Shown: piece by piece, positions 1 through 64,000 of the stretch
How the letters are laid out: every line of letters starts with the position of its first letter
Numbering within the stretch: the stretch's first letter is position 1
Assembly (NCBI GenBank): GCA_043801855.1
Contig: JAZDLQ010000098.1
Coordinates: 2,356-66,355 of the forward strand
Reading direction: 5' to 3'
DNA from: an archaeon
GTDB lineage: Archaea > Nanobdellota > Nanobdellia > Woesearchaeales > GW2011-AR15
DNA length: 64,000 nt
Translations under genes and position numbers: made by a program
The notes under the pieces: generated by a model
Databases searched by the model: none
The model's input: the letters and a program-made list of their open reading frames with translations, nothing else
Told to the model about the DNA's origin: nothing

Positions 1-110
1 AAAACCTATTACCAAAAGACCATCCTGTAGCTGAGTTTGAATTAATCGCAAAAAAAATTACAGCAAGAGAATTTTGCAATATACATGGGCTTTGGAAAAA
101 AGACCTATAA
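1..110 (+). CDS. Superoxide reductase (neelaredoxin/desulfoferrodoxin type), 3' end only; gene begins upstream of the window
   Basis: Frame from nt 3 reads NLLPKDHPVAEFELIAKKITAREFCNIHGLWKKDL* (stop 108-110). The C-N-[IL]-H-G-L-W ending is the Cys/His iron-ligand motif of SOR C-termini. Context is an O2-detox cluster. Confidence 0.55.
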   Translation, partial: NLLPKDHPVAEFELIAKKITAREFCNIHGLWKKDL

Positions 111-203
111 AGATATAATAAATTTTTTTCTTTAATTAATTTAAAAAAAACTAAAGAATATTATTAAAAAATATAAGTAAAAAACTTAGATGAGGCAAAA
201 AAA

Positions 204-695
204 ATGAAACTAAATGAAAAAATGGAAAAAGCATTGAATGAACAGATAAATAAAGAGCTATTCTCAGAATACTTATACCTTTCAATGGCAGCGCACTTTG
301 AAGGGCAGGCTTTAAAGGGATTTTCGCACTGGATGAAAAAACAGGCAAATGAAGAGCACACACATGCAATGAAGTTATTTGATTATATGCTTGAAAGAGG
401 CGGAAATATTAAGCTTACAGCAATTGACTCCCCAAAAGCAGAATGGAAAACACCATTGAATGCTTTTGAAGAAGCTTATGCGCACGAAAAATTCATTACT
501 GAATCAATCAATAAGGTAGTTGATGCTGCAAATGAAAATAAAGATAAGGCAACAGCTGTTTTCCTAAACTGGTTTGTATCTGAACAGGTTGAAGAAGAAG
601 CAAATGCAGATGAGATTGTCCAGAAACTAAAGATGGTTGGCCCAAGCACAGGCGGATTATTTGCTCTTGACCATCAACTTGGAAAAAGAGAGTAA
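204..695 (+). CDS. ftn: Ferritin
   Basis: 163 aa. Shows the ferritin four-helix pattern 'LNEQINKELFSEYLYLSMA', 'ANEEHTHAMKLFDY' and 'AYAHEKFIT' with ferroxidase Glu/His positions. Confidence 0.85.
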   Translation: MKLNEKMEKALNEQINKELFSEYLYLSMAAHFEGQALKGFSHWMKKQANEEHTHAMKLFDYMLERGGNIKLTAIDSPKAEWKTPLNAFEEAYAHEKFITESINKVVDAANENKDKATAVFLNWFVSEQVEEEANADEIVQKLKMVGPSTGGLFALDHQLGKRE

Positions 696-754
696 ATCTT
701 TTTTTTTCATTTTATATTTCAATTTAAAGATAAAAATTAAAAAAGAGCAAAACA

Positions 755-1951
755 ATGGAAATTACAAAAAATGTATTTGCTGTAGGAGCACTTGATAGGG
801 ATAGAATGCTATTTGATGAGCTTATCCCTCTGCCTGATGGCACAAGCTATAATTCATACCTTATCAGGGGAAGTGATAAAACCGCATTAATAGATACAGT
901 TGATCCTTCAAAATATCATGATCTTTTATATAACCTAAAAAAACTCGGAATTAAAAAAATAGATTATATCATCGCAAACCATGCTGAGCAGGACCACTCA
1001 GGAAGCATACCAAATATATTAAAAGATTTTCCTGATGCAAAAATTGTGACAAATGCAATGTGCAAAGAAATGCTTTTTGATTATCTTGAGATTCCTGATG
1101 AAAAATTTATTGTTGTAAAAGAAGGCGAGAAACTTTCTCTTGGCACAAAGGCCTTGCAGTTTATAATGACTCCCTGGGTGCACTGGCCTGAAACCATGGT
1201 CACTTATCTTGAAGAAGATAAAATCCTTTTTTCATGCGATTTTTTTGGAAGCCATAATACAAATAATCAAATTGCAAAAGAAGACAAAAGGCAGTATGAT
1301 GCTGCAAAGAGGTATTACGCTGAAATAATGATGCCTTTTAGGCTACCTATAAAAAAAAACATGGAAAAAATATCTAAACTTGAGATTTTATTTATTGCAC
1401 CATCACATGGCCCGGTATATAGTAATCCTGGGTTTATCATTAATAATTACAATGACTGGATATCAGAAAACACAAAAGATGAGATAGTTATTGCTTATGT
1501 TTCAATGCATGACAGCACAAAACTATTGGCAGAAAGCTTAGGAAAAAGCTTATCAGATAAAAAAAGAAAAGTAATAATTTTTAACATAACCAAATCAGAC
1601 ATTGGCGAAATCGCTATGGCACTTGTTGATGCAACAACAGTTATAATTGCATCCCCTACTTTAGTTGGCGGCCCTCACCCTGCAGCACTAAACCTTGCGT
1701 ATATTGTAAATATATTAAAGCCAAAAACAAAATATGCAGCAATTCTTGGGTCTTACGGCTGGGCGCAAGGAATTAACCCAAAATTAATTGAAATAATGCC
1801 AAACCTAAAAGCTGAATTAATCGATACAATAACAATCAAAGGAATCCCAAAAAAAGATGATTATGCAAGGCTTGAAGCTTTAGCTGAAAAAATAAATAAA
1901 AAGCATACCATATTATTTGATGGAGGAAATCAAAATGACAAACGAAATTAA
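755..1951 (+). CDS. fprA: Flavodiiron protein (A-type flavoprotein, O2/NO reductase)
   Basis: 398 aa. N-terminal metallo-beta-lactamase-like domain with 'ANHAEQDHSGS' (H-x-E-x-D-H di-iron motif), followed by a C-terminal flavodoxin-like domain. Confidence 0.8.
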   Translation: MEITKNVFAVGALDRDRMLFDELIPLPDGTSYNSYLIRGSDKTALIDTVDPSKYHDLLYNLKKLGIKKIDYIIANHAEQDHSGSIPNILKDFPDAKIVTNAMCKEMLFDYLEIPDEKFIVVKEGEKLSLGTKALQFIMTPWVHWPETMVTYLEEDKILFSCDFFGSHNTNNQIAKEDKRQYDAAKRYYAEIMMPFRLPIKKNMEKISKLEILFIAPSHGPVYSNPGFIINNYNDWISENTKDEIVIAYVSMHDSTKLLAESLGKSLSDKKRKVIIFNITKSDIGEIAMALVDATTVIIASPTLVGGPHPAALNLAYIVNILKPKTKYAAILGSYGWAQGINPKLIEIMPNLKAELIDTITIKGIPKKDDYARLEALAEKINKKHTILFDGGNQNDKRN

Positions 1952-2207
1952 AAATAAAACAAGTGGAAAACATGACATTAAAATATACTCAACTCCAACT
2001 TGCCCATGGTGCATCAGGGTTAAGTCATACCTAAAAGACAATAAAGTTGAATTTAAAGACTACAATGTTGCAACAGATGAAACTGCAAGAGAAGAGATGA
2101 TGCAAAAGTCAGGCCAGATAGGAGTTCCAGTAATTGATATTGACGGGACAATTATTATCGGCTTTGACAAGCATGAAATAGACCATAAGCTTTCGCTTAG
2201 CCATTAA
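1935..2207 (+). CDS. Glutaredoxin-like small redox protein
   Basis: 'YSTPTCPWCIRVKSYL' CPWC active site and Grx fold length. ATG 1935 is preceded by GGAGG (1922-1926). The ORF-track start 1917 is probably an over-extension. Confidence 0.75.
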   Translation: MTNEIKNKTSGKHDIKIYSTPTCPWCIRVKSYLKDNKVEFKDYNVATDETAREEMMQKSGQIGVPVIDIDGTIIIGFDKHEIDHKLSLSH

Positions 2208-2252
2208 TTTTTTTTATATTTTTTTAATATATTTATAAAAGGTAAAAACAAA

Positions 2253-3161
2253 ATGCTCTATGACACAATAATTATAGGTGGTGGAATTACTGGCCTTTCT
2301 GCTGCAATTTATGCATCAAGAAAAAAGATGAAATTTGCGATAATTGCAAAAGAATTTGGCGGGCAATTTTTTTCAAGCGGAGAGGTTTTGAATTACCCTG
2401 GAATTATTGAGACAACAGGTGTTGAATTTTCCAAAGTAATGGAAGAGCAGATGAAATTCAACGGTGTAAATGTCATTGAAGAGACTGTATCTGAAATTAA
2501 AAGAAAAAAAAAGGATTTTACAGTTATCACAGATAAAAAAAAGTATGATACAAAATCTATAATTATTGCAACAGGCAGTAAGCCAAGAAAGCTTAATGTT
2601 CCTGGTGAAATTGAGTTTGCAAATAAAGGGGTTGCCTATTGCTCTATCTGCGACGGGCCTATTTTTACAGGAAAAGAGGTTGCAATAATTGGCAGTGGCA
2701 ATTCCGCACTTGAAGCAGTTGACTTTATGAAAGACATTGCAAAAAAGATCTATATGATTGTTTTAGAAGAAAAATTTAACGGCCATAAATACTTAATTGA
2801 AAAAGTTGTAAACAACACTAAAGTTAAAGTGATATTTGGCGCAAAGACAAAAAAAATCATTGGCGAAAAATTTGTAAGCAGTATAAAATATGAAAAAAAA
2901 GGAAAAGAGCATACGTTAGATGTTGGTGGAGTAATTGTTGAAATTGGAAGGCTTCCTAATACCGAGATTTTCAAAGATCTGGTTGAACTAGAAGGCTGCG
3001 GCCATATAAAAATAGACTGCCACACAAATACTAGTGTTCCAGGGATATTTGCAGCAGGAGACTGCGCATCAGGCCATGAATACCAATATATCATCGCTGC
3101 AGGCCAGGGAGTTATGGCACTGATAAAAGCCGCAAAATACCTTGCTGCAAGAAAAGACTAA
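2253..3161 (+). CDS. trxB: Thioredoxin reductase-like flavoprotein (low-Mr TrxR family)
   Basis: 'IIGGGITGLSAA' FAD motif, 'CSICDG' redox CxxC, 'GSGNSALEA' second dinucleotide fold and 'AAGDCA'. The HRRxxxR NADPH motif is not present (see findings). Confidence 0.8.
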   Translation: MLYDTIIIGGGITGLSAAIYASRKKMKFAIIAKEFGGQFFSSGEVLNYPGIIETTGVEFSKVMEEQMKFNGVNVIEETVSEIKRKKKDFTVITDKKKYDTKSIIIATGSKPRKLNVPGEIEFANKGVAYCSICDGPIFTGKEVAIIGSGNSALEAVDFMKDIAKKIYMIVLEEKFNGHKYLIEKVVNNTKVKVIFGAKTKKIIGEKFVSSIKYEKKGKEHTLDVGGVIVEIGRLPNTEIFKDLVELEGCGHIKIDCHTNTSVPGIFAAGDCASGHEYQYIIAAGQGVMALIKAAKYLAARKD

Positions 3162-3173
3162 AATTGAAGGCTA

Positions 3174-3722
3174 ATGAAACTTGATGAATTGACAAGTTCT
3201 GAACTTATCAGCGCGCTGAATGACAAATCCAAAGCAGAAGAACTTCTTACTTCTTATAAAGAGACATGGAATCGCCTGATGTCAGAAAAGAACGCGCTAG
3301 GCGAAAGGATAAAACTAAGCGGAATTGACCTTCAGGGAAAAGACTTAACAGGGCTTGATTTTTCTGCTGCAGATATAGATGATTCTGATTTTTCAGGCTC
3401 AGACCTGTCTGATGCAGTCTTTTCAGGAGCTACAATTTTAGAGTCACGGTTTGCACAGAGCAAATTCTACAGGACAGAATTCGACAGAACAAAAATATCC
3501 AGGACAGACATGGCGTATACTTCATTTAAGGAAAGTTCTATAGGCAATGCATACATGACCGGAAGCGTAAACCTGTTTGGCGCGTATGTAACAGGACATC
3601 ATGATGCTGCCGGAACAGAATATAAAACCCACCCAAGCATCACAGTTAAAGGATACAGCGAAGCGCTTGCCTATGAAGAGAAAATGGAAAAATGGGAAGA
3701 GGATGAACAAAATAGCTATTGA
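3174..3722 (+). CDS. Pentapeptide-repeat protein
   Basis: Run of A(D/N)LXX-type repeats: 'GKDLTGLDFSAADIDDSDFSGSDLSDAVFSGATILESRFAQSKFYRTEFDRTKISRTDM'. Confidence 0.7.
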   Translation: MKLDELTSSELISALNDKSKAEELLTSYKETWNRLMSEKNALGERIKLSGIDLQGKDLTGLDFSAADIDDSDFSGSDLSDAVFSGATILESRFAQSKFYRTEFDRTKISRTDMAYTSFKESSIGNAYMTGSVNLFGAYVTGHHDAAGTEYKTHPSITVKGYSEALAYEEKMEKWEEDEQNSY

Positions 3723-3739
3723 TAATAATTTGATTGTAA

Positions 3740-4015
3740 TTAATTGTAAATTAAATCGTTATTTTCTTTTTTCTTAAGCAAAGCAATCTGCTTTTTGTAA
3801 AGCCTTTGTAGCATGATAATGTGCTTAAATATTGCTGATAAAAAAAAATAGGCACTGACCAGTAAAAATATGACTATAAATATAAAAAAAGCAAAAGAGC
3901 TTCCAGAATTAGCAAGTAAAAAAGTAATAAGCAGGAATAAGATTATAGCTATTGCTGATTCAGCCAGAATCATGAATTTAAGATACTCTATTGTTTTGTC
4001 TAGTGAATCCTGCAT
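3740..4015 (-). CDS. Small membrane protein (2 predicted TM helices), unknown function
   Basis: 91 aa with hydrophobic stretches 'AIAIILFLLITFLLA' and 'FAFFIFIVIFLLVSAYFFLSAIF'. Its start overlaps the stop of the upstream ORF (TAATG at 4013-4017). Confidence 0.45.
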   Translation of the reverse strand: MQDSLDKTIEYLKFMILAESAIAIILFLLITFLLANSGSSFAFFIFIVIFLLVSAYFFLSAIFKHIIMLQRLYKKQIALLKKKENNDLIYN

Positions 4016-4275
4016 TAGATTAAAGCGCCGCTTCCAGTTAGCCTTTTGAATCCCTTTATCAGATGCAATCTTGGCCTTATTTTATCATAAAGCATCTCAA
4101 CTTCAGCGGTTGTGAGTTCAACTATTCCTGATGAATCCTTTCCCCTAAAGCAAAGAGCAATAGATTCGTTTCCGGGATGCATAAAATCTTCATTTATAAG
4201 AATCTCTTGTACATCCCCACCTGATTCAACGCGCAAAAAACCATCTTTATTTTGTTTTTTAATTTTTAGTCTCAT
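4015..4275 (-). CDS. Hypothetical protein (86 aa)
   Basis: Intact ORF translationally coupled to 3740-4015. No recognisable motif. Confidence 0.4.
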   Translation of the reverse strand: MRLKIKKQNKDGFLRVESGGDVQEILINEDFMHPGNESIALCFRGKDSSGIVELTTAEVEMLYDKIRPRLHLIKGFKRLTGSGALI

Positions 4276-4342
4276 TTATAGCACCCCGCAATAGTACTGT
4301 TTAAACTAAAAAGTAGTATCTAGATAAAAAATTAGCGGTAAT

Positions 4343-4690
4343 ATAGTAAATGACATAAATACTAGGACACTTTTTTTCTATTTTGTATGTTTTTTCATAT
4401 CTATATGTCATTTACTATTTAGTACAAGCTGTCCTAACTATAGGGAGCGCACGAATAATCGTAAAAATATATATATGCGCTCCAATACATGAAAATGTTA
4501 TTGACATTTTCAGTACAAGAAAAGCTTTGCTTTTCTATGTATAGCGTGCGCATAAATAATTTCGATTTTTATATGCGCACGCTATAATAGTGCGAGTACT
4601 ATACTCAAAGCGCAAAAAAACTGAGCGCTTTTCGTAATAAGTGAAGGCGGTATTGATAATACTTATGCTCAATTATTTTGCGCCTTCACT
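4343..4690. other. Array of seven hairpins inside a 429-bp non-coding gap (candidate structured RNA, REP-like palindromes or terminator/promoter module)
   Basis: Perfect stems read directly: 4343-4357/4404-4418 (15 bp), 4444-4451/4476-4483 (8), 4490-4498/4504-4512 (9), 4518-4524/4530-4536 (7), 4540-4554/4572-4586 (15), 4607-4613/4625-4631 (7) and 4640-4649/4681-4690 (10). No ORF of 60 aa or more lies here. Confidence 0.45.
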
Positions 4691-4704
4691 ATTATAATCC
4701 AAAA

Positions 4705-6531
4705 TTAAGCCTTTCCAAGCTTTTTAGCAAGAGCCTCTGTCTCTAATATTAATTGGTTTACCTCATTTAAGCCTTCTATCCAGAATGCTTCATCTGATAT
4801 ATCAATTCCTAGTTCCAAAAATATTTCTTTTGGTGATTTGGAAGTGCCTGCTGCCAGAAATCTTTTTACATTTTTAATATAAGACTTATCTTTTTTAACT
4901 TTAGCCTGCAATGCCTTTGAAATTAAAAGCCCGCTTGCATATGAATAATTGTAGAAATAATGCCTTATATGGCTCCAGTGTATCCACCAGTTCTCACAGT
5001 TTTTTGTGTCAACGTATTTCCCAAGATATCCTGCCATATGTTTTTTGAACAAGTTGCCAATCTCAATTTTAGATAAGTAACCGTTTTCCCTAAAATTCTT
5101 GTGAAGCTCCTGCTCAAATGTATAACATGCAACCTGCCTGAATATCGTTGCAATATCCTCGTTTAATTTAATCATTAAAATAGAGAGCTTCTCTTCATCG
5201 CTTGCATCTTTTAGAAGCCTTTGCAAAACAAAATCTTCCATGAAGGTGCTTGCAACTTCTGCTGTTGAAATAGGTGTTCCGTAGTTTAAAGCATTTTGGA
5301 TTTTTGCAAGCTCATTATTAATGCCGTGGCCTGCTTCGTGCGCAATAGTTAAAACATCATGAAGCCTTCCTGTATGGTTAAGCAGAATATATGTTGGAAG
5401 TGTTAATCTCCTTGAGGCGCAAAAGGCTCCTCCGGCTTTACCTTTTTTTGGAAAAGCATAAATCTGCCCGTTATCAATAAAATCCCTAAATATATTTCCA
5501 AACTCTCTGTCAAGACCGTCAAATACTGAGTAAACAAGCTCAACTGATTTTTTAAATGGATATTTTTTTTCAATGCTTCCAATTATTACATTGCGCTCAT
5601 GATAACCTAACTTTTTTTGCTTTAAGAGTTTTGTTTTTAGAAGATAATATCTCGCTGATATATTATAAGCTGAAGTTACTGCAGCTATCAATTTATCTAC
5701 AGTCTGCGTATCTATATCGTCACCAATATGTCTTGACTTATCAGGCCGCTCTAGCCCTCTTAACTCATCATCTGTTTTTTTATCTTCAAGAACTGAATTT
5801 AATTCAGCTTCTGCAATGTCTGTTAGCTTATTGAAGATGTCATTAACATTGGCAGCTGCGTTGTCTCTTACTTTTTTATTTTGTGAGTCAAGAAGGGCAG
5901 TTAGCTCTGTAAAATTTCTTAGTTTTTTCTTCTTGTTTTCATCAATCGCATACCGTTCCTCTTTTGCAAGAAGACTGGTTGTCATTCTCACCCAGTTTGA
6001 ATAGCTTGCGCCGGATTTTAAGTTAAGTATTTTTTCTTCCGGATCTGACAGGAGGTATTTAGCTGATTCAAACGATTTTTCTAAAAAATGCCTGTACTCT
6101 TTTAATTCAGGCGCACAAAGAAATTTATCCGTCTCTTTTATTTTCGCCAGATTCAATAAAAAGAATTGAGTCTCATTGTCAAGCTTTAGCGAAAAATCAT
6201 CAATAAGATTTTCCTTTGCCTTGATTTTTGCATCGTTTTCATTTTGCGCATAGCGAAGCGAGAAATAAAATCCCTCTTTTCCGCTTGTGCCGTAGTTTCG
6301 TATTATATTTTCAAATTCATCAAGAGCCTCTTTTAATATGCTGGGATTTGTCAGGTAATCGCTTCTGTTTTTCCACTTAGCTATAAAGTCACTGTTTACT
6401 TTTGTTATAGCCTCGCGGTCTTTAGCCATATTAATATCATCATCTGAATTGTAAAGAAGCGATAAGTTCCATTCTGTGTGTTTAATATCCATGAAAAATG
6501 TAAGATTGCCTGGTTTTAAAAAACTTTCCAC
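4705..6531 (-). CDS. pepF: Oligoendopeptidase F (M3B metallopeptidase)
   Basis: 608 aa with the zinc site 'TIAHEAGHGINNE' (HExxH), and the length and architecture of PepF. The longest ORF starts with GTG at 6531. An alternative ATG lies at 6492 (MDIKHTEWNL...). Confidence 0.85.
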   Translation of the reverse strand: MESFLKPGNLTFFMDIKHTEWNLSLLYNSDDDINMAKDREAITKVNSDFIAKWKNRSDYLTNPSILKEALDEFENIIRNYGTSGKEGFYFSLRYAQNENDAKIKAKENLIDDFSLKLDNETQFFLLNLAKIKETDKFLCAPELKEYRHFLEKSFESAKYLLSDPEEKILNLKSGASYSNWVRMTTSLLAKEERYAIDENKKKKLRNFTELTALLDSQNKKVRDNAAANVNDIFNKLTDIAEAELNSVLEDKKTDDELRGLERPDKSRHIGDDIDTQTVDKLIAAVTSAYNISARYYLLKTKLLKQKKLGYHERNVIIGSIEKKYPFKKSVELVYSVFDGLDREFGNIFRDFIDNGQIYAFPKKGKAGGAFCASRRLTLPTYILLNHTGRLHDVLTIAHEAGHGINNELAKIQNALNYGTPISTAEVASTFMEDFVLQRLLKDASDEEKLSILMIKLNEDIATIFRQVACYTFEQELHKNFRENGYLSKIEIGNLFKKHMAGYLGKYVDTKNCENWWIHWSHIRHYFYNYSYASGLLISKALQAKVKKDKSYIKNVKRFLAAGTSKSPKEIFLELGIDISDEAFWIEGLNEVNQLILETEALAKKLGKA

Positions 6532-6610
6532 AAAGTGAACTTGCTAACTTATTTGAGACATTTACTTTAATGTCAAAAAGTTTATTAATGATTTAGTTTT
6601 AAAAAACACT

Positions 6611-7432
6611 ATGAAAGAATCATTTACAAAAAAATTCATGAGGTTCTATCAGGAAGCTTCGTATAAAAAACTAATTGTAATTTGGATATCAATAATTATT
6701 GTATTTGCCGTTTTATATTATTTTCTAACGTCATACTCCGTTGAATCAAGGCTTGATTACAGAGGAGAGTATGTTGAAAAAGGCTGGCATGGGTTATTGA
6801 ATTCCGTATATTTTAGCTTTATTACAACAACAACACTGGGATACGGAGATATTGCTCCTCTTGGCCTATCCAAGGTTCTTGCTATTCTTGAAGTAATAAT
6901 AGGAATTACTATGAACGGAATAATAATTGCTAAACTTGTATCAACAAAAGAAGAAGTTATCCTTGAGGAGCTCTATGACTTAACTTTTACAGAAAAGATT
7001 GACCGTCTTCGCGCCAACCTTTATTATGATAGAGTAAATATCTCAAGCTTTATTCAAAAAATCGAAGCTAATAAGATTGACAAGATAAATGATGAAGGAA
7101 TAGATATTTTGTATTTAAATTTAGAATCACATCTTCTTGACCTAAAGGACTTTTTGCAAAAGCAGACATCAGAGAGTGATTTTTTAAAAAAAATAGATAC
7201 TTACAAGACAAGGTTAATTTTAAAAAGTATTGAAATTGTTTTTGAACGATACTGTAGGCTCAAAGATCTTATATGCGGAGAAAAATTTAGTTATGCTGGA
7301 CTATGTCGTGATACGCATCTTGACCCAATAAGACACAATACACAGAAGATAATTGATATTCTAAAAATTAACCAGGATAAAAAAGTTGAAGAAGGAATAC
7401 ATAAAATAAATTTGATGCTAAAAAACTTATAA
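6611..7432 (+). CDS. Two-TM potassium channel with cytoplasmic C-terminal domain
   Basis: Selectivity filter 'TTTTLGYGD' between two hydrophobic helices, then about 160 aa of soluble C-terminus. Confidence 0.8.
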   Translation: MKESFTKKFMRFYQEASYKKLIVIWISIIIVFAVLYYFLTSYSVESRLDYRGEYVEKGWHGLLNSVYFSFITTTTLGYGDIAPLGLSKVLAILEVIIGITMNGIIIAKLVSTKEEVILEELYDLTFTEKIDRLRANLYYDRVNISSFIQKIEANKIDKINDEGIDILYLNLESHLLDLKDFLQKQTSESDFLKKIDTYKTRLILKSIEIVFERYCRLKDLICGEKFSYAGLCRDTHLDPIRHNTQKIIDILKINQDKKVEEGIHKINLMLKNL

Positions 7433-7441
7433 GGTGAAAAA

Positions 7442-7660
7442 ATGTTACAAAATATAAGTTATATTATGATTTTAGGAAAACCGGTTGTAATATGGCTTGG
7501 GTTCATTGCTTTGTTTATGTTCATTCTTGCAGCATCAACGCCAGTTCTCATGAGAAAGCACATAAAGCCGTTTAACATGGGGCTGCATAAGATTTTTGCA
7601 AAAACAGGGCTTGGAATTGCGATTGTCCATGCTACTCTAATTATCCTTGCTACTGTCTGA
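7442..7660 (+). CDS. Small membrane protein (72 aa)
   Basis: Two hydrophobic helices, 9 nt downstream of the K+ channel gene. No family recognised. Confidence 0.4.
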   Translation: MLQNISYIMILGKPVVIWLGFIALFMFILAASTPVLMRKHIKPFNMGLHKIFAKTGLGIAIVHATLIILATV

Positions 7661-7672
7661 TTTTGTTTCAGG

Positions 7673-8344
7673 ATGAGCGCGCACAATATTGATCTGATAT
7701 TTAAGATCCTTGAAAAAGAAGTAATCAATTATCATGTTCCTGTTGTTGATTTAATAAAGCTTCATTCAAATGATCCTTACAGGATTCTTGTTGCAACAAT
7801 TCTCTCTGCAAGGACAAAGGATGAAACAACTGCGCGTGCTGCAAGTAGGCTTTTTTCAAGAGCAAATAATCTTAGCAAACTTAACATGCTTAGTGAAAAA
7901 GAGATATCAAGGCTTATTTATCCTGTTGGCTTTTACAAGAATAAAGCGAAATTTTTAAAAAATCTTCCTCAGGTCATTAAACGAAAATATCATGGAAAAA
8001 TACCGGATACGATTGATAGACTGACTTCACTTCCAGGGGTTGGCAGAAAGACAGCTAATCTTGTACTCGCGCTTGCCTTTGACAAGGATGCAATATGCGT
8101 TGACACGCACGGCCATAGGATACCAAACAGGTTGGGATGGGTGAAAACTAAAACACCTTTTGAGACAGAAAAAGCGCTGACAAAACTGCTTCCAAGAAAA
8201 TACTGGATAATGTTCAACAGAATATTTGTCGCATTCGGCCAGAATACATGCAAACCGATCGGGCCCAAATGTAATGCTTGTCCAATAAACAAATATTGCA
8301 GTTATTATAAAATTAACAAAAAAGGTATAGTAAAAGATGAATAG
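7673..8344 (+). CDS. nth: Endonuclease III (HhH-GPD DNA glycosylase/AP lyase)
   Basis: 'LPGVGRKTANLVL' HhH motif, 'VDTHGHRI', and a C-terminal 4-Cys Fe-S loop 'CKPIGPKCNACPINKYC'. Confidence 0.85.
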   Translation: MSAHNIDLIFKILEKEVINYHVPVVDLIKLHSNDPYRILVATILSARTKDETTARAASRLFSRANNLSKLNMLSEKEISRLIYPVGFYKNKAKFLKNLPQVIKRKYHGKIPDTIDRLTSLPGVGRKTANLVLALAFDKDAICVDTHGHRIPNRLGWVKTKTPFETEKALTKLLPRKYWIMFNRIFVAFGQNTCKPIGPKCNACPINKYCSYYKINKKGIVKDE

Positions 8345-8975
8345 CCTAATTACAGAAGTCAAAAAGCTTCAAAAAACAGAAGTCGCAAAAAAAGTAAATT
8401 CAAGGTTAAAAGAATTTGAGAGCTATAAAAATAAGGATTCTGTTGAGTGGTTTTCTGAACTTTGCTTTTGCATATTGACAGCAAATTCAAAAGCGCGTAC
8501 AGCAATTGCAATACAGAATGAGCTTGGCTCTGAAGGCTTTTGCAGCATCTGTTTTGATGATTTATCTGCTTGCATAAGGAGAAACAAGCACCGCTTCCAT
8601 AACAACAAAGCAAAATATATCATTGAAGCAAGGGGAAACACAAATATTAAGGAAATTGTGAAGGATACTGTCCGCAAGCATTCAGAAGCGCAGGCAAGGG
8701 AATGGCTAGTTGAAAACATCAAGGGATTAGGCTACAAGGAAGCATCCCATTTCCTGAGGAATGTAGGATACAAAAACCTGGCGATCCTTGACCGGCACAT
8801 CCTTAATCTGCTTAAGGAGAACGAGTATATCAAAGAAAAACCAAAAACACTTACAAAAAAGAATTATCTTGAAATAGAAGAGGTTTTTGGCAAAGTTGCA
8901 AAGGAACTTAATATGCCAATAGCTGAACTTGACCTTTATATGTGGTATATGAAAGCAGGGGATGTGCTAAAGTAA
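8337..8975 (+). CDS. ogg: 8-oxoguanine DNA glycosylase/AP lyase, Ogg2 (archaeal) type
   Basis: 'GLGYKEASHFLRNVGY' and 'AILDRHIL' (catalytic Lys/Asp context of Ogg2). Overlaps nth by 8 nt. Confidence 0.75.
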   Translation: MNSLITEVKKLQKTEVAKKVNSRLKEFESYKNKDSVEWFSELCFCILTANSKARTAIAIQNELGSEGFCSICFDDLSACIRRNKHRFHNNKAKYIIEARGNTNIKEIVKDTVRKHSEAQAREWLVENIKGLGYKEASHFLRNVGYKNLAILDRHILNLLKENEYIKEKPKTLTKKNYLEIEEVFGKVAKELNMPIAELDLYMWYMKAGDVLK

Positions 8976-9005
8976 ATTATGTGAAATTATTTATTATGTG
9001 AAATT
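8976..9005. repeat. 13-bp direct repeat x2 (ATTATGTGAAATT), period 17
   Basis: Copies at 8976-8988 and 8993-9005, immediately after the ogg stop codon. Confidence 0.5.
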
Positions 9006-9068
9006 TTAGAAAATGAAATGGTAAATAAGATTTATGCTATATTCTTTTTCCGTGTTTTTAAGAGTAGC

Positions 9069-9077
9069 TTTTATATA
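9069..9077 (+). promoter_or_regulatory. TATA-like box (TTTTATATA) about 27 nt upstream of ATG 9100
   Basis: The spacing fits an archaeal promoter driving a leaderless or short-leader mRNA. No SD lies in between. Confidence 0.35.
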
Positions 9078-9099
9078 ATAAGCCTTTTTTTCTTATGGG

Positions 9100-9618
9100 A
9101 TGGAGGAGCGCATCCTAAAATACTTTGAGAAAAAGAATAACAGAATCTTGTACCTTAAAAATAAGAGCCATTCTAATAATTTGTATGACTGGCCAAAAAT
9201 GCGGTTCCCGCTAAGAGTTATTGGGAATTATATAGTCAATAAGTTCTGCTCAAGCCTACCGCTTGGAATTAAGTCGTTCTTGTATAGGCATGTACTTAAC
9301 ATGAAAATCGGAAAAAACGTGGCTATTGCTCCAGAAGCCCAGGTTGACGCATTCTATCCTGAGCTTATTGAAGTTGAGGATAATGTTATAATCGGAATGA
9401 ACGTAACTATTTTTGCACATGAATTTACGCATGAATACTTTCGCTTCGGAAAAGTAACTATTGGAAAAAATGCACTTATCGGAGCAGGCTCAACTATTAG
9501 ATCAGGAGTTAGGATTGGTGCAAAAGCAACTGTTGCTATGTGCAGTTTTGTAAATAAAGATGTTCCTCCAGGCGAAGTGTGGGGAGGAGTTCCTGCAAAA
9601 AGGATTAGAAAAAAATAA
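9100..9618 (+). CDS. Hexapeptide-repeat (left-handed beta-helix) acetyltransferase
   Basis: 'IGKNVAIAPEAQV', 'VIIGMNVTIFAHEF', 'IGKNALIGAGSTIRSGVRIGAKATVAM' and 'GGVPAKRI', typical of the LbH O-acetyltransferase family. Confidence 0.7.
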   Translation: MEERILKYFEKKNNRILYLKNKSHSNNLYDWPKMRFPLRVIGNYIVNKFCSSLPLGIKSFLYRHVLNMKIGKNVAIAPEAQVDAFYPELIEVEDNVIIGMNVTIFAHEFTHEYFRFGKVTIGKNALIGAGSTIRSGVRIGAKATVAMCSFVNKDVPPGEVWGGVPAKRIRKK

Positions 9619-9627
9619 GATTGAACT

Positions 9628-10587
9628 TCATAATTTAACATTTCTTAGCATAAGGCTATTTGTCACAACACTCACTGAGCTTAAAGCCATCGCTCCGCCA
9701 GCAATAATTGGCGAAAGCAGCCATCCTGTGAATGGAAAAAATAATCCAGCGGCAATTGGTATCCCAATCACATTGTAGAATAGTGCAAAGAACATATTCT
9801 GCCGTATCTTTGACATTGTTGCTCGTGATAGCTTGATTGCTCTTGGTACATCGAGCAAATCATTTTTCATCAATACAAAATTTCCGGATTCCATTGCAAC
9901 ATCTGTTCCTGAACCCATTGCTATACCTATATCTGCTTGTGCTAGTGCAGGTGCATCATTGATTCCGTCACCGACCATAGCGACACGCCCTTTTTCCTGC
10001 AGGTTTTTTACGATTTTTGCCTTGTCCTGCGGCAGGACTTCTGAAAATACATTTTTTATGCCTGCCTGCGCAGCGATTGCTTTTGCGGTCCTTTGATTAT
10101 CCCCTGTAATCATATAGGTCTCAATATGCATTTTTGAAAGCATTGTCACTGCTTCTTTACTTGTATCTTTAATTGTGTCAGCAACACCAATCAACCCAAT
10201 TATTTTTTTAGAGTCCGAAAGAATCATAACAGTTTTTCCTTCATTTTCAAGGCTAATCTTTTTTTCAAGCACATGCTTTGTTTCTATATTGTTATTTTTC
10301 ATTAGTTTTTCATTTCCGAAATAATACGGTACTTTACCAACTTTGGCACTAACTCCATAGCCAGGAATTGCGTTAAAGCCTGATGTTTTTTCAAATGTAA
10401 TATCTTTACTTTGAGCGTCTTTTACAATTGCCTCAGCCAGCGGATGTTCTGAATTATTCTCTATACTCGCAGCGATTTTCAAAACTTTTTCTTCTGAATA
10501 TTTTTCATATGCCACAATGTCTGTAACAACTGGCTTTCCGTATGTGATTGTTCCAGTCTTATCAAAGACAACATATTTGATTTTGCT
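9628..10587 (-). pseudogene. copA: Copper-type P1B ATPase, 3' half only (5'-truncated)
   Basis: Reads (S)KIKYVVFDKTGTITYGKPV...'MITGDN'...'GDGINDAPALA'...two C-terminal TM helices. Everything N-terminal of the DKTGT phosphorylation site (metal-binding domain, TM1-6, CPC) is absent, and an in-frame TGA sits 8 codons upstream of YVVFDKTGT. Confidence 0.8.
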
Positions 10588-10724
10588 GCAATAACATCAG
10601 TTGAGAGCCATGTATTCTCATTCGCCATAAAATATTTCAAAATGATATAATCGGATTTAGATAAATTGAAACTGCATTTAACAACATCATCTAGACTTAT
10701 CTTCTTACAGGCAAAATCAATCAT
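10479..10724 (-). pseudogene. Chimeric ORF: N-terminal about 48 aa of a winged-HTH regulator running out of frame into the ATPase remnant
   Basis: 'CSFNLSKSDYIILKYFMANENTWLSTDVIAAK' looks like the start of a TrmB/MarR-type wHTH. After that the ORF reads the DKTGT region of copA in the wrong frame and stops. Confidence 0.45.
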
Positions 10725-10987
10725 TTTTTTGTGAATAGCATGCAGTGGCAGTGCCCGTCGTTTTCTATTTCATCGAAGTGATAGATGCAGGGGCAGATTA
10801 TTTTTTTATCATCTTCTTTATTTCCGGTTACTCTCCTGCATGGGCAATAATTCTCTCCGAATTTTTCACCGTTTTTCATTAAGCCCTTTAGAATCATGTC
10901 AACTATTTTTTTATCAGGGTTTAACTGGATGTTGTTTTCATTTGCATGTTTTAAATAAAATGCAATTAGCTCTTCTTTGGTCTTCAT
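10721..10987 (-). CDS. Ferredoxin:thioredoxin reductase catalytic-subunit-like protein
   Basis: 'YCPCRRV...ICPCIYH...GHCHCMLF' is the CPC-CPC-CHC signature of FTR beta. ATG 10987 (MKTKEEL) lies 16 nt after the trx stop. Confidence 0.8.
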   Translation of the reverse strand: MKTKEELIAFYLKHANENNIQLNPDKKIVDMILKGLMKNGEKFGENYCPCRRVTGNKEDDKKIICPCIYHFDEIENDGHCHCMLFTKK

Positions 10988-11003
10988 TTTATAAAATAAA
11001 AAT

Positions 11004-11336
11004 TTACTTGATTTTTGCAAGTACAGCATCAATTTTCTGCTTCATAACGGTTTTTTGCGCAAAACCCACAATTCTATCAACTTCTTTTCCCTTGTTCATC
11101 ACAACGAGGCAGGGAATTGAACTAATATTATGTTTAGTTGATAATTCCTGCTCTTCTTGTGTATCTACTTTTGCAAATTTTAACTTTCCTGCATAATCTT
11201 TGGACAAGTCCTCAAATATAGGCCCAAGCATCTGACATGGCATGCACCAGCCTGCCCAGAAATCTACAATGACAGGAGTATCCGAATTTTTTATTTCTTT
11301 CTCAAAGTTTTTGCTTGTTACATGAATTAAACTCAT
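11004..11336 (-). CDS. trxA: Thioredoxin
   Basis: 'VDFWAGWCMPCQMLGP' WCxPC active site, 110 aa. Confidence 0.85.
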   Translation of the reverse strand: MSLIHVTSKNFEKEIKNSDTPVIVDFWAGWCMPCQMLGPIFEDLSKDYAGKLKFAKVDTQEEQELSTKHNISSIPCLVVMNKGKEVDRIVGFAQKTVMKQKIDAVLAKIK

Positions 11337-11533
11337 TTTAGTACCTCGTATATTCAGTACTGCAATAATAATGAAGTACTATTTAAAGGCTTTTAAGTGC
11401 TGCAAAAGAAGACTTATATTTTGCAGTGACGAATATTTTTAGATAGCATTGGCAAATGAAAAAGGCAAAAAATATATAACTAAGTAATATTGAACAGATT
11501 ATTAAGTAATTATGATAAAAAAAAGGTGTGAAA

Positions 11534-11893
11534 ATGAAGGTTCTTATTGTTGAAGATTCAGCTTTCATTGCTAAAGCAATCAGCTTAATTCTTAGAAAAG
11601 AAGGCATAAGCTCTCTTATTACAGACGATGGAGCAAAAGTGCCAGGAATTGTTAAAAAAGAAAAAATATCTCTTGTGATACTGGATATAATGATGCCAAA
11701 TGTGTCAGGAATTGAGGTATTTGAGATGCTGAAAAAAGACCCTCAAACCAGCCCTGTAAAGATATTGATACTCACTGCAAAGACAGACATTCTTAAATGG
11801 AATGATAAGCTAAAGTTTTGTGATGCATTTATGACAAAGCCATTTGATAATGAAGAACTTGCAAAAGAAGTAAAAAGACTTCTTTGTAGTTAA
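11534..11893 (+). CDS. Response regulator, receiver domain only (CheY-like)
   Basis: 'MKVLIVEDS', 'LVILDIMMP' (phospho-acceptor Asp context) and 'LTAKTD...KPF'. ATG 11534 is preceded by AGGTG. Confidence 0.8.
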   Translation: MKVLIVEDSAFIAKAISLILRKEGISSLITDDGAKVPGIVKKEKISLVILDIMMPNVSGIEVFEMLKKDPQTSPVKILILTAKTDILKWNDKLKFCDAFMTKPFDNEELAKEVKRLLCS

Positions 11894-11900
11894 TAAAAAT

Positions 11901-13697
11901 ATGAAACTTAGCAACAGGATATTTGTTTTTATCGCTATTGCAACAACCCTGGCGTTCATCTTTTCAATAATTCTATCAAATCTACTTGTAAAAAATACAG
12001 TAACAGGCGCTGAAACTGAATATGCAATTTACTCTGCAAAAATGGTCAATATTACCCTGAAAGAGGAATTTGATTTTCTTCAAAAGATGGTAGTGGACTG
12101 GGCTGCCTGGGATGACACATATAATTTCATTAATGGAAACAATAATAATTATATCAGCACTAACATAGCTCCGGTTACGTTTACAAACCTAAATCTAAAT
12201 GCAATAATAATTGCACATAATAACGGAACTGTATTCTATGAAAAATACTATGATTATGAAACTGACAGCGAATTAAATTTAAGCGATGAAAACAAAGAAG
12301 AAATCAATTATCTCATTAGATATATTTCAAGCATTAAGCAAGACCAGATATCTTCAAATGGATTGTTGTTTCTAAATGGCAGATATGTTATGTTCTCCTC
12401 TTATTCAATTTTTAACACAGATATGAGCGTTCAATCTGACTCATACCTTATTTTTGCAAGATATGTAGGTGAGGAACAGCTAGAATCAATACGAAAACAC
12501 TTTTTAGACGAGTATACCATTGAACAAACCAATGCATTGATTGAAAATATCTACACAAATAATACAAAGCAGCTCAGCAAGGATGTTTATTTTAATATAA
12601 TAAATGAAAATTATGCTGAATCACTTTTGCAACTTTATGATGTCATTGGAAATCCTATTGGCATTGTCCATGTTAAATTTTATAGGGAGAATTACATTAA
12701 GCTCAAAACTACTTTTTTCTATTTTTTTATCATGCTTTTCTTTGGTTTTTTTGTGATTACGGCGTCTGTAGTTTTTCTTCTTGAAAGGAACGTAGTTAAT
12801 AAAATAGATGAGTTCAACAAAACGATAACAAATATAATCGAAACAAACGACTTATCTCAAATGGTAAATATAACTGCGGATGAAGAGATAAAAACTCTTG
12901 CAAACAGGTTTAACGAGATGATGCAGAAACTTTATAAGTACAGGCAGTATTATTTAGAGAGCAACAAGAACCTTGAGGAAAATAACCTCAAATTAAAAGA
13001 GCTAGACAGGGCAAAAGATGACTTTTTGTCAAATGTATCTCATGAGATAAAGACCCCAATTACCTCACTTAAAACTTACACACAGCTTCTTTTGTCTGAT
13101 TCTTTTGAAAAAATAAAAAAAGGGCAGCGTGAGGCACTGGAAGTCATCCTTGAATCGATTAAGCAGCTTGATAGTATTGTAAATGAGCTTCTTGACCTAT
13201 CAAGATACGAAGCAGGCAAAATGAAACTGGAATTGCAAATGGAAGAGATATGCTCCTCTATTAAAGAAGTGATAAAAGAATTCGCTCCGCAGATTGAAAG
13301 CCTTAACGGAAAAATTGTATTTAAAAGAGAAAAATTTTCCAGGCTAATCCTGATTGATAATAATAAAATAAAAGAGGTCATAAGAAACTTAATCAACAAT
13401 TCAATAAAATATAAGGATGAACACAGAAAGCTTAAAATCACAATAGACCTAAAAGAAGAAAGAGATAAAATATTTATAATTATAGAAGATAACGGGATGG
13501 GAATAAAAAATGAAAATAGAGTTCATCTTTTCAGCAAGTTCTACCAGGTTGACCAATCTCTGAATAAAAAGATACGTGGTACTGGCCTTGGGCTTGCGAT
13601 AAGCAAGCAAATAATAATAGCGCACGAAGGAAATATTCTTGTCGAGAGCGAGTATGGAAAATGGACGAGATTTACAGTTATCCTTCCATATAGATAG
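11901..13697 (+). CDS. Sensor histidine kinase with N-terminal extracytoplasmic (CHASE4-like) domain
   Basis: Two TM segments flank an approximately 250-aa sensor region ('DWAAWDDTYNF'). Then HAMP-like, HisKA 'SHEIKTPITSL' and HATPase 'EDNGMGI'...'GTGLGLAISK'. Confidence 0.85.
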   Translation: MKLSNRIFVFIAIATTLAFIFSIILSNLLVKNTVTGAETEYAIYSAKMVNITLKEEFDFLQKMVVDWAAWDDTYNFINGNNNNYISTNIAPVTFTNLNLNAIIIAHNNGTVFYEKYYDYETDSELNLSDENKEEINYLIRYISSIKQDQISSNGLLFLNGRYVMFSSYSIFNTDMSVQSDSYLIFARYVGEEQLESIRKHFLDEYTIEQTNALIENIYTNNTKQLSKDVYFNIINENYAESLLQLYDVIGNPIGIVHVKFYRENYIKLKTTFFYFFIMLFFGFFVITASVVFLLERNVVNKIDEFNKTITNIIETNDLSQMVNITADEEIKTLANRFNEMMQKLYKYRQYYLESNKNLEENNLKLKELDRAKDDFLSNVSHEIKTPITSLKTYTQLLLSDSFEKIKKGQREALEVILESIKQLDSIVNELLDLSRYEAGKMKLELQMEEICSSIKEVIKEFAPQIESLNGKIVFKREKFSRLILIDNNKIKEVIRNLINNSIKYKDEHRKLKITIDLKEERDKIFIIIEDNGMGIKNENRVHLFSKFYQVDQSLNKKIRGTGLGLAISKQIIIAHEGNILVESEYGKWTRFTVILPYR

Positions 13698-13733
13698 CGA
13701 TATGAAATAAATCCTTCTTTAATAAAACTAAGT

Positions 13734-13787
13734 ATGTAAAGAGAAGTTTGCAAAAAACCTGCAAACTTCTCATAGATAACTTTACAT
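13734..13787. terminator. Strong hairpin downstream of the kinase gene (possible terminator)
   Basis: 12-bp perfect stem 13741-13752/13760-13771 (GAGAAGTTTGCA...TGCAAACTTCTC), plus an outer 7-bp stem 13734-13740/13781-13787. No classic U-tract on the plus strand. Confidence 0.35.
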
Positions 13788-13981
13788 AAAAACAGTATCT
13801 CCGAAAAGAAAGTAATTCCTCCAAAGAATCTAGAAAAAAACACATAGGAGGTAAAAACAGTTGAAAAAGACCGATATTTCGAGGGTAAACGTTAAATGCA
13901 TATACAGAAGTACTCTCTGATGCTTGTCAACTATTTTGCTTAGATATTAAATGGTTAATAGACATTAAATGGAAAAAAAAT

Positions 13982-14746
13982 TTATTCTTCAGCATCACTT
14001 GCTAAAAAAGACCACCAAGGCCTCTTCTCTTGTATTACTTCACCATTCTCTGCATCTACCTGTGCCTGTACCTGCATTTTTGTCTTAAACAATCCAAGGA
14101 ATTTAGCTTGCTTTTGTACTTTAACCTCATAAGCTGCCTTTACTTCTTCTCCTTTGCCTACTTCTTTTAATTCAATCTGGCACTGATTTTCTTCAGTGCA
14201 AACTCTCACCATTAACCTTTCCAATGCTTTTTCTGAAGCTGCATCAGGCATTACTTTAACCTCAGCATTTTGACCATTGGATAACTTCACTTGTAATTTA
14301 GTTCCTGTCTGGGTCTGCTGTTGTGTCATTTCCATAGAAGTTTGAGCAGATGCTGTTCCGGATTTCAATTGAACTTTATTATTACTTTGAGTTTGTACCT
14401 GTACTTGTTTTCCACTTTCAGTTGTCAGACTTCCAGTTTGAACTCTTGTCTGCTCCTGTGTTCTTACCTGCTCACCTGTGCCTGGATTATTTGTTTGTGT
14501 TTGCTGCTGTGTCTGAATCTGTGAATCTACTCCTTGATTTTGTGTTTCATGTGTCACTTGTGTACCGCTTCCTGTTTCTTCTGGATTTCCACTATCCTTG
14601 GGTTGACTGGTTATTTTAGGCTGTCCTGCTGTATCTGTTTGTCCACCTGACTGTCCAGAGCCACTTCCTTGAACTGCCAAAACAGCAACAGACATCAATA
14701 GTGTTAAAAACACCAAGATAAAAAATATTTTTTTCATTTGAGTCAC
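13982..14746 (-). CDS. Secreted Gln/Thr-rich protein with conserved C-terminal domain
   Basis: Signal peptide 'MKKIFFILVFLTLLMSVAVLA', about 130 aa of Q/T/G-rich low complexity, then a structured C-terminus ending 'KRPWWSFLASDAEE'. Confidence 0.55.
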   Translation of the reverse strand: MTQMKKIFFILVFLTLLMSVAVLAVQGSGSGQSGGQTDTAGQPKITSQPKDSGNPEETGSGTQVTHETQNQGVDSQIQTQQQTQTNNPGTGEQVRTQEQTRVQTGSLTTESGKQVQVQTQSNNKVQLKSGTASAQTSMEMTQQQTQTGTKLQVKLSNGQNAEVKVMPDAASEKALERLMVRVCTEENQCQIELKEVGKGEEVKAAYEVKVQKQAKFLGLFKTKMQVQAQVDAENGEVIQEKRPWWSFLASDAEE

Positions 14747-14815
14747 CTGCCTTTAAATTATTAAAAATAATAATCATGAAGTCACTATTTATATTTTTCT
14801 AATAAAAGAAAAAAA

Positions 14816-15277
14816 TTAATTTGTATGATGCAAAGCATAATTGTCGCAGACTCTATCATTGTTAGCATCTGTAAACTGCTGTATCCTCTGACTGTTGCTT
14901 CCTTTTCCCTGCATTCCTTTACCATTGTTGCTACCTTTATTCATCATACACTGACCAAGACCTAGTTCAGCTCTGATTTCATTAGCTGTTTCTGTGTCTC
15001 CAGCTTCAACTGCATTGTGCAATTGCATGTACAAATCAAAGTTGTCAGCATTTACTACTTGGAAGATTCTCCCCTTTGTAGGTAAGTTATTGTTCTGCCT
15101 TATTTGTATCCATGCATCATAATCTCCTGCTTCAATAGCTGCTTCAAGTTGTTCATGCACATCTGCGTTGTAGTTTGGTCTTACAGTATTCTGGTTTCCC
15201 TGATAAGCCATTACTCCTAAAGATAGTAAGCTTATAAGGAACAAGGCACCAATGCCATATATTATTTGTTTATTCAT
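14816..15277 (-). CDS. Secreted protein with duplicated 'EAGDxxxA' helical motif
   Basis: ATG 15277 is preceded by GGAGG (15285-15289). Signal-like 'MNKQIIYGIGALFLISLLSLGVMA', and repeats 'AIEAGDYDAW' / 'AVEAGDTETA'. Confidence 0.5.
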   Translation of the reverse strand: MNKQIIYGIGALFLISLLSLGVMAYQGNQNTVRPNYNADVHEQLEAAIEAGDYDAWIQIRQNNNLPTKGRIFQVVNADNFDLYMQLHNAVEAGDTETANEIRAELGLGQCMMNKGSNNGKGMQGKGSNSQRIQQFTDANNDRVCDNYALHHTN

Positions 15278-15410
15278 TTTTGTTCCTCCGTGACTTTCAA
15301 TCACATAGTTACATAAAGATGAAACCATATTACTTGATTCCTGAAACTATTGATTGAATTCCTGAAACCAATAAATAATAATAAAAAGAAATTAACAATC
15401 ATCATCACAT

Positions 15411-15944
15411 ATGAAGAAAAAGTATATTATTTCAAGCCTAATCATAATCTCATTTGTTTTGCTTGTGATAAGTGTTGTATTCTTTCTTAATAGTACTAAA
15501 GAACAGAGAAAGATTGACCCATCAGACTTTGAGATTATGACAAAAGAGGAGATTATCCAGTATATTTATGACAAACAAAGTGAAGGGCATGCTCCTTTTT
15601 ACTACTTTATCCCTATCTTTGGCTTTTTTGGGATAGTTGTTGGAACATTAATATATTATATAATGAGTGGAGATATTGAAAAGAAACAGCAGATTATACA
15701 ACATAATTCTGATATTGTATTGAAACTACTCAATCCTGAAGAAAGAAAAGTAATAAAAAAAATAGTTGACAGTGAAGGGAAGATACAACAGCTGGAAATA
15801 ACATATATGGAAGGGTTCACCAAGGTAAAAGCGCATAGGATTATAGAATCTTTAGTGAATAAAGGTATATTGGAAAAAAATAAGCTTGGCAAGACAAGAA
15901 TGATTCGGCTGAATAAAGACTTGTATCTAATGCTCAAAAAATAA
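15411..15944 (+). CDS. Membrane-anchored winged-HTH transcriptional regulator
   Basis: Two TM helices, then 'LNPEERKVIKKIVDSEGKIQQLEITYMEGFTKVKAHRIIESLVNKGILEK' (MarR/TrmB-like wHTH). Confidence 0.6.
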   Translation: MKKKYIISSLIIISFVLLVISVVFFLNSTKEQRKIDPSDFEIMTKEEIIQYIYDKQSEGHAPFYYFIPIFGFFGIVVGTLIYYIMSGDIEKKQQIIQHNSDIVLKLLNPEERKVIKKIVDSEGKIQQLEITYMEGFTKVKAHRIIESLVNKGILEKNKLGKTRMIRLNKDLYLMLKK

Positions 15945-15946
15945 TT

Positions 15947-16204
15947 TTAGTGTAGCTTATCTGTTCTGTTTATTAATTGATGTTTCAGGAATTGAGTTAA
16001 TGCTTCATCAACTGTGCTCTCTTCTGTTACAATCGGATTAATATTGGCGTTTGTCAAATCATCATAAATTCTTTGCCCCATACCATAGCTTATTACAATC
16101 TCACAGCCTATGACATTTTGAATATCATACACAACAAATCCTAATGCCCTTCCAAAATGATGTGATATTGTTTTTTTATCATCACTCGCTATTGCTATTT
16201 TCAT
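15947..16204 (-). CDS. NifX/NifB-C-like (dinitrogenase FeMo-cofactor biosynthesis domain) protein, short variant
   Basis: 'MKIAIASDDKKTISHHFGRA..FVVYD' and 'EIVISYGMGQRIYDDL' match the family. About 25-30 aa of the usual middle section are missing. Confidence 0.6.
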   Translation of the reverse strand: MKIAIASDDKKTISHHFGRALGFVVYDIQNVIGCEIVISYGMGQRIYDDLTNANINPIVTEESTVDEALTQFLKHQLINRTDKLH

Positions 16205-16238
16205 TTTCCATTTTGTCCACCCCTATATTATTTAATGT

Positions 16239-17117
16239 TTACTTGATATTTAATTCTATTTTTTCAGCAATAGCCTTAAATGCAGGCATTGTTTTTTTAT
16301 TGTATTCAACAACAGGAGTTAAATTCACCAGAGCATACAAGAATGACTTATCATATTGAATCTTTCCAATGAGTTCTATGCCTTGTTTTTTTGCATATTC
16401 TTCAATTTCTTGTGTAAAGGCTTCATTTAAGTCATATTTATTTATAATCAATCCTGACTTAATCCTGAAATGAGATACCATTCCAAATGCCCTTTTAAAA
16501 TCAGAGAAGCCTGATGGAGTTGGTTCAGTTACAATAACGCAATAATTTGCTCCAGCAACAGAAGCAATAACTGGGCAGCCTATACCAGCAGGAGCATCAT
16601 TTAATATTAAATCAATATTTTCCTTTTTAGAAGCTAGTTTTCTAATCTCGTGCACTATTTTTCCACTGCCAGATTCGCCAGCAGCTAAGGTTCCGGATAT
16701 AATCTCAAACCCGTATTTTGTTTTTCCAGTACCTATTTTTCCGTTCTGAACATCTTTCAGTTTCACTGCATTGTTTGGACAGACTAATTCGCATACTCCG
16801 CAGCCTTCGCATCCAAATTCTTTGACAACTATTTTATTATCTCGCTGTTCAATAGCGCCAAAATAGCAGTTCTCTATGCATAATTTGCATGAAATACATT
16901 TTTCATTGTCGATAACTGCCTTCTTGCTTGTTGAAATCTTGTTCCAAGATAAAAAATCATTTTCCCGCAGTCCAAGAACAAGTCCTAAATTTGATGCGTC
17001 AACATCGCAATCCACACATAATACCTTAATTTTTTTTGATAATACAACAGCAAAAGATGCAGTAATACTGCTTTTACCAACTCCTCCTTTACCTGAAAGC
17101 ACTGTTATTTGTTTCAT
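16239..17117 (-). CDS. MinD/ParA-family P-loop ATPase with inserted 2x[4Fe-4S] ferredoxin domain
   Basis: Deviant Walker A 'GKGGVGKSS', with Cys clusters 'CISCKLCIENC' and 'CEGCGVCELVCP'. Confidence 0.8.
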   Translation of the reverse strand: MKQITVLSGKGGVGKSSITASFAVVLSKKIKVLCVDCDVDASNLGLVLGLRENDFLSWNKISTSKKAVIDNEKCISCKLCIENCYFGAIEQRDNKIVVKEFGCEGCGVCELVCPNNAVKLKDVQNGKIGTGKTKYGFEIISGTLAAGESGSGKIVHEIRKLASKKENIDLILNDAPAGIGCPVIASVAGANYCVIVTEPTPSGFSDFKRAFGMVSHFRIKSGLIINKYDLNEAFTQEIEEYAKKQGIELIGKIQYDKSFLYALVNLTPVVEYNKKTMPAFKAIAEKIELNIK

Positions 17118-17896
17118 AGGTTTATCGCATCTAAAGTTTTCACTTTTTTTCCGCCGATTTTTTCAAACTCAGAAAAAGCATATTCATCAAGACAGTGCAT
17201 TGGATAAATATGCTCGATATTTATTTGTTTTATGAATTCAATCGTTTTATCTGTCTGTTCTTTATTAAAAAGGTGGAAACCTCCTATAAGAGCAAAAACC
17301 TTTTTTTCATTGCACACATCTATCGCATAGTTAATTGTATTGCATATACCAGAATGTGAACAACCAGAAATCACGATCAACCCTTTTTGACTTTTTATTG
17401 CAATTGCAGAGTCATCAATAACAAAATCTTTTTCTCCATTTTCAACATTGCCAACAGAAGTTTTTCCTTCAAAGCTGTTTAAACGTGGAATTTCCCCTAG
17501 AAATATAATTTTATTTTTCTTAATCCAAAAAGGTTCTTTAGAGAGAATAATCCTTGTTTTTTGCTTAATCTCCTGACTTGAAAAAGGGCTGCCAATTAAT
17601 ACTTTTTTTTGATAGTATTTTTTTTTTAAGCATAAAGGATGGCACAATACACACTTTACTTGCCTAAAATCAATGTGCATCAGCCCTTCTGTGTGGTCAA
17701 TATGCCCATGACTAATTATAAGATAATCAATTTTCTCCAGATTAATATTTTTTTGAGCAGCATTTATGAAAATGTCATCCTTATAGGAAACATCAAACAA
17801 AATCTTCATCTTGTATGCTTCTATCAATAGGCTCAATCCAGAATCCTCATTAACAAATTTTTCCAGTTCATTGTGCAATACAGTTATTTTAACCAT
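17114..17896 (-). CDS. MBL-fold metallo-hydrolase (MJ0301-like subgroup)
   Basis: 'ISHGHIDHTEG' HxHxDH motif and later 'GCSHSG'. 4-nt overlap with the downstream gene. Confidence 0.75.
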   Translation of the reverse strand: MVKITVLHNELEKFVNEDSGLSLLIEAYKMKILFDVSYKDDIFINAAQKNINLEKIDYLIISHGHIDHTEGLMHIDFRQVKCVLCHPLCLKKKYYQKKVLIGSPFSSQEIKQKTRIILSKEPFWIKKNKIIFLGEIPRLNSFEGKTSVGNVENGEKDFVIDDSAIAIKSQKGLIVISGCSHSGICNTINYAIDVCNEKKVFALIGGFHLFNKEQTDKTIEFIKQINIEHIYPMHCLDEYAFSEFEKIGGKKVKTLDAINL

Positions 17897-17914
17897 TCTT
17901 TATTCCCTCAAAAT

Positions 17915-18766
17915 TTATTTAAATCTATCATTTAGTATGCCTTCCGCAATCTTTTTTATTGATTCATCCTCTACAGGAATGCCTTTTGAGTACTGTTCCA
18001 TAATTGCTTTACTATACGGTATCTTTGCAAATATGCTCTTATTGTATCTTTTCAGCATATCAGATATTATCTGCTCATTTTCCTTTTCATAACGATTAAG
18101 AATTATCTCAAATGGCTTATTCATTCTTAACAAAAGTTTGATAATTACTTCTACGTCATGCTCTCCCAGTGGAGTTGGTTCAGTTATTCCAAAAACAAAA
18201 TAACAGAATCCAAGCGCTGAAATTACATCGCATTTGCTTCCAGCAGCAGTATCTGCTATTATGTAATCATATTTTTCTTTTTTACTTTCAACAATTCTCT
18301 TTAGCTCATTCACAACAAACTCTGCAATAGGCTCATTAATTTTTAATTCACCTGAATAAAAATCAATTCCGTATGCTTTTCCAGAATATATTACTCCAAT
18401 TTCTTTCTTGTTCCAGAAAATTGCTTCTTCTTTGCAAACTATTTTGCATGCCCCGCATCCATTACATTGTTGTGGCATGAAAAAAGGGATTTTATCGGAA
18501 ATAGCTACAATAGCATTATAATTACAGGCTTTAGCGCATGCACCGCATTTGATGCATTTATTAGCATTAATAACTGGAATTCTTTGGTATACTTTATGCA
18601 ATTCCTTTCTTTTAATATTAAGAATCAGATGGTCATTAGGGCAGTCAACATCCATATCAACCAGCATTACCTTGCTTCTTTTGCCAAGTTCAATAGCTAA
18701 AGCTGTTGCTACTGTTGATTTTCCAGTTCCGCCTTTGCCGCCAGTAACTCCGATTATTCTAACCAT
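17915..18766 (-). CDS. MinD/ParA-family ATPase with ferredoxin insert (paralog of 16239-17117)
   Basis: 'GGKGGTGKST', 'CIKCGACAKAC' and 'CNGCGACKIVC'. ATG 18766 (MVRIIGV). Confidence 0.8.
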   Translation of the reverse strand: MVRIIGVTGGKGGTGKSTVATALAIELGKRSKVMLVDMDVDCPNDHLILNIKRKELHKVYQRIPVINANKCIKCGACAKACNYNAIVAISDKIPFFMPQQCNGCGACKIVCKEEAIFWNKKEIGVIYSGKAYGIDFYSGELKINEPIAEFVVNELKRIVESKKEKYDYIIADTAAGSKCDVISALGFCYFVFGITEPTPLGEHDVEVIIKLLLRMNKPFEIILNRYEKENEQIISDMLKRYNKSIFAKIPYSKAIMEQYSKGIPVEDESIKKIAEGILNDRFK

Positions 18767-19319
18767 TTTTAAAAACAACACATCTACTTAAAAAAATCCT
18801 TGGATATTCAATCGTACTAAAGCCAATAGTATTTGCTTTTCGAACCAATTCTTTAAATTCAGATTCACTAATCTTAAAATTTGGCTCAGCAATAAATAAT
18901 ATTGCATCCTTTTTTAGCATATGCCTTATATCACTTAAGAATTTTTTCGTATTATCTAATTCGTGAATAACATAAAAAGCAATAACCATGTCAACTTTTT
19001 CAGAAACACCAATATCTGTTGCGCTGCTTTTATGTAAGACTATTATTTTTTCAATTATATTTCCGGATATTTTCTTTTTTATGATATCAAGCATTTCCTG
19101 CTGAAAATCAACAGCAATTACCTTGCCGTTTTTTCCAACCAGTTTTGCAATTTCAAGAGTAAAAAAACCAGGTCCGCAGCCAAAATCCATTACTGTCATA
19201 CATTCTTTAACATATTTTCCAAGTATCTTTTTTGGATTTTGAAATATCTTTCTTACAAAGCTGTCCAAAGAGTTATGCTTTTTGAAATGAAACACCCTGT
19301 TTTCAGGCTGAATGTTCAT
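18759..19319 (-). CDS. Class I SAM-dependent methyltransferase
   Basis: Motif I 'VMDFGCGPGFFT', 186 aa. Confidence 0.75.
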   Translation of the reverse strand: MNIQPENRVFHFKKHNSLDSFVRKIFQNPKKILGKYVKECMTVMDFGCGPGFFTLEIAKLVGKNGKVIAVDFQQEMLDIIKKKISGNIIEKIIVLHKSSATDIGVSEKVDMVIAFYVIHELDNTKKFLSDIRHMLKKDAILFIAEPNFKISESEFKELVRKANTIGFSTIEYPRIFLSRCVVFKNG

Positions 19320-19325
19320 TTTGTT

Positions 19326-19649
19326 TTACCCAAACGTCAAAAGCTTATCTGATTTTTCAACAAGATCCATTAAGTCCTGCATAGTTGATATTGGGCAGAC
19401 ATTGCTTTCTTTTTTTTGCCTTATCTTAAGGCAGCTGCCGCATGCCAAAATGTTTCCTTTATTTTTATAGAATGACTCAATTTGCTCTTTTACATTAAAT
19501 TTTTTGCCACTTATTTCTTCTGCTTCAACACCCTCTCCCAATAAAAAAATGCTTGTTTCATGCCCTTTCTTAATGGAAAAATTCCCAAACCTGAATGCAT
19601 TGTATGCTTTTTCTTCATCTTTTGTGTTTAGTATAATTCCTATTTTCAT
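19326..19649 (-). CDS. DsrE/DsrF-like small protein
   Basis: 'MKIGIILNT...AFRFGN...IFLLGEGV...ILACGSCL'. ATG 19649 is preceded by GAGGT. Confidence 0.55.
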   Translation of the reverse strand: MKIGIILNTKDEEKAYNAFRFGNFSIKKGHETSIFLLGEGVEAEEISGKKFNVKEQIESFYKNKGNILACGSCLKIRQKKESNVCPISTMQDLMDLVEKSDKLLTFG

Positions 19650-19650
19650 T

Positions 19651-20421
19651 TTAAACCTCAATTATTTTTCCTGAATAAAGCTGCTCTCCGCCAATAGAAT
19701 TAATAATAGCTTTTATTGCCTTATCTCCTGTGCAGTGACCTGGAAATACTTTTGCAACACCCTGTTTCTTTAATTCTTCAATTGTATTTTTAATCTCTTT
19801 TTCAGTAAACTTACTCATATGAAATCCGCCTATAATTATTATCTTATTTTCATTAAAAAACTGCTTAGCATACTTAACAATATTAATAATGCCTGAATGT
19901 GCACATCCTGTAATAATCAATAATTTTTTCTTATCTCTTATTACCAGAGCAGTATCATCTATTAAAAAATCATCATAAGCCATATTGTCTTTTATGTAAT
20001 AACCAAGGCTTGCCTTTCTTTCACCAGGAATTGTTCCTAGAAAAATGCAGCTCTCAGTTAGCCAGACAGGTTCATCATTAAAATCAATCTCTGAATCAGT
20101 TTTATCTATAGGAAACCCAATATATCTTTCACCAGCATACTTGGGAAGAATTGAATCTGGGTGTGCAATAATTTTTAAATTCTTATTAAGAGGAAATGAA
20201 GAAAATCCGCCTGTATGGTCATAGTGCCCGTGACTGAAAACAAGATAATTTATATCACTTAAACCAATATTAAGTTTCTTGGCATTCCGTAAAAACATGC
20301 TGCTTTGGCTTAAGTCAAACATGATTTTTTTATTGTTGATTTCAAAGTAAACTGATAGTCCATGTTCTGACTCAAAACTATTCTCTTTTTTTGTATCTTC
20401 TACAATTATAATTATTTTCAT
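19651..20421 (-). CDS. MBL-fold metallo-hydrolase (paralog of 17114-17896)
   Basis: 'FSHGHYDHTGG' and 'GCAHSG'. Confidence 0.75.
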   Translation of the reverse strand: MKIIIIVEDTKKENSFESEHGLSVYFEINNKKIMFDLSQSSMFLRNAKKLNIGLSDINYLVFSHGHYDHTGGFSSFPLNKNLKIIAHPDSILPKYAGERYIGFPIDKTDSEIDFNDEPVWLTESCIFLGTIPGERKASLGYYIKDNMAYDDFLIDDTALVIRDKKKLLIITGCAHSGIINIVKYAKQFFNENKIIIIGGFHMSKFTEKEIKNTIEELKKQGVAKVFPGHCTGDKAIKAIINSIGGEQLYSGKIIEV

Positions 20422-20481
20422 TTTACAAATGTTTTATTTTGATTGATATGCTCATTTTTCCAATATTTTCATAACATAACT

Positions 20482-21276
20482 TCAATACTTTTTGTTGATA
20501 TATGGGCATTTAGCTTTTTTGATTTTATCATCCAAAACCGCTCGAATGAATTCATTACATGTCCTGAATCCACATCTTCCGCAATTTAAATTAGGCACCA
20601 AATTTTTTAATTGTTTTCCTGCTAATGCTCTTTGCCGTTCTTTATCATCATTAACTATCTTATTCCCGTAACAATACCCACAAAGCGCTGAAGGCATGGA
20701 ATATTTTAGAGTAAACTTTCTAGTTTTAACATGAGAAGATGCCCTGATAAACTCTGCGATATCAATAACACCTTCTCCTGTCAGTCCGTTTACCTCTGTT
20801 AATCTTGCTTTGGCATTGACTTTCATAACTTTTGTCCTAAAAATTTCCCTTTCTGCTTGGGAAACTAAATCACCTTTGGCAATAGCCACAATATCTGCTT
20901 GCGTTAAGATCGGCCCATAGCCAGACGGGTTGCCTGAAGTAATATCCAAAACATTTACACCAATCCCTTCTTTAACATAAGGCGAGCAACGAAGACATAG
21001 ACCGGCTGTCTCCAAAATAATAATATCTGCATTTTGATTTTCCCTAATAATTTTAGGAATTTCCAAAGCAGTATAATGGTCAGGACAAATCTCTCCTGCT
21101 AATTTCTTAACAGTGGGGATTTTAAATTCTTTAGCAATGCGCATATCATCAGATGTTTGCAAACAATCAAATTTGGCAAAAAATAATTTAAAATCGTTTT
21201 TTAATTCTCGAACTACATATTTAATCAAACTTGTTTTACCTGCGCCTGGTGTGCCTGCAAAAATAACAAATTTCAT
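20482..21276 (-). CDS. G3E-like P-loop NTPase fused to a C-terminal 4-Cys Fe-S domain
   Basis: Walker A 'GTPGAGKTS', 'LETAGLCLRCSP' and 'AKGDLV' (HypB/UreG/CobW-like). C-terminus 'CGRCGFRTCNEFIRAV...KCPY' resembles the RnfB/CdhD-type Fe-S domain. Confidence 0.6.
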   Translation of the reverse strand: MKFVIFAGTPGAGKTSLIKYVVRELKNDFKLFFAKFDCLQTSDDMRIAKEFKIPTVKKLAGEICPDHYTALEIPKIIRENQNADIIILETAGLCLRCSPYVKEGIGVNVLDITSGNPSGYGPILTQADIVAIAKGDLVSQAEREIFRTKVMKVNAKARLTEVNGLTGEGVIDIAEFIRASSHVKTRKFTLKYSMPSALCGYCYGNKIVNDDKERQRALAGKQLKNLVPNLNCGRCGFRTCNEFIRAVLDDKIKKAKCPYINKKY

Positions 21277-22073
21277 GGTTTCTCACTCATTTTAATTGGT
21301 TTACAAAATAAATGTACTTCTTTAATTTTTTCCCCTCTCCTTATTCTTTCTCTTATCTCCAAACTATAATTTTCAACCCAGTTAAGATAACAAGCGATGC
21401 CTTTTTCTTTTATGGCAGTATTTAAAACCTTAACGATTCCCCCGTTCTTGATAATAACCCTCCTATTAGTATCTAGTGCCAAAGAAGGGTCATGTGTTAC
21501 TATCAATATAATTTTTCCTTCCTGCACCAGAATTTTAATCGCTTTTTCTTTTTTTATACCTGCATTTTCTATTTCATCGATTAAAACAATCGGAGATGTG
21601 CTAATGTTTGCCACATCAGAAACCATTAATGCTCTGCTTTGCCCTCCTGATAAATGCAATAAATTCATTTTAGGATGAATCGGCTCACCTGTAATTTCGT
21701 TAGCTTCTTTTATCACCCGGCTAAGTAAATCTTTAGATGCTTTTTTGCCTCGGGATTCTAAATGCAGCCTTAAAAAATCTTCAACAGACATATCAGTCAA
21801 AAAATTCATGCTTTGGGCCAATGACGCAATCAATTTTCTTTTTGGGTCGAACCTTATTTCTTTATCGGGGATTTTATCGTCAACTAAAATTTGGCGCCTG
21901 CTTTTAGTGTCTTTTTGAGCCAATCTCTCTATATCATAAAGAAGCTGGCTTTTTCCTGCGCCGGTGTAGCCAACAATTGCAATAATTTCTCCTCTTTTAA
22001 TATCAATTCTTTTGAATTTTTCCTTTTCGCCAAACTTATTTAGGCCAGGCAAGATTGTAATTTTTTTGATCAT
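21273..22073 (-). CDS. ABC-type ATPase without adjacent permease
   Basis: Walker A 'GYTGAGKSQL', signature 'LSGGQSRAL', Walker B 'VLIDEIE' and H-loop 'VTHD'. ATG 22073 overlaps the ferredoxin stop (ATGA). Confidence 0.7.
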   Translation of the reverse strand: MIKKITILPGLNKFGEKEKFKRIDIKRGEIIAIVGYTGAGKSQLLYDIERLAQKDTKSRRQILVDDKIPDKEIRFDPKRKLIASLAQSMNFLTDMSVEDFLRLHLESRGKKASKDLLSRVIKEANEITGEPIHPKMNLLHLSGGQSRALMVSDVANISTSPIVLIDEIENAGIKKEKAIKILVQEGKIILIVTHDPSLALDTNRRVIIKNGGIVKVLNTAIKEKGIACYLNWVENYSLEIRERIRRGEKIKEVHLFCKPIKMSEKP

Positions 22074-22264
22074 AACACTTTCTCCAGTATGGAATCGAAT
22101 GGACAAGCTTTTTTGCATAATCCGCACTTACCGCATTTTTTTTGATCTATGTTTGCTCTTCCATCTTTTTCAATTTTAATAGCATGGTTAGGACAGACCC
22201 TAATACAAGCTCCACACCCGGCACATGTTAATTTGTTAATTTTATATAGTTTCATTTTTGTCAT
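22070..22264 (-). CDS. 2x[4Fe-4S] ferredoxin
   Basis: 'CAGCGACIRVCP' and 'CGKCGLCKKACP', 64 aa. Confidence 0.8.
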   Translation of the reverse strand: MTKMKLYKINKLTCAGCGACIRVCPNHAIKIEKDGRANIDQKKCGKCGLCKKACPFDSILEKVL

Positions 22265-22608
22265 TGTGATTTGTTTGTCAGTAAATTTTTATCAAGCCAC
22301 ATCTTAACTTTTTCTTCTGGCATAACACCAATAAATTCATCAGCAAAAATTCCGTTCTTAAACATTTTAATACAAGGAATGCTCATTATCTTAAATTCAC
22401 GCGCCTTGCCCTTATGCTCTTCAACATTTATCTTTGCAAGAATGAATTTTCCACAGTATTCTTCAGCAAGAGCCTCTAAAACAGGGCTGAGCGCCTGGCA
22501 TGGGACACACCACGGGGCCCAAAAATCAACAACAACAGGAATTTCCCTGGATTTTTCAATTACTTCTTTTTCAAAATTTTCATCATTTACTTCTATTTCA
22601 TAATTCAT
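22261..22608 (-). CDS. trxA: Thioredoxin
   Basis: 'VDFWAPWCVPCQALSP', 115 aa. Confidence 0.85.
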   Translation of the reverse strand: MNYEIEVNDENFEKEVIEKSREIPVVVDFWAPWCVPCQALSPVLEALAEEYCGKFILAKINVEEHKGKAREFKIMSIPCIKMFKNGIFADEFIGVMPEEKVKMWLDKNLLTNKSQ

Positions 22609-22651
22609 ATTTAATCCCTCGTTACAATAATGGTTTTATTTATAGTTTTAT

Positions 22652-23854
22652 TTACCCCAATGTCAATAGTTCTGGTTTTATTAACAAAATTATACCAAGC
22701 ACAAGCATTAATCCTCCTGATATAAGCTTTAATATCTTCCCTTCTTTCTCACCTATTTTTTTCCTGCCAAGCGTCACTGTAAAAATTCCAACAACAACTG
22801 CCAGCGGAATAATATATACAAAGTTGTAGAGCGCCAGGTATAGGTAATATGCATAATGAGGAAGGTTTCTAAGAGTAAGAACCCTTGTATAAATGGCAGG
22901 AAATCCTGCTGTGCACAATAGCTCAAAAGTATTGGCAGTAAATGCAAGGACAATTGTTCCAAAAATTATTCCTATAATATTCTGCTCGTTTACAAGCGAT
23001 CTCATTTTCTGGAACAGCTTAGGCTTTGCTGAGTCTGGTATTGTAAGAGAGATTCCTTTTTTAAAAAAGAAAAAATCCTTTACATTTATCAGGCCTGCAA
23101 TTATTGCTAAAAGAGCAATTATCACTCTTAGGATATTTACATATTGAACAATAAGGAAAAAATTAAGCCAGGCTGACATGAATAGAAAATATAATATGCC
23201 TGAAGTGAGCACAAAAATCCCGCCAATTAATGCCATCTTTTTTCTTGATTTTGCATGGATTAATAATGTGAGCAAAAAGCATAATACCCAAATTGCGCAA
23301 GGATTAAATCCATCAAGGCCGCCCATTATTATTGTAAAGAGAGGCAGGCCTATTTTTGAAGTGTCAACAGAACCCAACAATGGAAGATTTATTAGATTTG
23401 GTTCAACAGGCATATTATTGCTCTGTTCAGTGCAGTCTCCTTTTGTTTCGCTTTCTATTTTATTAATTTCAAGCTTTTCTATTGGACTCTTGCATTCAGA
23501 GGAAGCGCAATTCTCAATTTCTCTTATAATTTCAGCGCCAGTTGTTTCTGCATTGCCATAACCTGTTATGTATTTATCTCCTATAAAAGTCATTGGCACA
23601 CCCATTGGGCTTGTTCCATAAGCAGCAGCCAGCTCTCCGAATAGTTTTGCGTTGGTGCTATTCTCGTAAACCTCATATTCATGTATTACAAGATTTGGAT
23701 AATTAGTTGTAATTGAATTAAGAAACTCTTTTTCTGCATTGCAATGCGGGCATGTTTTGCCATAAAAAATAAACAGGTCAACACTGCTCTGTGCAACTGC
23801 AACTTCAAATGAAAAAATTAACAATACACCCAGTAGTGCAAATTTCCAATTCAA
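22652..23854 (-). CDS. Exported thioredoxin-fold domain fused to a CcdA/DsbD-like transmembrane thiol-electron conduit
   Basis: Signal peptide, 'FYGKTCPHCNAEKEF' (CPHC), then about 6 TM helices with 'GGLDGFNPCAIWVL'. Confidence 0.7.
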   Translation of the reverse strand: MNWKFALLGVLLIFSFEVAVAQSSVDLFIFYGKTCPHCNAEKEFLNSITTNYPNLVIHEYEVYENSTNAKLFGELAAAYGTSPMGVPMTFIGDKYITGYGNAETTGAEIIREIENCASSECKSPIEKLEINKIESETKGDCTEQSNNMPVEPNLINLPLLGSVDTSKIGLPLFTIIMGGLDGFNPCAIWVLCFLLTLLIHAKSRKKMALIGGIFVLTSGILYFLFMSAWLNFFLIVQYVNILRVIIALLAIIAGLINVKDFFFFKKGISLTIPDSAKPKLFQKMRSLVNEQNIIGIIFGTIVLAFTANTFELLCTAGFPAIYTRVLTLRNLPHYAYYLYLALYNFVYIIPLAVVVGIFTVTLGRKKIGEKEGKILKLISGGLMLVLGIILLIKPELLTLG

Positions 23855-23874
23855 TTAAATCACCTAGATAGCTT

Positions 23875-24609
23875 TTAGTGCTTGTGCCCACAGCTTTGTG
23901 TCTGGTTGTCCAGTTTATCAAAGTTTTTTATTGCGTCCCCTACAGTATTATATTGCCCTGTTTTAAGCGACAATCCTTTTTGCTGTATAATTCCAATAGC
24001 CCTTCCGCCTATTCCCTTTGCAAAGATTGTGGTTGGGTGTACAGCTTCCTCAATCTGGTCTATTGGGGATTTGGTTGGGTCTTCATGGTCAAGATTATTC
24101 TCAATGATTTCCAGCTTTTCTTTTTCAACATCATACACACCAAAAAATGGTGCATGCCCAAAATGGTCTGAAATTGTTGAGTTCATTCCATTATCTTCAA
24201 GTAAGGGGAAGAACACTCTTTCACTAGATGATTCTTTAGCTTTTATTAGTCCACTATGTGCCTCAGATACTTCGCTTATCTCTTCAAGTTTGTTTTGTAA
24301 AAAATTATCTATTGCTTCCTGTATAGTGCCTGCTCCATGATATGCAGTAATTTCAAGTTCTCTTAAAACATCAGTTGCATTAGGCCCAAGGCTTCCTGTG
24401 ATGACTGCATTTACTCCTAAATTGCCTAACTGCTTTGCAGCAGCAATCCCTGCCCCATGCCCTTGTATTGAGCCTTCGTTTGCCACTGCTTGCGTGCTTT
24501 TTATTTTATTATCTTCAATTTCTGCTATTACAAAATACCTGCACCTTCCAAATCTCTGGTCAATGTTGCCATCAATACTATTTTCATTTGAACTTATTGC
24601 TATTTTCAT
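23875..24609 (-). CDS. Tandem NifX/NifB-C-like domain protein
   Basis: Two copies of the family pattern ('MKIAISSNE...QRFGRCRYFVI', '...ISDHFGHAPFFGVYD'). ATG 24609. The ORF-track start 24624 is a TTG extension. Confidence 0.7.
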   Translation of the reverse strand: MKIAISSNENSIDGNIDQRFGRCRYFVIAEIEDNKIKSTQAVANEGSIQGHGAGIAAAKQLGNLGVNAVITGSLGPNATDVLRELEITAYHGAGTIQEAIDNFLQNKLEEISEVSEAHSGLIKAKESSSERVFFPLLEDNGMNSTISDHFGHAPFFGVYDVEKEKLEIIENNLDHEDPTKSPIDQIEEAVHPTTIFAKGIGGRAIGIIQQKGLSLKTGQYNTVGDAIKNFDKLDNQTQSCGHKH

Positions 24610-24785
24610 TTTTGTTTCCTCCAATTTAAGATTATTAAAAATACTACAAAAACTATAAAGAATAATGCTGTTCCCAGATACGCAAAAAAATTAGTCTCTG
24701 GCTCCGGAAAAAAAAATAATGTAACAATCCCAATTATGATAACTGCAGGGACAATGACAACAGGAATCAAAAAATTATTTTTCAT
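24606..24785 (-). CDS. Small 2-TM membrane protein (59 aa), not in the supplied ORF track
   Basis: My translation: MKNNFLIPVVIVPAVIIIGIVTLFFFPEPETNFFAYLGTALFFIVFVVFLIILNWRKQK*. Its TGA overlaps the ATG of the downstream gene (ATGA at 24606-24609). Confidence 0.4.
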   Translation of the reverse strand: MKNNFLIPVVIVPAVIIIGIVTLFFFPEPETNFFAYLGTALFFIVFVVFLIILNWRKQK

Positions 24786-24817
24786 TTATTGCACATCTTT
24801 TAAAGCATAAGCCAACC

Positions 24818-25102
24818 TTATTCTCCTACTTCCTCTTTAATTTCTTCTGCTCCTTTTTTTAATTCTTCTGCCTGCTGTTTATCTCTATTCAAAAGCAGCG
24901 TTTGGAATTCTCCGACATGCGTTTTTTCTTCTTTAGCAATATCTAATAAAATCTTTCTGATATTTGGGTCACTGGCATAAGCAGCCATCTGCTCATACAT
25001 ATTAATTGCATCAAGTTCAGCTATGATTCCTGCCCTTAATATTTCTTTATCAATATCTTCTTTGCCTATCTTATCCAATCGAATTGGTATATTTGACATC
25101 AT
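24818..25102 (-). CDS. Small ferritin-like protein (encapsulated-ferritin/EncFtn-like fold)
   Basis: 'AELDAINMYEQMA...ILLDIAKEEKTHVGEFQTLL' is the two-helix ExxH/E di-iron half-site pattern I associate with EncFtn-type proteins. Confidence 0.5.
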   Translation of the reverse strand: MMSNIPIRLDKIGKEDIDKEILRAGIIAELDAINMYEQMAAYASDPNIRKILLDIAKEEKTHVGEFQTLLLNRDKQQAEELKKGAEEIKEEVGE

Positions 25103-25105
25103 TTT

Positions 25106-25300
25106 TTATTCACCTAGCTCCTTAATTTTTTCAAGAACATTTTTTGTAATTTTAATTACACTACTATTTTTTACTTCTTTATGGGTCCCTTCTTCAGTGT
25201 AGAAAAATTTATCAGAGGGCTTTGAATTTGCAAGAGTCCTCACACAAGTCAACTCACCATTTTCCTTAAATCCATATTTTAACCAAAATTCTTCGTTCAT
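25106..25300 (-). CDS. Hypothetical protein (64 aa)
   Basis: Intact ORF with a 4-nt overlap with the upstream MTase gene and 3 nt before the downstream gene. Confidence 0.4.
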   Translation of the reverse strand: MNEEFWLKYGFKENGELTCVRTLANSKPSDKFFYTEEGTHKEVKNSSVIKITKNVLEKIKELGE

Positions 25301-25881
25301 TTTTGTTCCTCCATTTTTTCACAGACATAAGTATTCATTGTCTTTCTTTCAAGAACACTTACTTTGCTTTTTTCTTTTAGCAGTCCATGCAATAACTCCA
25401 AATTAAGAATCATCTTTCTATGATTTTCTTCAGGATGGATAAATTCATCAAATGCTTTAGCTCCGGTTTCATTAAGTTCTGTAATTACAACTTTTTTTTT
25501 TGAAACACGAAACATCTCAGATACAATTTTTTTATAGTCTCCTCTACAATGATGCAATGCATTAAAAGACATAACAACATCAAAACTATTGTTTGGATAA
25601 GGCATTTGAGTTGCATCTGCAATGGTAAATGTGATTTTATCTAGGACATTTTCTTTTCTGGCATTTTCCTTAGCCTGCATAATCTTTTCTTCACAATTGT
25701 CAATAGCTGTTACAAGGCAATTGTATTCTTTTGCTGCCAGTATTGCTATATGTCCAAAACCTGTCCCAACATCAAGGATTTTGCTGTTTTTTAGTCTTGC
25801 AAATCTTAATACTTCCATCCTATCCTTAACTGGATCGTAATAGTCATATTTCTGTAATAGTTTTTTTATGTATTCTTTCAT
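25297..25881 (-). CDS. Class I SAM-dependent methyltransferase
   Basis: Motif I 'ILDVGTGFGHIA', 194 aa. Confidence 0.75.
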   Translation of the reverse strand: MKEYIKKLLQKYDYYDPVKDRMEVLRFARLKNSKILDVGTGFGHIAILAAKEYNCLVTAIDNCEEKIMQAKENARKENVLDKITFTIADATQMPYPNNSFDVVMSFNALHHCRGDYKKIVSEMFRVSKKKVVITELNETGAKAFDEFIHPEENHRKMILNLELLHGLLKEKSKVSVLERKTMNTYVCEKMEEQK

Positions 25882-25938
25882 TTCTAAGTATCACTAATTA
25901 TTGGAATATTCTGGCTAAAAATAAAAAAAATGCCAAGG

Positions 25939-26259
25939 TTACTGTTTGGCTTGCTCAATTCTTTTTTTTATTTCTTCTTTTTCAGCTAGCAGGTTTTTTT
26001 CTTCCTGCTCTAGTGCATTTAATCTTTGTTCAAGATATGCTTTTTCATTTATTGGCTGGCCTGTGAAATTTTGCTGCTGGAAAAAGCCTGTCTGCCTAAA
26101 TCCATACCCTCTACCGGCACCCCTGCCAAAACCGCCGCCGTTTCCCATACCTCTTCTAAAAAAACCTCTTCCCATAGGCCTAGGCATTTGGCCGCTTTCC
26201 CATAATGGCGTGCACCATCCGCCTGTTCCCATAGGTCCTGTTCCATCTCCGTTTGGCAT
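25939..26259 (-). CDS. DUF5320-like protein (Gly/Arg-rich N-terminus + coiled coil)
   Basis: 'MPNGDGTGPMGTGG...GRGFFRRGMGNGGGFGRGAGRGYG', then 'LEQRLNALEQEEKNLLAEKEEIKKRIEQ'. Confidence 0.6.
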   Translation of the reverse strand: MPNGDGTGPMGTGGWCTPLWESGQMPRPMGRGFFRRGMGNGGGFGRGAGRGYGFRQTGFFQQQNFTGQPINEKAYLEQRLNALEQEEKNLLAEKEEIKKRIEQAKQ

Positions 26260-26307
26260 TTTCGTTTTCCTCCTTGTTGGTTTAATTTATAAGTATATTC
26301 TAATATT

Positions 26308-27381
26308 TTAACCTCTTGCCATTCCACTTTTGCATTTTGGACAAATCATGCTTGAACAAGGCAATCCTCTTTTGTGTTCTGTTTCATATCCACATTTTAC
26401 ACAGATACACTTACCTCCTGGTCCAAATCCCTTTGCTTCCTGTATTTTCTCAACAAATTTACCTTTCCTTTGCCATCCAAAACTCCTGCCTATTTTTATT
26501 CCTGAAATTAATTCTCTCGGCTGATAATAGCTGTTTTCTAAATCATGAGATATTATTTGGATCGCAGCATATCGAAGATTTGAAATCCCTTTGATTAATT
26601 TCATCTGTAAATCGGATGAAATTTTGCTTGCTTCTTCTACGCTTAATGATTTTTCAAGTTTAATTATTATATTTGCTGTTATTACAGAACCTTTTTTCTG
26701 GGTTTTAAGTTCAGAAAATTCAATGTTCTCTTCTTGAATTATTTTTTTTATCTTATTCTCGATATCTTCTCCTGCAGTTACATCAAGCAATGAATCCATT
26801 GCTTCCTTGCCTAAACCAATGGACTCATAAATTAAGTATAATCCAATGATTAAAGCCAACAAAGGATCTGAATAAGGAAATAAGGGTATTAATAGCAATC
26901 CAGCAAACACTGCTAGTGAAGACACCACATCAATTCTAGAGTGAACACCATCTGCTATGAGAGATAGTGATTGCTCTTTTTTTCCATGATGCATTTTTAT
27001 TCTTGCCATAATCTCATTAACAATTGCAGAAAAAGCCATTATTCCAATTGCAGGAAAACTTAATTCTATTAACTTTGGATTAATAAATCCCAGATATGAG
27101 TTATATATTATCCATAAGCCTGTCCCAAATAAAATAATTGTTATCAATAATCCAGATAAAACCTCAAATTTATAGTGGCCATAGGGATGCTTTTTATCTG
27201 CCGGCTTTTTTGCTTCCCTAATTCCCAAGAAACTGAATCCAGAAGAGATAATATCTATTGCTGAATGTATTCCTTCAGCAAAAACTGCAGAGCTTCTGCT
27301 GATTAAACCAATTGTAACTTTAGACAAAGCTAAGATTACATTTGCCAATACTGCAACTATAGATACTTGCTCTTTATTCAT
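26308..27381 (-). CDS. Cation diffusion facilitator (CDF) metal exporter with C-terminal zinc-ribbon extension
   Basis: Six TM helices with 'HSAIDIISS' and 'HSRIDVVSS' (HxxxD sites), a cytoplasmic CTD, then the extra tail 'GFGPGGKCICVKCGYETEHKRGLPCSSMICPKCKSGMARG'. Confidence 0.8.
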   Translation of the reverse strand: MNKEQVSIVAVLANVILALSKVTIGLISRSSAVFAEGIHSAIDIISSGFSFLGIREAKKPADKKHPYGHYKFEVLSGLLITIILFGTGLWIIYNSYLGFINPKLIELSFPAIGIMAFSAIVNEIMARIKMHHGKKEQSLSLIADGVHSRIDVVSSLAVFAGLLLIPLFPYSDPLLALIIGLYLIYESIGLGKEAMDSLLDVTAGEDIENKIKKIIQEENIEFSELKTQKKGSVITANIIIKLEKSLSVEEASKISSDLQMKLIKGISNLRYAAIQIISHDLENSYYQPRELISGIKIGRSFGWQRKGKFVEKIQEAKGFGPGGKCICVKCGYETEHKRGLPCSSMICPKCKSGMARG

Positions 27382-27382
27382 A

Positions 27383-27532
27383 TTATCCTCTTGTCATTGG
27401 GCTTCCACACATTGGGCATTTTACAGAATAACATGGAATTCCTCTCTGATGTGGAATTTTATGTCCGCATTTGGAACAAACACATTCTCCTCCTGGTCCC
27501 ATTCCAAATCCACCTTCTTTACCCCTAGGCAT
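27383..27532 (-). CDS. Small zinc-ribbon protein (49 aa), not in the supplied ORF track
   Basis: My translation: MPRGKEGGFGMGPGGECVCSKCGHKIPHQRGIPCYSVKCPMCGSPMTRG*. It fills the gap between Mrp and CDF exactly (1 nt from the CDF ATG) and is paralogous to the CDF C-terminal tail. Confidence 0.55.
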   Translation of the reverse strand: MPRGKEGGFGMGPGGECVCSKCGHKIPHQRGIPCYSVKCPMCGSPMTRG

Positions 27533-27544
27533 TTTCACTCACCT

Positions 27545-28261
27545 TCAATATTTTATTATCTTGCTAACTATCTCAAGGAAAGACTTAGTATCTGAATTGC
27601 CTGATTCCAGAATAAATGGCTTTCCGCTATCTCCTGCCTTCACAATTAACTGATTAAGTGTAAGCTTTCCTAAATAAGGCACATTTAGTTGTTTTGCAGC
27701 TTTTTCTGCTCCGCCTTCTCCGAATATCCCTCCAGACATATTTTCGACTACGCCAATCACAGGTACATTTACTTTCTGGGAAAAAGTGACTGCTTTCATA
27801 GCATCAAGAATTGCAACTTCCTGTGGGGTTGACACAATTATTGATCCTGTTATCGGATTAATCAGGTGAACAATGCTTAATGCTTCATCTCCTGTTCCAG
27901 GCGGAAGGTCAACAATAAGGTAATCAAGCTCTCCCCAATCAACTTCTTCAACAAACTGCTTTATTACTCCGTGTTTTGCTGGCCCTCTCCATATGACTGC
28001 ATCATAATCGTTTTCGAGTAAAAATGCCATTGACATGACTTTTAAATTGTCTTTTACTGCAACAGGCATTATTTTCTTATCTTTAATCTGAATTTTAGTG
28101 TTGTTGATATTGAGCATCTTTGGCACATTTGGGCCGTGAATGTCAATATCAAGTAGTCCAACCTGAAAATGCTTTTCAGCCAATGCATACGCTAGATTGA
28201 CAGCCACAGTTGTCTTTCCAACTCCGCCTTTTCCACTCATCACAAGTATTGTTTTTTTCAT
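27545..28261 (-). CDS. mrp: Mrp/NBP35 (ApbC) family Fe-S cluster carrier ATPase
   Basis: 'GKGGVGKTTVAVNLA', 'DLPPGTGD' and 'GVVENMSG'. Confidence 0.85.
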   Translation of the reverse strand: MKKTILVMSGKGGVGKTTVAVNLAYALAEKHFQVGLLDIDIHGPNVPKMLNINNTKIQIKDKKIMPVAVKDNLKVMSMAFLLENDYDAVIWRGPAKHGVIKQFVEEVDWGELDYLIVDLPPGTGDEALSIVHLINPITGSIIVSTPQEVAILDAMKAVTFSQKVNVPVIGVVENMSGGIFGEGGAEKAAKQLNVPYLGKLTLNQLIVKAGDSGKPFILESGNSDTKSFLEIVSKIIKY

Positions 28262-28313
28262 TTTTTTTAGTTCATGTCTTCTATATTTTAGTACTGTAAG
28301 ATTTTTTTCATGT

Positions 28314-28862
28314 TTAATTCAAATGAATGAAAAAATTTCTAACTTTAATTATTCCGTAAGCAGCAATCCCTCCTATTATTGCAGTCACTAATTGCATTGT
28401 TCCCATTGTAGTAAGAAACAAAGCTGGAACTGTTTTTAAGCTAACTAGTAAATATGCGCTTCCAAAAAGAAATGCTGTTTTTAATGCACTGCTTATTCCA
28501 AGGCTGACAAAATAATTGCTTTTTAATTTGCCTTTAAAAAATTTCATTGCATATACAATTATTGCGTTTCCAACCCATATAAACGGAATCATATAAATTA
28601 AATAAACACTCATTGGCCCAAAAATCATCCCTCTTGCAAGAACACCAATGCTTGGAAAAAGTATTATCGGAAGTGTTCCTTTTAAATCCATGTAATATGA
28701 ACTTAAAATTAGCGCAGCATTAACCCCAATTCCTACAATTATTTGTGGATGTCCAATTAGCAAAGGCAATAATAACGCTGAAAAAGAATACAAAAATAAC
28801 TGTAGCCTGTATTCTATATAATTTAGTTTTTCTATTTGAATATTAATAAATGAGTTTTCCAT
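28314..28862 (-). CDS. Polytopic membrane protein, unknown function
   Basis: About 5 TM helices. I place the start at ATG 28862 (MENSFINIQ...), preceded by GAGGTG. The longer track ORF (to 28991) would overlap the DUF134 gene. Confidence 0.5.
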   Translation of the reverse strand: MENSFINIQIEKLNYIEYRLQLFLYSFSALLLPLLIGHPQIIVGIGVNAALILSSYYMDLKGTLPIILFPSIGVLARGMIFGPMSVYLIYMIPFIWVGNAIIVYAMKFFKGKLKSNYFVSLGISSALKTAFLFGSAYLLVSLKTVPALFLTTMGTMQLVTAIIGGIAAYGIIKVRNFFIHLN

Positions 28863-28872
28863 TTTTTTCACC

Positions 28873-29391
28873 TCAAAATCTTGGATCTCTTCCAGCACCA
28901 CCTTGTCCTCTTCCCTGACCAGTTTGAGATTGCCCTCTTCCTTTTCCCATTCCTCCTCTTCCGTGATGTCCAAATTCACCTGTCTCCACATTTACCCTAT
29001 GGAAGTTTGTGCTTGCACATTTTGGACACTTTTGCGGCCTGCCTGTCCCAAACACTTCTTCCCATTCATTATTGCAGCTATAACACCTAAATTTTCTGTT
29101 TACCAATTTGAATACTCCTCCTTCAATCTTTAGTGCCTTTCCATTAATTATTGCATCAGTAATCTTTTTTATTGCTGAATCAAAAACCCGTGAAAATGTC
29201 GGCTGTGAAATATTCATCAGTTCAGCTGCTTTCACCTGGTCATAATTTTCAATTTCCCTTAGTCTTAATGCTTCATATTCCTCACAACTCAGGTTAACTT
29301 CTTCAAGTTCTGTTAAAGGAATACCTCTTGGCTTGAAGTAATCAACTGAAGGTTCTCTTCCGATGAATCTGTATTTTTTAGGGCGTACCAT
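28873..29391 (-). CDS. DUF134 (UPF0251) putative DNA-binding protein with zinc-ribbon and Gly/Arg-rich tail
   Basis: 'MVRPKKYRFIGREPSVDYFKPRGIP...LSCEEYEALRLREIENYDQVKAAELMNISQPTFSRV', then 'CYSCNNEW...CPKCAS' and 'GRGGMGKGRGQSQTGQGRGQGGAGR'. Confidence 0.7.
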   Translation of the reverse strand: MVRPKKYRFIGREPSVDYFKPRGIPLTELEEVNLSCEEYEALRLREIENYDQVKAAELMNISQPTFSRVFDSAIKKITDAIINGKALKIEGGVFKLVNRKFRCYSCNNEWEEVFGTGRPQKCPKCASTNFHRVNVETGEFGHHGRGGMGKGRGQSQTGQGRGQGGAGRDPRF

Positions 29392-29537
29392 TTTCTTATA
29401 ATGAATAGGTATTCAAAACAACTATTTAAAAGTATCGATTATGAAATATTTGTACTTCTATTTACTGAAGTTAACATAATTGTATCTTCTGATTAGTAAA
29501 ATATATATGCCTGCTAATATCTTTATTTCATTTAAGT

Positions 29538-30297
29538 ATGGTTTCAACATTCATTAATGCATTAATGCTGACTTTCATGGCAGGATTATCTACTGTGCTT
29601 GGCAGCTTCATCATTATCTTTGTAAACAAGAAAAAAGACGGCTACCTTGGCATTGCAATGGGCTTTGCAGCCGGAGTTATGATATTTATCTCTCTTTCTG
29701 AATTATTGCCTGAAAGCATTGGAAAGATAGGTTATATGCCAGCAATAATCTCTTTTTTTTGCAGGTATATTGATTATTTATTTGATCGATATTTTTATTC
29801 CTCACTCATATGAAGCAGAGAATGCATGCAATCCTGAAAAAGAAAAGTGCGAACTTAAGAGATGCGGAATGTTAATTGCTATAGGTATTACCATACATAA
29901 TTTCCCAGAAGGAATAGCTGTATTTTTCTCATCACTTGTTAATATGCACTTAGGATTGACTATTGCGATAGCGATTGCCTTACATAACATACCTGAGGGG
30001 ATAGCTGTGGCTATGCCAATATATTACGCCACAAACAGTAAGAAGCAGGCATTTTTATTTTCATTTATATCAGGAATCGCAGAGCCAATAGGAGCTATAT
30101 TTGCATATTTAATATTAAAAGAGTTCTTGAGTAGCACTCTTCTTTACACTCTGCTTGCAGCAGTGGCTGGAATAATGATATTTATCAGTTTTGATGAATT
30201 GCTACCTCAGGCTTTCAAACAGAAAAATAATCATTTAACTATTGCAGGGATATTTCTAGGCATGGCTGTTGTTGCAGTTAGTTTACTGTTGTTTTAA
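29538..30297 (+). pseudogene. zupT: ZIP-family metal importer (ZupT-like) split by a +1 frameshift in a T8 tract
   Basis: ORFs 29538-29813 and 29770-30297 together read as one ZupT ('HNFPEGIAVF', 'ALHNIPEGIAVA'). Removing one T from T8 (29753-29760) restores ...AIISFFAGILIIYLIDIFIPH... Confidence 0.8.
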
Positions 30298-30373
30298 ATG
30301 TATATAAAAAGTTGACCTTGACGTTTTTTCTCGAATTTCCACCAAATCCAATAACAAAAATCTGATCTGATTA

Positions 30374-31132
30374 TTATTCTGCCATGTTATTAAAGAGATA
30401 GCTTGCAATAAGAATCATTACAGTTGAAAAGGAGAAAAGTACAATCAAATTTTGCATTATCGGAAACCTTGACATTCCAACAAGAATCCCGCGCAGCCCA
30501 TCGACACCATACATCAATGGATCTGCCGATGATATTATCCTCATCCACCAAGGCACTTCATTAAGAGGAAAAAACGCGCCTGATAAAAAGAACAGCGGCA
30601 TCACAAGAAGGTTCATTATCATCTGGAAACCTTCCATATTGTTAAGCCTGGACGCAATAGCAAGGCCAAGTGAAACAAAAAATACAGAAATTAAAATCAT
30701 AAATAAATATGAAAAAAGAATATTTGCAAAAGTAAGCCTGCTAACAGGCAGTGCACCGACAATTGCTGCTGCAATCATAACCGCTGTTGCAGTAATAAGT
30801 GATACTGTTGTGCTTCCGGCAATTTTGCCAAGTACTATTGCTGTTCTTGAAACCGGCGCAACAAGAATTTCTTTTAAAAATCCAAACTGCTTATCCCAGA
30901 TTACTGAAACGCCTGCAAAAATTGAAGTGAAAAGAAGCGACATGCCAATAATTCCGGGACATATAAAGCTTAGGTAACTTGCACCAGGAACACTGAACGA
31001 AGAATTAATACCAGTTCCCACTACAACCAGCCACAGTATTGGCATAGTTAAACTTCCGACAATTCTTGATTTTGACCTAAGATACCTTTTTATTTCCCTA
31101 AGCCAAAGAACATAAATTGCATGGAATTCCAT
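30374..31132 (-). CDS. ABC-2 type exporter permease
   Basis: 252 aa with six TM helices, immediately downstream (2 nt) of the ABC ATPase. Confidence 0.75.
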   Translation of the reverse strand: MEFHAIYVLWLREIKRYLRSKSRIVGSLTMPILWLVVVGTGINSSFSVPGASYLSFICPGIIGMSLLFTSIFAGVSVIWDKQFGFLKEILVAPVSRTAIVLGKIAGSTTVSLITATAVMIAAAIVGALPVSRLTFANILFSYLFMILISVFFVSLGLAIASRLNNMEGFQMIMNLLVMPLFFLSGAFFPLNEVPWWMRIISSADPLMYGVDGLRGILVGMSRFPIMQNLIVLFSFSTVMILIASYLFNNMAE

Positions 31133-31134
31133 TT

Positions 31135-32121
31135 TTAGTGCATCCTCATCCGCAGGCGCATTGAAGATTTTTCATCTCCTGACTCGTCTCTTATTTTTCT
31201 TCCAGTATAATGTATAAACACATCTTCAAGGCTTGGGCGCTTAAACAATACTGAATCAATAGTAATATTATTAGAAGATGCTATCTCAATTATTTTTGCA
31301 ACAGTCTTGCTTGCATTAGCAACAGTAATATTTAGAGCGCTGTCAAGAATATGTGTTTTTTTAGCAAGCTTTTTTTCGTCAATAATTGCCTTTAGTTTAG
31401 CTGCTTCATTGCATGAAAGTATAATAATATCTCCGCCAAGTGCATCTTTAAGCTTATCCGGTGAATCCAGTGCAATTATTTTCCCATTATCTATAATTGC
31501 AATCCTATCGCATAAAAAATCAGCCTCATCCATGTAGTGCGTTGTCATAATAATTGTTATTTTTGAAGACTTGTTGAACTTTTTTATGTAATCCCATAGA
31601 TTTCTTCTTGTCTGTGGATCAAGGCCAATTGTTGGCTCATCTAAGAAGAGGACACTTGGAGAATGCATTAGGCCTCTGGCAATCTCAAGCCTTCTTTTCA
31701 TACCTCCTGAGTATGCCTTAATCTGGACATCTTTTTTGTTTGTAAGTTCGACAATCTTTAAGAGAAACTCTGTTTTTTCTTTTATTATGGCGTCACTTAG
31801 TCCGTAGAGTTTCCCGTGAAAATACATATTTTCTTCTCCTGTCAAAACATCATCAAGGCTTGGATCCTGAAAAACAATTCCTATTGACTTTCTTACTAGG
31901 TCCTTATTTTTTATTATGTCACTACCGCACACAACAGCAGTCCCATTTGTCGGATTAAGAATAGTAGAAAGCATAGAAATAAGAGTTGTCTTTCCTGCGC
32001 CATTTGGCCCAAGAAGCCCAAATATTTCACCATCATTAATATCAAGGCTGACAGAGTCAACCGCTGTTAAAGAGCCAAAGCGCTTTGTTAGACTGCTTAT
32101 TTTGATTGCTATTTTTTTCAT
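31135..32121 (-). CDS. ABC transporter ATP-binding protein (DrrA/ABC-2 type)
   Basis: 'GLLGPNGAGKTT', 'YSGGMKRRLEIARGL' and 'LFLDEPTIGLD'. ATG 32121 (MKKIAIK). The track start 32133 is TTG. Confidence 0.85.
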   Translation of the reverse strand: MKKIAIKISSLTKRFGSLTAVDSVSLDINDGEIFGLLGPNGAGKTTLISMLSTILNPTNGTAVVCGSDIIKNKDLVRKSIGIVFQDPSLDDVLTGEENMYFHGKLYGLSDAIIKEKTEFLLKIVELTNKKDVQIKAYSGGMKRRLEIARGLMHSPSVLFLDEPTIGLDPQTRRNLWDYIKKFNKSSKITIIMTTHYMDEADFLCDRIAIIDNGKIIALDSPDKLKDALGGDIIILSCNEAAKLKAIIDEKKLAKKTHILDSALNITVANASKTVAKIIEIASSNNITIDSVLFKRPSLEDVFIHYTGRKIRDESGDEKSSMRLRMRMH

Positions 32122-32189
32122 TTTAAGATGCAATGCCTAGTTCTATAATTAGATGTTTTGCTTTAGTTTTTAAAATTGATGGAAATTGC

Positions 32190-32227
32190 ATGTATTTTTT
32201 GCTGCATATATCGTAGAAAAAATACAT
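32190..32227. promoter_or_regulatory. 11-bp perfect inverted repeat in the divergent ABC/mgtC promoter region
   Basis: ATGTATTTTTT (32190-32200) and AAAAAATACAT (32217-32227) with a 16-nt spacer. Ends 18 nt before the mgtC ATG. Confidence 0.3.
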
Positions 32228-32244
32228 TGAAAAGGTTTAAATAG

Positions 32245-32898
32245 ATGAAAAAAAATTATAGTTTTATGGATAGATTAGCAATATTGTTTAGGATTGCACT
32301 CACTTTTGCGCTCTCACTTATTTACGGAGTAGACAGGCAGCGCTCGCACAAGCCGATTAGCTTTGGAACTTTCTCATTTGTTGCTGTTGGTTCATGCGCA
32401 CTTGCACTAACTGCAATGAACCTCATGCCTGAAAATCCACTTGCGCTACTTGGTGCGATTGTTACTGGCATTGGTTTTCTTGGAGCTGGTGCATTAATTA
32501 AAACAACAGATAAGATATTTCACTTCACAACAGCCTCTAGCATATGGGTTTTTGCAATTTTTGGACTTGCAATAGGAGTTGGAGAATACTTTGTCGGAAC
32601 TTTGCTATACGCAGTAGTATGGATTGTAATATTCTATGATAGCCATCTCGAGAAAGAAGGAATCGGAACGTACCAAAGAAAATTAGTTATAAACACAAAT
32701 AAGATTATTTCTGAAAGAGAATTAAGAGATATATTGCTAGTAAAATCAAAAAAATCTAAGCTAATAGATATCTATCTTGACAAAAAAGAGCATAAGATTT
32801 CATTTACGTATCTAATTGAAGGAACTAAAGAGCATATTAACAGCATACCTAAAACCCTTTATGATAAGGATTGGTTTGAGAGCTGTAAGATCGAATAA
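32245..32898 (+). CDS. mgtC: MgtC/SapB family membrane protein
   Basis: 'GVDRQRSHKPISFGTFSFVAVGSCA', 'GIGFLGAGALIK' and a soluble C-terminal domain. Confidence 0.75.
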   Translation: MKKNYSFMDRLAILFRIALTFALSLIYGVDRQRSHKPISFGTFSFVAVGSCALALTAMNLMPENPLALLGAIVTGIGFLGAGALIKTTDKIFHFTTASSIWVFAIFGLAIGVGEYFVGTLLYAVVWIVIFYDSHLEKEGIGTYQRKLVINTNKIISERELRDILLVKSKKSKLIDIYLDKKEHKISFTYLIEGTKEHINSIPKTLYDKDWFESCKIE

Positions 32899-32977
32899 AT
32901 GAAACGTAAACAAATAGATTTAAATATCCTTTTTTAATTACTTTTAATTATTATTAATATATAAGAGGGGTGTTAAA

Positions 32978-33358
32978 ATGACAAAAGAATTAATGAAAAA
33001 ACTAGGTGTATATGCATTTTTGGCAGGAATTGTTATTGCACTTGCAACAGGCGTTATAACCGGCTTTATGAGCGTTAATGGCGAGACACTTGGTCTAGTA
33101 TCAGGATTAATGGTATTGCTTGGCATAGTAGTCGGCGCAATGAATATATCAGACAAAGAAGTAAATAGCTTTGTTATTGCAGCTATCGGACTTGCATCAG
33201 GCTCAATGGCAATCGCAGGACTTGGACCTTTATTACCAATAACACCAATCGACACAGGCAAAATTGTAACAACCGCATTCACGATTTTTAGTGTGTTTGT
33301 AGCTGGGGCTGTGTTTGTACCTGCACTAAAATCAATCTATAAATTATCCAAAGATTAA
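32978..33358 (+). CDS. Small polytopic membrane protein
   Basis: 126 aa with 4 hydrophobic helices. GAGGGGTG lies upstream of the ATG. Confidence 0.5.
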   Translation: MTKELMKKLGVYAFLAGIVIALATGVITGFMSVNGETLGLVSGLMVLLGIVVGAMNISDKEVNSFVIAAIGLASGSMAIAGLGPLLPITPIDTGKIVTTAFTIFSVFVAGAVFVPALKSIYKLSKD

Positions 33359-33403
33359 CTTTGGAGAAAATATTTTTTATTTTTTTTAAATTACAAATAA
33401 AGC

Positions 33404-34309
33404 TTATTTTACATAAGTTTTTCTTAAACTTACTAAAGATGCAAATATACTAATAAATTCTCGATATTTTCTTTCTACATAATCCTTACTTACATTCCCT
33501 GTTTTTATTGAATCTTTTTCTGTATTTTGTTCTGATATTTCAGACCAAAAAGTCATTGCTTGATTAATAATTGGTTCTGTTATTGCTGAGGTAGTTATAT
33601 TTCCTGTCGAAAAATAAGAAATTTGTTGTTTTCTTGTAAATGGCTTGCCCTTATTTGAAGTAATTTTGTTATCCTCTGCTATTTTAAATATACATTTGAA
33701 AAAGAAAAGAGATCTTAGTCCAAATACTTCAATGTATTTTGATTCATCAGGTGAAAATGTATTGTATCTTCTAAGAAATTTTTCAAAGTCACTAGCAGCA
33801 ATATTATTCATTTTAGGTAATTCAACTTTAATTAAATTAATGTCTTCTCTTAATTTATCATATTGTTTAAATTCCTCAATATAAGTATGTTTTTTTGGAA
33901 AATAAGTCGGATAACAATTAATGAAACTTGCAATTGATGCTGTTCCTGAACTAGTAAGAGAACCAACTGCACCATAAGTACCTACATGATTGACCAATAG
34001 CTTTTCTGCTTCTATTGTTTCTTCTTTCATTTTGGAAATTGAAGGAGATAAGTTAATTATTCCTTTTATTGAACCAGTATATGTACTATAATCTTCTTTA
34101 GGCATGCTTACTAAGGTTTCTTTTGAAATGTCATTCATAGAATTGTACATGACATTAATTGTATTTTTGATAATGGATACTTCTTCTAGTTTCCTTGATT
34201 CCGTTTTAATGTTTTCCTTGCTTGTCTCTTCAATTGTGTTTATATCATCTAGTTCTTTTTTCACAAAACTTTTTAGTTCCTCAAACTCTTTTTCTCTTTT
34301 ATCAGACAT
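33404..34309 (-). CDS. Hypothetical cytoplasmic protein (301 aa), no recognisable family
   Basis: Long intact ORF with a coiled-coil-like acidic N-terminus. Divergent from 34412-35401. Confidence 0.45.
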   Translation of the reverse strand: MSDKREKEFEELKSFVKKELDDINTIEETSKENIKTESRKLEEVSIIKNTINVMYNSMNDISKETLVSMPKEDYSTYTGSIKGIINLSPSISKMKEETIEAEKLLVNHVGTYGAVGSLTSSGTASIASFINCYPTYFPKKHTYIEEFKQYDKLREDINLIKVELPKMNNIAASDFEKFLRRYNTFSPDESKYIEVFGLRSLFFFKCIFKIAEDNKITSNKGKPFTRKQQISYFSTGNITTSAITEPIINQAMTFWSEISEQNTEKDSIKTGNVSKDYVERKYREFISIFASLVSLRKTYVK

Positions 34310-34411
34310 ATTAGTTAGAATGATAAATATCTATTTTAAATTAACGAATAAGTCTTTTAATATACTTAAAACGTGCCAATATTTAAATATAAACAACAAA
34401 TTCTTTAATGC

Positions 34412-35401
34412 ATGGCTTTACGTGAGGTTTTCAGTTGGATAGTTGCCATAAGTATATTCATTATCATGAATTATAACACTATTTCTACAGTTACAACAGA
34501 CATCTTTGCTGAAAAGCCAATACCAATTACTATAGCAGAGCTAGGAAAAGTTTCTCTAGATAGTGGAAGTGCAATATTTGACTCATTTAAGCCAAACAGG
34601 CTTTATGTTCCAGATTATCTTGCTAAAATATATATTGATTTTGAAAATAAGCCCGTTACAGTTGATGAGAATTTAAGATTTAGAGTAAAAGTAGATGATT
34701 TAGGTATAGAGAAGCTTCAAAAACCATATTTCTATATTTTGGTAGCAGATCCAAAAGATAAAGTTGTTGGATTTTTCCCAAATTTTTGTGATAACAATGT
34801 AGAACAATACTCAGATTTTGGCACTTACCAGCATAACTCAGGAAAAATAACTTTTATCTTAGATAACCAAAAACCAATTCCTTGGAGAAGTGAAAACTTT
34901 AAAGAAAATAGAATAAATGTTCATTGCTACGATAGCGAAAATTTCTTTTGTATTAATCAGAAATGTGAAAATAGAAGTGTATATATAAAAGGTACAATGA
35001 ATAATGGAAGTCCACTTTTTTATTCTTACAAAACAGATCAATCTGGTACATGGAAAGTTTATGTGTTATTATTTGATACTGAGTATAAAAGCCGACATTG
35101 GAATCAATTGCAAAAATTTGGTGAAAATGCAGTAGAGGTACAGATGGCAGAGAAATATGTTTCCAGTACATCACCGCCAGAGCAGCCCAGGCAAAAAAAC
35201 TATACATTAGAAATATTATATATTATAGTCTCATTAGCAACATCAATTTTAGGTTATTTTACATCTGCAAGATATGTGTATAATATATTGGAAAATTTTT
35301 ATAGAACCAATAGAAGACTGGTCAGAGAGACTTTAATCACAGTTCTGATTTCTTTAATAGTATTATTATTTTTTGTAAGGTTTGTACTAAAAATAATCTA
35401 A
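34412..35401 (+). CDS. Hypothetical membrane protein (N-terminal TM, Cys-containing ectodomain, two C-terminal TM helices)
   Basis: 329 aa: 'WIVAISIFIIMNY', then an approximately 230-aa soluble part, then 'ILYIIVSLATSILGYF' and 'LITVLISLIVLLFFVRFVL'. Confidence 0.45.
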   Translation: MALREVFSWIVAISIFIIMNYNTISTVTTDIFAEKPIPITIAELGKVSLDSGSAIFDSFKPNRLYVPDYLAKIYIDFENKPVTVDENLRFRVKVDDLGIEKLQKPYFYILVADPKDKVVGFFPNFCDNNVEQYSDFGTYQHNSGKITFILDNQKPIPWRSENFKENRINVHCYDSENFFCINQKCENRSVYIKGTMNNGSPLFYSYKTDQSGTWKVYVLLFDTEYKSRHWNQLQKFGENAVEVQMAEKYVSSTSPPEQPRQKNYTLEILYIIVSLATSILGYFTSARYVYNILENFYRTNRRLVRETLITVLISLIVLLFFVRFVLKII

Positions 35402-35451
35402 AATTATATTTGTTTCGTTGAATTATTTTTATCTAATTTAACATTTTGCCG

Positions 35452-35573
35452 CATTTTTTAGGGTGCATGTAATTAAAGTTGGTAACGACTTATGGATAAA
35501 ATTATTGCAGTGCATAGACATACTCGATGCAGTATATTTTCACCGATTCTAATTACATGCACCCCATTTTTTA
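35452..35573. mobile_element. MITE-like element: 104 bp with 15-bp perfect terminal inverted repeats, flanked by a 9-bp direct duplication
   Basis: TIRs GGGTGCATGTAATTA (35461-35475) and TAATTACATGCACCC (35550-35564). CATTTTTTA occurs on both sides (35452-35460 and 35565-35573). No ORF inside. Confidence 0.5.
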
Positions 35574-35617
35574 CTCCAAACCACTAAATTTAAAACATAA
35601 TTCTTTTTTCTTATATT

Positions 35618-37420
35618 ATGGGGCTTGACAAAGTCTATATTCTTGATTTTGGGTCTCAGTATGCCCATCTGATTTCCAGGCGTATCCGTGAACTCCATAT
35701 TTATTCTGAAATTGTCTCGCCAGATACACCATTAAAAATGCTTCTTGATGCTAAAGGCATAATCTTATCAGGAGGGCCTCACAATCTTTCCGAAGATGAC
35801 AGCCTAAAGTGCGATCCTAAAATTTTTTCATCAGGAATACCGGTTCTAGGGATTTGCTATGGGCATCAACTTATGGCGTATGTTCTTGGAGGAACAATCA
35901 GCAGAGGAAATACTAAGGAGTATGGTCTTGCAGCGCTTAATCTGATAAAACTAAACTCTCCATTATTTTCTGGAATAAAAACTGAAGAAAAAGTATGGAT
36001 GAGCCATGGTGATTATGTTGAAAAAATTCCAGTGGGTTTTACTGTTTGCGCTTCTACTGATGATGTAACTGTCAGCGCAATGGAAGATACTAAAAGAAAT
36101 CTATACGGCATTCAGTTCCATCCTGAAGTAACACACACAGAGTGCGGCATGAAAATACTGTATAATTTTGCTGTAAATATATGCGGCATCGTTCAGTCAT
36201 GGACAATGAATGCATACGTTGATAAAATAACTAAAGAAATAATTAGAAAATCTGCTGGAAAAAACGTCTTCCTTCTTGTTTCTGGAGGAGTTGATTCAAC
36301 AGTCTGCTTTGCGCTTCTGAATAATGCTCTTGGCAAAGAAAGAGTATTTGGGCTTCATATTGATAACGGATTCATGAGAAAAAACGAATCAAATAACATA
36401 AAAAGAGATTTATTGAAAATGGGTTTTGATAATATTGATATATGCGACGCCAGAGATACTTTTATCGATGCAATAAAAGGAGTGACTGAGCCTGAAAAAA
36501 AAAGAAACATAATAGGAAATACATTTATTGCAGTACAGCAGGATGAATTAAAAAAATCCGGTTTAAATCCTGATAACTGGATACTAGCGCAGGGCACAAT
36601 TTATCCTGATACTATTGAGAGCAGCGGGACAAAACATGCTGATTTGATAAAAACACATCACAATCGTGTACCATTAATTGAAGAGATGATTAGGCAAGGA
36701 AAAGTGATTGAACCGCTTGTTTACTTATATAAAGATGAAGTAAGAGAACTCGGAAAAGAACTTATGCTCCCTGATTCTGCAATAGAGCGGCATCCATTTC
36801 CTGGACCCGGGCTTGCAATAAGATGCCTTTGCAGCACGGGAAATGAAATAATCTGTAACAAAGACATTGCAATTGAAAAGATAAATAATATAACTAGAAA
36901 ATATAACCTGATTTGTGGAATTCTGCCTATTAAAAGCGTTGGTGTCCAAGGAGATGAAAGAACGTACAGGAATCCTGCTTTTATAACAGGAAACTGTGAT
37001 TTTAAAACACTCGAAACAATATCAACAGAAATTACAAATAATGTAATTGAAATAAATAGGGTCTTGTTGCTGCTTAATTCAAACACAATTCCTAAACTAA
37101 AAGCAAAAGAAGCATACTTAACAAAAAACAGGATTGAACTTCTTCGGGAGATTGATAATATTGTTAATGAAACTACTAAAGCCGCAGGTATTGCTAGTGA
37201 AATTTGGCAGTTTCCAGTTGTTTTGATTCCTATTGGTGATAACTATTTTGAGTCAGTTGTCCTACGACCAATTACGTCAAAAGAAGCGATGACTGCCAGG
37301 TTCTATTATATGGAAAAAATAATTCTTGATGATATTATTGAAAAAATTTTAAAATTAAATATAGACTTTATTTTTTACGATATAACAAATAAACCACCGG
37401 CAACAATAGAGTGGGAATGA
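35618..37420 (+). CDS. guaA: GMP synthase (glutamine-hydrolysing), fused long form
   Basis: GATase 'GICYGHQL', 'QFHPE', ATP-PPase 'VSGGVDSTV', and C-terminal '...KPPATIEWE'. At 600 aa it is longer than typical bacterial GuaA. Confidence 0.9.
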   Translation: MGLDKVYILDFGSQYAHLISRRIRELHIYSEIVSPDTPLKMLLDAKGIILSGGPHNLSEDDSLKCDPKIFSSGIPVLGICYGHQLMAYVLGGTISRGNTKEYGLAALNLIKLNSPLFSGIKTEEKVWMSHGDYVEKIPVGFTVCASTDDVTVSAMEDTKRNLYGIQFHPEVTHTECGMKILYNFAVNICGIVQSWTMNAYVDKITKEIIRKSAGKNVFLLVSGGVDSTVCFALLNNALGKERVFGLHIDNGFMRKNESNNIKRDLLKMGFDNIDICDARDTFIDAIKGVTEPEKKRNIIGNTFIAVQQDELKKSGLNPDNWILAQGTIYPDTIESSGTKHADLIKTHHNRVPLIEEMIRQGKVIEPLVYLYKDEVRELGKELMLPDSAIERHPFPGPGLAIRCLCSTGNEIICNKDIAIEKINNITRKYNLICGILPIKSVGVQGDERTYRNPAFITGNCDFKTLETISTEITNNVIEINRVLLLLNSNTIPKLKAKEAYLTKNRIELLREIDNIVNETTKAAGIASEIWQFPVVLIPIGDNYFESVVLRPITSKEAMTARFYYMEKIILDDIIEKILKLNIDFIFYDITNKPPATIEWE

Positions 37421-37449
37421 TAAAATTAGAGCATAAAGAGGTAGACAAA

Positions 37450-38913
37450 ATGGCAAAACTTGATAAAATAAAGCTTGGATTAACCTTTGATGATGTACTT
37501 TTGGTTCCGGCAAAATCCGAAATTGTCCCAAGCGAAGCAATCCTTAAGACAAAAGCTACAAAAAATATCAGCATGAATATTCCAATTTTTTCTTCGGCCA
37601 TGGATACAGTAACTGAAAGCGAGACTGCAATTGCTCTTGGAGTTCTTGGAGGAATAGGAATAATCCACAAAAACCTTCCTGTTGAAGAACAGGCAAAAGA
37701 GGTACGCAAAGTAAAAAGATACTCAAACTGGATAATTTCTGATCCTGTAACTATAAGCCCAGAAAATACAATACTTGAGGCAAAAGAACTTATTGAAAAA
37801 AAAGGATACTCAAGTTTTCCAGTTGTTGACAATGACAATATGCTTATTGGAATACTCACAAAAAGAGATATAAGATGCGTAAGTGATGATTCTACGCTGA
37901 TCAAGGAGGCAATGGTATTCGACCCAATAACAACGCATGTTAGTGTCACAAAGAATGAAGCACTTAAGATACTTCACGAAAACAAAATTGAAAAGCTTCC
38001 AGTAGTAGATAAGGAAGGACATCTTGCCGGCATAATTACACTCAAAGATATAGTGCGCACTCACAATTTCCCAAACGCCTGCCTCGACGGAAAAGGAAGA
38101 ATTATAGTTGGGGCAGCAATAGGACCGCATGACTTTGAAAGGGCAGCAGCTCTCGCCAAAGAAGATGTGGATATTATTGTTTTAGATACAGCGCACGGAC
38201 ACTCTAAAAATGTGATTGATGCAATTATATTCTTAAAATCAAATTACCCTAAAGTTGACATTATTGCAGGCAATGTTGCAACAATGAAAGGAACTGAAGA
38301 ATTAATACTTGCAGGAGCAGACGCAATCAAAGTAGGAATCGGGCCAGGCTCAATTTGCACAACAAGAATCGTTTCCGGAACAGGAATTCCACAGATAACT
38401 GCGATTTCAGACTGTTATTCTGCAGCAAAGAAGCAAGGCGTTCCAATTATTGCAGATGGCGGGATAAGATATTCCGGTGATCTTGCAAAAGCGCTCGCAG
38501 CAGGCGCATCCTCAGTTATGATGGGAAGCACCTTTGCAGGAACTGAAGAGAGTCCGGGTGAAATTATATTTATTGGCGGCAGAAAATACAAGCAATACAG
38601 GGGAATGGGCTCAATTAGTGCAATGATGAAAGGAAGCAAGGATAGATATTTCCAAAATGAAATAACAAGTGAAAAAAAACTTGTTGCTGAGGGAATTGAG
38701 GGAGTTGTCCCATACAAAGGAAAAATTTCAGAAGTAGTATACCAGATGCTAGGCGGACTTAGGTCTGCTATGGGATATTGTGGGACTAAAACAATAACAG
38801 AGCTAAATGAAATGTCTGAATTTATCCGAATAACAAATGCAGGATTAAAAGAGAGCCACCCCCATGATGTTATGATAACAAGCGCTGCCCCTAATTATCC
38901 TGACAAGCCGTAA
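37450..38913 (+). CDS. guaB: IMP dehydrogenase
   Basis: '[10 protein letters not shown]', CBS pair, catalytic loop '[11 protein letters not shown]' and 'GGIRYSGD'. ATG 37450 follows an AGAGG. Confidence 0.9.
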
Positions 38914-38997
38914 TTTGAAACCTTTCTTTTTATTCTTTTTCAACAATATTTTTAAACTTGAGTTTCTTTTTCAATTTTAAAAAGGAGGGAATAAATT

Positions 38998-40074
38998 ATG
39001 TTTGAGCTAATTATAGATTATCTTTTGGCAAGGCCGATACTTAGCGCTGCTGCAATTGTAGTTGGATTTTTTATTGTATCTAAGCTTTTTGTCTGGATAG
39101 CAGAAAAAATAATATTAAGAATCACACTTAAAACCAAAACTGACCTTGACGATAAGATTGTCGCAAAAGTCAATAATCCTATCTCAATTTTACTAGTGTT
39201 GATAGGGCTTTATCTTGGATTAAAGCGAATAGATGCAACTAACATATTAAGAAGTGATATAGAAAGGAATCTCTTTTTAGTGACAGATCATGTGTTTGCT
39301 TCTCTTGTCATTTTTTTTGTTGCTATGATTATCATCCGCATCGTGAATATCCTTATTGGCCATTTTGGTGCTAAATTTGTTAAAAAAACAGAATCTAACG
39401 TAGACGACCAGTTGCTTTCTATTTTCCAAAGCGCTGCAAATGTAATATTTTACTTTGTCGCTGTTATGTATATATTGACTCTGTGGGGCGTTGATGTTAA
39501 GCCTTATCTTGCAAGTCTTGGAATTGTAGGAATTGCAATAGGTCTTGCATTGCAGGACTCGCTAAAAAACATTTTTGGCGGCCTTTCAATTATAATTGAT
39601 GGCAATATTAAAGTTGGAGATAAAATCAGGCTTGAAAGTAACCATGTGGGAATAGTTGACCAGATATCGCTTAGGTCGACAAAAATAAAAACTTTTGATA
39701 ATGAAATGATGATTATCCCTAACGGGCTTCTTGCAAACCAAAGGATTCATAATTATGCGCTTCCAACACCAATGAATAGGGTAGTTGTCCCATTTTCTGT
39801 CGCTTATGGAACTGATGTTGATAAAGTCCAAAAAACAGTTTTAAAAACAATCGCAAGCATTGAAAATACTATTAAAGATGACCCTTTGCCAGTTGTTGAT
39901 TTTATTGCAATGGGAGATTCTGCACTTAAATTTGAGGCAAAATTTTGGGTTGCAAAATATGGAGATGCCTATACTGCGAAACTTGATGCAACCAAAAAAG
40001 TGTATGATGCATTAAGGAAAGCAAAGATAGAGATTCCATTCCCGCAGATGAATGTGCATATAAAGAAAAAATAG
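38998..40074 (+). CDS. mscS: Small-conductance mechanosensitive channel (MscS family)
   Basis: Three or more TM helices, 'GIAIGLALQDSLKNIFGG' pore-helix motif, and beta-domain 'GDKIRLES..GIVDQISLRSTKIKTFDN'. GGAGGG SD upstream. Confidence 0.85.
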   Translation: MFELIIDYLLARPILSAAAIVVGFFIVSKLFVWIAEKIILRITLKTKTDLDDKIVAKVNNPISILLVLIGLYLGLKRIDATNILRSDIERNLFLVTDHVFASLVIFFVAMIIIRIVNILIGHFGAKFVKKTESNVDDQLLSIFQSAANVIFYFVAVMYILTLWGVDVKPYLASLGIVGIAIGLALQDSLKNIFGGLSIIIDGNIKVGDKIRLESNHVGIVDQISLRSTKIKTFDNEMMIIPNGLLANQRIHNYALPTPMNRVVVPFSVAYGTDVDKVQKTVLKTIASIENTIKDDPLPVVDFIAMGDSALKFEAKFWVAKYGDAYTAKLDATKKVYDALRKAKIEIPFPQMNVHIKKK

Positions 40075-40141
40075 AAGACAGAAGGCATTATTTTTTATTG
40101 TTGCTTTATAAGAAATCTTATTGTTTTTTTCTTATCAAAAG

Positions 40142-40151
40142 TTTTATATTA
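40142..40151 (+). promoter_or_regulatory. TATA-like box (TTTTATATTA) about 30 nt upstream of ATG 40177
   Basis: The position fits an archaeal-type promoter for a leaderless transcript. Confidence 0.3.
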
Positions 40152-40176
40152 TAACCTCTTTTTTAGAATAATAAAT

Positions 40177-40824
40177 ATGGCCCAGGACTTATTCGAAGTA
40201 GAAACTGACCCAATTCTTTCAGCTTATAACGAAGAGGATATTAAAACTTTCGTACATGACCTATTCTTGGCATTCCAGGTTGCAAGCAGGATAGATGAAG
40301 CATATGGAGAAGGTGCAAGCGGGAAAACAGGAAAAAATATAGACAGTTTTAAATTATTTATTCAGGATTGGAACAAAAAATATAGGGATATCCTGCTTAA
40401 ATTTAGCGTTACAAGCATCGAATGCCGGCTTGACTTATTTATATATGATACGATAAAAAATTCTGCAAATATCGCATCAAAAATGAAAAGGTTTAAACAG
40501 GCAAAATTATACAGGAAAAACGGAAAAATTGAGCTTGAAGCAACTTTTGAATGCAGTGATGCCAGCACCAATGAAAATACTCTTAATCTAATCCAGGATG
40601 GCAATTTACTTCGGATGATTTACAATAAAGAAGATATGCTTAATGCCAAAAGCCCGGAATTCAAGCTCTGCGCATATTATGGCTTAAAAAACGGATTTGT
40701 TAGAGAAATAGACCTTAAAAAATACAGCCAAGAGTTCTCATTTGACTTAACAGCAGAATCCTCAAAAGGCGAAGGAGAAGGCTGGGGAAGAAGATATGCT
40801 GATATTGTGTTTAGCAGAAACTAG
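40177..40824 (+). CDS. Hypothetical protein (215 aa)
   Basis: Intact ORF convergent with the surface operon. No motif recognised. Confidence 0.45.
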   Translation: MAQDLFEVETDPILSAYNEEDIKTFVHDLFLAFQVASRIDEAYGEGASGKTGKNIDSFKLFIQDWNKKYRDILLKFSVTSIECRLDLFIYDTIKNSANIASKMKRFKQAKLYRKNGKIELEATFECSDASTNENTLNLIQDGNLLRMIYNKEDMLNAKSPEFKLCAYYGLKNGFVREIDLKKYSQEFSFDLTAESSKGEGEGWGRRYADIVFSRN

Positions 40825-40840
40825 TTTCCTTTAATATCTT

Positions 40841-43800
40841 TTACCCGCTTACAGCCATAAAAACAACTTTTCCGTTGCATGTTCCCATTGTGTTAAACGG
40901 GATTTTTAATTTCCAATATAACTGCTTAGAAGATTGCTCTGCTGTGTCCTGCACAGATATGTTCAAATCAACTGCATTAGGGCTTAGCCTTCCTCCAAGC
41001 AGCAACATGTCAGTGAAAACTTCCCAGGCAGAAAGCGAATAACGCTGATAACTTAGAGGTATTATTCCGGTTTCACATGTCATAGATAAATTATCATTTT
41101 CTGAATTAGCATAACCGAAAAACTGCAAGTCAGTCTGGATATTTCCATAATTAGTAATATTTGCAATAATGTCAGATGATTCCTGATCGACTTTCAGATT
41201 GCCGTAGTTAAGAATGCTTGGCTCAATACTTATTGCAATTAATTCATTTAATGTAACATTCAAAATAGTTGAGTTAGAGGCATTAATAATATCTAATACA
41301 AAAGGGTTACATTGCCATGTACCATTGAGCGAGTAATACTTGAGTGCAAATGTGCAGTTGAATCCTGCATTTTTTGAGTCAAATGAAGTCAATACGCAGC
41401 TTGAATTTGTATAATGTGTGCTTGAATTGTCCGCTGAGATATTGGTTAAGCCCATATCCGCATTAAAGAATGTTGCATTTATTGAGGTAATATCTGAAAT
41501 TCCATCATTATCAAAAACAGTACCGTTACAGGATACAAAAGTATCCAAAGCAGCAACCAGATTAATTGGATTATTCATTGAAACTGAATTTATTCTGGGA
41601 AGATCATTTATTGTCAGATTGTATCTTCCTGTCGCACCGGTTAATTCAACTGCATCAGTGCAATTTATCTGCCAGTCGTTTTCTTTAGTTGTTATATCAA
41701 TTGTAAAATTAAGAATTACTGTCTTCTGAGGAGATTCAATAGTGTCCTGTTCCAAACCGTTTACAAATATAGTACAATTGCTTATTTCTGATGCATCTGT
41801 TACTGAATAAAAAAAAGAAACTGGATTATTAAGCCGTGAATTGTTTTGTGGAGAAATGATACTTATCTGCGGAGGAGCAAGATCAATAGATGTTATATTG
41901 TAAACGGTTGCACTGCTTTTATTTTCAAGATTCAATAAATCTGATGCGCACTGCGCAAACACATTAATATCTGAAGAGCCTGTCCCATTTACTGAAATAT
42001 TAAATACAGCAATTTGCGAATTTCCAAAGTTAATATTGCCAAGAGTTATAGTATAAGAAGGAATTGCAATAAATATTCCTGGCTTTGAAAAACTTACTGT
42101 TGCGTTACAGTTTACTCCGTTTCCTCCAAGAATTGTAACATTTGCCGTCACATTGAAATCAGATAAAACTTCTGTATTATTTGCAGGCACTATTATTCGC
42201 ACGCTTGCCTCACTTGGCCTTGTCCTGTTAAGAGTCACATTGATATAAGTTGTTGTTAGCGCAAGTGTCTTGTATGTTTCACCGTAATTTGTAGTATTCC
42301 ATGCGCGAACAACAATGGTGTCACCAGTAACGCCATTTATTGTAACACCATAAAATCCTCCAAGCCCAGGTATCGGTGGCCCTGACGTGTATATAAGTAT
42401 TGTATATGAATTCACAATATCTGTTGCACGAACAGGCGTTCCAATCGGAACCTGTGCAATTCCGTTTGATGAAAAAACAAATCCCTGCAAAGGATGCGGA
42501 GTAGGAGGGTCAGCACGTAAACAAGGAAGAATTAAAAGCGAATATAAGATTAAAGATAACAATAAAAATTTTGGTCTTTTATTTTTAATAGCCATAATTA
42601 TAACTGCTATTAAGATTACAAATAAAGATAATATTGAAAAAGCGCCAATTATCTTTTTATTTTCAAGGCCACTTTTTGAATAATCAAGATAAATGTCCTG
42701 ATTAAGGTAATCTCCTGTTATAAGAACTTCTACTTCTTTTTTTTGCATACCATCCCTGAACTCAAGGGTTATTCTGTCTCCCTTTTCTGCATTTATTTTA
42801 GCTGAATAGAAGCTCTTTATATTTCCAGGGCCTGTTGTATAACCGCTGTAAGCAGCTGCTGTCTTTTTATTTTTAACAGTAAAAGAAATTGGTGAAGAGA
42901 GTGTTTTATTATCCTTGTAGAATACATTTCCTGCAACAAAAACAGTTGGAGTAATTATCAAGTTCTCATTAGTTATTGCAGGGCTTAATAGTGAAACATC
43001 CGGTAAAGTGTATGAACCTATTGCGAAAATGCCAAGTGAATCAAGCGTTGATTCAAAAAAGAAATAATCAGAATTCTCTGCCTGATAATTCAGTTCTTTT
43101 TTATTCCAGGTTCCGCTGCTGTATGAATACAAAGATATACTTTCCTTATTAATATTATATTTATTTAGCCATTCTTTTGAAATTTTAAAGTATGATTTTA
43201 TAGAAACAAAATTTATTCTTGCAGATTCATCATCACCTAAGTCTTCTGAAGAAATATCAAGATAGCGATACACAAAAATATCAGGAGAAACTGATATTTT
43301 ATCAGGCCTAAGTTCATCGCTATCGATAATTATTCCTATTTCCGATGTGTTATCATTTGTTTCAATTATTATTTTGTCTATAACATCATTTGGAGTGAAT
43401 CTTACTGTCTGTGAAAAATCTTCATCAACAGAAATAATGCTTTCTGGCGCCGCAAAAACAGAAAACGTTCTGAATAAGAACAGATTTTTAAGTGTTACAT
43501 CAACAGTTATAACAAAAGATTGCACTGTCTCTTCCTGGCCGTCACTTGCTTGGATTCTGACGCTAACGCTGTCATAAAACGGATTGACTGGAAGCCATAG
43601 TATTCTTCCTGTCAATTTATTTATGCGCATGCCTCTTGGCGCTTCAAGCAGCTTATATGTAATTCTATCATTGTCAGGATCAATTGCCTTCACATAATAA
43701 CTATATAATCTCAAAAGAGATGCTTTTTTTAGCGGCTGTGAAGTGATTACTGGTGCATCATTCACATTTATTACTGTAAGATTGTATGATTGTTTTGCAA

Positions 43801-44944
43801 TTCCTCCGTTTGAATCATCGGCAATGATTGTCACTTCATTAATACCAACATTTTCATTAAGAGATGTCCAACTAATTATGCCATTCATACTATCAATTTC
43901 CATGCCGCTGGGTGATTTTTCAAGCGAATATGAAATAAGATCATTATCTAAGTCATACGCATCTGCGTCATAATAATATAAGAAATCCTCCAGCACAGAA
44001 GTAGCAGGAAATGTAGTAAAATAAGGTGCGCTATTTTCTTTTTCACTTACATATATCTGGAAGGTTACATAAGATGAATTTTTCCCGTCATAGGCATTTA
44101 CTGTAACATTATTTTCACCAACATCTTCAATAGAAGGGAGATAGCTTAGATTTCCAGTTGCTATGTTAATCGAAAGATTTTGTGGCGATTCTATAATAGA
44201 ATATTGAATTGGATCATTGTCAAGATCTTTTGCAAGGATAGAGCAAGTGTATAATATTCCAACAGTTGCATTCATGCATGTTGTTCCAATTATCTGAGGT
44301 ACATGATTTATTGCTTCAACATAAATTGAAAAAAATTGCGTAGTATTAATCAAAGAATCGCTTACTGCAACAACAACATCATTTTGCCCTGTTTGATCTT
44401 TGTCTGGAAGCCATGTAATTATTCCGCTTGATTGGTTGATAGTCATATTATCTGGGTAAACTAGAAGCATATAAGTCAGGAGATCATTATTTTCATCAAT
44501 TGCATCAACATCGTAAAAATACAATAAAGATTCTGTTGCATTAGTTATGGGGCTTGTTGTGATAATTGGAGCTATATTTTGAATAGAAATATCAAGATAG
44601 AGATTAATATTATGCATTGAAGATGCATTTAATATTATTGTCCTGTTTGCTTCACTATATCCGCTACTAGCAATTATTAATACCTCATCTCCTGCCTGAG
44701 CCGGAAATGATACTGAATATTTCCCGGTATTTTTTCCCTGGCCAATGTGCCCAGATATAAAATATCCAGAATTTAAATTTGTAAAATTAATCGTAACAAA
44801 TGAAGGAGCCTGAGCACTTGCGCTTCTGTCAAATACAGTTCCGTCTAAGCCAAAAGGGAATGGGTACGATGAGGCAAATTGTGCTACTACTGCTAGTAAA
44901 ACAAAGATACAAGTTAGCCTCATTATGTTATTTTTCATTATCAT
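40841..44944 (-). CDS. Large surface protein (1367 aa): signal peptide, four cadherin-like/He_PIG-type Ig repeats, central TM hairpin, C-terminal shared two-domain module
   Basis: Signal 'MRLTCIFVLLAVVAQFASS'. Repeats of the type 'YxYDVxAxDxDNDxLxYxL...P.GM.I....G.I.W.P'. ATGA overlap with the 4008-aa gene stop. An internal ATG at 42595 could start a separate 584-aa product. Confidence 0.7.
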   Translation of the reverse strand: MIMKNNIMRLTCIFVLLAVVAQFASSYPFPFGLDGTVFDRSASAQAPSFVTINFTNLNSGYFISGHIGQGKNTGKYSVSFPAQAGDEVLIIASSGYSEANRTIILNASSMHNINLYLDISIQNIAPIITTSPITNATESLLYFYDVDAIDENNDLLTYMLLVYPDNMTINQSSGIITWLPDKDQTGQNDVVVAVSDSLINTTQFFSIYVEAINHVPQIIGTTCMNATVGILYTCSILAKDLDNDPIQYSIIESPQNLSINIATGNLSYLPSIEDVGENNVTVNAYDGKNSSYVTFQIYVSEKENSAPYFTTFPATSVLEDFLYYYDADAYDLDNDLISYSLEKSPSGMEIDSMNGIISWTSLNENVGINEVTIIADDSNGGIAKQSYNLTVINVNDAPVITSQPLKKASLLRLYSYYVKAIDPDNDRITYKLLEAPRGMRINKLTGRILWLPVNPFYDSVSVRIQASDGQEETVQSFVITVDVTLKNLFLFRTFSVFAAPESIISVDEDFSQTVRFTPNDVIDKIIIETNDNTSEIGIIIDSDELRPDKISVSPDIFVYRYLDISSEDLGDDESARINFVSIKSYFKISKEWLNKYNINKESISLYSYSSGTWNKKELNYQAENSDYFFFESTLDSLGIFAIGSYTLPDVSLLSPAITNENLIITPTVFVAGNVFYKDNKTLSSPISFTVKNKKTAAAYSGYTTGPGNIKSFYSAKINAEKGDRITLEFRDGMQKKEVEVLITGDYLNQDIYLDYSKSGLENKKIIGAFSILSLFVILIAVIIMAIKNKRPKFLLLSLILYSLLILPCLRADPPTPHPLQGFVFSSNGIAQVPIGTPVRATDIVNSYTILIYTSGPPIPGLGGFYGVTINGVTGDTIVVRAWNTTNYGETYKTLALTTTYINVTLNRTRPSEASVRIIVPANNTEVLSDFNVTANVTILGGNGVNCNATVSFSKPGIFIAIPSYTITLGNINFGNSQIAVFNISVNGTGSSDINVFAQCASDLLNLENKSSATVYNITSIDLAPPQISIISPQNNSRLNNPVSFFYSVTDASEISNCTIFVNGLEQDTIESPQKTVILNFTIDITTKENDWQINCTDAVELTGATGRYNLTINDLPRINSVSMNNPINLVAALDTFVSCNGTVFDNDGISDITSINATFFNADMGLTNISADNSSTHYTNSSCVLTSFDSKNAGFNCTFALKYYSLNGTWQCNPFVLDIINASNSTILNVTLNELIAISIEPSILNYGNLKVDQESSDIIANITNYGNIQTDLQFFGYANSENDNLSMTCETGIIPLSYQRYSLSAWEVFTDMLLLGGRLSPNAVDLNISVQDTAEQSSKQLYWKLKIPFNTMGTCNGKVVFMAVSG

Positions 44945-47900
44945 GTTCCTTTATTAGGGTCAATCGTCCATGTTCCATTTTGTGCTGCCTCAAAATAATA
45001 TCCTTCAAACGGCTTTAGCGAAAATGAAGGGAGCCACCATGCGCCATATCCCGGGTAATATACCCTGAAAGCAGCCTCAAAAAGATCAGCAATGTTATCG
45101 TATTTGACTATTGTTGTAACACTGTGCTGCGGCGAAACATCAATCGGGTTTAAGGAAGATTCATTGTAAAGCTGTGGTATTCTCGCAGAGTGCCATCCGA
45201 CTACATTCCACTCCATAATAAGAGGAGCAGTCAAATTGTATATTGGAACAATTCCTGCAAAACTCACATTGCATACTGAATCTGCCTCTGCCCAGTACCC
45301 TTTTTGCGGACCAAGGGTTTTGAATTCATATGAGCCTACTCCTCTGTGCCACTCATCTGCGCTATGATCTAATCGCTCAAAAGCCTTATCTGACGAATTA
45401 TAACGCCACAACGATAGTATGCAATTGTCAGGGTAAGTAAAAATATCAACTCCATTATTAGTCCCATTATAAAGCAGCCAGTTTGATAAGTTAAATGGAA
45501 TGCTTATTAGATTCCAGCCAATATCAATCTCAAGAGTTTGTATTCCGGCAATCTCTGTTGCATTGCCGGTCTGCCCTCCTCTTACCGCAGCGACAAGATA
45601 ATATTTTTTCTGTGAAATCCCTGTTGAATCTGTCCAGTTAAGGTCAGTTATTTCTGATGTTTCTGGTGTATCAGAAAATCCTTGTGAATAATTTGTCGTT
45701 GTGTAGATACTATATGAGTCTGCATCAAGGGCAGATGTCCAGTTTATTCTTACTGATACATTATCATCATTTATATTTATCTCAACATGGTGCGGGCCTT
45801 TTCTGTCGATTGTAATGTTATATGCTGTTGAATTTGCGCCGATATTTCCCACTGTATCATTTGCATTTGCCATAACTTCATAGTTAAGGCCATCAGGCAC
45901 AAGCGCAAGATTCCACGTGCAGCTATATGGCTGTCTGTTATCAGAACATGCAAATTCCCAGGAAGAATTTGATAATATTTTGTAATAAAACTTTACTGTA
46001 TCCACATTTAACAACGAATCAATTGCCGTTGCGCTTAAAACAAAAGTGTTTTGTGTTATATTTGTATAATTAACTGGATTTGTAATGTTTGTTTGCGGGC
46101 CAGCTAAATCTATTGTAAAATTATATGTTTGTGTTGCATTAGTATTATTAGAAAGATCAAAGCATGAAACATTCCAGAAATGACCGCCTTCATTAAATCC
46201 AGAAATCGTATAATTTACTGCCAGGTTTCTCTGGGATATAATCGTTGCATTAGTAGTCCCATCAATTGTCAAGTTGCAGGTAAGGTTACTTGATAGGTCA
46301 TCAATTGGTGTCCAGTTAAAGTTAATGAAGCTTCTTGATATGTTTAAATGATTTTGAGGATAATTTATTATTGCATAAGGTGTAATTGTATCAGGAAGAT
46401 TAAAAATAGAAGCATCTGTACTTCCACTTGCATACGATGTATCATTTAAGTAAAAATAGACAGGATACCTTGCAGAATGGTTGACTGAAATATTGACAAC
46501 ATAATAAAAGTAACCTGTTGCTCCTGCGTTAAGAAATCCTCCCTTTGAAGCGTTCCATGTAACGTTCCCATTTGAAAAATTGCCGCTGCTCCTATTGGTA
46601 CCATCACTTAAGCGATACCATATGTCTCCGCTTGCATTAAGTCCCCATGAAGAATTTAATCCTCTATGATAGATTTGGTCGTTTGATGCAAGAGCCCATC
46701 TTCTTCCGCTATTATATATGGCAAACTCCATCCTATAAGTGTTTCCTGGAATCAGTGTGAATGTTGTATTTAGTCCCTGGCTTACAAAAGTTCCTCCTGT
46801 ATGCGAGTCAATATTTCCAGTTACATTGTATACACTAATTGATGTGATATTTGGTAATGTTCTTCCAGCACCCCCACCAAATGAGTCAAAGCCAGTTACG
46901 TTAATTAAAAAGTGAGTTGTGTTTTCATAAAAAGGATACTCACTTGTTTCATTTAGCTCAAAAATATTGCAAACACCATTTGAAAAATTAAAATCAGTGC
47001 AATGCATTATTGTATTTACATCAAGCCCTGATTTTGGTATTGCAAGAGATGCTTTTGTATAATTGATCAATGAATCATTTATTGATATTAATGGCGTGAT
47101 ATTTATTATATTTTGCGGCAAAGAAAAAGAGTAGTTTTCAGAAATAACTGGAGTTAAGTTTACTGGAGCAGACATTGAGATATTAAAAATTTCGTAGTTT
47201 AATACGCCTTTTGAAAGAGAAAATATAGATAATACTGAAATATTAGGCAAGGTTATGTATCTAAAATAATCGCCAGTTACGTTATCCAGAATTGTTCCTG
47301 TTGCATTTTTTATAAAAACTCTAGGTGAGTATGCGCTTAAGTCTGGCCTTAGGTTTCGAAGGCTTAAGTACTTGTCTGTGAATGGAGTGCATGGTTTTGA
47401 GAGATGTGATTTATGTGTTACATTTATCGCAAGGTAGTCAATAAGAAGCGCATCATCAGAAAAACCTGCCTGCGTGAAATTAAGCTTAATCCTTATCTTA
47501 ACAGTATAATTACTTATAAAATCATTAAAAGACCGATTTATCTTAAGTTCAAATCTTCTTCTTGCATCACTGCTATCACTTACTGGAAGGCTTGTCATAT
47601 TCTGCCAGACACTTGCAGAAAAATTATATATCATGAAATCCTGGCTACCTGTTGTTGCGCCCTCATGCGGAAGGCCTGCGCCGCACAAAGGATTAAGCTG
47701 TGCGCCAGAGTGGCAGTAATCCATTGTTATTGAAAAATTCTGGATTCTTGGAACATCAATTCCTGTTGCTGAAAGATTAAATGTGTAATTGATAAATCCC
47801 TGAAAATTAGTTGCGTAATCTGCGCCGCCAATGTATTCGTATACATTATCAAGAGAGGATGTGCTTGAGACACTTCCGCCTGCAATATTATAAGACTGCT

Positions 47901-50900
47901 CTTTTGCAGATTCAGCTGCATTATGCGCTGAGGTGTTTTGGTAAAGGTGTGTTACATTAAAAGTTGCATTAGCATTTAGCGATGATACTGTGTCGTCAAA
48001 TGATTGTATAAAATATTCCCCTTCGCAGATGTCACTTGTGTTAAAGATATGATTGATACTTCCTTCATTATTAAATAAAATATTTTTTGGAAAAAAGCCT
48101 GCAAATAAGGACCTGTTTATTGTACTTATCAAAAGCCTTCCAATTCCGCTTGCTGTATAATAGTTTCCAGTGATATTTATTGTATTTGATTGGTCATACT
48201 CATCAAGGTTTGTATCTAGTGTTGCAATCCTAAGAACTGTAAAACCAATCGAGATATTTTCTTTGCGGTCGTTTGGATTATATGCGCTTAAATTATATTC
48301 TGCAACATTTTGTGATGACACTCTTGTAAGCCAGAGGTCAGTTATTGCACCATCTGCTGTTGCAGTTACATTTTTTGGGTATCCACTGATGTTTTGTCCT
48401 GTTGAATTAGTAATGTTTAACGTTATTTTTGAATTTCTTTTCCAATATGCTCCTGTAAAATAAACTGTTTCGCCAACTACATAAGAGTCCTTGTTTTTTG
48501 AAAGCTCCTGGCGAACAATTGAAAAAACAGATGTGTTAAAAAGATTTGAGTAATTTGTATCAGTTGCATTTATCGTATAATTTGAAATGCCAAATTCCAA
48601 AACTAATAGCGAATCATTTATGCTTCCAGTTGAATTTGATAAAATCTCTTTTGGATAAGATGGAAGGCGATTAAATGAGGAATCATAAATATCAAGCAAA
48701 ATTACAGAATCAGATGAGAATCCATGCCCTGAAATAGTAATATTATCTCCTTCTTTATACCAGGAATAATCCGCAAAGATTTCAACAGACCTATTTTCTA
48801 TGGTAAAAGTGAAGTCATCATTTTTTAGCCCGATGTCGGCGTCTATCGCATAAATTTTATATGCCCCTGAAGAAAGATTATACAAAGACTGCCATGTGAA
48901 ATTAAAGTATCCTGTTGCATTTGCAGTATAATTTAATGGGCCAAAAATTATTGAATTTTCGTTGTTAGTTATGTTTATTGTGACATTTGAATCAGGCTCC
49001 CAGTTGTAGCCAATAAATGTGATTATATCTCCCTGCTGATATGATTGGAAAGGCGATTCAATTATTGAAGATACTATAGTAAATGAAACATTTGCAGAAA
49101 GATTAGTATTTGCTTCATCTGTTGCATTAAGAGAGTATTGCCCAAGTGCGCTAAATTCTGGCACAAGCCAAGTGTCAGTTATGTCTCCTGTTAAATTTGA
49201 TATGATTGTTTTAGGATAGCCGCTAACAATATCAAAAGTTGTATTGTATAAAGTTATATTTATGTTAGATTGAGATGAAAATCCACCTGCTATGATTCTT
49301 ACAGTTTCGCCTTCTATATAATCTTCTTTATCTGTAAAAAGATATGAATCTTGCGGCTGCACAATATAACTTGCTTTTTCTGTTGAATTTATTTTTTCTA
49401 AAATATCAATCGCATAAATTGTCACATTATATATTCCAATCAAAATATTGCCATCAAAAATACCTGAATAAATGCTGTCAAAATCATCATCGAGAAGTGC
49501 AATTTCATAAACTGAAGCATTTGGAAGTGCAATTATTGCGTTTACTCCATCAACTCCAAGAGAATCTGTTACATTAGCGCTGATAATTACACTATAGCCA
49601 AGTTTCTGCGGATTAGGTGTGATTGTTATATTTTTAACTGTTGGAATAAACTTGTCAAGCGCAAGGCTTATTTCTGTATCATTAACACCTATATTTCCAA
49701 GCGAATCGTTTGCAAATGCTATTATTTCATAGTTCATTCCCTCTGAAAGCGGAATTGTTGAAAAGCTGCATTGATATGGGTAAGTTGTATCTATACAAAT
49801 TTGGCTTAATGCAGATGTTGAATTAAACCTGTAATAAAACCTAACAGCGCCAATCTGGCTATTATTGTCATTTACTGTTGCATTAACAATCATTGTTTGG
49901 TATGTGATATTTCCGTTTGCCTGCGGATAGTCAATTAAAATTACTGGGCCCTGCCTGTCAATTGTGATATTATATAAAGTATGGTTTGCCCCAATATTTC
50001 CAACAGTATCATTTGCAATTGCAATTAATTGATAGTTTCTTCCATCAGGCAATAGTGTTGTATTCCAGGTACATTGATATGGCTCTCTTCCATCTTCGCA
50101 TATTAGTACAGAATCATTTGTTTGGTTTTCTTTGTAGTAAAAAAATACAGTATCAACATCAGTATATGAATCATTTGCTGTTGCATTTATAATAATTTCA
50201 TTGACGCTTATATTTGTAAAGTTTCGTGGATAGCCAAATAATACGTTTGGTCCATTGTAATCAACTATTAAATTCTTAATCGTTGAATTTAGCTTGTTGT
50301 TAAATGCGTCTGCTGCTTCGATTCTGTATGTATGGTTTCCCTGGGAAAGCGAATTAAGTTCAAGAATTACAGGTGTTCCATTTACTGCGCTTCCATTCTG
50401 GCCGTTACGCCTGCCATCAACATAAATAAAATAGCTTAATGCAATGTCAATGTCATCTATTAATGTGAAATTAACAACTGGCGTTGCGTTTGTCGTGTTG
50501 TAATAGTCAACCGGTGAGCTAATTGTTGTATTAGGAGCTGCGATATCAAAAGCATCGCATGTAAAAAATTCCTGGAAGTCTCCTGAAAATGATGTTACAT
50601 TTGCAGACCACAGGTGATAACCTGTAATGTTAAAGTTGTCCCACCAGCATAGATCACCAGCATTGTTTGACTTCGCCCCTAAGTGAATCTCAATTGCTTG
50701 TGCATTAAGATTAATTGCAGTATTATTTATAATTGTTGCAGAATATGGATCATATAATGTTGAAAGTGGAGCTGTTGCGTATGTGTTGCATGCATAGCCT
50801 TTATAGGTTGAAGCATCCTCGCAGTTGCAATCTGTTGCTCCACCATCACATTGATAAAGCTGTGCATTTGTAAGAGTTCCGTCTCTGGCCCAAACCCTGC

Positions 50901-53900
50901 AATATTCAGTAGCTTCAAGGCTTCCGTAAAACCCATACCAGCTTATTTTTACATCAAAGCACTGCTGACCACTGCACGCAATTCTTGGATCAAAAGTGTA
51001 CCAAAGGCCCCTTGCTGCATCAAATGTATCCCAATCCTCCATCTGAAAGGCTGCTGTTCCTGCATAAGCGCTGTCTTCTGAGCATAAAAAATAATCAGTT
51101 CCCCTGTTATCGCATCCGTTAAAATCACTCCATGGACTGTATCTGGTGCAATTATCTCCAGTTGTACATGTCGCTAGCCTTACCTGGCTTAACGGGCTTG
51201 CCCATGGCGCATCTTCAAAATCTTCATACATCAATTGCATTTCAAGGAGTGGAATTTGAGTATAATTAGGGTTTGATGCAAGACTATTATTATAGTAAAA
51301 ATAATAATTGCTCTCGTTTATTGCAAGCGCAGATATATTTCCGATAAATATTATGTCACAATATGTTGAATTATCTCCCCCATAAATATTAAATGGAACT
51401 GCTACACCTGTTATTGTTGAGACAACTCTTGTTTCATTTTCACAATTTCTAATATATCCGCCAAGGCCAGTAATGTTTACATAAATAGGCATATCAATTT
51501 TTGGCTCAGAAAGTGCATTTGATAGGTATATTGGCTTTCTTTTTTCCCATGATGAATTCCACCAGTCCCGCACAACAAAAGTGTCAGAAGCATTCAACAC
51601 ATTTGGGTATACAACATCAGTTCCTGTAACTTTATATGTGCCGCCGCAGTATTCGCTGATATTCCATGTAAAATTCATCTGGCCTATTGCGTCTGTCTGA
51701 ATCAGCCTTGGATATCCGCGTGCAATGCCTCCATTGTCAACTGAAAAAATTGAAACAGACACATTATTATCTGGAGAAAATGACCTGCCTGAAATATTTA
51801 CAAGCTCAAGAGAGAGATAATAATTTTTATCAGTAGCAATTGTCGCTGTTTTTAATACAGTAATATTAAGTGAAACTGCATCAGTTGGGTTGTTAAAATC
51901 ATATGCAGAAACATTAAAACTGGTTGCTGCAAAACCAATTGCCCTTGCAGTCCATGACGAACTTATAACACCTTCTGCATTTGCAGTCACATTTTTAGGA
52001 TAACCTGATTCTGAACTGCCTGATGAATTAATTATATCAAGTGTTATTGTTGAAGAACTATCCCAATAAAGCCCGCTTATTAAAACTGTTTCCAAATCAT
52101 CGTATACATTTTGATCAGTTGAAATATTTACTCCAACAACTGCAAAAAAAACCTCACTTGACAAATGCTCATAGGTTGCATCAGTTGCATTTATCGTATA
52201 ATTTCCAATTTCGTATCCATCTGTATTTATTGTGTAATTAAATTCGCCAGACTCATTTGTCTGAAGATAGACTGGATAATCTGGCATGACTGCGCCTGTT
52301 TCATCATATACATTAAACTCTAAAGACGTAAGGTTTGAAAACCTGCTGCCTGTTGCATTCAAAAGCTGCCTCCTCCTTACCCAGCTTCTATCCAATTGCA
52401 GAAATGTCTGCCTTTGTGTGATACTAAAAGTGTATTGGTCATATTTTCCTGGATCATTTGGCTCATATGCAAATATTGTATACTCACCAACAATATAATC
52501 AAAATCCAAGAACCATAATTCACTGACAAAGCCTCCTAAATCTGCGCTCAGGCTACTTGGGCCATACACAATATCCCCATTTGGATTAGTTATATTAACT
52601 TCAACTATTTCTCCAGGGTCCCATTGGTATCCAGATATATTTATCCATGAGCCTTGCTCTGTTATTGTTATGTTTGCTTCAATTACAGCTAGAACAACTT
52701 CAAGGGTTGCGTTGGCTGAAAAAGATGAGTCAATTAAATCTGTTGCATTAAGAGCATATATTCCAACTAAAAATCCTGCGTCAACAAGAAAGTTCTCTTC
52801 AAAATTCCCAGTTGCATTAACCGTTGCATTAATAGGGTAACCTAAAACCGGGTCTCCTGATGGGTCAAAAATACTTAAGCTAATATTATTGCCTGGAATA
52901 AACCCTCTTCCTGTAATGACTGCATATTCATTCTCTACGTACTGAGGCTTGTCTGTTGCGATTCCAAGAGCTCCAAGAGTCACATTAAAAAATAAATTTT
53001 CAGTGATATTGGAATTGCCTAGGGTATCATTTGCAAAAATTGAAAAATTATATGTCCCAAGCAATGTTGTGTCTGCAAAGCTTAGAAGATAAACATTATC
53101 AAAATTTGGATCAGAAATTGAATAGTTAAGTGTTGTACTGTTAGGGAGTGTTACTGAAAAAATAACTCTATCAATGCCAAGCATATCAACAATTGTTGCG
53201 TTGATATTTACAGGTGTATTAATAATTGATTCAACTGAAGAAAAAAGAATACTTTGCACAATTGGCGGAGTTTTATCAAGTGTAAAAGTGTAATTGTATG
53301 TGAACCAATCGCTTTTCGAAGGATTTGAATTATCTATGCAAAACACATTCCATTCGTATGCACCGTCTGTCCCTATCGCATAACTTATATTTGTCGGTAT
53401 GTTATTTTCAATATTGCTGCTTGAGGCAATAATTGACCAACCTGAATTATTCAAATATATTGAGCAGTTTGCAAGCCCTATATCATCTGAGACTGTAAAA
53501 TTAAAGTTGATTGGCATACTAGAAATGTTTGAGCCGTTTTGCGGAAAATTAAGGCTGCTTATGTTTGGAGGGGCATTGTATCTTGAATAATCAAGCGAAG
53601 CATATCCGTAATATTCCCTGTTTCCGGCTGTGTCAATTGTTACAGTTGGCTCAATCATACCACAGCTTGTATTATCAAATGTTGTCCCAGTCCATCTTGT
53701 ACAATGAAACTGTGTTGGCGAAACCGCACCGTAGCTTAAGCTTAAGCTTGTAAAAAGCATCTGGTCATTTTCAGGGTTTAAAATTAACCTCATTGAAGAT
53801 GTTAGATTGTTTGTTTTAGACATTCCTGTTAAATCTCCTGTCTGCCAGTCAGCGAAGTCAAACCTATCTGTTGCTCCCAAGAATCTTCCCCATTCAGGTG

Positions 53901-56900
53901 TCACTCCTTCTGCTCCAGCATCAGCCCATGTCAATACAGCAGTATTTCCATCATGCTCCCACTGGCAGGCTGCGTTAGAGTCTATTCCGAGAAGTGTTGA
54001 TGAGTCCTGGGATGGCGCGCCATCAACAATTAGCTCAGTGCCATTCCAGTAAGTTCCATCCCTATCAGAATCTTGGTCAGTTGACATAACAATTATCTTA
54101 TCGTGCGGCAGATTTCCTGTTACAGGCGTTTCGCCGCAGGTATCAATTATCCTTACTTCAGCTCCAAGGTCAGTATTATTCCATATTCTGCCTAAATCAT
54201 TCCAGGTTGTGCCATTAAATTCATAAGCCCACATCCCGTCAACTGCATCTCTTCCTAAGAAACACATAAGCTCCCCGCTTACTCCTTCCCATGCGCAGCT
54301 ACTGGTTTGCCTTGCCACATCAGGATTATCATTAAATAATTCCTGCCAGTTGTCAAATGCAGTCCCGTTCCATATTGCTGCCTCATATTCTCCGCCGTTT
54401 GTCTGCTCGTTTTGCAAAACGATTCCAATATCATTTGAGCCGTATTTAGGATAGAGATTTATAAACCTGAATTCAAAATTAAAAGCATCACTAACAGTTA
54501 CTGCAGTTGCTCCTGACAATACACCGCTTGTTGCATTATAAATCCTATATGAAAACTGGTTATTGTTACCAGCTACTGTTTCATAGACAATTAAGCAATT
54601 TCCCGATAAATCTTCGCACTCAACATCAAATTGCACATAGTTATTGTCAACTACTCCAAGTGTTAAGTTATTGCTCCATGAGTTATTGTTTTCGTAGTAT
54701 ATTAAAAAGTCAATTGAATTGTCCAGTTGGTTGCTTAAGTATAAGCACTCTGGCCTATCGCGCAGGCATCTGATTTTTTGCCATGCAGGAACGCTATTTA
54801 AGTTTGGGCCTGACTGCTCAATACCCATTGTATTGTCTGATGAATTCCATAATGCATATTTTATTATGTTAGCATTTGTTGTGTCTTTGTAAACAACAAT
54901 TGCTGAAACAGCGCGTGGGTCAATTGCGATAAACCATGGCCTTGCCTCTTCGAAAATGTTATTTCCATATGAAATTTCAGATGGACCTATTTCATAAAGC
55001 GCAGGAGATTCTTTTGGAGAATTAAAGCGGTATGAGACTAAAGAATTTTTTGTAAGATTGCTCCATATAAGATAAGTGCTGCCATTTCCTGCTTCTAAAA
55101 CTGCATTTCCATATTCAAACACATCAAATGATTCAGGTATTTTTTCTCTTATTGAATATTCCAAAACATCGATTTTTGGAATGATATTCAATTTAGCTTC
55201 ATATGTGCCATGCCATGGATCAATCACATGCGGCATTTTTCTGATTATATCAAACTCAAAAAAATCTCTGACTTCAAAATTTGTTAGCACTGTCTGGTTT
55301 AGGTTTTGCCCTGTTGCTAATACATAAAGAGAATACTCTCCTATAATCTGTGGCTCAGAAAAAGTTGCCTCATAAATGCCTTTACTTTTTTTAATTATTG
55401 AGCCGTAATCAGTTGACAATTCATACGTTATATTGTTTGGAGAAATTATTGATAATGTAACATTTGCATTCTCAGAAAGATAGCCAAACTTATCAAGGGC
55501 AACAATTGTTAATTTTACAGATTCACCTGGGTGATAGAGTGATTTTTCTGTATTTATTGAGGCAACGCCTACTTCAACAAACGCAGGATCATTGTGTGAT
55601 ATATTTATTGAATATTCCTGCCCGGGAATTAAATCCATTATCTTATGCCAGCTTCCATAGCACGTTCTTTCTGTAAAATTCCAGCCAGGGCATTTCCAAA
55701 GTTGTGTGCCAAGTGCAGCTCCTTTTATCTCTGCCTCTTCAAAATTAGCTTCTGTTGGGTCGATTGCAAATTCCCTTAGGCTAAACTTGCTTTTTTCGCT
55801 GTATGCGCCTTTTGGCAAACTGTCAATTTTAAGGTTAAATCTTTTTGATGAATCAACTCCAGTAAATTTTACATTCATGCCTTTGATCGCATCTGTTTTT
55901 ATTGTAAAATTTCGTTTGCCAGAAAATATAGGAGGGAGCGCGGATATAGAAACCGATTTTTGAGGGAATGGCTCTAATTCCAAATCGCTCCCGCCTACAG
56001 TATCCATTAAAGGATCATAATTGATTTCAAAGGAGATATTTTTTCCAGATGCGTCAGTCAATATTATTTTTTCAGAAACATTAATGTCTGAAGTGTTGCC
56101 AATTGTTACATTAGGCAAAATTACTAATCCTTCGATTGAACTATTTTCATTTAAACTTTGATTAATTGCCTCATTGTCAAGTGCAACATCTGTTTTGTTA
56201 ATACTTAATGCAGAATCATCTTGTTCTGGAATTATTGGCTCTGTTTTTTCTCCAACATAAAATGAGGCATTTGCAATCATCAGATTATTTTTTATTAATG
56301 ATAGCTCATAAAAACCAGAGTCTTTTGGAATAAAACTAATGCTTTCAAATAATTCTTCCATCCTATATGTTCTAGATGATGAGCTAATGACTAGTTCTGT
56401 ATCAGATAGGTTATTTGATTTTATAGAGATAAAAACTGTTTCGCTTTTTTTATACTCTTGCTTATCTGTTAAAATTTCTGCCTGCATGATAATTTCATCA
56501 TCAGGTTTATCATCATCAGGTTTATCATCATCAGGCTTGCCATCAAGCTTATTAATAGAATTGTTATCAGGAAATTTTTGCTGTGATGTACCAGAGGTAT
56601 AGAATTCCATTGAGTCAATGAGAATTGTTCCATTGAATGCTTCGATTATGTATTTACCACTTGATTTCAATGGAAGAGATAACTCAATTGCAGGAATAGA
56701 ATCAAACCGATAAACCCTGTTTGGAGATATTACTCTTAATGAAATATTTTGAAGTTCTGGCAGATTTAATATTATTTTTATATTTGAACCCTGCAAAAGA
56801 TTATCATAACCTATTGCAATTATTTCTTTTTCACTTGTCAGAAGATTGCCATCAGATGAAAAAACAGGAATAGCTGCAACAAAAAACAGCGCTGCTATAA

Positions 56901-56967
56901 GAAGATAAGAAATCCTATATGCAAACTTTTTATCAATTGAAAATTTAAATATCTTTCTGGCTGACAA
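44941..56967 (-). CDS. Giant secreted/surface protein (4008 aa) built from many Ig-like/beta-sandwich repeats
   Basis: Uninterrupted 12,027-nt ORF. TTG start 56967 is preceded by GAGGGAG. N-terminal hydrophobic anchor 'ISYLLIAALFFVAAIPVFSS'. Recurrent repeat families (e.g. '...V.FYY.....W...C.D...PY.C.W.....PDG.NY...A.ANDT.GNIG.N'), and a DUF2341-like 'WWNSSWEKRKPIYL' segment. Confidence 0.8.
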   Translation of the reverse strand: MSARKIFKFSIDKKFAYRISYLLIAALFFVAAIPVFSSDGNLLTSEKEIIAIGYDNLLQGSNIKIILNLPELQNISLRVISPNRVYRFDSIPAIELSLPLKSSGKYIIEAFNGTILIDSMEFYTSGTSQQKFPDNNSINKLDGKPDDDKPDDDKPDDEIIMQAEILTDKQEYKKSETVFISIKSNNLSDTELVISSSSRTYRMEELFESISFIPKDSGFYELSLIKNNLMIANASFYVGEKTEPIIPEQDDSALSINKTDVALDNEAINQSLNENSSIEGLVILPNVTIGNTSDINVSEKIILTDASGKNISFEINYDPLMDTVGGSDLELEPFPQKSVSISALPPIFSGKRNFTIKTDAIKGMNVKFTGVDSSKRFNLKIDSLPKGAYSEKSKFSLREFAIDPTEANFEEAEIKGAALGTQLWKCPGWNFTERTCYGSWHKIMDLIPGQEYSINISHNDPAFVEVGVASINTEKSLYHPGESVKLTIVALDKFGYLSENANVTLSIISPNNITYELSTDYGSIIKKSKGIYEATFSEPQIIGEYSLYVLATGQNLNQTVLTNFEVRDFFEFDIIRKMPHVIDPWHGTYEAKLNIIPKIDVLEYSIREKIPESFDVFEYGNAVLEAGNGSTYLIWSNLTKNSLVSYRFNSPKESPALYEIGPSEISYGNNIFEEARPWFIAIDPRAVSAIVVYKDTTNANIIKYALWNSSDNTMGIEQSGPNLNSVPAWQKIRCLRDRPECLYLSNQLDNSIDFLIYYENNNSWSNNLTLGVVDNNYVQFDVECEDLSGNCLIVYETVAGNNNQFSYRIYNATSGVLSGATAVTVSDAFNFEFRFINLYPKYGSNDIGIVLQNEQTNGGEYEAAIWNGTAFDNWQELFNDNPDVARQTSSCAWEGVSGELMCFLGRDAVDGMWAYEFNGTTWNDLGRIWNNTDLGAEVRIIDTCGETPVTGNLPHDKIIVMSTDQDSDRDGTYWNGTELIVDGAPSQDSSTLLGIDSNAACQWEHDGNTAVLTWADAGAEGVTPEWGRFLGATDRFDFADWQTGDLTGMSKTNNLTSSMRLILNPENDQMLFTSLSLSYGAVSPTQFHCTRWTGTTFDNTSCGMIEPTVTIDTAGNREYYGYASLDYSRYNAPPNISSLNFPQNGSNISSMPINFNFTVSDDIGLANCSIYLNNSGWSIIASSSNIENNIPTNISYAIGTDGAYEWNVFCIDNSNPSKSDWFTYNYTFTLDKTPPIVQSILFSSVESIINTPVNINATIVDMLGIDRVIFSVTLPNSTTLNYSISDPNFDNVYLLSFADTTLLGTYNFSIFANDTLGNSNITENLFFNVTLGALGIATDKPQYVENEYAVITGRGFIPGNNISLSIFDPSGDPVLGYPINATVNATGNFEENFLVDAGFLVGIYALNATDLIDSSFSANATLEVVLAVIEANITITEQGSWINISGYQWDPGEIVEVNITNPNGDIVYGPSSLSADLGGFVSELWFLDFDYIVGEYTIFAYEPNDPGKYDQYTFSITQRQTFLQLDRSWVRRRQLLNATGSRFSNLTSLEFNVYDETGAVMPDYPVYLQTNESGEFNYTINTDGYEIGNYTINATDATYEHLSSEVFFAVVGVNISTDQNVYDDLETVLISGLYWDSSSTITLDIINSSGSSESGYPKNVTANAEGVISSSWTARAIGFAATSFNVSAYDFNNPTDAVSLNITVLKTATIATDKNYYLSLELVNISGRSFSPDNNVSVSIFSVDNGGIARGYPRLIQTDAIGQMNFTWNISEYCGGTYKVTGTDVVYPNVLNASDTFVVRDWWNSSWEKRKPIYLSNALSEPKIDMPIYVNITGLGGYIRNCENETRVVSTITGVAVPFNIYGGDNSTYCDIIFIGNISALAINESNYYFYYNNSLASNPNYTQIPLLEMQLMYEDFEDAPWASPLSQVRLATCTTGDNCTRYSPWSDFNGCDNRGTDYFLCSEDSAYAGTAAFQMEDWDTFDAARGLWYTFDPRIACSGQQCFDVKISWYGFYGSLEATEYCRVWARDGTLTNAQLYQCDGGATDCNCEDASTYKGYACNTYATAPLSTLYDPYSATIINNTAINLNAQAIEIHLGAKSNNAGDLCWWDNFNITGYHLWSANVTSFSGDFQEFFTCDAFDIAAPNTTISSPVDYYNTTNATPVVNFTLIDDIDIALSYFIYVDGRRNGQNGSAVNGTPVILELNSLSQGNHTYRIEAADAFNNKLNSTIKNLIVDYNGPNVLFGYPRNFTNISVNEIIINATANDSYTDVDTVFFYYKENQTNDSVLICEDGREPYQCTWNTTLLPDGRNYQLIAIANDTVGNIGANHTLYNITIDRQGPVILIDYPQANGNITYQTMIVNATVNDNNSQIGAVRFYYRFNSTSALSQICIDTTYPYQCSFSTIPLSEGMNYEIIAFANDSLGNIGVNDTEISLALDKFIPTVKNITITPNPQKLGYSVIISANVTDSLGVDGVNAIIALPNASVYEIALLDDDFDSIYSGIFDGNILIGIYNVTIYAIDILEKINSTEKASYIVQPQDSYLFTDKEDYIEGETVRIIAGGFSSQSNINITLYNTTFDIVSGYPKTIISNLTGDITDTWLVPEFSALGQYSLNATDEANTNLSANVSFTIVSSIIESPFQSYQQGDIITFIGYNWEPDSNVTINITNNENSIIFGPLNYTANATGYFNFTWQSLYNLSSGAYKIYAIDADIGLKNDDFTFTIENRSVEIFADYSWYKEGDNITISGHGFSSDSVILLDIYDSSFNRLPSYPKEILSNSTGSINDSLLVLEFGISNYTINATDTNYSNLFNTSVFSIVRQELSKNKDSYVVGETVYFTGAYWKRNSKITLNITNSTGQNISGYPKNVTATADGAITDLWLTRVSSQNVAEYNLSAYNPNDRKENISIGFTVLRIATLDTNLDEYDQSNTINITGNYYTASGIGRLLISTINRSLFAGFFPKNILFNNEGSINHIFNTSDICEGEYFIQSFDDTVSSLNANATFNVTHLYQNTSAHNAAESAKEQSYNIAGGSVSSTSSLDNVYEYIGGADYATNFQGFINYTFNLSATGIDVPRIQNFSITMDYCHSGAQLNPLCGAGLPHEGATTGSQDFMIYNFSASVWQNMTSLPVSDSSDARRRFELKINRSFNDFISNYTVKIRIKLNFTQAGFSDDALLIDYLAINVTHKSHLSKPCTPFTDKYLSLRNLRPDLSAYSPRVFIKNATGTILDNVTGDYFRYITLPNISVLSIFSLSKGVLNYEIFNISMSAPVNLTPVISENYSFSLPQNIINITPLISINDSLINYTKASLAIPKSGLDVNTIMHCTDFNFSNGVCNIFELNETSEYPFYENTTHFLINVTGFDSFGGGAGRTLPNITSISVYNVTGNIDSHTGGTFVSQGLNTTFTLIPGNTYRMEFAIYNSGRRWALASNDQIYHRGLNSSWGLNASGDIWYRLSDGTNRSSGNFSNGNVTWNASKGGFLNAGATGYFYYVVNISVNHSARYPVYFYLNDTSYASGSTDASIFNLPDTITPYAIINYPQNHLNISRSFINFNWTPIDDLSSNLTCNLTIDGTTNATIISQRNLAVNYTISGFNEGGHFWNVSCFDLSNNTNATQTYNFTIDLAGPQTNITNPVNYTNITQNTFVLSATAIDSLLNVDTVKFYYKILSNSSWEFACSDNRQPYSCTWNLALVPDGLNYEVMANANDTVGNIGANSTAYNITIDRKGPHHVEININDDNVSVRINWTSALDADSYSIYTTTNYSQGFSDTPETSEITDLNWTDSTGISQKKYYLVAAVRGGQTGNATEIAGIQTLEIDIGWNLISIPFNLSNWLLYNGTNNGVDIFTYPDNCILSLWRYNSSDKAFERLDHSADEWHRGVGSYEFKTLGPQKGYWAEADSVCNVSFAGIVPIYNLTAPLIMEWNVVGWHSARIPQLYNESSLNPIDVSPQHSVTTIVKYDNIADLFEAAFRVYYPGYGAWWLPSFSLKPFEGYYFEAAQNGTWTIDPNKGT
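56495..56539 (-). repeat. 15-bp tandem repeat x3 encoding (KPDDD)3 inside the giant ORF
   Basis: TCATCATCAGGTTTA at 56495-56509 and 56510-56524, and TCATCATCAGGCTTG at 56525-56539. The protein reads GKPDDDKPDDDKPDDE. Confidence 0.8.
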
Positions 56968-57255
56968 AAATGTTCTCCCTCTTTTGACATTGAAATCTAG
57001 ACTGCCAATTATTGAGTGATAGAATCTAACTTTTGCAAAAAGTGATGTTACTAACGGTTATTATCTCTTTGCAAACACTCGCTTTGATGCTTTTTTGTTA
57101 TGTAAAAAACACATCAAACTAAATTGGCAAATCTCTCTCGCCATTCCCCCTCATATTTTAAAAGAAACCAAGCTTATAAAACTTGTTATTTTCATGAGAT
57201 AGAATAGAGAAGAAAAAACAAAAAAAATGCAAAAAAGAAAACAGGAAAAAGATTC

Positions 57256-58188
57256 CTAGCTTAAACTAGCTGTAAAAAGAAGGTTACCCTGGCAAACGCC
57301 GCCAGCACTTAATGGAACTTTTAGCTTAAAAAAAGTCGTGTTCTGGCTTATAATGTTTTCATCAGTTGCCTTTGAGACATATAAATCACGCATCATAACT
57401 CCTGATCCTGTCAACGGAGTCATACCTATATTCCAGTCTTGGCCTGAGGTTATGTTATACCTTACATATGTTGCAGGAATATTTCCTTCTTCGCAAACCA
57501 TCGCAAGGTTATCTCCAAGAGCTAAACCATAGCCTGATACTGATAAGTTGACAGCAATATTTCCTGCATTTGTTATATTTGCTTCCTTGTCTGTTGATGT
57601 GTCTCCAAAAGTTAAGTCACCGAAGCGAAGCACTGTATTTACTGGAATATAAATTGCAACAAGTGGATTAATTGTTACTGCATTTGATATGTTTGTTGCA
57701 GCTGCTGCGTTAGAATCAATTGCTGTCGCATTAGCACGCCATGTTCCGTTATTTGCAAAGTAAATTACATTAAAGCCACAGGCAAACTCCATCTCTGTAT
57801 CATTCTCATCATTTGTTGTGCATGTTGTATTTGTATAGTGTGTATTTTTGTTGTCAGGCTCATTTGTCCTGTTTTGAAAATAAAAAAATGTCGCATTGAC
57901 TGACTCTGTGTTATTATCATAATCAAAAACAGTCACGTTGCAGATAAAAGACATGTTGCCATATGCTTCAAGGTTGATAGTTGACGGGCAGACAACTGAC
58001 CTCACATCAGGCGCAGCGTTTGTGATATTTACAGTCATGTTAAGGGTCTGGTTAACATCGGCTGACGCAAATGTTGGGCTGAATAATAATGACAGCCATA
58101 GCAGTGCAATGAAAACTAAAGACATCAAAAATAAGATATAGTTTTTTCCCCTCGACAAAATACTCCCCCCGATTATAGGCTGATGCAC
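57256..58188 (-). CDS. Secreted sequon-rich protein carrying the shared about 270-aa two-domain module (paralog A)
   Basis: Paralogous to 59631-60590 and to the C-terminus of the 1367-aa protein. The longest ORF starts at GTG 58188. A TTG at 58158 preceded by GGGGGGAG gives a clean signal peptide (SRGKNYILFLMSLVFIALLWLSLLFSPTFASA). Confidence 0.6.
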   Translation of the reverse strand: MHQPIIGGSILSRGKNYILFLMSLVFIALLWLSLLFSPTFASADVNQTLNMTVNITNAAPDVRSVVCPSTINLEAYGNMSFICNVTVFDYDNNTESVNATFFYFQNRTNEPDNKNTHYTNTTCTTNDENDTEMEFACGFNVIYFANNGTWRANATAIDSNAAAATNISNAVTINPLVAIYIPVNTVLRFGDLTFGDTSTDKEANITNAGNIAVNLSVSGYGLALGDNLAMVCEEGNIPATYVRYNITSGQDWNIGMTPLTGSGVMMRDLYVSKATDENIISQNTTFFKLKVPLSAGGVCQGNLLFTASLS

Positions 58189-58344
58189 TTATAAATTTAT
58201 AATAACTATTATAATATGCAAATGAAATTGCAACTTAAATATTGCACAAATAATAAATGCAATCAAACCCCCTATTAACTAAAATGCATAACCCCTTAAT
58301 AAATATTATGGAAATAACGAACATGATAGATATTATGATTTTAG

Positions 58345-59121
58345 TTATCTATTACCATTTATTCTATTAATTGTTATATCTAAGAAAGATTTTTCTTTTT
58401 CAATCCCAATATATTTTCTTCCTAGATTTATTGCTGCTACTCCAGTTGTGCCAGAGCCATTAAATATGTCCAAAACCAAGTCGCCAATATTTGTAGAAGA
58501 AGAGATTATTCGTTTCAATAGTTCTAGAGGCTTTTGTGTTGGATGCCTTCCGGTTTTTTTTTCAGAAAGCGGAGTAATTGGTATTGACCAAACGCTTCTC
58601 ATCTGTTTACCTGGATTATTTATCTTATCTTTGCTTACATCCCAATTTTTCATTAATCCATAATTGAATGTATGTCTGGAACGTTTTGATTTTTTAGCCC
58701 ACAGAACGGTCTCATGGCTGTGCGTAAAATACCTACAAGCAAGATTAGGCGGGCCGTTTGGCTTAAACCAGACAACCTCATTCATTATAAAATATCCAAG
58801 TTTTTCAAGGGCGAAGCCTACCTTGTAGATATTGTGATGTGTTCCGGATATCCATATTGTGCCATCATCATGTAAAACTTTCCTGCAAGCATCTAGCCAT
58901 CTCATCGTAAAATTGAAATCAATTTCATGGCCACTTGACTTATCCCAATTGCCCTTATTTACGCAAACCATCTTTCCTGCTTTACATGTTACTCCGCCAT
59001 TCGAAAGGAAGTACGGCGGGTCCGCGAATATCATGTTGACAGATCTTTCTTTAAGGTAAGGAAGAATGAGGAGGCAGTCTCCCTCATATAAAACAAAACT
59101 ATCATCCGAGTAATAAGTCAT
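58345..59121 (-). CDS. Beta-class N6-adenine (or N4-cytosine) DNA methyltransferase, DpnA/M2.DpnII-like
   Basis: Motif IV 'IFADPPYFLSNGG' precedes motif I 'LDIFNGSGTTGVAA' (beta order). Also 'NLACRYFTHSHETVLWA' and 'RHPTQKPLELL'. The overall pattern matches my recollection of DpnA. Confidence 0.85.
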   Translation of the reverse strand: MTYYSDDSFVLYEGDCLLILPYLKERSVNMIFADPPYFLSNGGVTCKAGKMVCVNKGNWDKSSGHEIDFNFTMRWLDACRKVLHDDGTIWISGTHHNIYKVGFALEKLGYFIMNEVVWFKPNGPPNLACRYFTHSHETVLWAKKSKRSRHTFNYGLMKNWDVSKDKINNPGKQMRSVWSIPITPLSEKKTGRHPTQKPLELLKRIISSSTNIGDLVLDIFNGSGTTGVAAINLGRKYIGIEKEKSFLDITINRINGNR

Positions 59122-59131
59122 GACCCGACAC

Positions 59132-59190
59132 GATCAGATCGATCGGATCATTGATCCTTATAAATATGATCTTGTTACTAATCAATGATC
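59132..59190. promoter_or_regulatory. Cluster of seven GATC sites in 59 bp directly upstream of the methyltransferase start codon
   Basis: GATC at 59132, 59137, 59141, 59146, 59153, 59168 and 59187 (first bases). A TATA-like TTATAAATAT (59158-59167) is embedded in the cluster. Confidence 0.6.
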
Positions 59191-59208
59191 AGTTTTCTTA
59201 TAGATGCC

Positions 59209-59601
59209 TCACCCCATGAATTGAATAATTCCTTTATCACGCAATATTTGGAGCTGCTGCCTGATTTTCTCTTCAATGTGGCTATTATTTGGATGTAATA
59301 CTGCAAAATCTTTTTTATAATGATATAATTCTTTCAACTCAAATTCTTTTTTATTAAGTTTTTCAATACAATTTAAAACATCTGTAATCCAGCTTACCTG
59401 ATTGTTTTTTATATCTTTTAAGAAGGAAAATCTTTTTACTTTTTCATAGACTTTTTTCCTTTCTACAATTATCCCTTTTTCTATTATCGGAATTTTTGCG
59501 TCTGTCGGAATTGTCTGCATTAAAAAATAACAGCCAACCCACCCATGCCTTCTTGCAGTGTTTGATAACTGATTTCTTTTTTCAACAACTTTCTTTTTCA
59601 A
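59209..59601 (-). pseudogene. DpnI-family restriction enzyme remnant: C-terminal half only (winged-helix methyl-GATC reader), catalytic N-terminus missing
   Basis: 'TARRHGWVGC', 'VLNCIEKLNKKEFELKELY' and 'NSHIEEKIRQQLQILRDKGIIQF' match my memory of the DpnI C-terminal portion. The ORF opens with TTG right after an in-frame TAA, and the first ATG is codon 28. Confidence 0.65.
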
Positions 59602-59630
59602 AATTATAAGTAAAAAAATAAAAAAAATCC

Positions 59631-60590
59631 TTAATAAAGGCTTGCTGTAAACATCACTTTTCCCTGGCAGATGCCGCCAACTCCAGTTGGAATCTTAAGC
59701 TTCCAGTATGTCGTATTCATGCTTGGGCTATTTTCATTTGTTGTCTTATTTATATTCCAGTTTCGGATTAGAGTATTTGTTGAGTTTAACCCTAACATTA
59801 CTGTTTCGTAGTTTTGGTTTGGGTTGATATGGTATTTCTGGTATCCGATAGGAATTGAGCCATAGCTGCATACCATGCTTAAGTTATCTCCTCTTGTTGT
59901 ACCCCAACCCTGGATACTTACATTAACCCTGATGTTCCCAGCGTTTGTTACATTTGCAAGCTTATCTGTTGAGATATCGTTGTAGTTCATCTCACCGTAA
60001 TTAAGCACAGTATTATCTGGTATGTAAAGCGCGATAAGTGGATTGATCCTTAATGAGCTAGACCTGTTATCTCCTGTTGCAGTCCCTACATCTTCTGCTG
60101 TTACATTGCTATACCATGTTCCGTTATTGGTAAAATACGCAACATTAAATCCGCATGTAAAATTCATGTAGAAATCCTGCTGCGTATCATTAGAGCACGT
60201 AACATTAGTATAATGGGTGTTCTTATCATTCGGCTGATCTGTCCTATTCAAATAATAATAAAATGTCGCATTTACTTTAGCTGTATTATTATCATAGTCA
60301 TATACTGTGACATTGCATAAAACAGTGGTGTTTCCATAAGCATCAAGGTCAACTGTAGAGGGGCATACAACTGATCTCACTTCTGGAGCTGAATTTGTAA
60401 CATTCACCGTAGTATTTAGTGTTTGATTCACTGCAGCACCGTTTGCAGCAATCGATATTTCAGGCATAAATAGTATATACACCCATATTACAAATACAAA
60501 CCCCAGCATCACTATAGACAATAAGGTTTTCCAGTCTTTTTTCCTTTTCATTGATTTCCCCTCCATTTTTTCTATTTTGATTTTTTTCAT
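59631..60590 (-). CDS. Secreted sequon-rich protein carrying the shared two-domain module (paralog B)
   Basis: Aligns by eye along its full length with 57256-58188 ('NQTLN.TVN.TN.AP.VRSVVCPST..L.AYGN', 'DKNTHYTN.TC', 'CQG...FTASL'). The probable start is ATG 60551, preceded by GGAGGGG. Confidence 0.6.
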   Translation of the reverse strand: MKKIKIEKMEGKSMKRKKDWKTLLSIVMLGFVFVIWVYILFMPEISIAANGAAVNQTLNTTVNVTNSAPEVRSVVCPSTVDLDAYGNTTVLCNVTVYDYDNNTAKVNATFYYYLNRTDQPNDKNTHYTNVTCSNDTQQDFYMNFTCGFNVAYFTNNGTWYSNVTAEDVGTATGDNRSSSLRINPLIALYIPDNTVLNYGEMNYNDISTDKLANVTNAGNIRVNVSIQGWGTTRGDNLSMVCSYGSIPIGYQKYHINPNQNYETVMLGLNSTNTLIRNWNINKTTNENSPSMNTTYWKLKIPTGVGGICQGKVMFTASLY

Positions 60591-60598
60591 TTTTTATT

Positions 60599-63500
60599 TT
60601 ATTTTTTTATTGACGATATGATTGTAACTAATTCTTCTTTTGTTTTTGCCATTTGTATTGCCTCGCCAAGGCCTGGCATATGAAATACGCTTGCAATCCA
60701 GTTTGCAAAATCGTTTTTCTGATTATTTACATGATTGTAAAATGTTGCTTCATCAAGCTCAGGCACAATACTGAAAAACTCCTCAATGCTTCTTATTACA
60801 TCCCCATTGCTCAGGAAAAAATACTGGCTTGGGCTTGTAATAAGATTATAGTCAAGCACAATATGATTTAATGACTGCGCTGCTGCAATATTTCCCGCAA
60901 CACTTGGCGTTTGTTTGTTTTCGTGCACTTCGATTTTTATTTCCGGCGGCTGAATTGGCACTAATTTTTCCTGAACAAATGTTTTTTGCTCATTTGACAA
61001 AGCCTGACCTACTGGTACTGCTTCCTGCTCGCCTTTTTTGTTTGGAATAAATCTAGCCATTATTTCTCCTACTTTTCCAAATTTAACTTCCTGGATTGCT
61101 ACAAGATAATATAGCAAGAGCGAAACAAGAAGGCCTACGCCTGCAAGCATAAATAGTGTTTGCATTAATCCATAAGGAGATATTCTTGATATCTGCGATA
61201 CGAACCCAGTCACCAGATTGCTTGATGGCTTAATTACAGATTCAGGCCGAAGCAGCACAACAGTTTTTGTGTTTTTAGCGCTCTCGCTTGTATCCTCTGT
61301 CAGAATAAAATACTTTATTTCAAACTGGTCATACGAAAGCTTTACAAGATTCCATCCAACAATAGGGTCCTGCTTAATTATTACATAATCTGGTGTTTTT
61401 ATATCAACTGTCCCAAGGTCTGAGGCAACAGTTTTTGGGATTATTTCAAGGAGCTTTACATTAGTTAGCTCTTCAGGGCTTTCATAAGTCACTTTTTTTG
61501 TGACAAGAACCCTTCCTTCTGTATTGCCAAACAGATAAACAATCGAAAGTGTCTTTATTTCTGAAGTTATCTTGATATTTCCTGAAAATGCATAGATTTT
61601 TTCCTTATAATATTTTAATTGTGAATTTGTATAGTTTGTGTCCCTTGTCACTTCTGCAACAGCTTCATCGACATCTGCATTTGATATTGGCTGGACAAGT
61701 TCAGTTTTTTTAACTACATCAAGCTTTTGAGGAGTTGTTTTTTGCAGGTTATTAACTATTGATTTAGCGCGCGAAATGTGCTGTAATAAATCAGCATTTG
61801 TGTAAGTTAATGGATTGATATCCTTAAACTGGGCTTTTAGTTTTGATAATTCTCCTTTTGCATCCAATACTTTTTTAACAAGAGCAAGCTCATCAATTGC
61901 TGACTCTTTTCCTTTCTGCTCATTTAGCGCGTTTTCCGCCCAGTTTATATCTATCTCAAGCTTTTCTATACTTTTTAATGTCTTATTGAAATCTATTAGC
62001 GTATCATATTTTGGAACATCAACATTTGCTAATGCAGCTGTTGCTGCGCCTGATTTTGCAGCAAGCTTTGATACTTCCCTTGACAATGGGCCGATATTTC
62101 CTGCTTTATCAACTGCTGCGACCTTATAATAATAAGTGGTTCCTGCAATTACTTCTTCATCTGTAAATTCATCATCTGCTGTTTTTTTGAAATAATGTAT
62201 ATAGTCAACCCCGCTTGAGGCTGACCTATACACATTAAAATTCTCCTCTTCTTCCCCATCGTAATACCATTTAATCTGAATATTGCCATCACTATCTGCC
62301 TGTGCATCGATGCTTCTGACATCTGTTGGGGGAATTGTATCAACAAGGAAATTTTTGCCCTCAGTTATTTCAGTTCCAACTATTCCTGTCAAATCTGTTC
62401 CGCTAAAGCTAAACACGCCAACTCTTGGCAGGTCTGATTTTTCAATAACCATATAACCAGAATAATATCCTGAAGCCTTTATTAACGAAATTTCCCTTGT
62501 GAATGTATTTGAATCAGTAAATGAATAGCTTAATTTTGGGATTGAGCGCAGTGTTTTTGAAGTGTCAAGCCTTATTTCAATTATTCCAGCTTTTACTGGC
62601 GATATGTCGCTTAAGGTTATTTTTGCAGCAGGTGCTTTTTCATATTTAATAATAATTTCACGCTCTGCAAAATTGCCGTTAGAGTCTTTGCATAAAATAT
62701 AATATTCATTTTCGCCAAGGTCAAGGCCTTCAACTACAGTACTGAAGCTTGTCTCTTCTGAATTTTCAAATTCATCAAGATCGCTAAATTTATCATTGTC
62801 AGTGCCATATCTGCACTCTGCTTTTTTTGCTGTTGTTATGCTTAGAAGCGTATAATCTGTTGTTGTTGTAAGTGAAGAAGTCACTTGAATTTCAGGAATT
62901 GTTGTGTCAATTATGAATTTTAGTTCAATTGCATTTGGAAGCAGGTTTTCCTGGCTGTCTTTGCATTGTACAAATACTGTATGCGCTCCCTGCGAGATAG
63001 GTGTAAGGAAAGTATACTCGTGAGTTGTTGCTGCGCCATAGAATATAAAGTCCATGGCATCATAAGCTTCATTTGCATCAAGAGAGCCTTTGCATACAGA
63101 ATCTTTGTTTGTGGTTACTTTTATTGTTGGTGTTGAGTCAAGAAGGACTGGAACGCTTTCGCTGCCTGATGAATTTATCCTTGCGCCTTCAATTAAAGTT
63201 GCATTCACAAGCAATAATGCCTGGCCATGCACAATTACTGTTGAGTATGCATTATTATCTAATGTTGTTGCCTTATAGCCGTTTGCGCTTGTAAAATTGA
63301 CATAAGCGTAGTAAACCCCATCATGCGGGTTATTGCACTGCAATATCCAGGTGGGAACCGTGCCTGACACTGAGTTTACTGCTATGTCGCCTATGTTAAT
63401 TGACTGAGGAGTTATGAATGAAAGGCCGCTGTTTCCTGTTACATATAATGTTGCAGCAACAGAAGTTAGTGGAACACTCTCAAGGTTTCTTATTCCTGTT

Positions 63501-63655
63501 AGCGAAAACGTTGTGTATTGTGGATAGCCTCCGCATAGGTCAACACTTACTGGAGACATAGATGTTACCTGAACTGAGCCTGCTATTCCTGATTGCATGA
63601 GAGTAAAAACTATCAGAAGCAATATTACTGCCTTGATAATTTTTTCAGCTCTCAT
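60599..63655 (-). CDS. Type I membrane surface protein (1018 aa): signal peptide, beta-sandwich domains, FN3 domain, coiled coil, single TM, cytoplasmic DUF5752-like tail
   Basis: Signal 'AVILLLIVFTLMQSGIAGS'. FN3 'PPTDVRSIDAQADSDGNIQIKWYY...YYYKVAAVDKAGNIGPLS'. TM 'LFMLAGVGLLVSLLLYYLVAI'. Tail '...FYNHVNNQKNDFANWIASVF'. Confidence 0.7.
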   Translation of the reverse strand: MRAEKIIKAVILLLIVFTLMQSGIAGSVQVTSMSPVSVDLCGGYPQYTTFSLTGIRNLESVPLTSVAATLYVTGNSGLSFITPQSINIGDIAVNSVSGTVPTWILQCNNPHDGVYYAYVNFTSANGYKATTLDNNAYSTVIVHGQALLLVNATLIEGARINSSGSESVPVLLDSTPTIKVTTNKDSVCKGSLDANEAYDAMDFIFYGAATTHEYTFLTPISQGAHTVFVQCKDSQENLLPNAIELKFIIDTTIPEIQVTSSLTTTTDYTLLSITTAKKAECRYGTDNDKFSDLDEFENSEETSFSTVVEGLDLGENEYYILCKDSNGNFAEREIIIKYEKAPAAKITLSDISPVKAGIIEIRLDTSKTLRSIPKLSYSFTDSNTFTREISLIKASGYYSGYMVIEKSDLPRVGVFSFSGTDLTGIVGTEITEGKNFLVDTIPPTDVRSIDAQADSDGNIQIKWYYDGEEEENFNVYRSASSGVDYIHYFKKTADDEFTDEEVIAGTTYYYKVAAVDKAGNIGPLSREVSKLAAKSGAATAALANVDVPKYDTLIDFNKTLKSIEKLEIDINWAENALNEQKGKESAIDELALVKKVLDAKGELSKLKAQFKDINPLTYTNADLLQHISRAKSIVNNLQKTTPQKLDVVKKTELVQPISNADVDEAVAEVTRDTNYTNSQLKYYKEKIYAFSGNIKITSEIKTLSIVYLFGNTEGRVLVTKKVTYESPEELTNVKLLEIIPKTVASDLGTVDIKTPDYVIIKQDPIVGWNLVKLSYDQFEIKYFILTEDTSESAKNTKTVVLLRPESVIKPSSNLVTGFVSQISRISPYGLMQTLFMLAGVGLLVSLLLYYLVAIQEVKFGKVGEIMARFIPNKKGEQEAVPVGQALSNEQKTFVQEKLVPIQPPEIKIEVHENKQTPSVAGNIAAAQSLNHIVLDYNLITSPSQYFFLSNGDVIRSIEEFFSIVPELDEATFYNHVNNQKNDFANWIASVFHMPGLGEAIQMAKTKEELVTIISSIKK

Positions 63656-63852
63656 TTTTTCATCTTGTCAAGTATATTTTTGTCTTTTTCAATAGCTTCA
63701 GATATAGCTTTTTCAAAAAATTCGTTAAGTGTAATGTTTTTCAGAACAGCGATCACTTTGGCTTTTAAGTGTATATCCTCGTCGAGGACAATGTTAACTC
63801 TTTTTTGTTTTGCCATTGATAATTCGCTTTTAGCGTCTATTGTTTTAGCCAA
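63652..63852 (-). CDS. Ribbon-helix-helix (CopG/Arc-like) DNA-binding protein
   Basis: 'KRVNIVLDEDIHLKAKVIAVLKNITLNEFFEKAISEAIEKD' fits a beta-strand/helix/helix pattern. Its TGA overlaps the ATG of the 1018-aa gene (ATGA at 63652-63655). Confidence 0.6.
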   Translation of the reverse strand: MAKTIDAKSELSMAKQKRVNIVLDEDIHLKAKVIAVLKNITLNEFFEKAISEAIEKDKNILDKMKK

Positions 63853-64000
63853 CAGTATACTAAATTGGCTACTACATGATAAATATAATATATCACATTT
63901 ATATATTTTTCTATAGTTTTATACATTTTATTATACTTATGATGTTTTTCGGTAAAATAACGACAAATTAATTGATGCAAAATTATTAAATTATACTTGA

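Follow-up and report, generated by a model that had tools for sequence, protein, structure and literature searches.

The 13.4-kb array of iron–sulfur, metal and thiol genes analyzed here, from an uncultured archaeon, is a composite of two or more modules, each conserved in its own right. One combines MinD-type ATPases carrying inserted ferredoxin domains (MinD-Fd) with NifX-like proteins and an Mrp ATPase, and appears from its domain content to be the counterpart of the genes for the Desulfovibrio vulgaris orange-protein (ORP) complex. The other joins an ABC ATPase to a G3E GTPase, a ferredoxin and a thioredoxin (Trx); it is very highly conserved and apparently undescribed so far, and we found no literature on it. 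Many tiny-celled bacteria and archaea carry this same two-module combination. Its most likely function would be low-potential metal–sulfur cluster handling coupled to a ferredoxin/thioredoxin redox supply.

Organization of the array

The window, that is, the whole 64,000-nt stretch of contig JAZDLQ010000098.1 (GCA_043801855.1) that was analyzed, contains 23 minus-strand ORFs that form an unbroken chain from 15947 to 29391 in the ORF listing. Intergenic gaps span 1–60 nt, and neighboring ORFs overlap at nine junctions when longest-ORF coordinates are used (17114/17117, 18759/18781, 19651/19661, 21273/21276, 22070/22127, 22261/22264, 24606/24624, 25297/25300 and 28873/28991). A preliminary description of this DNA had counted about 23 genes on one strand, gaps of at most 60 nt and at least eight overlaps, in good agreement with these figures; Pfam profiles also agree with the iron–sulfur, metal and thiol content that it proposed, save for a CcdA assignment and details of the Mrp and short NifX-like genes. 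From first gene to last, followed by a divergent neighbor, the features are:

28873–29391, minus: DUF134 (UPF0251) HTH protein with C-terminal zinc ribbon and Gly/Arg-rich tail (PF02001, 87.7 bits)
28314–28991, minus: polytopic membrane protein, 225 aa (no Pfam or NCBIfam match)
27545–28261, minus: Mrp/NBP35-family P-loop ATPase, MrpORP type (PF10609, 295.7 bits)
27383–27538, minus: four-Cys zinc-ribbon protein, 51 aa (two CxxC motifs)
26308–27381, minus: CDF-family divalent-cation exporter with C-terminal zinc-ribbon tail (PF01545, 159 bits)
25939–26259, minus: DUF5320 protein with an N-terminal disordered region rich in Gly, Arg and aromatic residues, then a coiled coil (PF17253, 40 bits)
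25297–25881, minus: class I SAM-dependent methyltransferase MT2 (Methyltransf_25, 79 bits)
25106–25300, minus: hypothetical protein, 64 aa (no family match, Pfam included)
24818–25102, minus: EncFtn-like (half-ferritin/rubrerythrin-like) protein (PF22277, 32.4 bits)
24606–24785, minus: two-helix membrane peptide, 59 aa, assigned from sequence (in effect no Pfam match; faint matches, all under curated thresholds)
23875–24624, minus: tandem NifX-like (IPR003731/Di-Nase) two-domain protein (PF02579, 125.8 bits, two stretches)
22652–23854, minus: signal-anchored Trx/Grx-fold domain fused to a polytopic membrane domain with paired Cys (weak Glutaredoxin/Thioredoxin matches)
22261–22608, minus: thioredoxin, CVPC (PF00085, 91.2 bits)
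22070–22264, minus: 2x[4Fe-4S] ferredoxin (Fer4, 54.9 bits)
21273–22127, minus: soluble ABC-type ATPase (PF00005)
20482–21276, minus: HypB-like G3E GTPase (cobW-type, PF02492) fused to an RnfB/CoFeSP-type [4Fe-4S] domain (PF04060)
19651–20421, minus: MBL2, MBL-fold protein, Tm1679 type (PF00753)
19326–19661, minus: DsrE/DsrF-like protein (PF02635, 47.6 bits)
18759–19319, minus: class I SAM-dependent methyltransferase MT1 (Methyltransf_31, 69.7 bits)
17915–18781, minus: MinD-Fd2, MinD-type ATPase with inserted 2x[4Fe-4S] ferredoxin domain, Orp3/Orp4-like (CbiA + Fer4)
17114–17896, minus: MBL1, MBL-fold protein (PF00753)
16239–17117, minus: MinD-Fd1, same architecture as MinD-Fd2 and likewise Orp3/Orp4-like (CbiA + Fer4)
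15947–16204, minus: short NifX-like protein, 85 aa (PF02579, C-terminal half only)
29538–30297, plus: ZIP-family metal importer, two overlapping ORFs divergent from DUF134 (PF02535, 103.9 bits for 29770–30297 and 28.8 bits for 29538–29813)

Gaps of at least 43 nt coincide exactly with module borders, which argues for a sub-operon structure, and internal TATA-like boxes together with an oligo-T run point to multiple transcription units. The TATA-like TTTTAAATA lies ~38 nt upstream of the DUF134 ATG, a T8AT5 run follows the DUF5320 gene, and a T6 run lies downstream of the short NifX-like gene. Elsewhere in the window there are other long same-strand runs (e.g., 40841–63655), and the flanks hold a ferritin, an ODP di-iron protein, a TrxR-like gene, a P-type ATPase fragment and MgtC. 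Profile searches of the window ORFs scanned returned no nitrogenase genes, as previously described, and the window contains neither a client enzyme nor a sulfur donor (cysteine desulfurase, SufB).

Two independently conserved modules

The comparison covered 166 loci, including 82 anchored on the G3E GTPase and 32 MinD-Fd-anchored metagenome loci 8 kb or longer; family counts below refer to 19 array families. Synteny is present in relatives: the archaeal loci L051 and L059 carry 14 of the 19 families on a single strand, the DPANN loci L051, L059 and L069 hold both modules in one same-strand array (13–14 families), and 9–11 families recur in bacterial loci, with both modules again in one same-strand array in the CPR loci L004, L013, L025 and L032. 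Beyond what chance would give, partner families in G3E-anchored loci lie on the anchor's strand in 25/25 (MinD-Fd), 21/21 (CDF) and 25/26 (NifX) cases.

The modules also occur apart. Two MinD-Fd genes are found in 28 of the 32 long MinD-Fd-anchored loci, NifX in 27, DUF134 in 15, Mrp in 15, MBL in 14 and DUF5320 in 13, and an ORP-like operon of the order DUF5320-DUF134-NifX-MinDFd-MinDFd-MBL-Mrp-NifX is recurrent in metagenomes. No MinD-Fd-anchored locus contains the ABC or G3E gene, and ORP genes are often absent from ABC-G3E loci; the array is therefore not one system. The earlier view that it is built around a single MinD-Fd/NifX core thus gives way to a composite, and the conserved MinD-Fd/NifX-like/MBL/DUF134 neighborhood that the same description recognized is recovered as a same-strand set among the 32 loci. 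The ABC-G3E cassette lies directly beside SufC-SufB in one Wolfebacteria locus (SufB adjacency is confined to one distinct locus), adjoins NrdD-NrdG and a fusion of Trx with ferredoxin:thioredoxin reductase (FTR) in L004, and is headed, as Trx-ABC-G3E, by a CsoR/RcnR-family repressor in 13 bacterial loci.

The ABC-G3E-ferredoxin-thioredoxin module

The G3E GTPase, whose closest solved structure is HypB (E = 9e-9), has over 1200 homologues, of which the best 120 show at least 69–78% identity. Its CPDH, ETAGLCxRC, KGD and CxxC motifs are invariant in homologue alignments, and all but KGD are recorded as invariant down to 42% identity. The ABC ATPase, previously regarded as an orphan, proves to be the obligate partner of this GTPase: it is present in 79 of the 82 G3E-anchored loci, with ABC-then-G3E adjacency in 78 instances. 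Identity of the pair is 55–79% across CPR bacteria, Dependentiae and DPANN archaea, and that of the ATPase to its CPR (bacterial) versions is 62–80%; no curated NCBIfam family reaches cut-off for the ATPase. Its start is probably the conserved Met19 (22073), giving 266 aa and a classic ATGA overlap at the ferredoxin/ABC junction.

The pair is usually accompanied by ferredoxin and FTR. Near the G3E anchor, ferredoxin occurs in 67 of the 82 loci, Trx in 42 and FTR in 35, always on the same strand, and the order Trx-then-ABC is seen 36 times in related loci. The window has an FTR-Trx pair outside the array, its FTR gene belonging to the module in relatives:

10721–11032, minus: FTR catalytic-subunit homologue (PF02943, 82.2 bits versus a cut-off of 22)
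11004–11336, minus: second thioredoxin (CMPC), located just upstream of FTR

The FTR homologue carries CPC...CPC...CHC motifs and is 55% identical to the FTR of L001; the second Trx is 39% identical to that of the array. In Methanobacteriaceae and Bacteroidales, among others, the G3E/ABC pair stands apart from any ferredoxin, FTR or ORP gene, so its role may not be tied to the redox chain.

The MinD-Fd/NifX-like module and other array genes

The MinD-Fd1 alignment (A3) shows an invariant deviant Walker A motif, ferredoxin cysteines and Cys181, and MinD-Fd2 is 54–63% identical to its copies in L050–L069. A MinD-Fd pair is followed by MBL in L132, L137 and L142. The two MBL proteins of the array share 35% identity, and their closest solved structures are the uncharacterized Tm1679 and 2p4z (for MBL2, 3h3e at E = 8.6e-37 and 2p4z at E = 2.6e-31). 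Three NifX-like domains had been proposed; the tandem pair stands, in keeping with ten NifX-NifX adjacencies in related loci, but the short copy lacks ~30 central residues (an alignment gap indicating internal deletion) and looks degenerate. DUF5320, which adjoins NifX genes in related loci, has 20 Gly, 7 Arg, 10 aromatic and 5 Pro residues within positions 1–66. The Mrp/NBP35 assignment holds at the family level, and the MrpORP model (NF041136) scores 304.6 bits versus 207.8 for ApbC, but the protein has no cysteine at all: ENMSGGIFGEGG stands in place of the CxxC motif, so canonical binding of a bridging cluster is not possible. DUF134, present in 25 of the 82 G3E-anchored loci and weakly resembling a sigma-70 region-4-like model, is the likely transcriptional regulator.

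Among the remaining genes, the CDF exporter occurs in 21 of the 82 G3E-anchored loci, on the same strand every time, and in 4 of the 32 long MinD-Fd-anchored loci. The 51-aa zinc ribbon is paralogous to its C-terminal tail (53% identity to CDF residues 324–357) and adjoins DUF5320, NifX and CDF in L032, L037, L065 and L059 as well. MT1 homologues (26–29% identity) lie between G3E and FTR in L050, L051, L059 and L069. The EncFtn-like protein scores 72 bits against EncB_fam, under the cut-off of 90. The 22652–23854 product, with a CPHC motif at residue 35, is probably an envelope thiol-disulfide oxidoreductase; homologues are present in 14 of 82 loci and mark the array end in L050–L069. Its membrane half had been called CcdA, an identity not supported by a match to any DsbD/CcdA model. 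The 225-aa membrane protein, whose true start is probably Met44 (~28862), is lineage-specific, with none of the 166 loci carrying a homologue; DsrE, the 59-aa peptide and the 64-aa protein likewise lack counterparts in the related loci searched.

Proposed function and alternatives

A metallocluster-trafficking and redox-maintenance reading of the array is plausible. In its specific form, to which we assign an even chance, the array would be a tandem sub-operon fusion for metal–sulfur cluster handling and low-potential thiol reducing supply in a strictly anaerobic organism whose genome is reduced. Module A (15947–20421, 23875–24624 and 25939–29391), the relative of the ORP gene set, would center on the two paralogous MinD-type ATPases, each with two [4Fe-4S] clusters, which, to judge from NifH and Orp3/Orp4, probably pair as a nucleotide-switched heterodimer acting on inorganic Fe–S or heterometal–sulfide species held by NifX-like carrier domains. 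The MrpORP-type ATPase, the Tm1679-type MBL proteins and DUF5320 would serve as accessories, the CDF exporter and neighboring ZIP importer would keep the metal pool in balance, and DUF134 would regulate the module. Module B (20482–22608), functionally completed by the FTR-Trx pair, may run a ferredoxin-to-FTR-to-thioredoxin chain around the ABC ATPase/GTPase pair; with invariant Cys/His motifs at the GTPase switch region and a CoFeSP/RnfB-type [4Fe-4S] domain, this pair could be an NTP-driven device delivering metallocenters or Fe–S clusters to the chain, or gating it. Domain content, the ORP correspondence, synteny, the G3E motifs, the IssA carrier precedent and the sub-operon gaps count in favor. 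Counted against it are the still undefined ORP function, for which septum positioning has been proposed, the Cys-less Mrp, the degenerate-looking short NifX, the lack of a client or sulfur donor in the window, ABC-G3E pairs without redox genes elsewhere, signs of several transcription units and four nonconserved genes.

It is unlikely that, instead of building cofactors, these genes serve both to sequester and to export thiophilic metals (Zn, Cu, Ni, Mo/W sulfides) while also repairing thiols. The CDF, ZIP, zinc-ribbon, DsrE and ferritin-like proteins, the flanking metal and redox genes, the CsoR/RcnR-family repressor and the Mo-Cu-sulfide cluster of the orange protein all fit such detoxification. 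However, the best-conserved parts (ABC-G3E, ferredoxins, FTR) differ from the usual resistance determinants, and such conservation points to a core function; CDF is confined to a minority of loci, and orp genes are on when cells grow normally at low potential rather than under metal stress. Quite unlikely is a scheme in which the MinD-Fd ATPases position a structure such as the septum, their Fe–S clusters acting as redox sensors and the rest of the array being co-regulated housekeeping genes. Septum positioning has been proposed for ORP proteins, MrpORP is polar, the MinD-Fd sequences score (under threshold) on the minD_bact and minD_arch models, and an Mrp free of cluster ligands fits a non-carrier, ParA-like role; yet this scheme leaves ABC-G3E unexplained, would not predict so tight and repeated an association with NifX-like carriers, DUF5320, CDF, ferredoxins and MBL, and finds no FtsZ, CdvABC or MinE in the array or loci inspected.

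We consider it decidedly unlikely that the array chiefly serves a ferredoxin-FTR-Trx chain reducing class III ribonucleotide reductase (RNR; NrdD) and other disulfide-dependent enzymes, with ABC-G3E maturing or gating FTR and the ORP genes mere neighbors. Such a chain is suggested by L004, where ferredoxin, the Trx-FTR fusion, NrdD and NrdG lie directly upstream of DUF5320-NifX-NifX-Trx-ABC-G3E, by NrdD/NrdG homologues within 10 kb in a few more loci, and by a ferredoxin disulfide reductase that is reported to serve a class III RNR. NrdD or NrdG is nevertheless near in only ~4–5 of 82 loci, neither is in the window, and Trx and FTR are absent from the surroundings of distant ABC-G3E homologues. 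That unrelated genes merely form a co-directional cluster in a compact genome is highly improbable: other long same-strand runs, the four genes without counterparts and internal promoter- and terminator-like sequences could be so explained, but synteny already contradicts it, through families shared on one strand by archaeal and bacterial loci, partners nearly always on the anchor's strand and conserved sub-module gene order.

Comparison with the orange-protein complex and IssA

The core had been described as uncharacterized, with no function established. This holds strictly, since the cellular function of the ORP complex is still unknown, but the complex has been studied experimentally. In D. 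vulgaris, Orp3 and Orp4 are MinD-ferredoxin proteins, Orp8 is the NifX-like orange protein, which binds the Mo-Cu-sulfide cluster, and Orp9 is MrpORP. Orp3, Orp4 and Orp8 co-purify as a physical complex, MrpORP loads these three with Fe–S clusters in vitro and localizes to a cell pole, and the orp operons are expressed only near −425 mV, a very low redox potential. Septum positioning, not cofactor assembly, was the role proposed by the authors of that work. The array MinD-Fd proteins (288–292 aa) share the architecture described for Orp3/Orp4 (Orp4 has a reported mass of 31 kDa), and the array Mrp is MrpORP-type by model score. A further likeness is to IssA, whose IPR003731 domains scaffold inorganic Fe–S polymers, aided by a cationic, Gly/aromatic-rich tail: the N-terminal composition of DUF5320 resembles this thioferrate-binding tail.

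Organization and content of the array

The interval 15947–29391 contains 23 consecutive minus-strand open reading frames (ORFs) in an unbroken chain, with gaps of 1–60 nt in the window ORF listing and nine overlaps by longest-ORF coordinates. This layout agrees with the preliminary description, a model's reading of the sequence alone, which had claimed about 23 genes on a single strand, gaps of 60 nt or less, and at least eight overlaps. Two of the nine overlaps become smaller with the likely starts: the ABC ATPase gene probably begins at Met19 (22073), making an ATGA junction with the ferredoxin gene, and a 225-aa membrane protein probably begins at Met44. Nearly all of the families that had been named for the array are matched by Pfam.

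Features of the array (minus strand; domain assignments by Pfam)
15947–16204, minus: short NifX-like gene (PF02579, 48.9 bits), 85 aa with an internal deletion
16239–17117 and 17915–18781, minus: two CbiA/ParA (MinD-type) ATPases with an inserted 2x[4Fe-4S] ferredoxin domain (MinD-Fd)
20482–21276, minus: cobW-type G3E GTPase with a PF04060 Fe-S domain (G3E/FeS)
23875–24624, minus: tandem NifX-like protein (PF02579, 125.8 bits, two domains)
27545–28261, minus: Mrp/NBP35 (PF10609, 295.7 bits)
Minus: two MBL-fold proteins, nearest solved structures Tm1679 and 2p4z, both uncharacterised
Minus, other families: two SAM methyltransferases, thioredoxin, Trx/Grx-fold membrane protein (22652–23854), ABC ATPase (21273–22127), 2x[4Fe-4S] ferredoxin, DsrE, EncFtn-like half-ferritin, DUF5320 (25939–26259), CDF exporter (26308–27381), zinc ribbons, DUF134

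Some of the original assignments require revision. Three NifX-like domains had been claimed, and the tandem pair and the short copy do match PF02579; the terminal 85-aa gene, however, lacks about 30 central residues when aligned with full IPR003731 domains and may be a decaying paralogue. The membrane protein at 22652–23854 had been described as a CcdA fusion, an identity that no profile match supports: its membrane half matches no DsbD/CcdA model, even at E = 5 (Pfam) or E = 10 (PDB sequences), and Grx/Trx-fold matches alone were obtained, over residues 15–102. Between Mrp and the CDF gene, a 51-aa zinc-ribbon protein (27383–27538) is paralogous to the tail at the C terminus of the neighbouring CDF exporter (26308–26412; 53% identity over 34 aa); a small zinc-ribbon gene of this kind also occurs between DUF5320 and NifX/CDF in other loci.

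Intergenic gaps of 43 nt or more occur only at 28261/28314, 26259/26308, 25881/25939, 22608/22652, and 20421/20482, all of which are module borders. Together with TATA-like boxes in several of these gaps and a T8AT5 run 3′ of DUF5320, this distribution suggests a series of tandem sub-operons, not one transcript. A sigma-70 promoter scan of the array, using a bacterial-type model, returned no enrichment (37 observed vs 57.3 expected), nor did a hairpin-terminator scan (9 vs 7.2 expected, none at any gene boundary). By eye, the only words common to the array gaps are AT-rich and AATATT-like, and these are not significant in DNA with 33% G+C, a composition (about 0.33) that extends across the whole window. 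Scans of the window for tRNAs and Rfam families gave no matches, and neither these nor Pfam scans of the flanks yielded a gene diagnostic of archaeal or bacterial origin. The window's G3E and IMPDH proteins match archaeon-labelled MAG proteins at 100% identity; among the IMPDH homologues, the closest named relatives are a mixture of Nanoarchaeota and bacteria.

Flanking genes

No ferredoxin:thioredoxin reductase (FTR) lies inside the array; one is encoded nearby, adjoining a second thioredoxin.

Redox genes outside the array
2253–3161: thioredoxin-reductase-like flavoprotein
10721–11032, minus: FTR catalytic subunit (PF02943, 82.2 bits vs cut-off 22; CPC...CPC...CHC motifs)
11004–11336, minus: second thioredoxin, directly upstream of the FTR gene

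At 9628–10724, directly downstream of FTR, a possible small wHTH ORF precedes a 295-aa ORF that resembles the C-terminal half of a heavy-metal-type P-type ATPase, with a HAD-like Hydrolase match and the GDGINDAP motif; the N-terminal half is absent, and the gene may be truncated. Farther to the left (204–3161 and 7673–8975), many of the flanking genes concern redox chemistry or oxidative damage; they encode a ferritin, an ODP-family di-iron MBL protein, the flavoprotein, an Nth-like glycosylase, and an Ogg-type DNA glycosylase. On the opposite side, divergent from DUF134, a ZIP metal importer (29538–30297) is split into two overlapping ORFs (29538–29813 and 29770–30297) that both match PF02535; the split may reflect a frameshift, a pseudogene, or a sequencing error. 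Beyond it, two giant adjoining minus-strand ORFs of 1367 and 4008 aa (40841–56967), the smaller with He_PIG and bacterial Ig-like domains, probably encode surface proteins, and a similar He_PIG/Big_9 protein of 1342 aa is found near the cassette in one related locus (L005). At 58345–59601, an N6/N4 DNA methylase adjoins a protein with a DpnI-like (methyl-directed) restriction domain.

Two modules with separate distributions

The array comprises two gene sets, here termed module A (two MinD-Fd, NifX-like, Mrp, MBL, DUF5320, and DUF134) and module B (thioredoxin, ferredoxin, ABC, and G3E/FeS; 20482–22608). Related loci were collected in two scans. In the first, anchored on the G3E/FeS protein and sampling one genome per species, 277 relatives were found and 80 loci kept, labelled mostly as CPR/Patescibacteria, Dependentiae/Babeliales, and DPANN archaea (Woese-, Pace-, Iain-, Aenigm-, and Altiarchaeales types). 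Each locus was searched with iterated HMMs built on the window proteins; the counts refer to 82 non-duplicate loci, 27 archaeal-labelled and 55 bacterial-labelled. The second scan was anchored on MinD-Fd in metagenome contigs, with counts taken from the 32 loci that were 8 kb or longer.

Families found in related loci (G3E-anchored, of 82; MinD-Fd-anchored, of 32). Counts for the 82 loci are lower bounds because many are incomplete contigs
ABC ATPase: 79 of 82
Ferredoxin: 67 of 82
Thioredoxin: 42 of 82; 3 of 32
FTR catalytic subunit: 35 of 82
NifX-like: 26 of 82; 27 of 32
MinD-Fd: 25 of 82; two adjacent copies in 28 of 32
DUF5320: 25 of 82; 13 of 32
DUF134: 25 of 82; 15 of 32
CDF exporter: 21 of 82; 4 of 32
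Trx-fold membrane protein: 14 of 82
CsoR-like repressor: 13 of 82, bacterial loci only
MBL: 10 of 82; 14 of 32
Mrp: 8 of 82; 15 of 32
ABC or G3E: 0 of 32

The MinD-Fd-anchored loci typically follow the order DUF5320-DUF134-NifX-MinDFd-MinDFd-MBL-Mrp-NifX (as in L132, L137, and L142), and 3 of the 15 that bear Mrp carry an Mrp-NifX fusion like that of MrpORP. The recurring order and the counts establish that the MinD-Fd/NifX/MBL/DUF134 core, which had been proposed as a conserved neighbourhood, is a real, widespread operon. Conserved separately from this MinD-Fd core is a second module, the Trx-Fd-ABC-G3E set; the two are combined in one array in CPR- and DPANN-type genomes only.

Within the G3E-anchored loci, the partner genes share the anchor's strand in nearly every case (MinD-Fd 25/25, CDF 21/21, NifX 25/26, DUF5320 23/25, and DUF134 21/25). 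The most frequent adjacencies are those of module B and its companions (ABC to G3E, 78; G3E to ferredoxin, 47; thioredoxin to ABC, 36; ferredoxin to FTR, 28; CsoR to thioredoxin, 13), alongside those among the core genes (NifX-NifX, 10; MinDFd-MinDFd, 10; NifX to MinDFd, 9; CDF to DUF134, 8). Gene order comes nearest to the window's in loci of Iainarchaeum-type metagenome-assembled genomes (MAGs), for instance DUF134-ZnR-CDF-NifX-NifX-MBL-...-Mrp-DUF5320-Trx-ABC-G3E-Fd-MT-(68-aa protein)-Fd-FTR-Trx-MinDFd-MinDFd-TrxTM in L059 (ZnR, zinc ribbon; MT, SAM methyltransferase; TrxTM, Trx-fold membrane protein). The preliminary description was to be abandoned if the genes were syntenic in no relative; in L059 and L051, 14 of the 19 distinct window families lie on one strand. 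Bacterial examples include L004 (Fd, Trx-FTR fusion, NrdD, NrdG, DUF5320, NifX, NifX, Trx, ABC, G3E, Fd, MinD-Fd, CDF, DUF134, MBL) and L013 (Fd-ABC-G3E-Fd-FTR-MinDFd-MinDFd-CDF-DUF134). HMM searches in both scans found no counterpart in any related locus for DsrE, the 225-aa membrane protein, a 64-aa protein, or a 59-aa peptide. A 68-aa protein of unassigned family, absent from the window, lies between G3E/Fd and FTR in 16 loci (L005–L008, L035, and L050–L069; e.g., L005 11160–11366) and is 53–75% identical between CPR and DPANN loci.

The core as a variant of the orange protein gene set

The lead to the orange protein (ORP) complex came from a match to the NCBIfam MrpORP model; literature searches on DUF134/NifX/MinD and on COG and Pfam identifiers returned no relevant paper. 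In Desulfovibrio vulgaris, MrpORP (Orp9), which joins an Mrp/NBP35 domain to a Di-Nase domain, is part of this complex, whose members include Orp5, the paralogues Orp3 and Orp4 with two [4Fe-4S] motifs each, and Orp8, the NifX-like "orange protein" that binds a Mo-Cu-sulfide cluster (PMC6345978). Orp3, Orp4, and Orp8 co-purify, holo-MrpORP hands Fe-S clusters to Orp3-Orp4-Orp8 in vitro, and the location of MrpORP is polar (PMC6345978). Transcription of both orp operons is confined to very low redox potential and operates through the Fe-S sensor OrpR (PMC8359166), and a role of the complex in septum positioning has been proposed (PMC3897727).

Like the orp genes of D. vulgaris Hildenborough (orp5-orp4-orp3 and orp7-orp8-orp9), the window encodes a pair of MinD-type ATPase paralogues, each about 30 kDa in size with two [4Fe-4S] motifs. 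Both (16239–17117 and 17915–18781; 292 and 288 aa, vs 31 kDa reported for Orp4; PMC8359166) combine a CbiA/ParA domain with two Fer4 stretches and contain CxxCxxC...C twice. Stand-alone NifX-like (Di-Nase, IPR003731) proteins comparable to Orp8, an Mrp/NBP35 P-loop domain of MrpORP type, clustering of the genes, and restriction to anaerobes complete the likeness. In contrast to the two divergent orp operons under sigma-54/OrpR control, the window genes all occupy one strand, the first being DUF134, and the array contains no EBP or sigma-54-type regulator. Additions to the orp set are MBL proteins, DUF5320, CDF, methyltransferases, DsrE, and the Trx-Fd-ABC-G3E module in its entirety.

A further departure is in Mrp (27545–28261). 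Its deviant Walker A reads SGKGGVGKT; unlike MrpORP, it is unfused to a Di-Nase domain and contains zero cysteines, with ENMSGGIFGEGG in place of the CxxC for the bridging [4Fe-4S] cluster. Most Mrp homologues in other loci keep the ENMSxxxCPxCG cluster-ligand motif, and the cysteine-free variant recurs in three archaeal loci (L053, L070, and L076). The variant appears from these motifs to be a subfamily in which the canonical bridging Fe-S cluster cannot be bound. On the MrpORP model the window Mrp reaches 304.6 bits (vs 207.8 bits on ApbC), short of the cut-off of 450 because it has no Di-Nase domain; the MinD-Fd and NifX-like proteins also touch the MrpORP model. No model for Orp3, Orp4, or Orp8 is among the NCBIfam hits. 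Judged by domain content and profile scores, the core is a variant of the ORP gene set, a functionally unsolved kind. The earlier view of the core as uncharacterised therefore holds only in part: the function of ORP is still unknown, but the corresponding complex and its Fe-S transfer have been published.

The ABC–G3E pair

The ABC ATPase, initially regarded as an orphan, has a constant partner, as its presence in 79 of 82 G3E loci and its 78 ABC-to-G3E adjacencies attest. From CPR bacteria and Dependentiae to DPANN archaea, the pair keeps 55–79% identity. The G3E/FeS protein has more than 1200 homologues, the best 120 of which are all at least 69% identical; the window copy shares 64–79% identity with bacterial-labelled and 54–63% with archaeal-labelled copies.

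The G3E protein (PF02492, 43.6 bits vs cut-off 20.7) has invariant Walker A (GTPGAGKTS) and ExxG (ETAG) motifs, and down to 42% identity the Walker A, CPDH (64–67), ETAGLCxRC (89–97), KGD (134–136), SQAEREIFR, and CxxC (199–202) are all retained. The ETAGLCxRC motif lies where HypB has its metal-binding Cys/His motif, just after the Walker B/switch region. The guanine-specificity site reads (A/S/T/N)KGD vs [NT]KxD, with K134, G135, and D136 invariant and the first position variable. Its C-terminal PF04060 is the [4Fe-4S] domain of RnfB and of the corrinoid Fe-S protein large subunit. HypB is the nearest solved structure (E = 9e-9); equivalence to HypB (52 bits vs cut-off 121.2) or UreG (25.3 vs 204.2) was rejected, and no HypA/C/D/E/F or urease genes lie near G3E in the loci inspected. 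The ABC partner is a canonical nucleotide-binding domain without a permease and reaches the cut-off of no curated NCBIfam family. A SufC-like identity was likewise rejected, with 21–27% identity to SufC, no SufC model among the top NCBIfam matches, and generic ABC similarity only.

The usual bacterial cassette consists of a CsoR-like repressor, Trx, ABC, G3E, Fd, and FTR; in one Wolfebacteria locus the cassette runs directly into sufC-sufB, followed by DUF5320-Fd-CDF-DUF134. A 37–38%-identical three-gene form, made up of ABC, a 233-aa G3E, and, as a third gene product, a protein of about 220 aa with PF04060 at its N terminus, occurs in L083–L086 (Methanobacteriaceae, Labilibaculum, and Bacteroidales), with no ferredoxin, thioredoxin, or FTR nearby. 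In the methanogen locus, this form has comA on one side and a CofE-like gene on the other.

The window's G3E, ABC, and ferredoxin (20482–22264) are 62–80% identical to CPR copies vs 33–63% to archaeal-labelled ones (L007–L081), and its MinD-Fd, thioredoxin, Trx-fold membrane protein, and Mrp are 49–64% identical to archaeal-type loci vs 26–48% to CPR, comparisons in which MAG labels may be unreliable. This discordance suggests an inter-domain replacement of the ABC-G3E-Fd cassette, leaving a chimeric array. A literature search on an ABC–G3E NTPase pair found no paper; the pair, and the fusion of the core with Trx-Fd-ABC-G3E(-FTR) across two domains of life, appear to be undescribed so far.

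Proposed roles and alternatives

The array bears on how strict anaerobes with minimal genomes, such as CPR and DPANN, make and keep up their Fe-S and other metal-sulfur cofactors, and on what the anaerobe-specific ORP complex does, a matter still discussed more than a decade after its description. Recurring in both bacteria and archaea, it physically ties ORP-type genes to a ferredoxin/thioredoxin redox chain and to a strongly conserved, unstudied ABC–G3E pair. The degree to which this pair is conserved points to an important core function.

The general picture that we favor, with about even confidence, joins two activities. Module A would be an ORP-like unit that handles metal-sulfur clusters: a putative MinD-Fd heterodimer, switched by nucleotide, would use its ferredoxin clusters to send electrons to, or remodel, inorganic clusters held on NifX-like domains, with the MrpORP-type ATPase, the MBL proteins, and DUF5320 as candidate accessories, DUF134 as presumptive regulator, and CDF and ZIP possibly balancing the metal pool. 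Module B would form a ferredoxin to FTR to thioredoxin chain with the ABC–G3E pair as its hub, acting, by loose analogy to SufC-SufB or Nbp35, as an NTP-driven device for metallocentre or Fe-S delivery or gating. Thiol redox control may be extended to the envelope by the signal-anchored CPHC Trx-fold membrane protein. Against this picture stand the cysteine-free Mrp, the degenerate short NifX gene, the lack of either a client enzyme or a sulfur donor, the existence of ABC–G3E pairs in other phyla without redox partners, and the unsolved function of ORP itself.

A bolder extension, which we consider doubtful as a whole, is that the ABC ATPase and the HypB-like G3E/[4Fe-4S] protein constitute an unrecognised two-NTPase machine, either a new metallocentre/Fe-S insertion system or an NTP-gated electron entry for Fd/FTR/Trx, coupled physically to an ORP-like complex in ultra-small anaerobes. 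The two modules would then provide a streamlined supply of Fe-S and heterometal-sulfide from inorganic sulfide in place of ISC/SUF/NIF, and the window copy would have been exchanged between domains.

The same genes admit other readings. The presence of CsoR, CDF, ZIP, and DsrE, the Mo-Cu chemistry of the orange protein, and the redox and metal genes in the flanks would suit an island for metal, thiometallate, or sulfide homeostasis, which we regard as unlikely. Redox-gated positioning or cell division, quite unlikely in our estimation, draws on the role proposed for ORP. The NrdD and NrdG genes of L004 raise the prospect that the system supplies reductant to a class III ribonucleotide reductase; this link is seen only there and in a few other loci, and is distinctly improbable. 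That the genes are a chance co-directional cluster is hardly credible given the synteny, which contradicts it. The array is a sound comparative-genomics lead, not a solved system, and gives concrete partners and testable hypotheses, including candidates for co-expression, cysteines to mutate, and genomes to compare.

Comparison with other metallocluster and redox systems

Nitrogenase cofactor maturation employs a SIMIBI-class nucleotide-switch ATPase with [4Fe-4S] clusters (NifH) and IPR003731 carriers of complex Fe-S species (NifX and NafY). The window similarly pairs a [4Fe-4S]-bearing SIMIBI-class ATPase with IPR003731 domains, but NifB, NifEN, and NifDK are not present, the MinD-Fd clusters sit in an inserted ferredoxin domain where that of NifH bridges the dimer, and the NifX TIGR model scores the window's NifX-like protein below threshold (36 bits vs cut-off 112).

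The IPR003731 domain is also the scaffold of IssA of Pyrococcus furiosus, in which Fe and S are stored as thioferrate with the help of a cationic Gly-/aromatic-rich tail (PMC5524996). The first 66 residues of DUF5320 (25939–26259; 20 Gly, 7 Arg, 10 aromatics, 5 Pro, and only 2 acidic) resemble this tail in composition. In 5 loci the DUF5320 gene immediately precedes NifX-like genes, and in 3 others it precedes them with a single intervening zinc-ribbon gene. DUF5320 could be a detached IssA-like tail. Unlike in IssA, the tail-like segment is carried by a protein of its own, which also has a coiled coil, and the window's NifX-like proteins end without such a segment.

As in the FTR and ferredoxin disulfide reductase systems of anaerobes, an FTR catalytic subunit, thioredoxins, and 2x[4Fe-4S] ferredoxins are clustered; unlike in those described, the window's FTR-Trx pair lies 5 kb off the array, and the embedded ABC–G3E pair has no counterpart. 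With the metallochaperones HypB and UreG, the G3E protein shares its fold, Walker A, ExxG, and Cys/His motif; it differs in being fused to, or succeeded by, a PF04060 domain and in always being paired with a soluble ABC ATPase. This pairing itself recalls SufBC/SufBC2D and Nbp35-Cfd1, in which an NTPase (ABC or P-loop) is coupled to a Cys-rich cluster-binding partner. Here the partner of the ABC ATPase is a G3E GTPase and not SufB. Nbp35, like the G3E/FeS protein, has a CxxC site alongside a stable [4Fe-4S] domain.

Follow-up and report, generated by a model that had tools for sequence, protein, structure and literature searches.

A terminal two-domain module recurs in a conserved cell-surface locus of one DPANN order

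An extracellular module of about 255 to 265 residues, present in three proteins of the 64,000-nucleotide stretch of DNA from an uncultured archaeon that was analyzed (contig JAZDLQ010000098.1; referred to as the window), was found to be a fixed part of a cell-surface locus that comprises several genes and is conserved within one order of DPANN archaea. Judged by sequence comparison, it is a large, undescribed, order-wide domain family. DPANN archaea live attached to other cells, but almost nothing is known of their surface-building proteins, and a surface-layer protein has yet to be determined in this group. The contributions of this analysis are (i) a large unnamed family that obeys a simple rule, namely, that it always forms the end of a protein, (ii) its placement in a conserved locus that also houses other unnamed families, and (iii) the correction of gene models, since a 1,367-residue open reading frame (ORF) combines two fused genes and a methylase cassette is not part of the system. 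These results provide concrete targets for structural and interaction studies on how the coat is built and how giant surface proteins are retained.

The two small proteins of the window, with 319 and 310 residues, were alike over their full length, with 160 identities in 308 positions (52%; E = 1e-119 in BLASTP), and the last ~255 residues of the 1,367-residue ORF (~1109 to 1364) matched both, with 35% (E = 4e-38) and 37% (E = 1e-37) identity. The sequence-only reading had noticed this likeness by eye from a series of short motifs; all of these were confirmed, and in an alignment of 39 family sequences most of them occupy columns that are invariant or nearly so. A fourth copy of the module is encoded on another contig of the same genome (G000:C18:151129-152034). 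The family has at least 612 representatives at E ≤ 1e-30 and is essentially confined to the order to which the window belongs (Woesearchaeota/Nanoarchaeota in the source names), where 42 of 151 genomes carry it; full-length matches are almost restricted to this order. In all of the 150 best of these at least 612 representatives, which belong to proteins of 237 to 4,139 residues, the module ended no more than 9 residues from the C terminus. The dual occurrence noted in the window, as a stand-alone protein and as a C-terminal cap, holds for these 150 proteins, and about half of the family members are of the capping form. Unlike the Big_7 and He_PIG domains of the same proteins, the module is never repeated internally. 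It has no hydrophobic C-terminal tail, and in the 4,152-residue giant protein of locus L050 it forms the very end, again with no such tail beyond it. The features of the window are listed in Table 1.

Table 1. Location of the module, its neighbors, and their parts in the window
Feature	Positions	Strand	Remarks
Stand-alone module protein, paralog 1 (type-A copy), 319 aa	59631..60590	-	AlphaFold model, pLDDT 90.3
N-terminal hydrophobic helix, residues 20-41 of the 319-aa protein	60468..60533	-	AlphaFold model
Domain 1, residues 70-182, Ig-like beta-sandwich	60045..60383	-	C92, C132, C146; HYTNxSC and NNGTW motifs
Interdomain linker (INPLxAL) and domain 2, residues 183-318, beta-sandwich	59637..60044	-	
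Variable patch of domain 2, residues 251-290	59721..59840	-	Column entropy 2.1-2.6 bits
Oligo-T stretch just past the stop codon of paralog 1	59613..59628	-	Duplicate at 57213-57228, past paralog 2
Stand-alone module protein, paralog 2 (extra tandem duplicate), 310 aa from GTG	57256..58188	-	Record: 300-aa version from TTG at 58158
F3 membrane protein, 1018 aa, upstream partner of the type-A module gene	60599..63655	-	
Giant surface protein, 4008 aa, conserved downstream neighbor of the type-A module gene	44941..56967	-	Big_7, MG2, Big_13
1367-aa ORF, genome-specific fusion	40841..44944	-	
C-terminal module of the 1367-aa ORF, residues ~1109-1364	40853..41620	-	
N6/N4 DNA methyltransferase, 258 aa	58345..59121	-	PF01555, positions 1-219 of 221, E = 1e-61
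DpnI-family fragment, 130 aa	59209..59601	-	Pfam DpnI positions 122-181 of 183, plus DpnI_C

In the AlphaFold model of the 319-residue protein (pLDDT of 90.3), an N-terminal hydrophobic helix is followed by two Ig-like beta-sandwiches, with 8 predicted strands in residues 70 to 182 and 9 in residues 210 to 318; as modeled, both fit the Ig-like/FnIII-like class with 7 to 9 strands per two-sheet domain. The module consists of these two domains and a short conserved strand that precedes them (xNxTxxTxVNxTNxxPE). Domain 2 contains a TNxGN motif and ends with GxCxGxxxFxA. Conserved across the module are 11 N-glycosylation sequons and 5 to 6 cysteines (C92, C132, C146, C241, and C308, the last two in domain 2), and 15 to 16 residues are invariant in the family alignment. 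Each of the small proteins has 17 to 20 sequons, i.e., 5.5 to 6.3 per 100 residues, compared to 0.2 to 0.8 in the cytoplasmic proteins of the window. The predicted export signal, the dense N-x-S/T sequons, and the presumably extracellular cysteines are consistent with a surface glycoprotein. Residues 251 to 290 of domain 2 are the most divergent stretch of both the family and the paralog pair; the identity of the two paralogs falls from 78% in the N-terminal strand and 59% in domain 1 to 32% over residues 244 to 290. The small proteins had been described as free and secreted. They do stand alone, but their secretion is uncertain, as the 22-residue N-terminal helix of these copies may either be cleaved off as a signal peptide or remain as a membrane anchor. 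In the 319-residue protein, the helix is followed by small-x-small motifs (ISIAA/NG), and the N termini of 38 homologs show a basic n-region, an h-region of 16 to 22 residues, and often A-x-A-like sites.

The initial failure to place the module in a named family was borne out, and no relative was detected in Pfam, NCBIfam, or the Protein Data Bank (PDB). For the two small proteins, the best Pfam/NCBIfam scores were those of DUF4333 (17 bits; cutoff, 27) and TerD (13 bits; cutoff, 25), and no named domain (Big_x, He_PIG, CARDB, FnIII, or DUFs) was consistently matched across 39 family members. The module profile reached a best E value of 0.23 against PDB sequences. A Foldseek search of the PDB returned 193 matches (E ≤ 0.001), and every one of the 50 listed was a protein with Ig-like domains. 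A specific fold match, with a TM-score above ~0.5 over both domains, was not among them, as scores did not exceed 0.34 and reflected generic tandem Ig/FnIII arrangements, and a search of BFVD gave TMq values of at most 0.30 (TMt up to 0.39).

These generic likenesses can be compared with several known systems. (i) RbmA of Vibrio cholerae (PDB 4kkp, 4kkq, and 4be6; E = 2.7e-5) is likewise small, secreted, and built of two tandem FnIII/Ig-like beta-sandwiches, and it acts by protein-protein and glycan contacts in the extracellular matrix. However, the match has a TM-score of 0.24 to 0.34, a root mean square deviation of ~20 Å, and 9 to 10% identity, with no sequence-profile match, and RbmA is bacterial, lacks glycosylation, and does not serve to terminate larger proteins. 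(ii) The C-terminal beta-barrel pairs of transglutaminases (factor XIII and protein 4.2) and the thigh/calf domains of integrin alpha-V are also tandem Ig-like sandwiches, located at the end or in the leg of larger extracellular proteins, but this likeness is generic (TMq of 0.23 to 0.26) and has no sequence signal, and these proteins are eukaryotic and have other partners. (iii) From the same phylum are heavily N-glycosylated multi-Ig proteins predicted to be surface-layer components of cultivated DPANN archaea, such as MJ1_0160 and MJ1_0707 of Nanobdella aerobiophila and NEQ300 of Nanoarchaeum equitans (bioRxiv 10.1101/2023.10.27.564410). Like them, the module proteins are predicted to be secreted or tethered, Ig-like, and sequon-rich and have no homology to characterized surface-layer proteins. 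Compared by description, the module differs in being a discrete two-domain unit that is always terminal and also stands alone; no such unit is found in that study.

A typical genome contains the module in three forms, namely, (i) one stand-alone copy behind F3, a membrane protein of ~1,000 residues, adjoining a giant protein, (ii) one or more stand-alone copies behind pairs of secreted F0 proteins of ~250 residues, and (iii) one copy that caps a protein of ~590 residues. The conserved gene orders are F3-module-giant-He_PIG-590 and F0-F0-module. Among 32 stand-alone copies in the loci examined, 25 have an F0 or F3 gene directly ahead of them in the same orientation, and the two are often separated by a few to a few tens of bases. 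In the window, the gene of the 319-residue protein starts 8 nucleotides past the stop codon of the F3 gene, whose product has an Ig/Fn3-like ectodomain, one transmembrane helix, and a cytoplasmic tail. The order of F3 followed by the module recurs in 8 further loci (L005, L007, L041, L052, L054, L066, L067, and L069), and in L005/G202, G265, and G192 the module gene is followed by an ortholog of the 4,008-residue giant. Whether the module always accompanies giant proteins, a check proposed with the sequence-only reading, can be answered half in the affirmative, as most stand-alone copies (19 of 32) follow F0 proteins and not giants. F0 was present in 27 of 32 module genomes versus 30 of 119 others (odds ratio of 16; P = 1.4e-9, uncorrected for phylogeny). 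In the tree, stand-alone copies of one genome group together, even across F0 and F3 contexts (G067; support, 99/96). Such clustering is expected if the copies coevolve with a shared, genome-specific partner, but recent repeated duplication or gene conversion, with no shared partner, could also explain it.

As to function, the docking or attachment role suggested with the sequence-only reading is plausible. We tentatively favor, at somewhat less than an even chance, that the module serves to assemble or dock proteins of a glycosylated surface coat. It would mediate protein-protein contacts within this coat. Through the conserved N-terminal strand and domain 1, the copies would make the same kind of contact with partners in the membrane or coat (F3 and F0), and this would hold otherwise anchorless secreted proteins on the cell surface, whereas the variable patch of domain 2 may give each copy its own specificity. 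The points in favor of docking include the strictly C-terminal position, the conserved gene order, the co-occurrence with F0, the clustering of stand-alone copies by genome, the lack of a tail after the module, the conserved sequons and cysteines, and the conservation of the N-terminal strand and domain 1 as opposed to the variable patch. The 4,008-residue giant of the window has no module, which therefore cannot be a general anchor of giants. The proposed logic, in which a recurrent terminal module ties varied secreted proteins to a cell-bound partner, resembles that of cohesin-dockerin, SLH, CWB2, and SlaB-type anchors; Pfam, PDB profile, and Foldseek searches revealed no similarity in sequence or fold to any of these. 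To our knowledge, DPANN archaea have no wall polymer to which SLH- or CWB2-type domains could bind.

The main alternative is a distal binding head, i.e., an adhesin tip or a lectin-like domain: carriers would be tethered by their N-terminal helix, with the module outermost and the variable patch of domain 2 binding a ligand on a host cell or substrate, and stand-alone copies would act as short receptors close to the membrane or as decoys. An uncleaved N-terminal helix would make the module the distal end of the carriers, as would suit a binding head more than a dock. The strict C-terminal position agrees with this, as do the length of the helix, long for a cleaved signal peptide at 22 residues, the low identity of the patch between the paralogs, and the typically host-attached life of DPANN archaea (bioRxiv 10.1101/2023.10.27.564410). 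The best fold matches include RbmA, AgI/II BspA, the GspB Siglec domain, and integrin legs, but they are generic. The eleven conserved sequons suggest that much of the surface is covered by glycans, and the module is conserved throughout an order whose members probably differ in their hosts. Moreover, only ~15 to 25 residues separate the helix from the module in stand-alone copies, which would consequently sit at the membrane and not at a tip. On balance, we consider a binding head possible but rather doubtful. Even less probable is a passive coat element, in which a stable, glycosylated Ig pair serves as a spacer or lattice filler and keeps its C-terminal position by descent. The generic fold and the density of sequons would suit such a role, and the predicted surface-layer proteins of DPANN archaea are multi-Ig glycoproteins (bioRxiv 10.1101/2023.10.27.564410). 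On the other hand, neither a strict terminal position in proteins of such different lengths nor the invariant residues and the fixed order beside F0 and F3 would be expected of a spacer, and it is Big_7 and He_PIG that repeat internally, not the module.

A broader version of the docking proposal is that the module is a universal connector that plugs varied secreted proteins into the common base of a lineage-specific DPANN surface assembly system. This system may span roughly 45 kb and have several undescribed parts, including the module, F0, the membrane proteins F3, F4, F5, and F8, a dedicated SipW-like peptidase, and giant proteins. We regard this version as unlikely; if true, it would amount to a new kind of surface machinery in archaea, with no relation to type IV filaments, known surface layers, or donor-strand fibers. 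The candidate peptidase, F11 (~167 residues; S26/SipW-like), is encoded outside the window, beside F0 and F2 genes on C18, L005, L041, and L069. Its matches to Peptidase_S24 and S26 are weak (E = 0.006 to 0.018, below cutoffs), and motifs of the SMQPT and HRV types were seen by eye.

A candidate signal peptidase gene of the ER/SipW type beside several small, secreted, beta-rich proteins recalls the tapA-sipW-tasA operon of Bacillus, where TapA is reported to be a strand-complementing chaperone for TasA (PMC10151520). By analogy, stand-alone copies might be assembly chaperones or nucleators for F0, of the PapD or TapA/TasA kind, with F11 processing the subunits. We hold this to be very improbable. 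The two Ig-like domains and the size are chaperone-like, the F0-F0-module order recurs, and the candidate peptidase gene shares the four loci named above; however, F0 is also present in 30 genomes with no strong module match and is not TasA-like, since its confident predicted model had no match at all in the PDB. A PapD-like pilus chaperone was rejected, as none was among the 50 best PDB fold matches listed and, unlike a chaperone, the module caps larger proteins. An identity with TasA/camelysin (the Peptidase_M73 jelly roll) was rejected as well, because neither the module nor F0 had a corresponding Pfam, PDB, or fold match. Nor did either match solved filament subunits, including those of archaeal donor-strand filaments (bundling pili and threads). 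The N-terminal strand is also found in fused forms and is thus not an obvious free donor strand.

Three changes distinguish the genome of the window: the F3-linked copy underwent tandem duplication, the methylase cassette became inserted between the duplicates, and the gene of the ~590-residue protein was fused to the upstream He_PIG gene. All three are absent in 4 of 4 same-family genomes and are derived in this genome. In agreement with tandem duplication, the 319- and 310-residue paralogs are sisters in the tree. The oligo-T stretches behind them form a direct repeat (D9; 94% identity; spacing of 2,400 nucleotides) and may represent a terminator that was carried along by the duplication. 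The 1,367-residue ORF had been described as a large adhesin-like protein, a view that we correct: its first part is a surface protein (He_PIG/Big_9/PGF-pre-PGF) that bears a transmembrane helix at its C terminus, and its second part, the native carrier of the module, is the ~590-residue protein, in which a signal peptide and a middle region precede the module. Each half has a gene of its own in L009, L047 to L049, and L053, as well as in the same-family genomes G202 and G265. In the tree, the module of this ORF and the C-terminal copy of L007 form one group (support, 100/100).

In the sequence as assembled, the position of the cassette is exactly between the paralogs, as originally stated, and the suggested comparison of its flanks identified it as an insertion, absent from the same junction in the 4 same-family genomes and from every other locus examined. 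It is a mobile, unrelated insertion with no functional tie to the module. The methyltransferase is a single-copy gene; its homologs with 55 to 66% identity are patchily distributed (about 13 of 150 genomes) and never located in module loci, and in five other genomes its nearest homologs had no DpnI-like neighbor. Across genomes, the methyltransferase and the module did not co-occur (Fisher's exact test, P = 0.48). A functional tie to the paralogs, such as methylation-dependent switching of the downstream copy via a GATC cluster, is extremely improbable. It could draw on the exact position of the cassette and on seven GATC sites in an 87-nucleotide spacer within it, in a window depleted of this sequence (74 observed versus ~204 expected), but this spacer separates the methyltransferase from the DpnI fragment and is not ahead of the gene of the 310-residue protein, and neither the other loci nor the genome-level data associate the methyltransferase with module genes. 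With respect to a type II restriction-modification system, the methyltransferase, of the beta class, is intact and a cognate endonuclease is not. The DpnI fragment comprises the last third of the catalytic domain and the C-terminal winged-helix domain; as it lacks positions 1 to 121 of the catalytic-domain model, no nuclease is expected. Its homologs are mostly longer (172 to 223 residues), and 29 nucleotides separate its ORF from the upstream gene.

The module, a unit of ~255 to 265 aa with two Ig domains, constitutes a new domain family. Its fold class is familiar, but it follows a striking positional rule and is encoded in a conserved, uncharacterized DPANN surface locus. The sequence-only reading had proposed that the 310-aa and 319-aa proteins and the C-terminal part of a 1367-aa protein share it. 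Full-length alignment of the two small products gave 160 identical positions out of 308 (52%; E = 1e-119), and residues ~1109 to 1364 of the 1367-aa ORF matched each of them with 35 to 37% identity (E = 4e-38 and 1e-37). These values are far above chance, the proposed similarity holds, and the motifs quoted in that reading coincide with conserved positions when the family is aligned. What that reading made of the similarity is borne out in part. The genome (G000) has a fourth copy (48% identity) outside the window's contig, on contig C18. The coordinates of these and other features are compiled in the table.

Coordinates of the module genes and of associated features (window positions unless a genome and contig or a locus is named)
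Feature	Location	Strand	Length
Stand-alone module, paralog 2	57256-58188	-	310 aa
Stand-alone module, paralog 1	59631-60590	-	319 aa
Module-ended fusion ORF	40841-44944	-	1367 aa
Fourth module copy	G000:C18:151129-152034		
Proteins matching N-terminal part and domain 1 only	G067:C28:9270-11512		
Methyltransferase (MTase)	58345-59121	-	
DpnI-like fragment	59209-59601	-	
MTase/DpnI-fragment spacer	59122-59208		87 nt
Oligo-T run after paralog 2	57213-57228		
Oligo-T run after paralog 1	59613-59628		
F0 copies	G000:C18:149354-150136, 150366-151088, 157522-158247 (= L008:8352-9140, 9346-10095, 16520-17248)		~250 aa
F0 copies	G000:C38:9045-9764, 9899-10585		~250 aa
F11	G000:C18:156944-157447 (= L008:15944-16447); L005:622-1122; L041:7455-7958; L069:18064-18570		~167 aa
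F3 cytoplasmic tail (~905-1015 of 1018 aa)	60599-60950		~100 aa
Ribbon-helix-helix-like ORF	63652-63852		
F5	L008:18791-19471		~226 aa
C-terminal region of the 4008-aa giant	44941-45600		

An exhaustive profile search over 1.84 billion representative proteins retrieved 612 family members with a cutoff of E <= 1e-30 and 3229 when the cutoff was relaxed to E <= 0.001. By length, the best 150 included 70 stand-alone proteins (290 to 370 aa), 33 of 541 to 660 aa, 27 of 661 to 1500 aa, and 4 above 1500 aa (maximum, 4139 aa). In all 150 of these best representatives the module ended at most 9 residues from the C terminus (mean, 2.5), so that the dual occurrence noted for the window, as a free protein and as a C-terminal cap, extends to the family. 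According to their organism names, the matches come from Woesearchaeota, Nanoarchaeota, or Nanoarchaeia archaea, and all annotated ones are labeled "hypothetical protein." In the order of the window, 42 of 151 genomes contained the module, usually in 2 to 6 copies each, and in a phylum-wide sample full-length matches were nearly restricted to this order; other orders of the same class gave weak matches, mostly to domain 1 only, with the exception of genome G332. Proteins of ~300 aa whose match is confined to domain 1 and the preceding N-terminal part (profile positions ~10 to 217), some of them in tandem arrays, were found in G067, G215 (contig C7), G375 (contig C2), and others, as well as in other orders of the class; they suggest that the family is older and broader and that domain 2 was exchanged within it.

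Pfam and NCBIfam gave no above-threshold match for the small proteins and none that was consistent over 39 family members, and the family profile found no match among PDB sequences (best E = 0.23). The AlphaFold2 model of the module protein, built from 38 sequences, is of high confidence (mean pLDDT, 90.3; pTM, 0.73) and consists of a 22-residue N-terminal helix (residues 20 to 41), a less ordered conserved stretch, and two beta-sandwiches (residues 70 to 182 and about 183 to 318). Foldseek searches of this model against PDB and BFVD retrieved only generic tandem Ig/FnIII proteins with TM-scores of <=0.39 (PDB, <=0.34), including RbmA, integrin alpha legs, transglutaminase C-terminal barrels, Fab chains, and phage Ig-domain proteins; the fold class is therefore ordinary, although the family has no name. 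That the module could not be placed in a named family in the earlier reading agrees with the family, PDB profile, and fold searches, which gave nothing beyond generic fold matches, and the common ground with described proteins is limited to the Ig-like fold class and features of archaeal surface glycoproteins. The closest described likeness is that to the multi-Ig, N-glycosylated surface proteins predicted for cultivated DPANN archaea, whose surface-layer protein has not yet been determined (bioRxiv 10.1101/2023.10.27.564410). Matrix proteins of the small tandem-FnIII type, RbmA for example, also come near it in fold alone. Literature searches found no description of the module or of the locus.

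The positions P69, Y127, C132, C146, W159, A187, G199, N216, G218, N219, C241, G306, C308, G310, and F314 are invariant (n = 15 to 16), as is T294 in the first alignment. Conserved cysteines occupy positions 92, 132, 146, 241, and 308, 24 of 39 members also have C161, and 11 N-x-S/T sequon positions are retained in >=60% of members. The median sequon density is 6.2 per 100 residues, versus 0.2 to 0.8 in the cytoplasmic proteins of the window. Because of these sequons and cysteines and of an N-terminal basic and hydrophobic segment, the module protein is predicted to be exported, glycosylated, and disulfide bonded. Identity between the two window paralogs amounts to 78% in the conserved N-terminal strand, 59% in domain 1, and 32% in a variable patch of domain 2. 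The possibility that this strand is an orphan donor strand was weakened, since the profile match of many fused members begins at position ~34 to 50 and covers the strand, which is therefore part of the module.

The ORFs of 23 loci were retrieved and grouped into families (F-numbers); three genomes from the window's own taxonomic family were added later. Two gene neighborhoods recurred. (i) Type A has the order F4 (~594 aa), F5 (~226 aa), F8 (~700 to 860 aa), F3 (~960 to 1060 aa; the 1018-aa membrane protein of the window), stand-alone module, giant, He_PIG protein (F14), ~590-aa module-ended protein, and membrane proteins of ~400 aa (F6 and F20). (ii) In type B, one or two secreted proteins of ~250 aa (F0) directly precede the stand-alone module, often as a repeated unit. 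The neighborhood also includes an HTH gene with a further F0 behind it (F2-F0), a regulator resembling ArsR (F7), and an S26/SipW-like peptidase of ~167 aa (F11). The fetched loci contain 52 F0 copies, distributed over 15 loci. Contig C18 carries a type B cluster as well as F4, F5, F8, and F11; it may continue into the end of the window's contig, where the gene order fits that of same-family genomes but the ends do not overlap. The stand-alone paralogs of one genome almost always group in the module tree (L045, L044, L048, L047, L046, L043, L010, and L041), and those of G061 are nearly identical. Such grouping suggests that, within genomes, the gene was recently duplicated more than once or underwent gene conversion.

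All module copies lie in this locus, and the stand-alone ones are tightly coupled to F0 or F3, with 19 of 32 directly behind the former and 6 of 32 directly behind the latter. Strong module matches and F0 co-occur (27/32 versus 30/119 genomes; odds ratio, 16; P = 1.4e-9, uncorrected for phylogeny). A chaperone-like role of the module for F0 appears very improbable to us. Module copies of a single genome tend to cluster in the tree even across contexts, the type A and type B copies of G067 being sisters (support, 99/96). From a two-Ig module that is predicted to be exported and glycosylated and is terminal and locus-bound, from its coupling to F3 or F0 and its within-genome clustering, and from the conserved N-terminal strand and domain 1 versus the variable patch, we tentatively infer, with somewhat less than even confidence, that the module serves in the surface coat as a unit of protein-protein assembly or docking. 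Such a unit would give otherwise anchorless secreted proteins one common contact with cell-bound partners, in which the contact common to all copies might be made by the conserved face and copy-specific ones by the variable patch. The main rival is a distal binding head: in carriers tethered by the long N-terminal helix, the C-terminal module would lie farthest out, and a host ligand could be bound by its variable patch; we consider this possible, with a lower probability than docking. A passive structural role is ranked lower still, as unlikely.

As to the duplication in the window, the four same-family genomes G202 (same contig as L005), G265, G192, and G067 each have a single module gene separating F3 from the giant. 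In the module tree, the paralogs of the window form a sister pair (support, 96/63), nested in a well-supported clade with the type A copy of L007 (100/97). The 310-aa gene is therefore a lineage-specific tandem duplicate of the type A gene. Since both copies are followed by the same oligo-T run (94% identical), the original duplication unit is suggested to be ~1 kb, comprising the gene and its terminator. The MTase/DpnI-like cassette lies behind the oligo-T of the first copy, and a 156-nt AT-rich spacer separates it from the second copy downstream; no target-site duplication was found, the only flanking repeat being the oligo-T after each paralog. The comparison of flanks with related genomes, as proposed previously, identified the cassette as an insertion, since none of the four same-family genomes has a methyltransferase between F3 and the giant. 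The MTase is single copy in its genome, its homologs (55 to 66% identity) are patchy (~13 of 150 genomes in the order) and never on module contigs, and MTase and module show no association over genomes (P = 0.48). Of the catalytic domain, the DpnI-like ORF retains no more than the final third, together with the winged-helix domain, and a DpnI-like neighbor is missing from all five of the nearest MTase homologs. The cassette is thus a local insertion, and nothing indicates that it is functionally tied to the module. Base composition gave no signal of foreign DNA, GC and GC3 resembling those of neighboring genes. The window has 74 GATC sites versus about 204 expected from base composition, and seven of them lie in the spacer between MTase and DpnI fragment.

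The 1367-aa ORF is a fusion of two genes with a junction around 42509-42655. Its first part contains He_PIG, Big_9, and PGF-pre-PGF followed by a transmembrane helix; its second part, composed of a signal-like segment, a middle region, and the module, corresponds to the ~590-aa protein of relatives. The two halves are adjacent separate genes in L009, L053, and G265, overlapping by a few to ~30 bases in L009 and G265, and the He_PIG and ~591-aa genes are also separate in G202; the regions fetched for G192 and G067 end short of these genes. The fusion could be biological, in which case two ectodomains would be joined by a transmembrane hairpin, or it could stem from an assembly error of one base.

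F0 was present in 57 of the 151 genomes of the order, with 8 copies in that of the window, usually directly upstream of stand-alone module genes. Its AlphaFold model, although confident (pLDDT, 90.7; pTM, 0.83), had no fold match among solved structures (best E = 0.15), nor did F0 match PDB sequences or Pfam; judging from this model, it may represent a new fold. The finding would gain in importance if F0 proved to be a new fold or the locus a distinct assembly system. F0 as a distant module relative was rejected (hhalign probability, 9%), as was a TasA/TapA/SipW-type fiber system, neither F0 nor the module being TasA-like in sequence or fold. The membrane-anchored F11, conserved next to F2 and F0 genes, shows motifs of the SMQPT and HRV types and matches Peptidase_S24/S26 weakly; possibly it is an ER/SipW-type signal peptidase dedicated to the secreted proteins of the locus.

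The cytoplasmic tail of F3, with a weak DUF5752-like match, recurs C-terminally in F17, F8, and 439-aa and 538-aa locus proteins, among others (28 to 40% identity), which suggests a shared intracellular adaptor domain. A small ribbon-helix-helix-like ORF (weak ParG/HicB-like matches) overlaps the start of the 1018-aa gene, and L005 and L007 have ORFs of 51 and 54 aa in the same position, with a 4-nt overlap with the F3 start; the pairing looks conserved, the small ORFs being equated by position and not by homology to the ribbon-helix-helix protein. The small membrane protein F5 and the C-terminal region of the giant possibly share a domain; their similarity is confined to an exact GWNLISIP motif and a stretch that aligns weakly at 25% (E = 0.02). 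In the giant, the last ~400 residues are conserved in the tails of other giants (L047 to L049 and L053).

Follow-up and report, generated by a model that had tools for sequence, protein, structure and literature searches.

A conserved array of GATC sites in the core promoter of a DpnA-type methyltransferase gene from a Woesearchaeales archaeon, with a possible role in autoregulation

The locus and its genes

We analysed a stretch of Woesearchaeales DNA of 64,000 nucleotides (hereafter, the window; G+C 34–35%). On its minus strand, a gene for a DNA methyltransferase (MTase) lies next to the remnant of a DpnI-family nuclease gene. The stop of the remnant (59209) and the ATG of the MTase (59121) are separated by an 87-bp gap, which is filled with GATC sites. 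The initial annotation had described the gap, seven GATC sites and the packing of five of them into 25 bp, and all of these coordinates proved to be exact. The features are listed below, with offsets given from the MTase ATG.

58345–59121, minus strand: gene of a beta-class N6-adenine MTase of the DpnA/M.LlaDCHIB type, 258 aa (PF01555, E = 1.1e-61), apparently intact
59122–59144, minus strand: promoter-proximal block, directly upstream of the ATG
59132–59190, no strand: array of seven GATC sites, which start at 59132, 59137, 59141, 59146, 59153, 59168 and 59187 (−14, −19, −23, −28, −35, −50 and −69), the first five within 25 bp
59146–59156, no strand: GATC-N3-GATC dyad, directly downstream of the TATA box on the MTase strand
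59158–59164, minus strand: archaeal TATA box TTTATAA, −43 to −37
59168–59171, no strand: GATC just upstream of the TATA box, over the expected position of the BRE (the element recognised by TFB)
59187–59190, no strand: distal GATC at −69, 18 bp past the stop of the DpnI fragment
59209–59601, minus strand: N-terminally truncated DpnI-family gene of 130 codons with a TTG start, corresponding approximately to DpnI residues 121–250

The background count of GATC proposed in the annotation was run on the 64-kb window. It gave 74 sites, when 181.8 ± 13.5 are expected from dinucleotide-preserving shuffles and 181 from a maximal-order Markov estimate. The observed-to-expected ratio of 0.41 is the lowest of all sixteen 4-nt palindromes in the window. 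The array is far beyond chance: the Poisson probability of at least seven GATC in one 59-bp span is about 9e-13, and over 20,000 random placements of 74 sites the maximum in such a span was 4. No array-like density of GATC occurs elsewhere in the 64-kb window, where the second-densest spot holds 3 sites per approximately 85 bp (7691–7775). The GATC-N3-GATC dyad is likewise unique within the window.

The MTase shows the beta-class order of motifs, with DPPY (residues 34–37) before FNGSGT (220–225), and it has lost none of the residues that are invariant among 25 aligned members of the family. In a tblastn search of plasmids, the second methylase of pSRQ700 matched it with 52% identity along 98% of the MTase. 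This pSRQ700 gene is flanked by a gene for a Dam-like D12 methylase on one side and one for a DpnII-family nuclease on the other. LlaDCHI, the system of pSRQ700, is presented in PMC4190342 (citing Moineau 1995) as a GATC system related to DpnII. The second methylase (M2) of a staphylococcal plasmid is 55% identical to the MTase. The best match among solved structures is CcrM, an enzyme of GANTC specificity, which reflects the set of crystallised enzymes rather than true relatedness. In BLASTP, M.LlaDCHIB scored 266 bits with 52% identity, and the catalytic domain of CcrM 204 bits with 44%. The comparison thus supports the DpnA/M.LlaDCHIB type, as first annotated, over the CcrM type, the margin in identity (52% versus 44%) being modest. 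The large, well-conserved MTase family has members at 55–79% identity in DPANN, Asgard and methanogenic archaea as well as in several bacterial phyla. Of 160 loci of the family, 57 encode a Dam-like D12 MTase and 31 a DpnII-family nuclease within 3 kb of the family member. Judging by homology and gene neighbourhood, GATC is the well-supported putative target of the MTase. The same specificity is indirectly supported by the fact that GATC is the most depleted palindrome and is arrayed in the enzyme's own promoter, and by the pattern of nuclease/methylase conflict at the locus described below. We also considered a CcrM-type GANTC specificity and rejected it: GANTC is not depleted in the window, and it is GATC and its overlapping words, not GANTC, that are enriched upstream of the gene.

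The 130-aa ORF aligns to DpnI residues 124–250 (E = 3.6e-27) and contains the DpnI_C winged helix (PF17726, E = 6e-27). Only the last third of the catalytic-domain profile is left, and the region of D53, E64 and K66 is absent. In DpnI, these are the metal-binding and catalytic residues of the PD-(D/E)XK core (PMC4117772). From the TTG start to the stop of the upstream surface-protein gene there are 29 bp, and this spacing indicates that the N-terminal half of DpnI was deleted, not frameshifted. In the AlphaFold (AF2) model of the fragment, the winged helix has a pLDDT of 90–94 and the leftover catalytic piece of 70–83, and the sole significant fold match in the PDB is DpnI (E ≤ 0.001). The ORF is therefore a DpnI remnant as annotated, derived from the DpnI (Dam-replacing) family of type IIM restriction endonucleases, with its winged-helix reader domain kept and its catalytic core gone. 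Its closest homologue, in the related locus L164, is 53% identical and reaches further N-terminal; among the homologues, no second fragment cut at the same place was found.

The surface-protein genes that flank the MTase/DpnI pair in the window are paralogues with 52% identity. A conserved gene X accompanies several MTase-family loci. Its product, protein X, has no sequence match in Pfam, NCBIfam, PHROG or the PDB, and it coexists with a DpnII-family nuclease in some loci, so it is not simply the restriction enzyme. In the 64-kb window, tblastn gave no match to a Dam-like MTase, a DpnII-family nuclease or protein X. There is no small HTH (C-protein) ORF beside the MTase in the window or in the related loci L001, L002, L161 and L164. 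The closest RHH-like ORF in the window (63652–63852) lies 4 kb from the MTase and is unrelated to it. Rfam and tRNA scans of the window gave no matches, and exact-sequence look-ups of the MTase and the DpnI fragment found no record in the contig index.

The array in related loci

To place the array among its relatives, 160 loci with relatives of the MTase were retrieved from genomes and metagenomes, together with the contigs of the closest database proteins. Seven loci, including the window, carry the array; all of them are metagenomic, and four are on contigs shorter than 2 kb. In these loci the MTase is at least 73% identical to that of the window, and all seven (7/7) have 3–7 GATC within 70 bp upstream of the ATG. 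The sites are arranged in two ways, here called type A and type B.

Window, type A: 7 GATC in the cluster; upstream neighbour of the MTase, the truncated DpnI gene
L164, type A: 7 GATC, at the same seven positions as in the window; upstream neighbour, a DpnI-like gene running off the contig end
L161, type A: 6 GATC, the −35 site being lost; upstream neighbour, a HARE-HTH/NmeDI_C nuclease-like gene, with most of a Dam-like gene overwritten
L163, type B: 5 GATC, four of which fall in the 100 bp before the ATG
L001, type B: 4 GATC; upstream neighbour, divergent gene X, then an intact Dam-like gene
L002, type B: 3 GATC; upstream neighbours as in L001
L162, type B: 3 GATC

The type-A offsets are −69, −50, −35, −28, −23, −19 and −14. 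In type B they are −68, −61 and −48, with −19 as well in two of the four loci, so that the distal site stands at −69 in the one type and at −68 in the other. The GATC-N3-GATC dyad is found upstream of the MTase in six of the seven loci. In the 150 bp upstream of 158 scanned loci, mostly of more distant family members, 121 had no GATC, 24 had one and 10 had two. Genuine counts above two were confined to L001 and L002, both members of the sub-clade. Taken together, the seven 100-bp upstream regions contain GATC 34 times when 2.9 are expected (P about 8e-25). GATC is the most enriched 4-mer in them, and the next-ranked 4-mers are words that overlap it.

The 75 bp upstream of the type-A genes are 83–85% identical, versus 45–50% at the third codon positions of the MTase, which are saturated. 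This noncoding stretch matches codon positions 1 and 2 of the MTase gene in its degree of conservation. The bases flanking GATC vary among the type-A loci, and the tetranucleotides themselves are invariant. Fixed offsets and upstream conservation next to saturated third positions indicate that purifying selection has kept the array in this MTase sub-clade; it is neither a chance occurrence nor an artefact of a junction. A virus or plasmid origin was considered and rejected: an exact search of IMG/VR with the type-A motif gave no match, and none of the viral relatives of the MTase is more than 58% identical to it.

The TATA-like box that the annotation had placed amid the GATC sites is real. 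It reads TTTATAA on the MTase strand (TTATAAA on the plus strand, 59158–59164), is kept in the window, L164 and L161, and has GATC on either side at −50 and −35. All three type-A loci keep the block GTAACAAGATCAT(a/c)TTTATAA, which includes the −50 GATC, and the GATCATCTTTATATAAT version of this TATA-upstream block was also found after the DpnI gene in locus L172. Archaeal transcription initiates approximately 25 bp downstream of the centre of the TATA box. Thus, the conserved box at −43 to −37 predicts a start around −17 to −12, inside a GATCnGATC. The −35 GATC abuts the downstream side of the box, and the sites at −28, −23, −19 and −14 cover the region to the expected start. The promoter-proximal block at 59122–59144 (GATCGATCnGATCGTGTCGGGTC on the MTase strand) is nearly invariant in the window, L164 and L161; its distance from the TATA box suggests that both the transcription start and a short leader fall within it. 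Just ahead of the ATG there is a conserved CGTGTCGGGTC. Besides this element and the TATA box, the type-A core promoter is essentially GATC. In type B, the three core GATC are upstream of a TATA-like element of the MTase gene; those of L001 and L002 occupy the intergenic space shared by the MTase and the divergent gene. An inverted repeat around the TATA box of the window, a perfect 10-nt repeat (59146–59155 and 59181–59190), was discarded as a conserved element, as L164 and L161 keep only its GATC.

The array follows the MTase whatever lies upstream of it, be it a DpnI-like gene, a HARE-HTH nuclease-like gene or gene X; in L001, L002 and L161 no DpnI-like gene is adjacent. It therefore belongs to the MTase gene. 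The initial annotation had also suggested that the array might control the downstream surface genes. This extension found no support: the gene after the MTase is on the opposite strand in L002, L162, L163 and L164 and encodes an unrelated small membrane protein in L001, and the downstream genes of the array loci are unrelated to one another.

Four loci (window, L164, L014 and L172) have a DpnI-like gene directly upstream of, and co-oriented with, a member of the MTase family. The state of the two genes differs among these loci and the related locus L171, as follows.

L014: DpnI-like gene full length; MTase full length
Window: catalytic half of DpnI lost; MTase intact
L172: DpnI intact, 79% identical to that of L014; only the C-terminal 113 codons of the MTase left, the DPPY half lost
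L171: DpnI present, a close relative of that of L014; no MTase adjacent

Judged by its sequence, L172 is the reverse decay, the mirror image of the window. An intact DpnI beside an MTase without its DPPY half points to mutual incompatibility of the two enzymes, not to partnership. Helbrecht et al. (2024) reported that PD-(D/E)XK-wH nucleases rarely adjoin methylases and that adjacent 6mA MTases are frameshifted, which was read as avoidance of genomic conflict (PMC11037411). The 130-aa fragment in the window is best read as a disabled nuclease, probably the scar of such a conflict. Three further observations on DpnI-like proteins were set aside. The QLK of the L014 DpnI at the position of E64-L-K does not mark a dead nuclease; Q is found in 112 of 120 DPANN homologues, so that QLK is a trait of the subfamily and not an inactivation. 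Two stand-alone DpnI_C proteins do not testify to a family of readers: P0006, from a contig of low coverage, is a DpnI with a frameshift, and P0012 is encoded beside a cytidylate kinase gene, with no MTase called on its 1.5-kb contig.

What the array may do

We consider the array to be a conserved cis-regulatory element in the core promoter and leader of the MTase gene, built of the putative target of the enzyme and serving autoregulation that depends on methylation or on occupancy; we give this reading a probability of about 0.55. The MTase would probably regulate itself through the GATC sites of its promoter. In this archaeal promoter of a DpnA/M.LlaDCHIB-type gene, one site lies where TFB would read the BRE, one abuts the TATA box, four extend to the predicted start and one is farther upstream. 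The methylation state of the promoter, or occupancy of the sites by the MTase, would then be expected to alter the assembly of TBP, TFB and RNA polymerase, so that the level of GATC methylation in the cell would feed back on the synthesis of the MTase. Negative feedback is the most economical form: the promoter would be active with unmethylated or hemimethylated sites and turned down once they are fully methylated. An effect of m6A on the binding of archaeal TBP, TFB and RNA polymerase is assumed here; we found no demonstration of it in the searchable literature. Types A and B differ in the placement of the sites relative to the TATA box, and one mechanism may therefore not fit both. The 130-aa ORF would be what is left of a Gm6ATC-dependent nuclease of the DpnI family, incompatible with an active GATC methylase and dispensable for the function of the array.

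Several other explanations have to be weighed against autoregulation. The array could be the operator of a separate sequence-specific factor whose half-sites (for example, TGATCA-N-TGATCA) happen to contain GATC, in which case methylation would be irrelevant. The palindromic dyad in six of the seven loci would suit such an operator, as would the position of the type-B array between divergent genes, which is typical of operators, and the uncharacterised gene X conserved at several family loci could be relevant to it. However, the flanks are not conserved and not consistently palindromic (G..C in the window; T..A in L164, L001 and L002; T..G in L162 and L163), and four to five packed, overlapping GATC (GATCGATCnGATC) do not look like the operator of a dimer. 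No candidate regulator gene is common to the seven loci, and none adjoins the array in the window. It would also have to be a coincidence that an operator is built solely from the tetranucleotide targeted by the adjacent enzyme family. We regard a separate factor as unlikely. An element acting at the level of RNA, such as a GAUC-rich leader that controls translation by forming a hairpin or by pairing with a GAUCA close to the 3′ end of 16S rRNA, has in its favour that the proximal sites are partly self-complementary (palindrome 59132–59149), probably lie at or just past the transcription start and have a predicted fold of −18 kcal/mol. But this fold is no better than that of shuffled sequences (z = −1.24; 22 of 200 shuffles equal it), a difference too small to be significant, and the leader hairpin was rejected. 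In addition, at least two type-A sites (−50 and −69) and all three core type-B sites are upstream of the TATA box and are thus not transcribed with the MTase. Control through RNA is in our view very unlikely. As for a by-product without function, left by local repeat expansion or as a recombination scar at a cassette junction, turnover of genes at the locus is evident from the truncated DpnI in the window, the truncated Dam in L161 and the truncated MTase in L172. Nevertheless, the sites occupy identical positions across lineages in which synonymous positions are saturated, and the array is tied to the start of the MTase, not to a particular upstream junction, which leaves this explanation with almost no weight.

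The role of the DpnI fragment has to be considered separately, since the initial annotation had seen in it a possible sensor of the array. According to this explanation, the winged-helix fragment would act as an m6A reader on the methylated array and control the MTase, with the surface genes as a possible further target; the two proteins would form a pair of writer and reader. The 130-codon frame is uninterrupted, its DpnI_C match is strong (E = 6e-27, with the conserved helix KIRQQLQILRD), and the winged helix is modelled with confidence (pLDDT 90–94). The winged helix of DpnI alone binds Gm6ATC, according to PMC4117772, and a DpnI-like gene precedes the MTase family directly in the window, L164, L014 and L172. 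Yet L001, L002 and L161 conserve the array just as well without a DpnI-like gene beside it. The start codon of the fragment is TTG, no second fragment truncated alike was found, and the nearest relative (53%) is longer at the N-terminus. An intact-looking frame is also what would be expected after a recent deletion. Finally, the decay in L172, with DpnI intact and the MTase without its DPPY half, argues against partnership and resembles the conflict avoidance reported by Helbrecht et al. (PMC11037411). A reader function of the fragment therefore seems to us highly doubtful. If it were nevertheless true, a regulator of nuclease origin that reads m6A would add a new type of epigenetic circuit to those known from prokaryotes. 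Scarcely more probable is the broader idea that tandem DpnI-family proteins and GATC MTases of Woesearchaeota-like DPANN archaea form a functional epigenetic module and not a conflict, with the GATC promoter as the switch. Such a module might take one of two forms. A nuclease-less winged-helix protein, as in the window, could read the promoter in a writer–reader loop; alternatively, the MTase could be kept silent beside an active Gm6ATC nuclease, perhaps in L014 and L164, and its de-repression would lead to self-cleavage resembling abortive infection.

Returning to autoregulation by the MTase, the original proposal of a methylation-sensing operator on this gene thus survives in part. The location in the promoter and a regulatory role, to judge by the number and position of GATC kept in all seven loci, have stood; DpnI as the sensor has not.

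Comparison with known systems

To our knowledge, the regulation of restriction–modification (R-M) genes in archaea and DNA methylation as a transcriptional signal there are almost unexplored, and for DPANN archaea we know of essentially nothing. In the searchable literature, which is incomplete, we found no description of R-M gene regulation in DPANN archaea and none of an array of such density in an archaeal TATA/BRE promoter. A conserved core promoter filled with GATC is a compact, testable model for the effects of m6A on TBP, TFB and RNA polymerase, which correspond in archaea to the eukaryotic machinery. The series of loci is also a natural record of the incompatibility between a methyl-directed nuclease and a methylase, with both genes intact, the nuclease truncated or the methylase truncated.

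Clustered target sites in promoters are known to make transcription dependent on methylation in the Dam switches of pap and agn43 and, with GANTC sites, in the ccrM promoter. These switches, whose outputs are surface structures or the cell cycle, work by competition with a dedicated DNA-binding regulator (Lrp, OxyR, CtrA/GcrA). The array shares with them the clustering of methylation targets in a promoter. Unlike them, it lies in an archaeal promoter, its link to surface genes is unsupported, and no regulator gene adjoins it in the window.

The mutual exclusivity of DpnI and DpnII in S. pneumoniae is a known case of a methyl-directed nuclease that meets a GATC methylase. As in this exclusivity and in the conflict between wH nucleases and 6mA methylation, one of the two enzymes appears to have been disabled here, DpnI in the window and the MTase in L172. 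In contrast to the conflict cases of Helbrecht et al., the casualty in the window is the nuclease and not the MTase, and in L014 both genes are apparently intact.

The MTase itself resembles the second enzyme of the DpnII, LlaDCHI and MboI systems, which combine a Dam-like M1 with a DpnA-type M2: it is 52% identical to M.LlaDCHIB, and its relatives are found beside Dam-like and DpnII-family genes. The window differs from these systems in having neither a Dam-like gene nor a DpnII-family nuclease. It also differs in the array, since in pSRQ700 and the staphylococcal operons GATC is absent from the 150 bp that precede the operon or the M2 gene. In pneumococcus, dpnA is under a competence promoter (PMC3812788).

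The closest parallel is provided by CfrBI and LlaDII, in which methylation of the cognate site in the promoter of the M gene governs expression (PMC3874152; bioRxiv 10.64898/2025.12.04.692298). The initial annotation knew of no such arrangement. The principle is in fact established for these two systems (PMC3874152), and what is left of the novelty is the density of sites in an archaeal TATA/BRE promoter. As in CfrBI and LlaDII, the putative recognition sequence of the MTase appears to lie inside its own promoter, so that methylation could feed back on the M gene; the sites of the type-B relatives L001 and L002 also share with CfrBI a location between divergent genes. The bacterial sigma-70 promoter of CfrBI contains just one site, whereas here 3–7 sites saturate an archaeal TATA/BRE promoter. 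Unlike in CfrBI and LlaDII, the MTase of the window has no intact nuclease partner. Thus, the regulatory principle is known in bacteria, and by analogy the array is best read as an extension of the principle of CfrBI and LlaDII to an archaeal promoter.

GATC scarcity and elements upstream of the methyltransferase

Over the whole window (1-64000), GATC occurs 74 times versus about 181 expected, a ratio of observed to expected counts (O/E) of 0.41. This is the lowest O/E among 4-nt palindromes, and the second lowest is that of CGCG (0.50). Depletion of GANTC was looked for over the window and was not seen. The scarcity of GATC suggests that the lineage has long been exposed to GATC-directed restriction.

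The TATA box within the GATC array is bracketed by a repeat.

59146-59155 / 59181-59190, perfect 10-nt inverted repeat, GATCATTGAT / ATCAATGATC

When it was compared with L164 and L161, two loci with the same type of array, only GATC itself was kept and the rest of the repeat was not conserved. The neighbouring methyltransferase (MTase) clade (65-71% identity; loci L081, L082, L003, L083, L167 and L168) has no GATC upstream of the MTase. Some 70 bp before the MTase start, all six loci share another conserved block, AATAGTTTAAATTACCACATAATTTATTTTAA, and this block may act as an alternative regulatory element.

Surface-protein genes around the MTase and the DpnI fragment

The pair is flanked on both sides by genes of a co-directional minus-strand cluster (40841-63655).

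57256-58188, minus strand, paralogous secreted protein of about 310 aa
59631-60590, minus strand, second paralogous secreted protein of about 310 aa
63652-63852, minus strand, ribbon-helix-helix-like ORF of 66 aa, 4 kb away from the MTase

The two secreted paralogues are 52% identical, and the cluster that holds them also encodes very large proteins (1367, 4008 and 1018 aa) that are rich in NxS/T. The pair of MTase and DpnI fragment looks as if it had been inserted into this surface-protein gene cluster. The 66-aa ORF lies where the gene for the 1018-aa surface protein starts; its weak Pfam matches, ParG and HicB, both score slightly under the gathering scores.

Gene states and turnover in related loci

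Three loci encoding relatives of the MTase have the following genes.

L172, CAYTHK010000033.1, 4001-5415, intact DpnI-family gene followed by an MTase remnant
L014, JACRKF010000035.1, 2082-3789, full-length DpnI-family gene and full-length MTase in tandem
L161, Ga0366832_1124758, 781-1767, HARE-HTH / NmeDI_C nuclease-like gene and cut-down Dam-like gene

The L172 remnant retains only the C-terminal 113 codons, the DPPY half being gone, and is 86% identical to the MTase of L014; a promoter relic, GATCATCTTTATATAAT, lies between it and the DpnI-family gene. L172 is the mirror image of the window, with the DpnI-family gene intact and the MTase truncated. In L014 the two genes are spaced by 88 bp and both appear intact; its MTase shares 63% identity with that of the window. 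In L161 the 243-aa nuclease-like gene has reduced the Dam-like gene to about 100 codons; it is directly followed by a type-A GATC array and an MTase that is intact. Such an arrangement is a further sign of rapid turnover of genes at the MTase locus.

Protein X and the DpnI family of DPANN archaea

The uncharacterised protein X (about 170-217 aa) repeatedly adjoins a pair of Dam-like and beta-class MTases, in archaea and Gastranaerophilales, sometimes with a DpnII-family nuclease present alongside.

L001, 2222-2875, minus strand, protein X gene
L002, 2241-2870, minus strand, protein X gene
L037, L049, L051, L055, L062, L072 and L087, further loci with protein X

No sequence match to it was found in Pfam, NCBIfam, PHROG or PDB; it may be an accessory of DpnII-like systems. 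Among the DPANN homologues of DpnI (P0134-P0253, n = 120), 112 carry Q instead of E at the position of the DpnI catalytic E64 (motif QxK), usually with an acidic residue two positions before it. The QxK homologues represent a variant of the DpnI family with an altered, uncharacterised active site.
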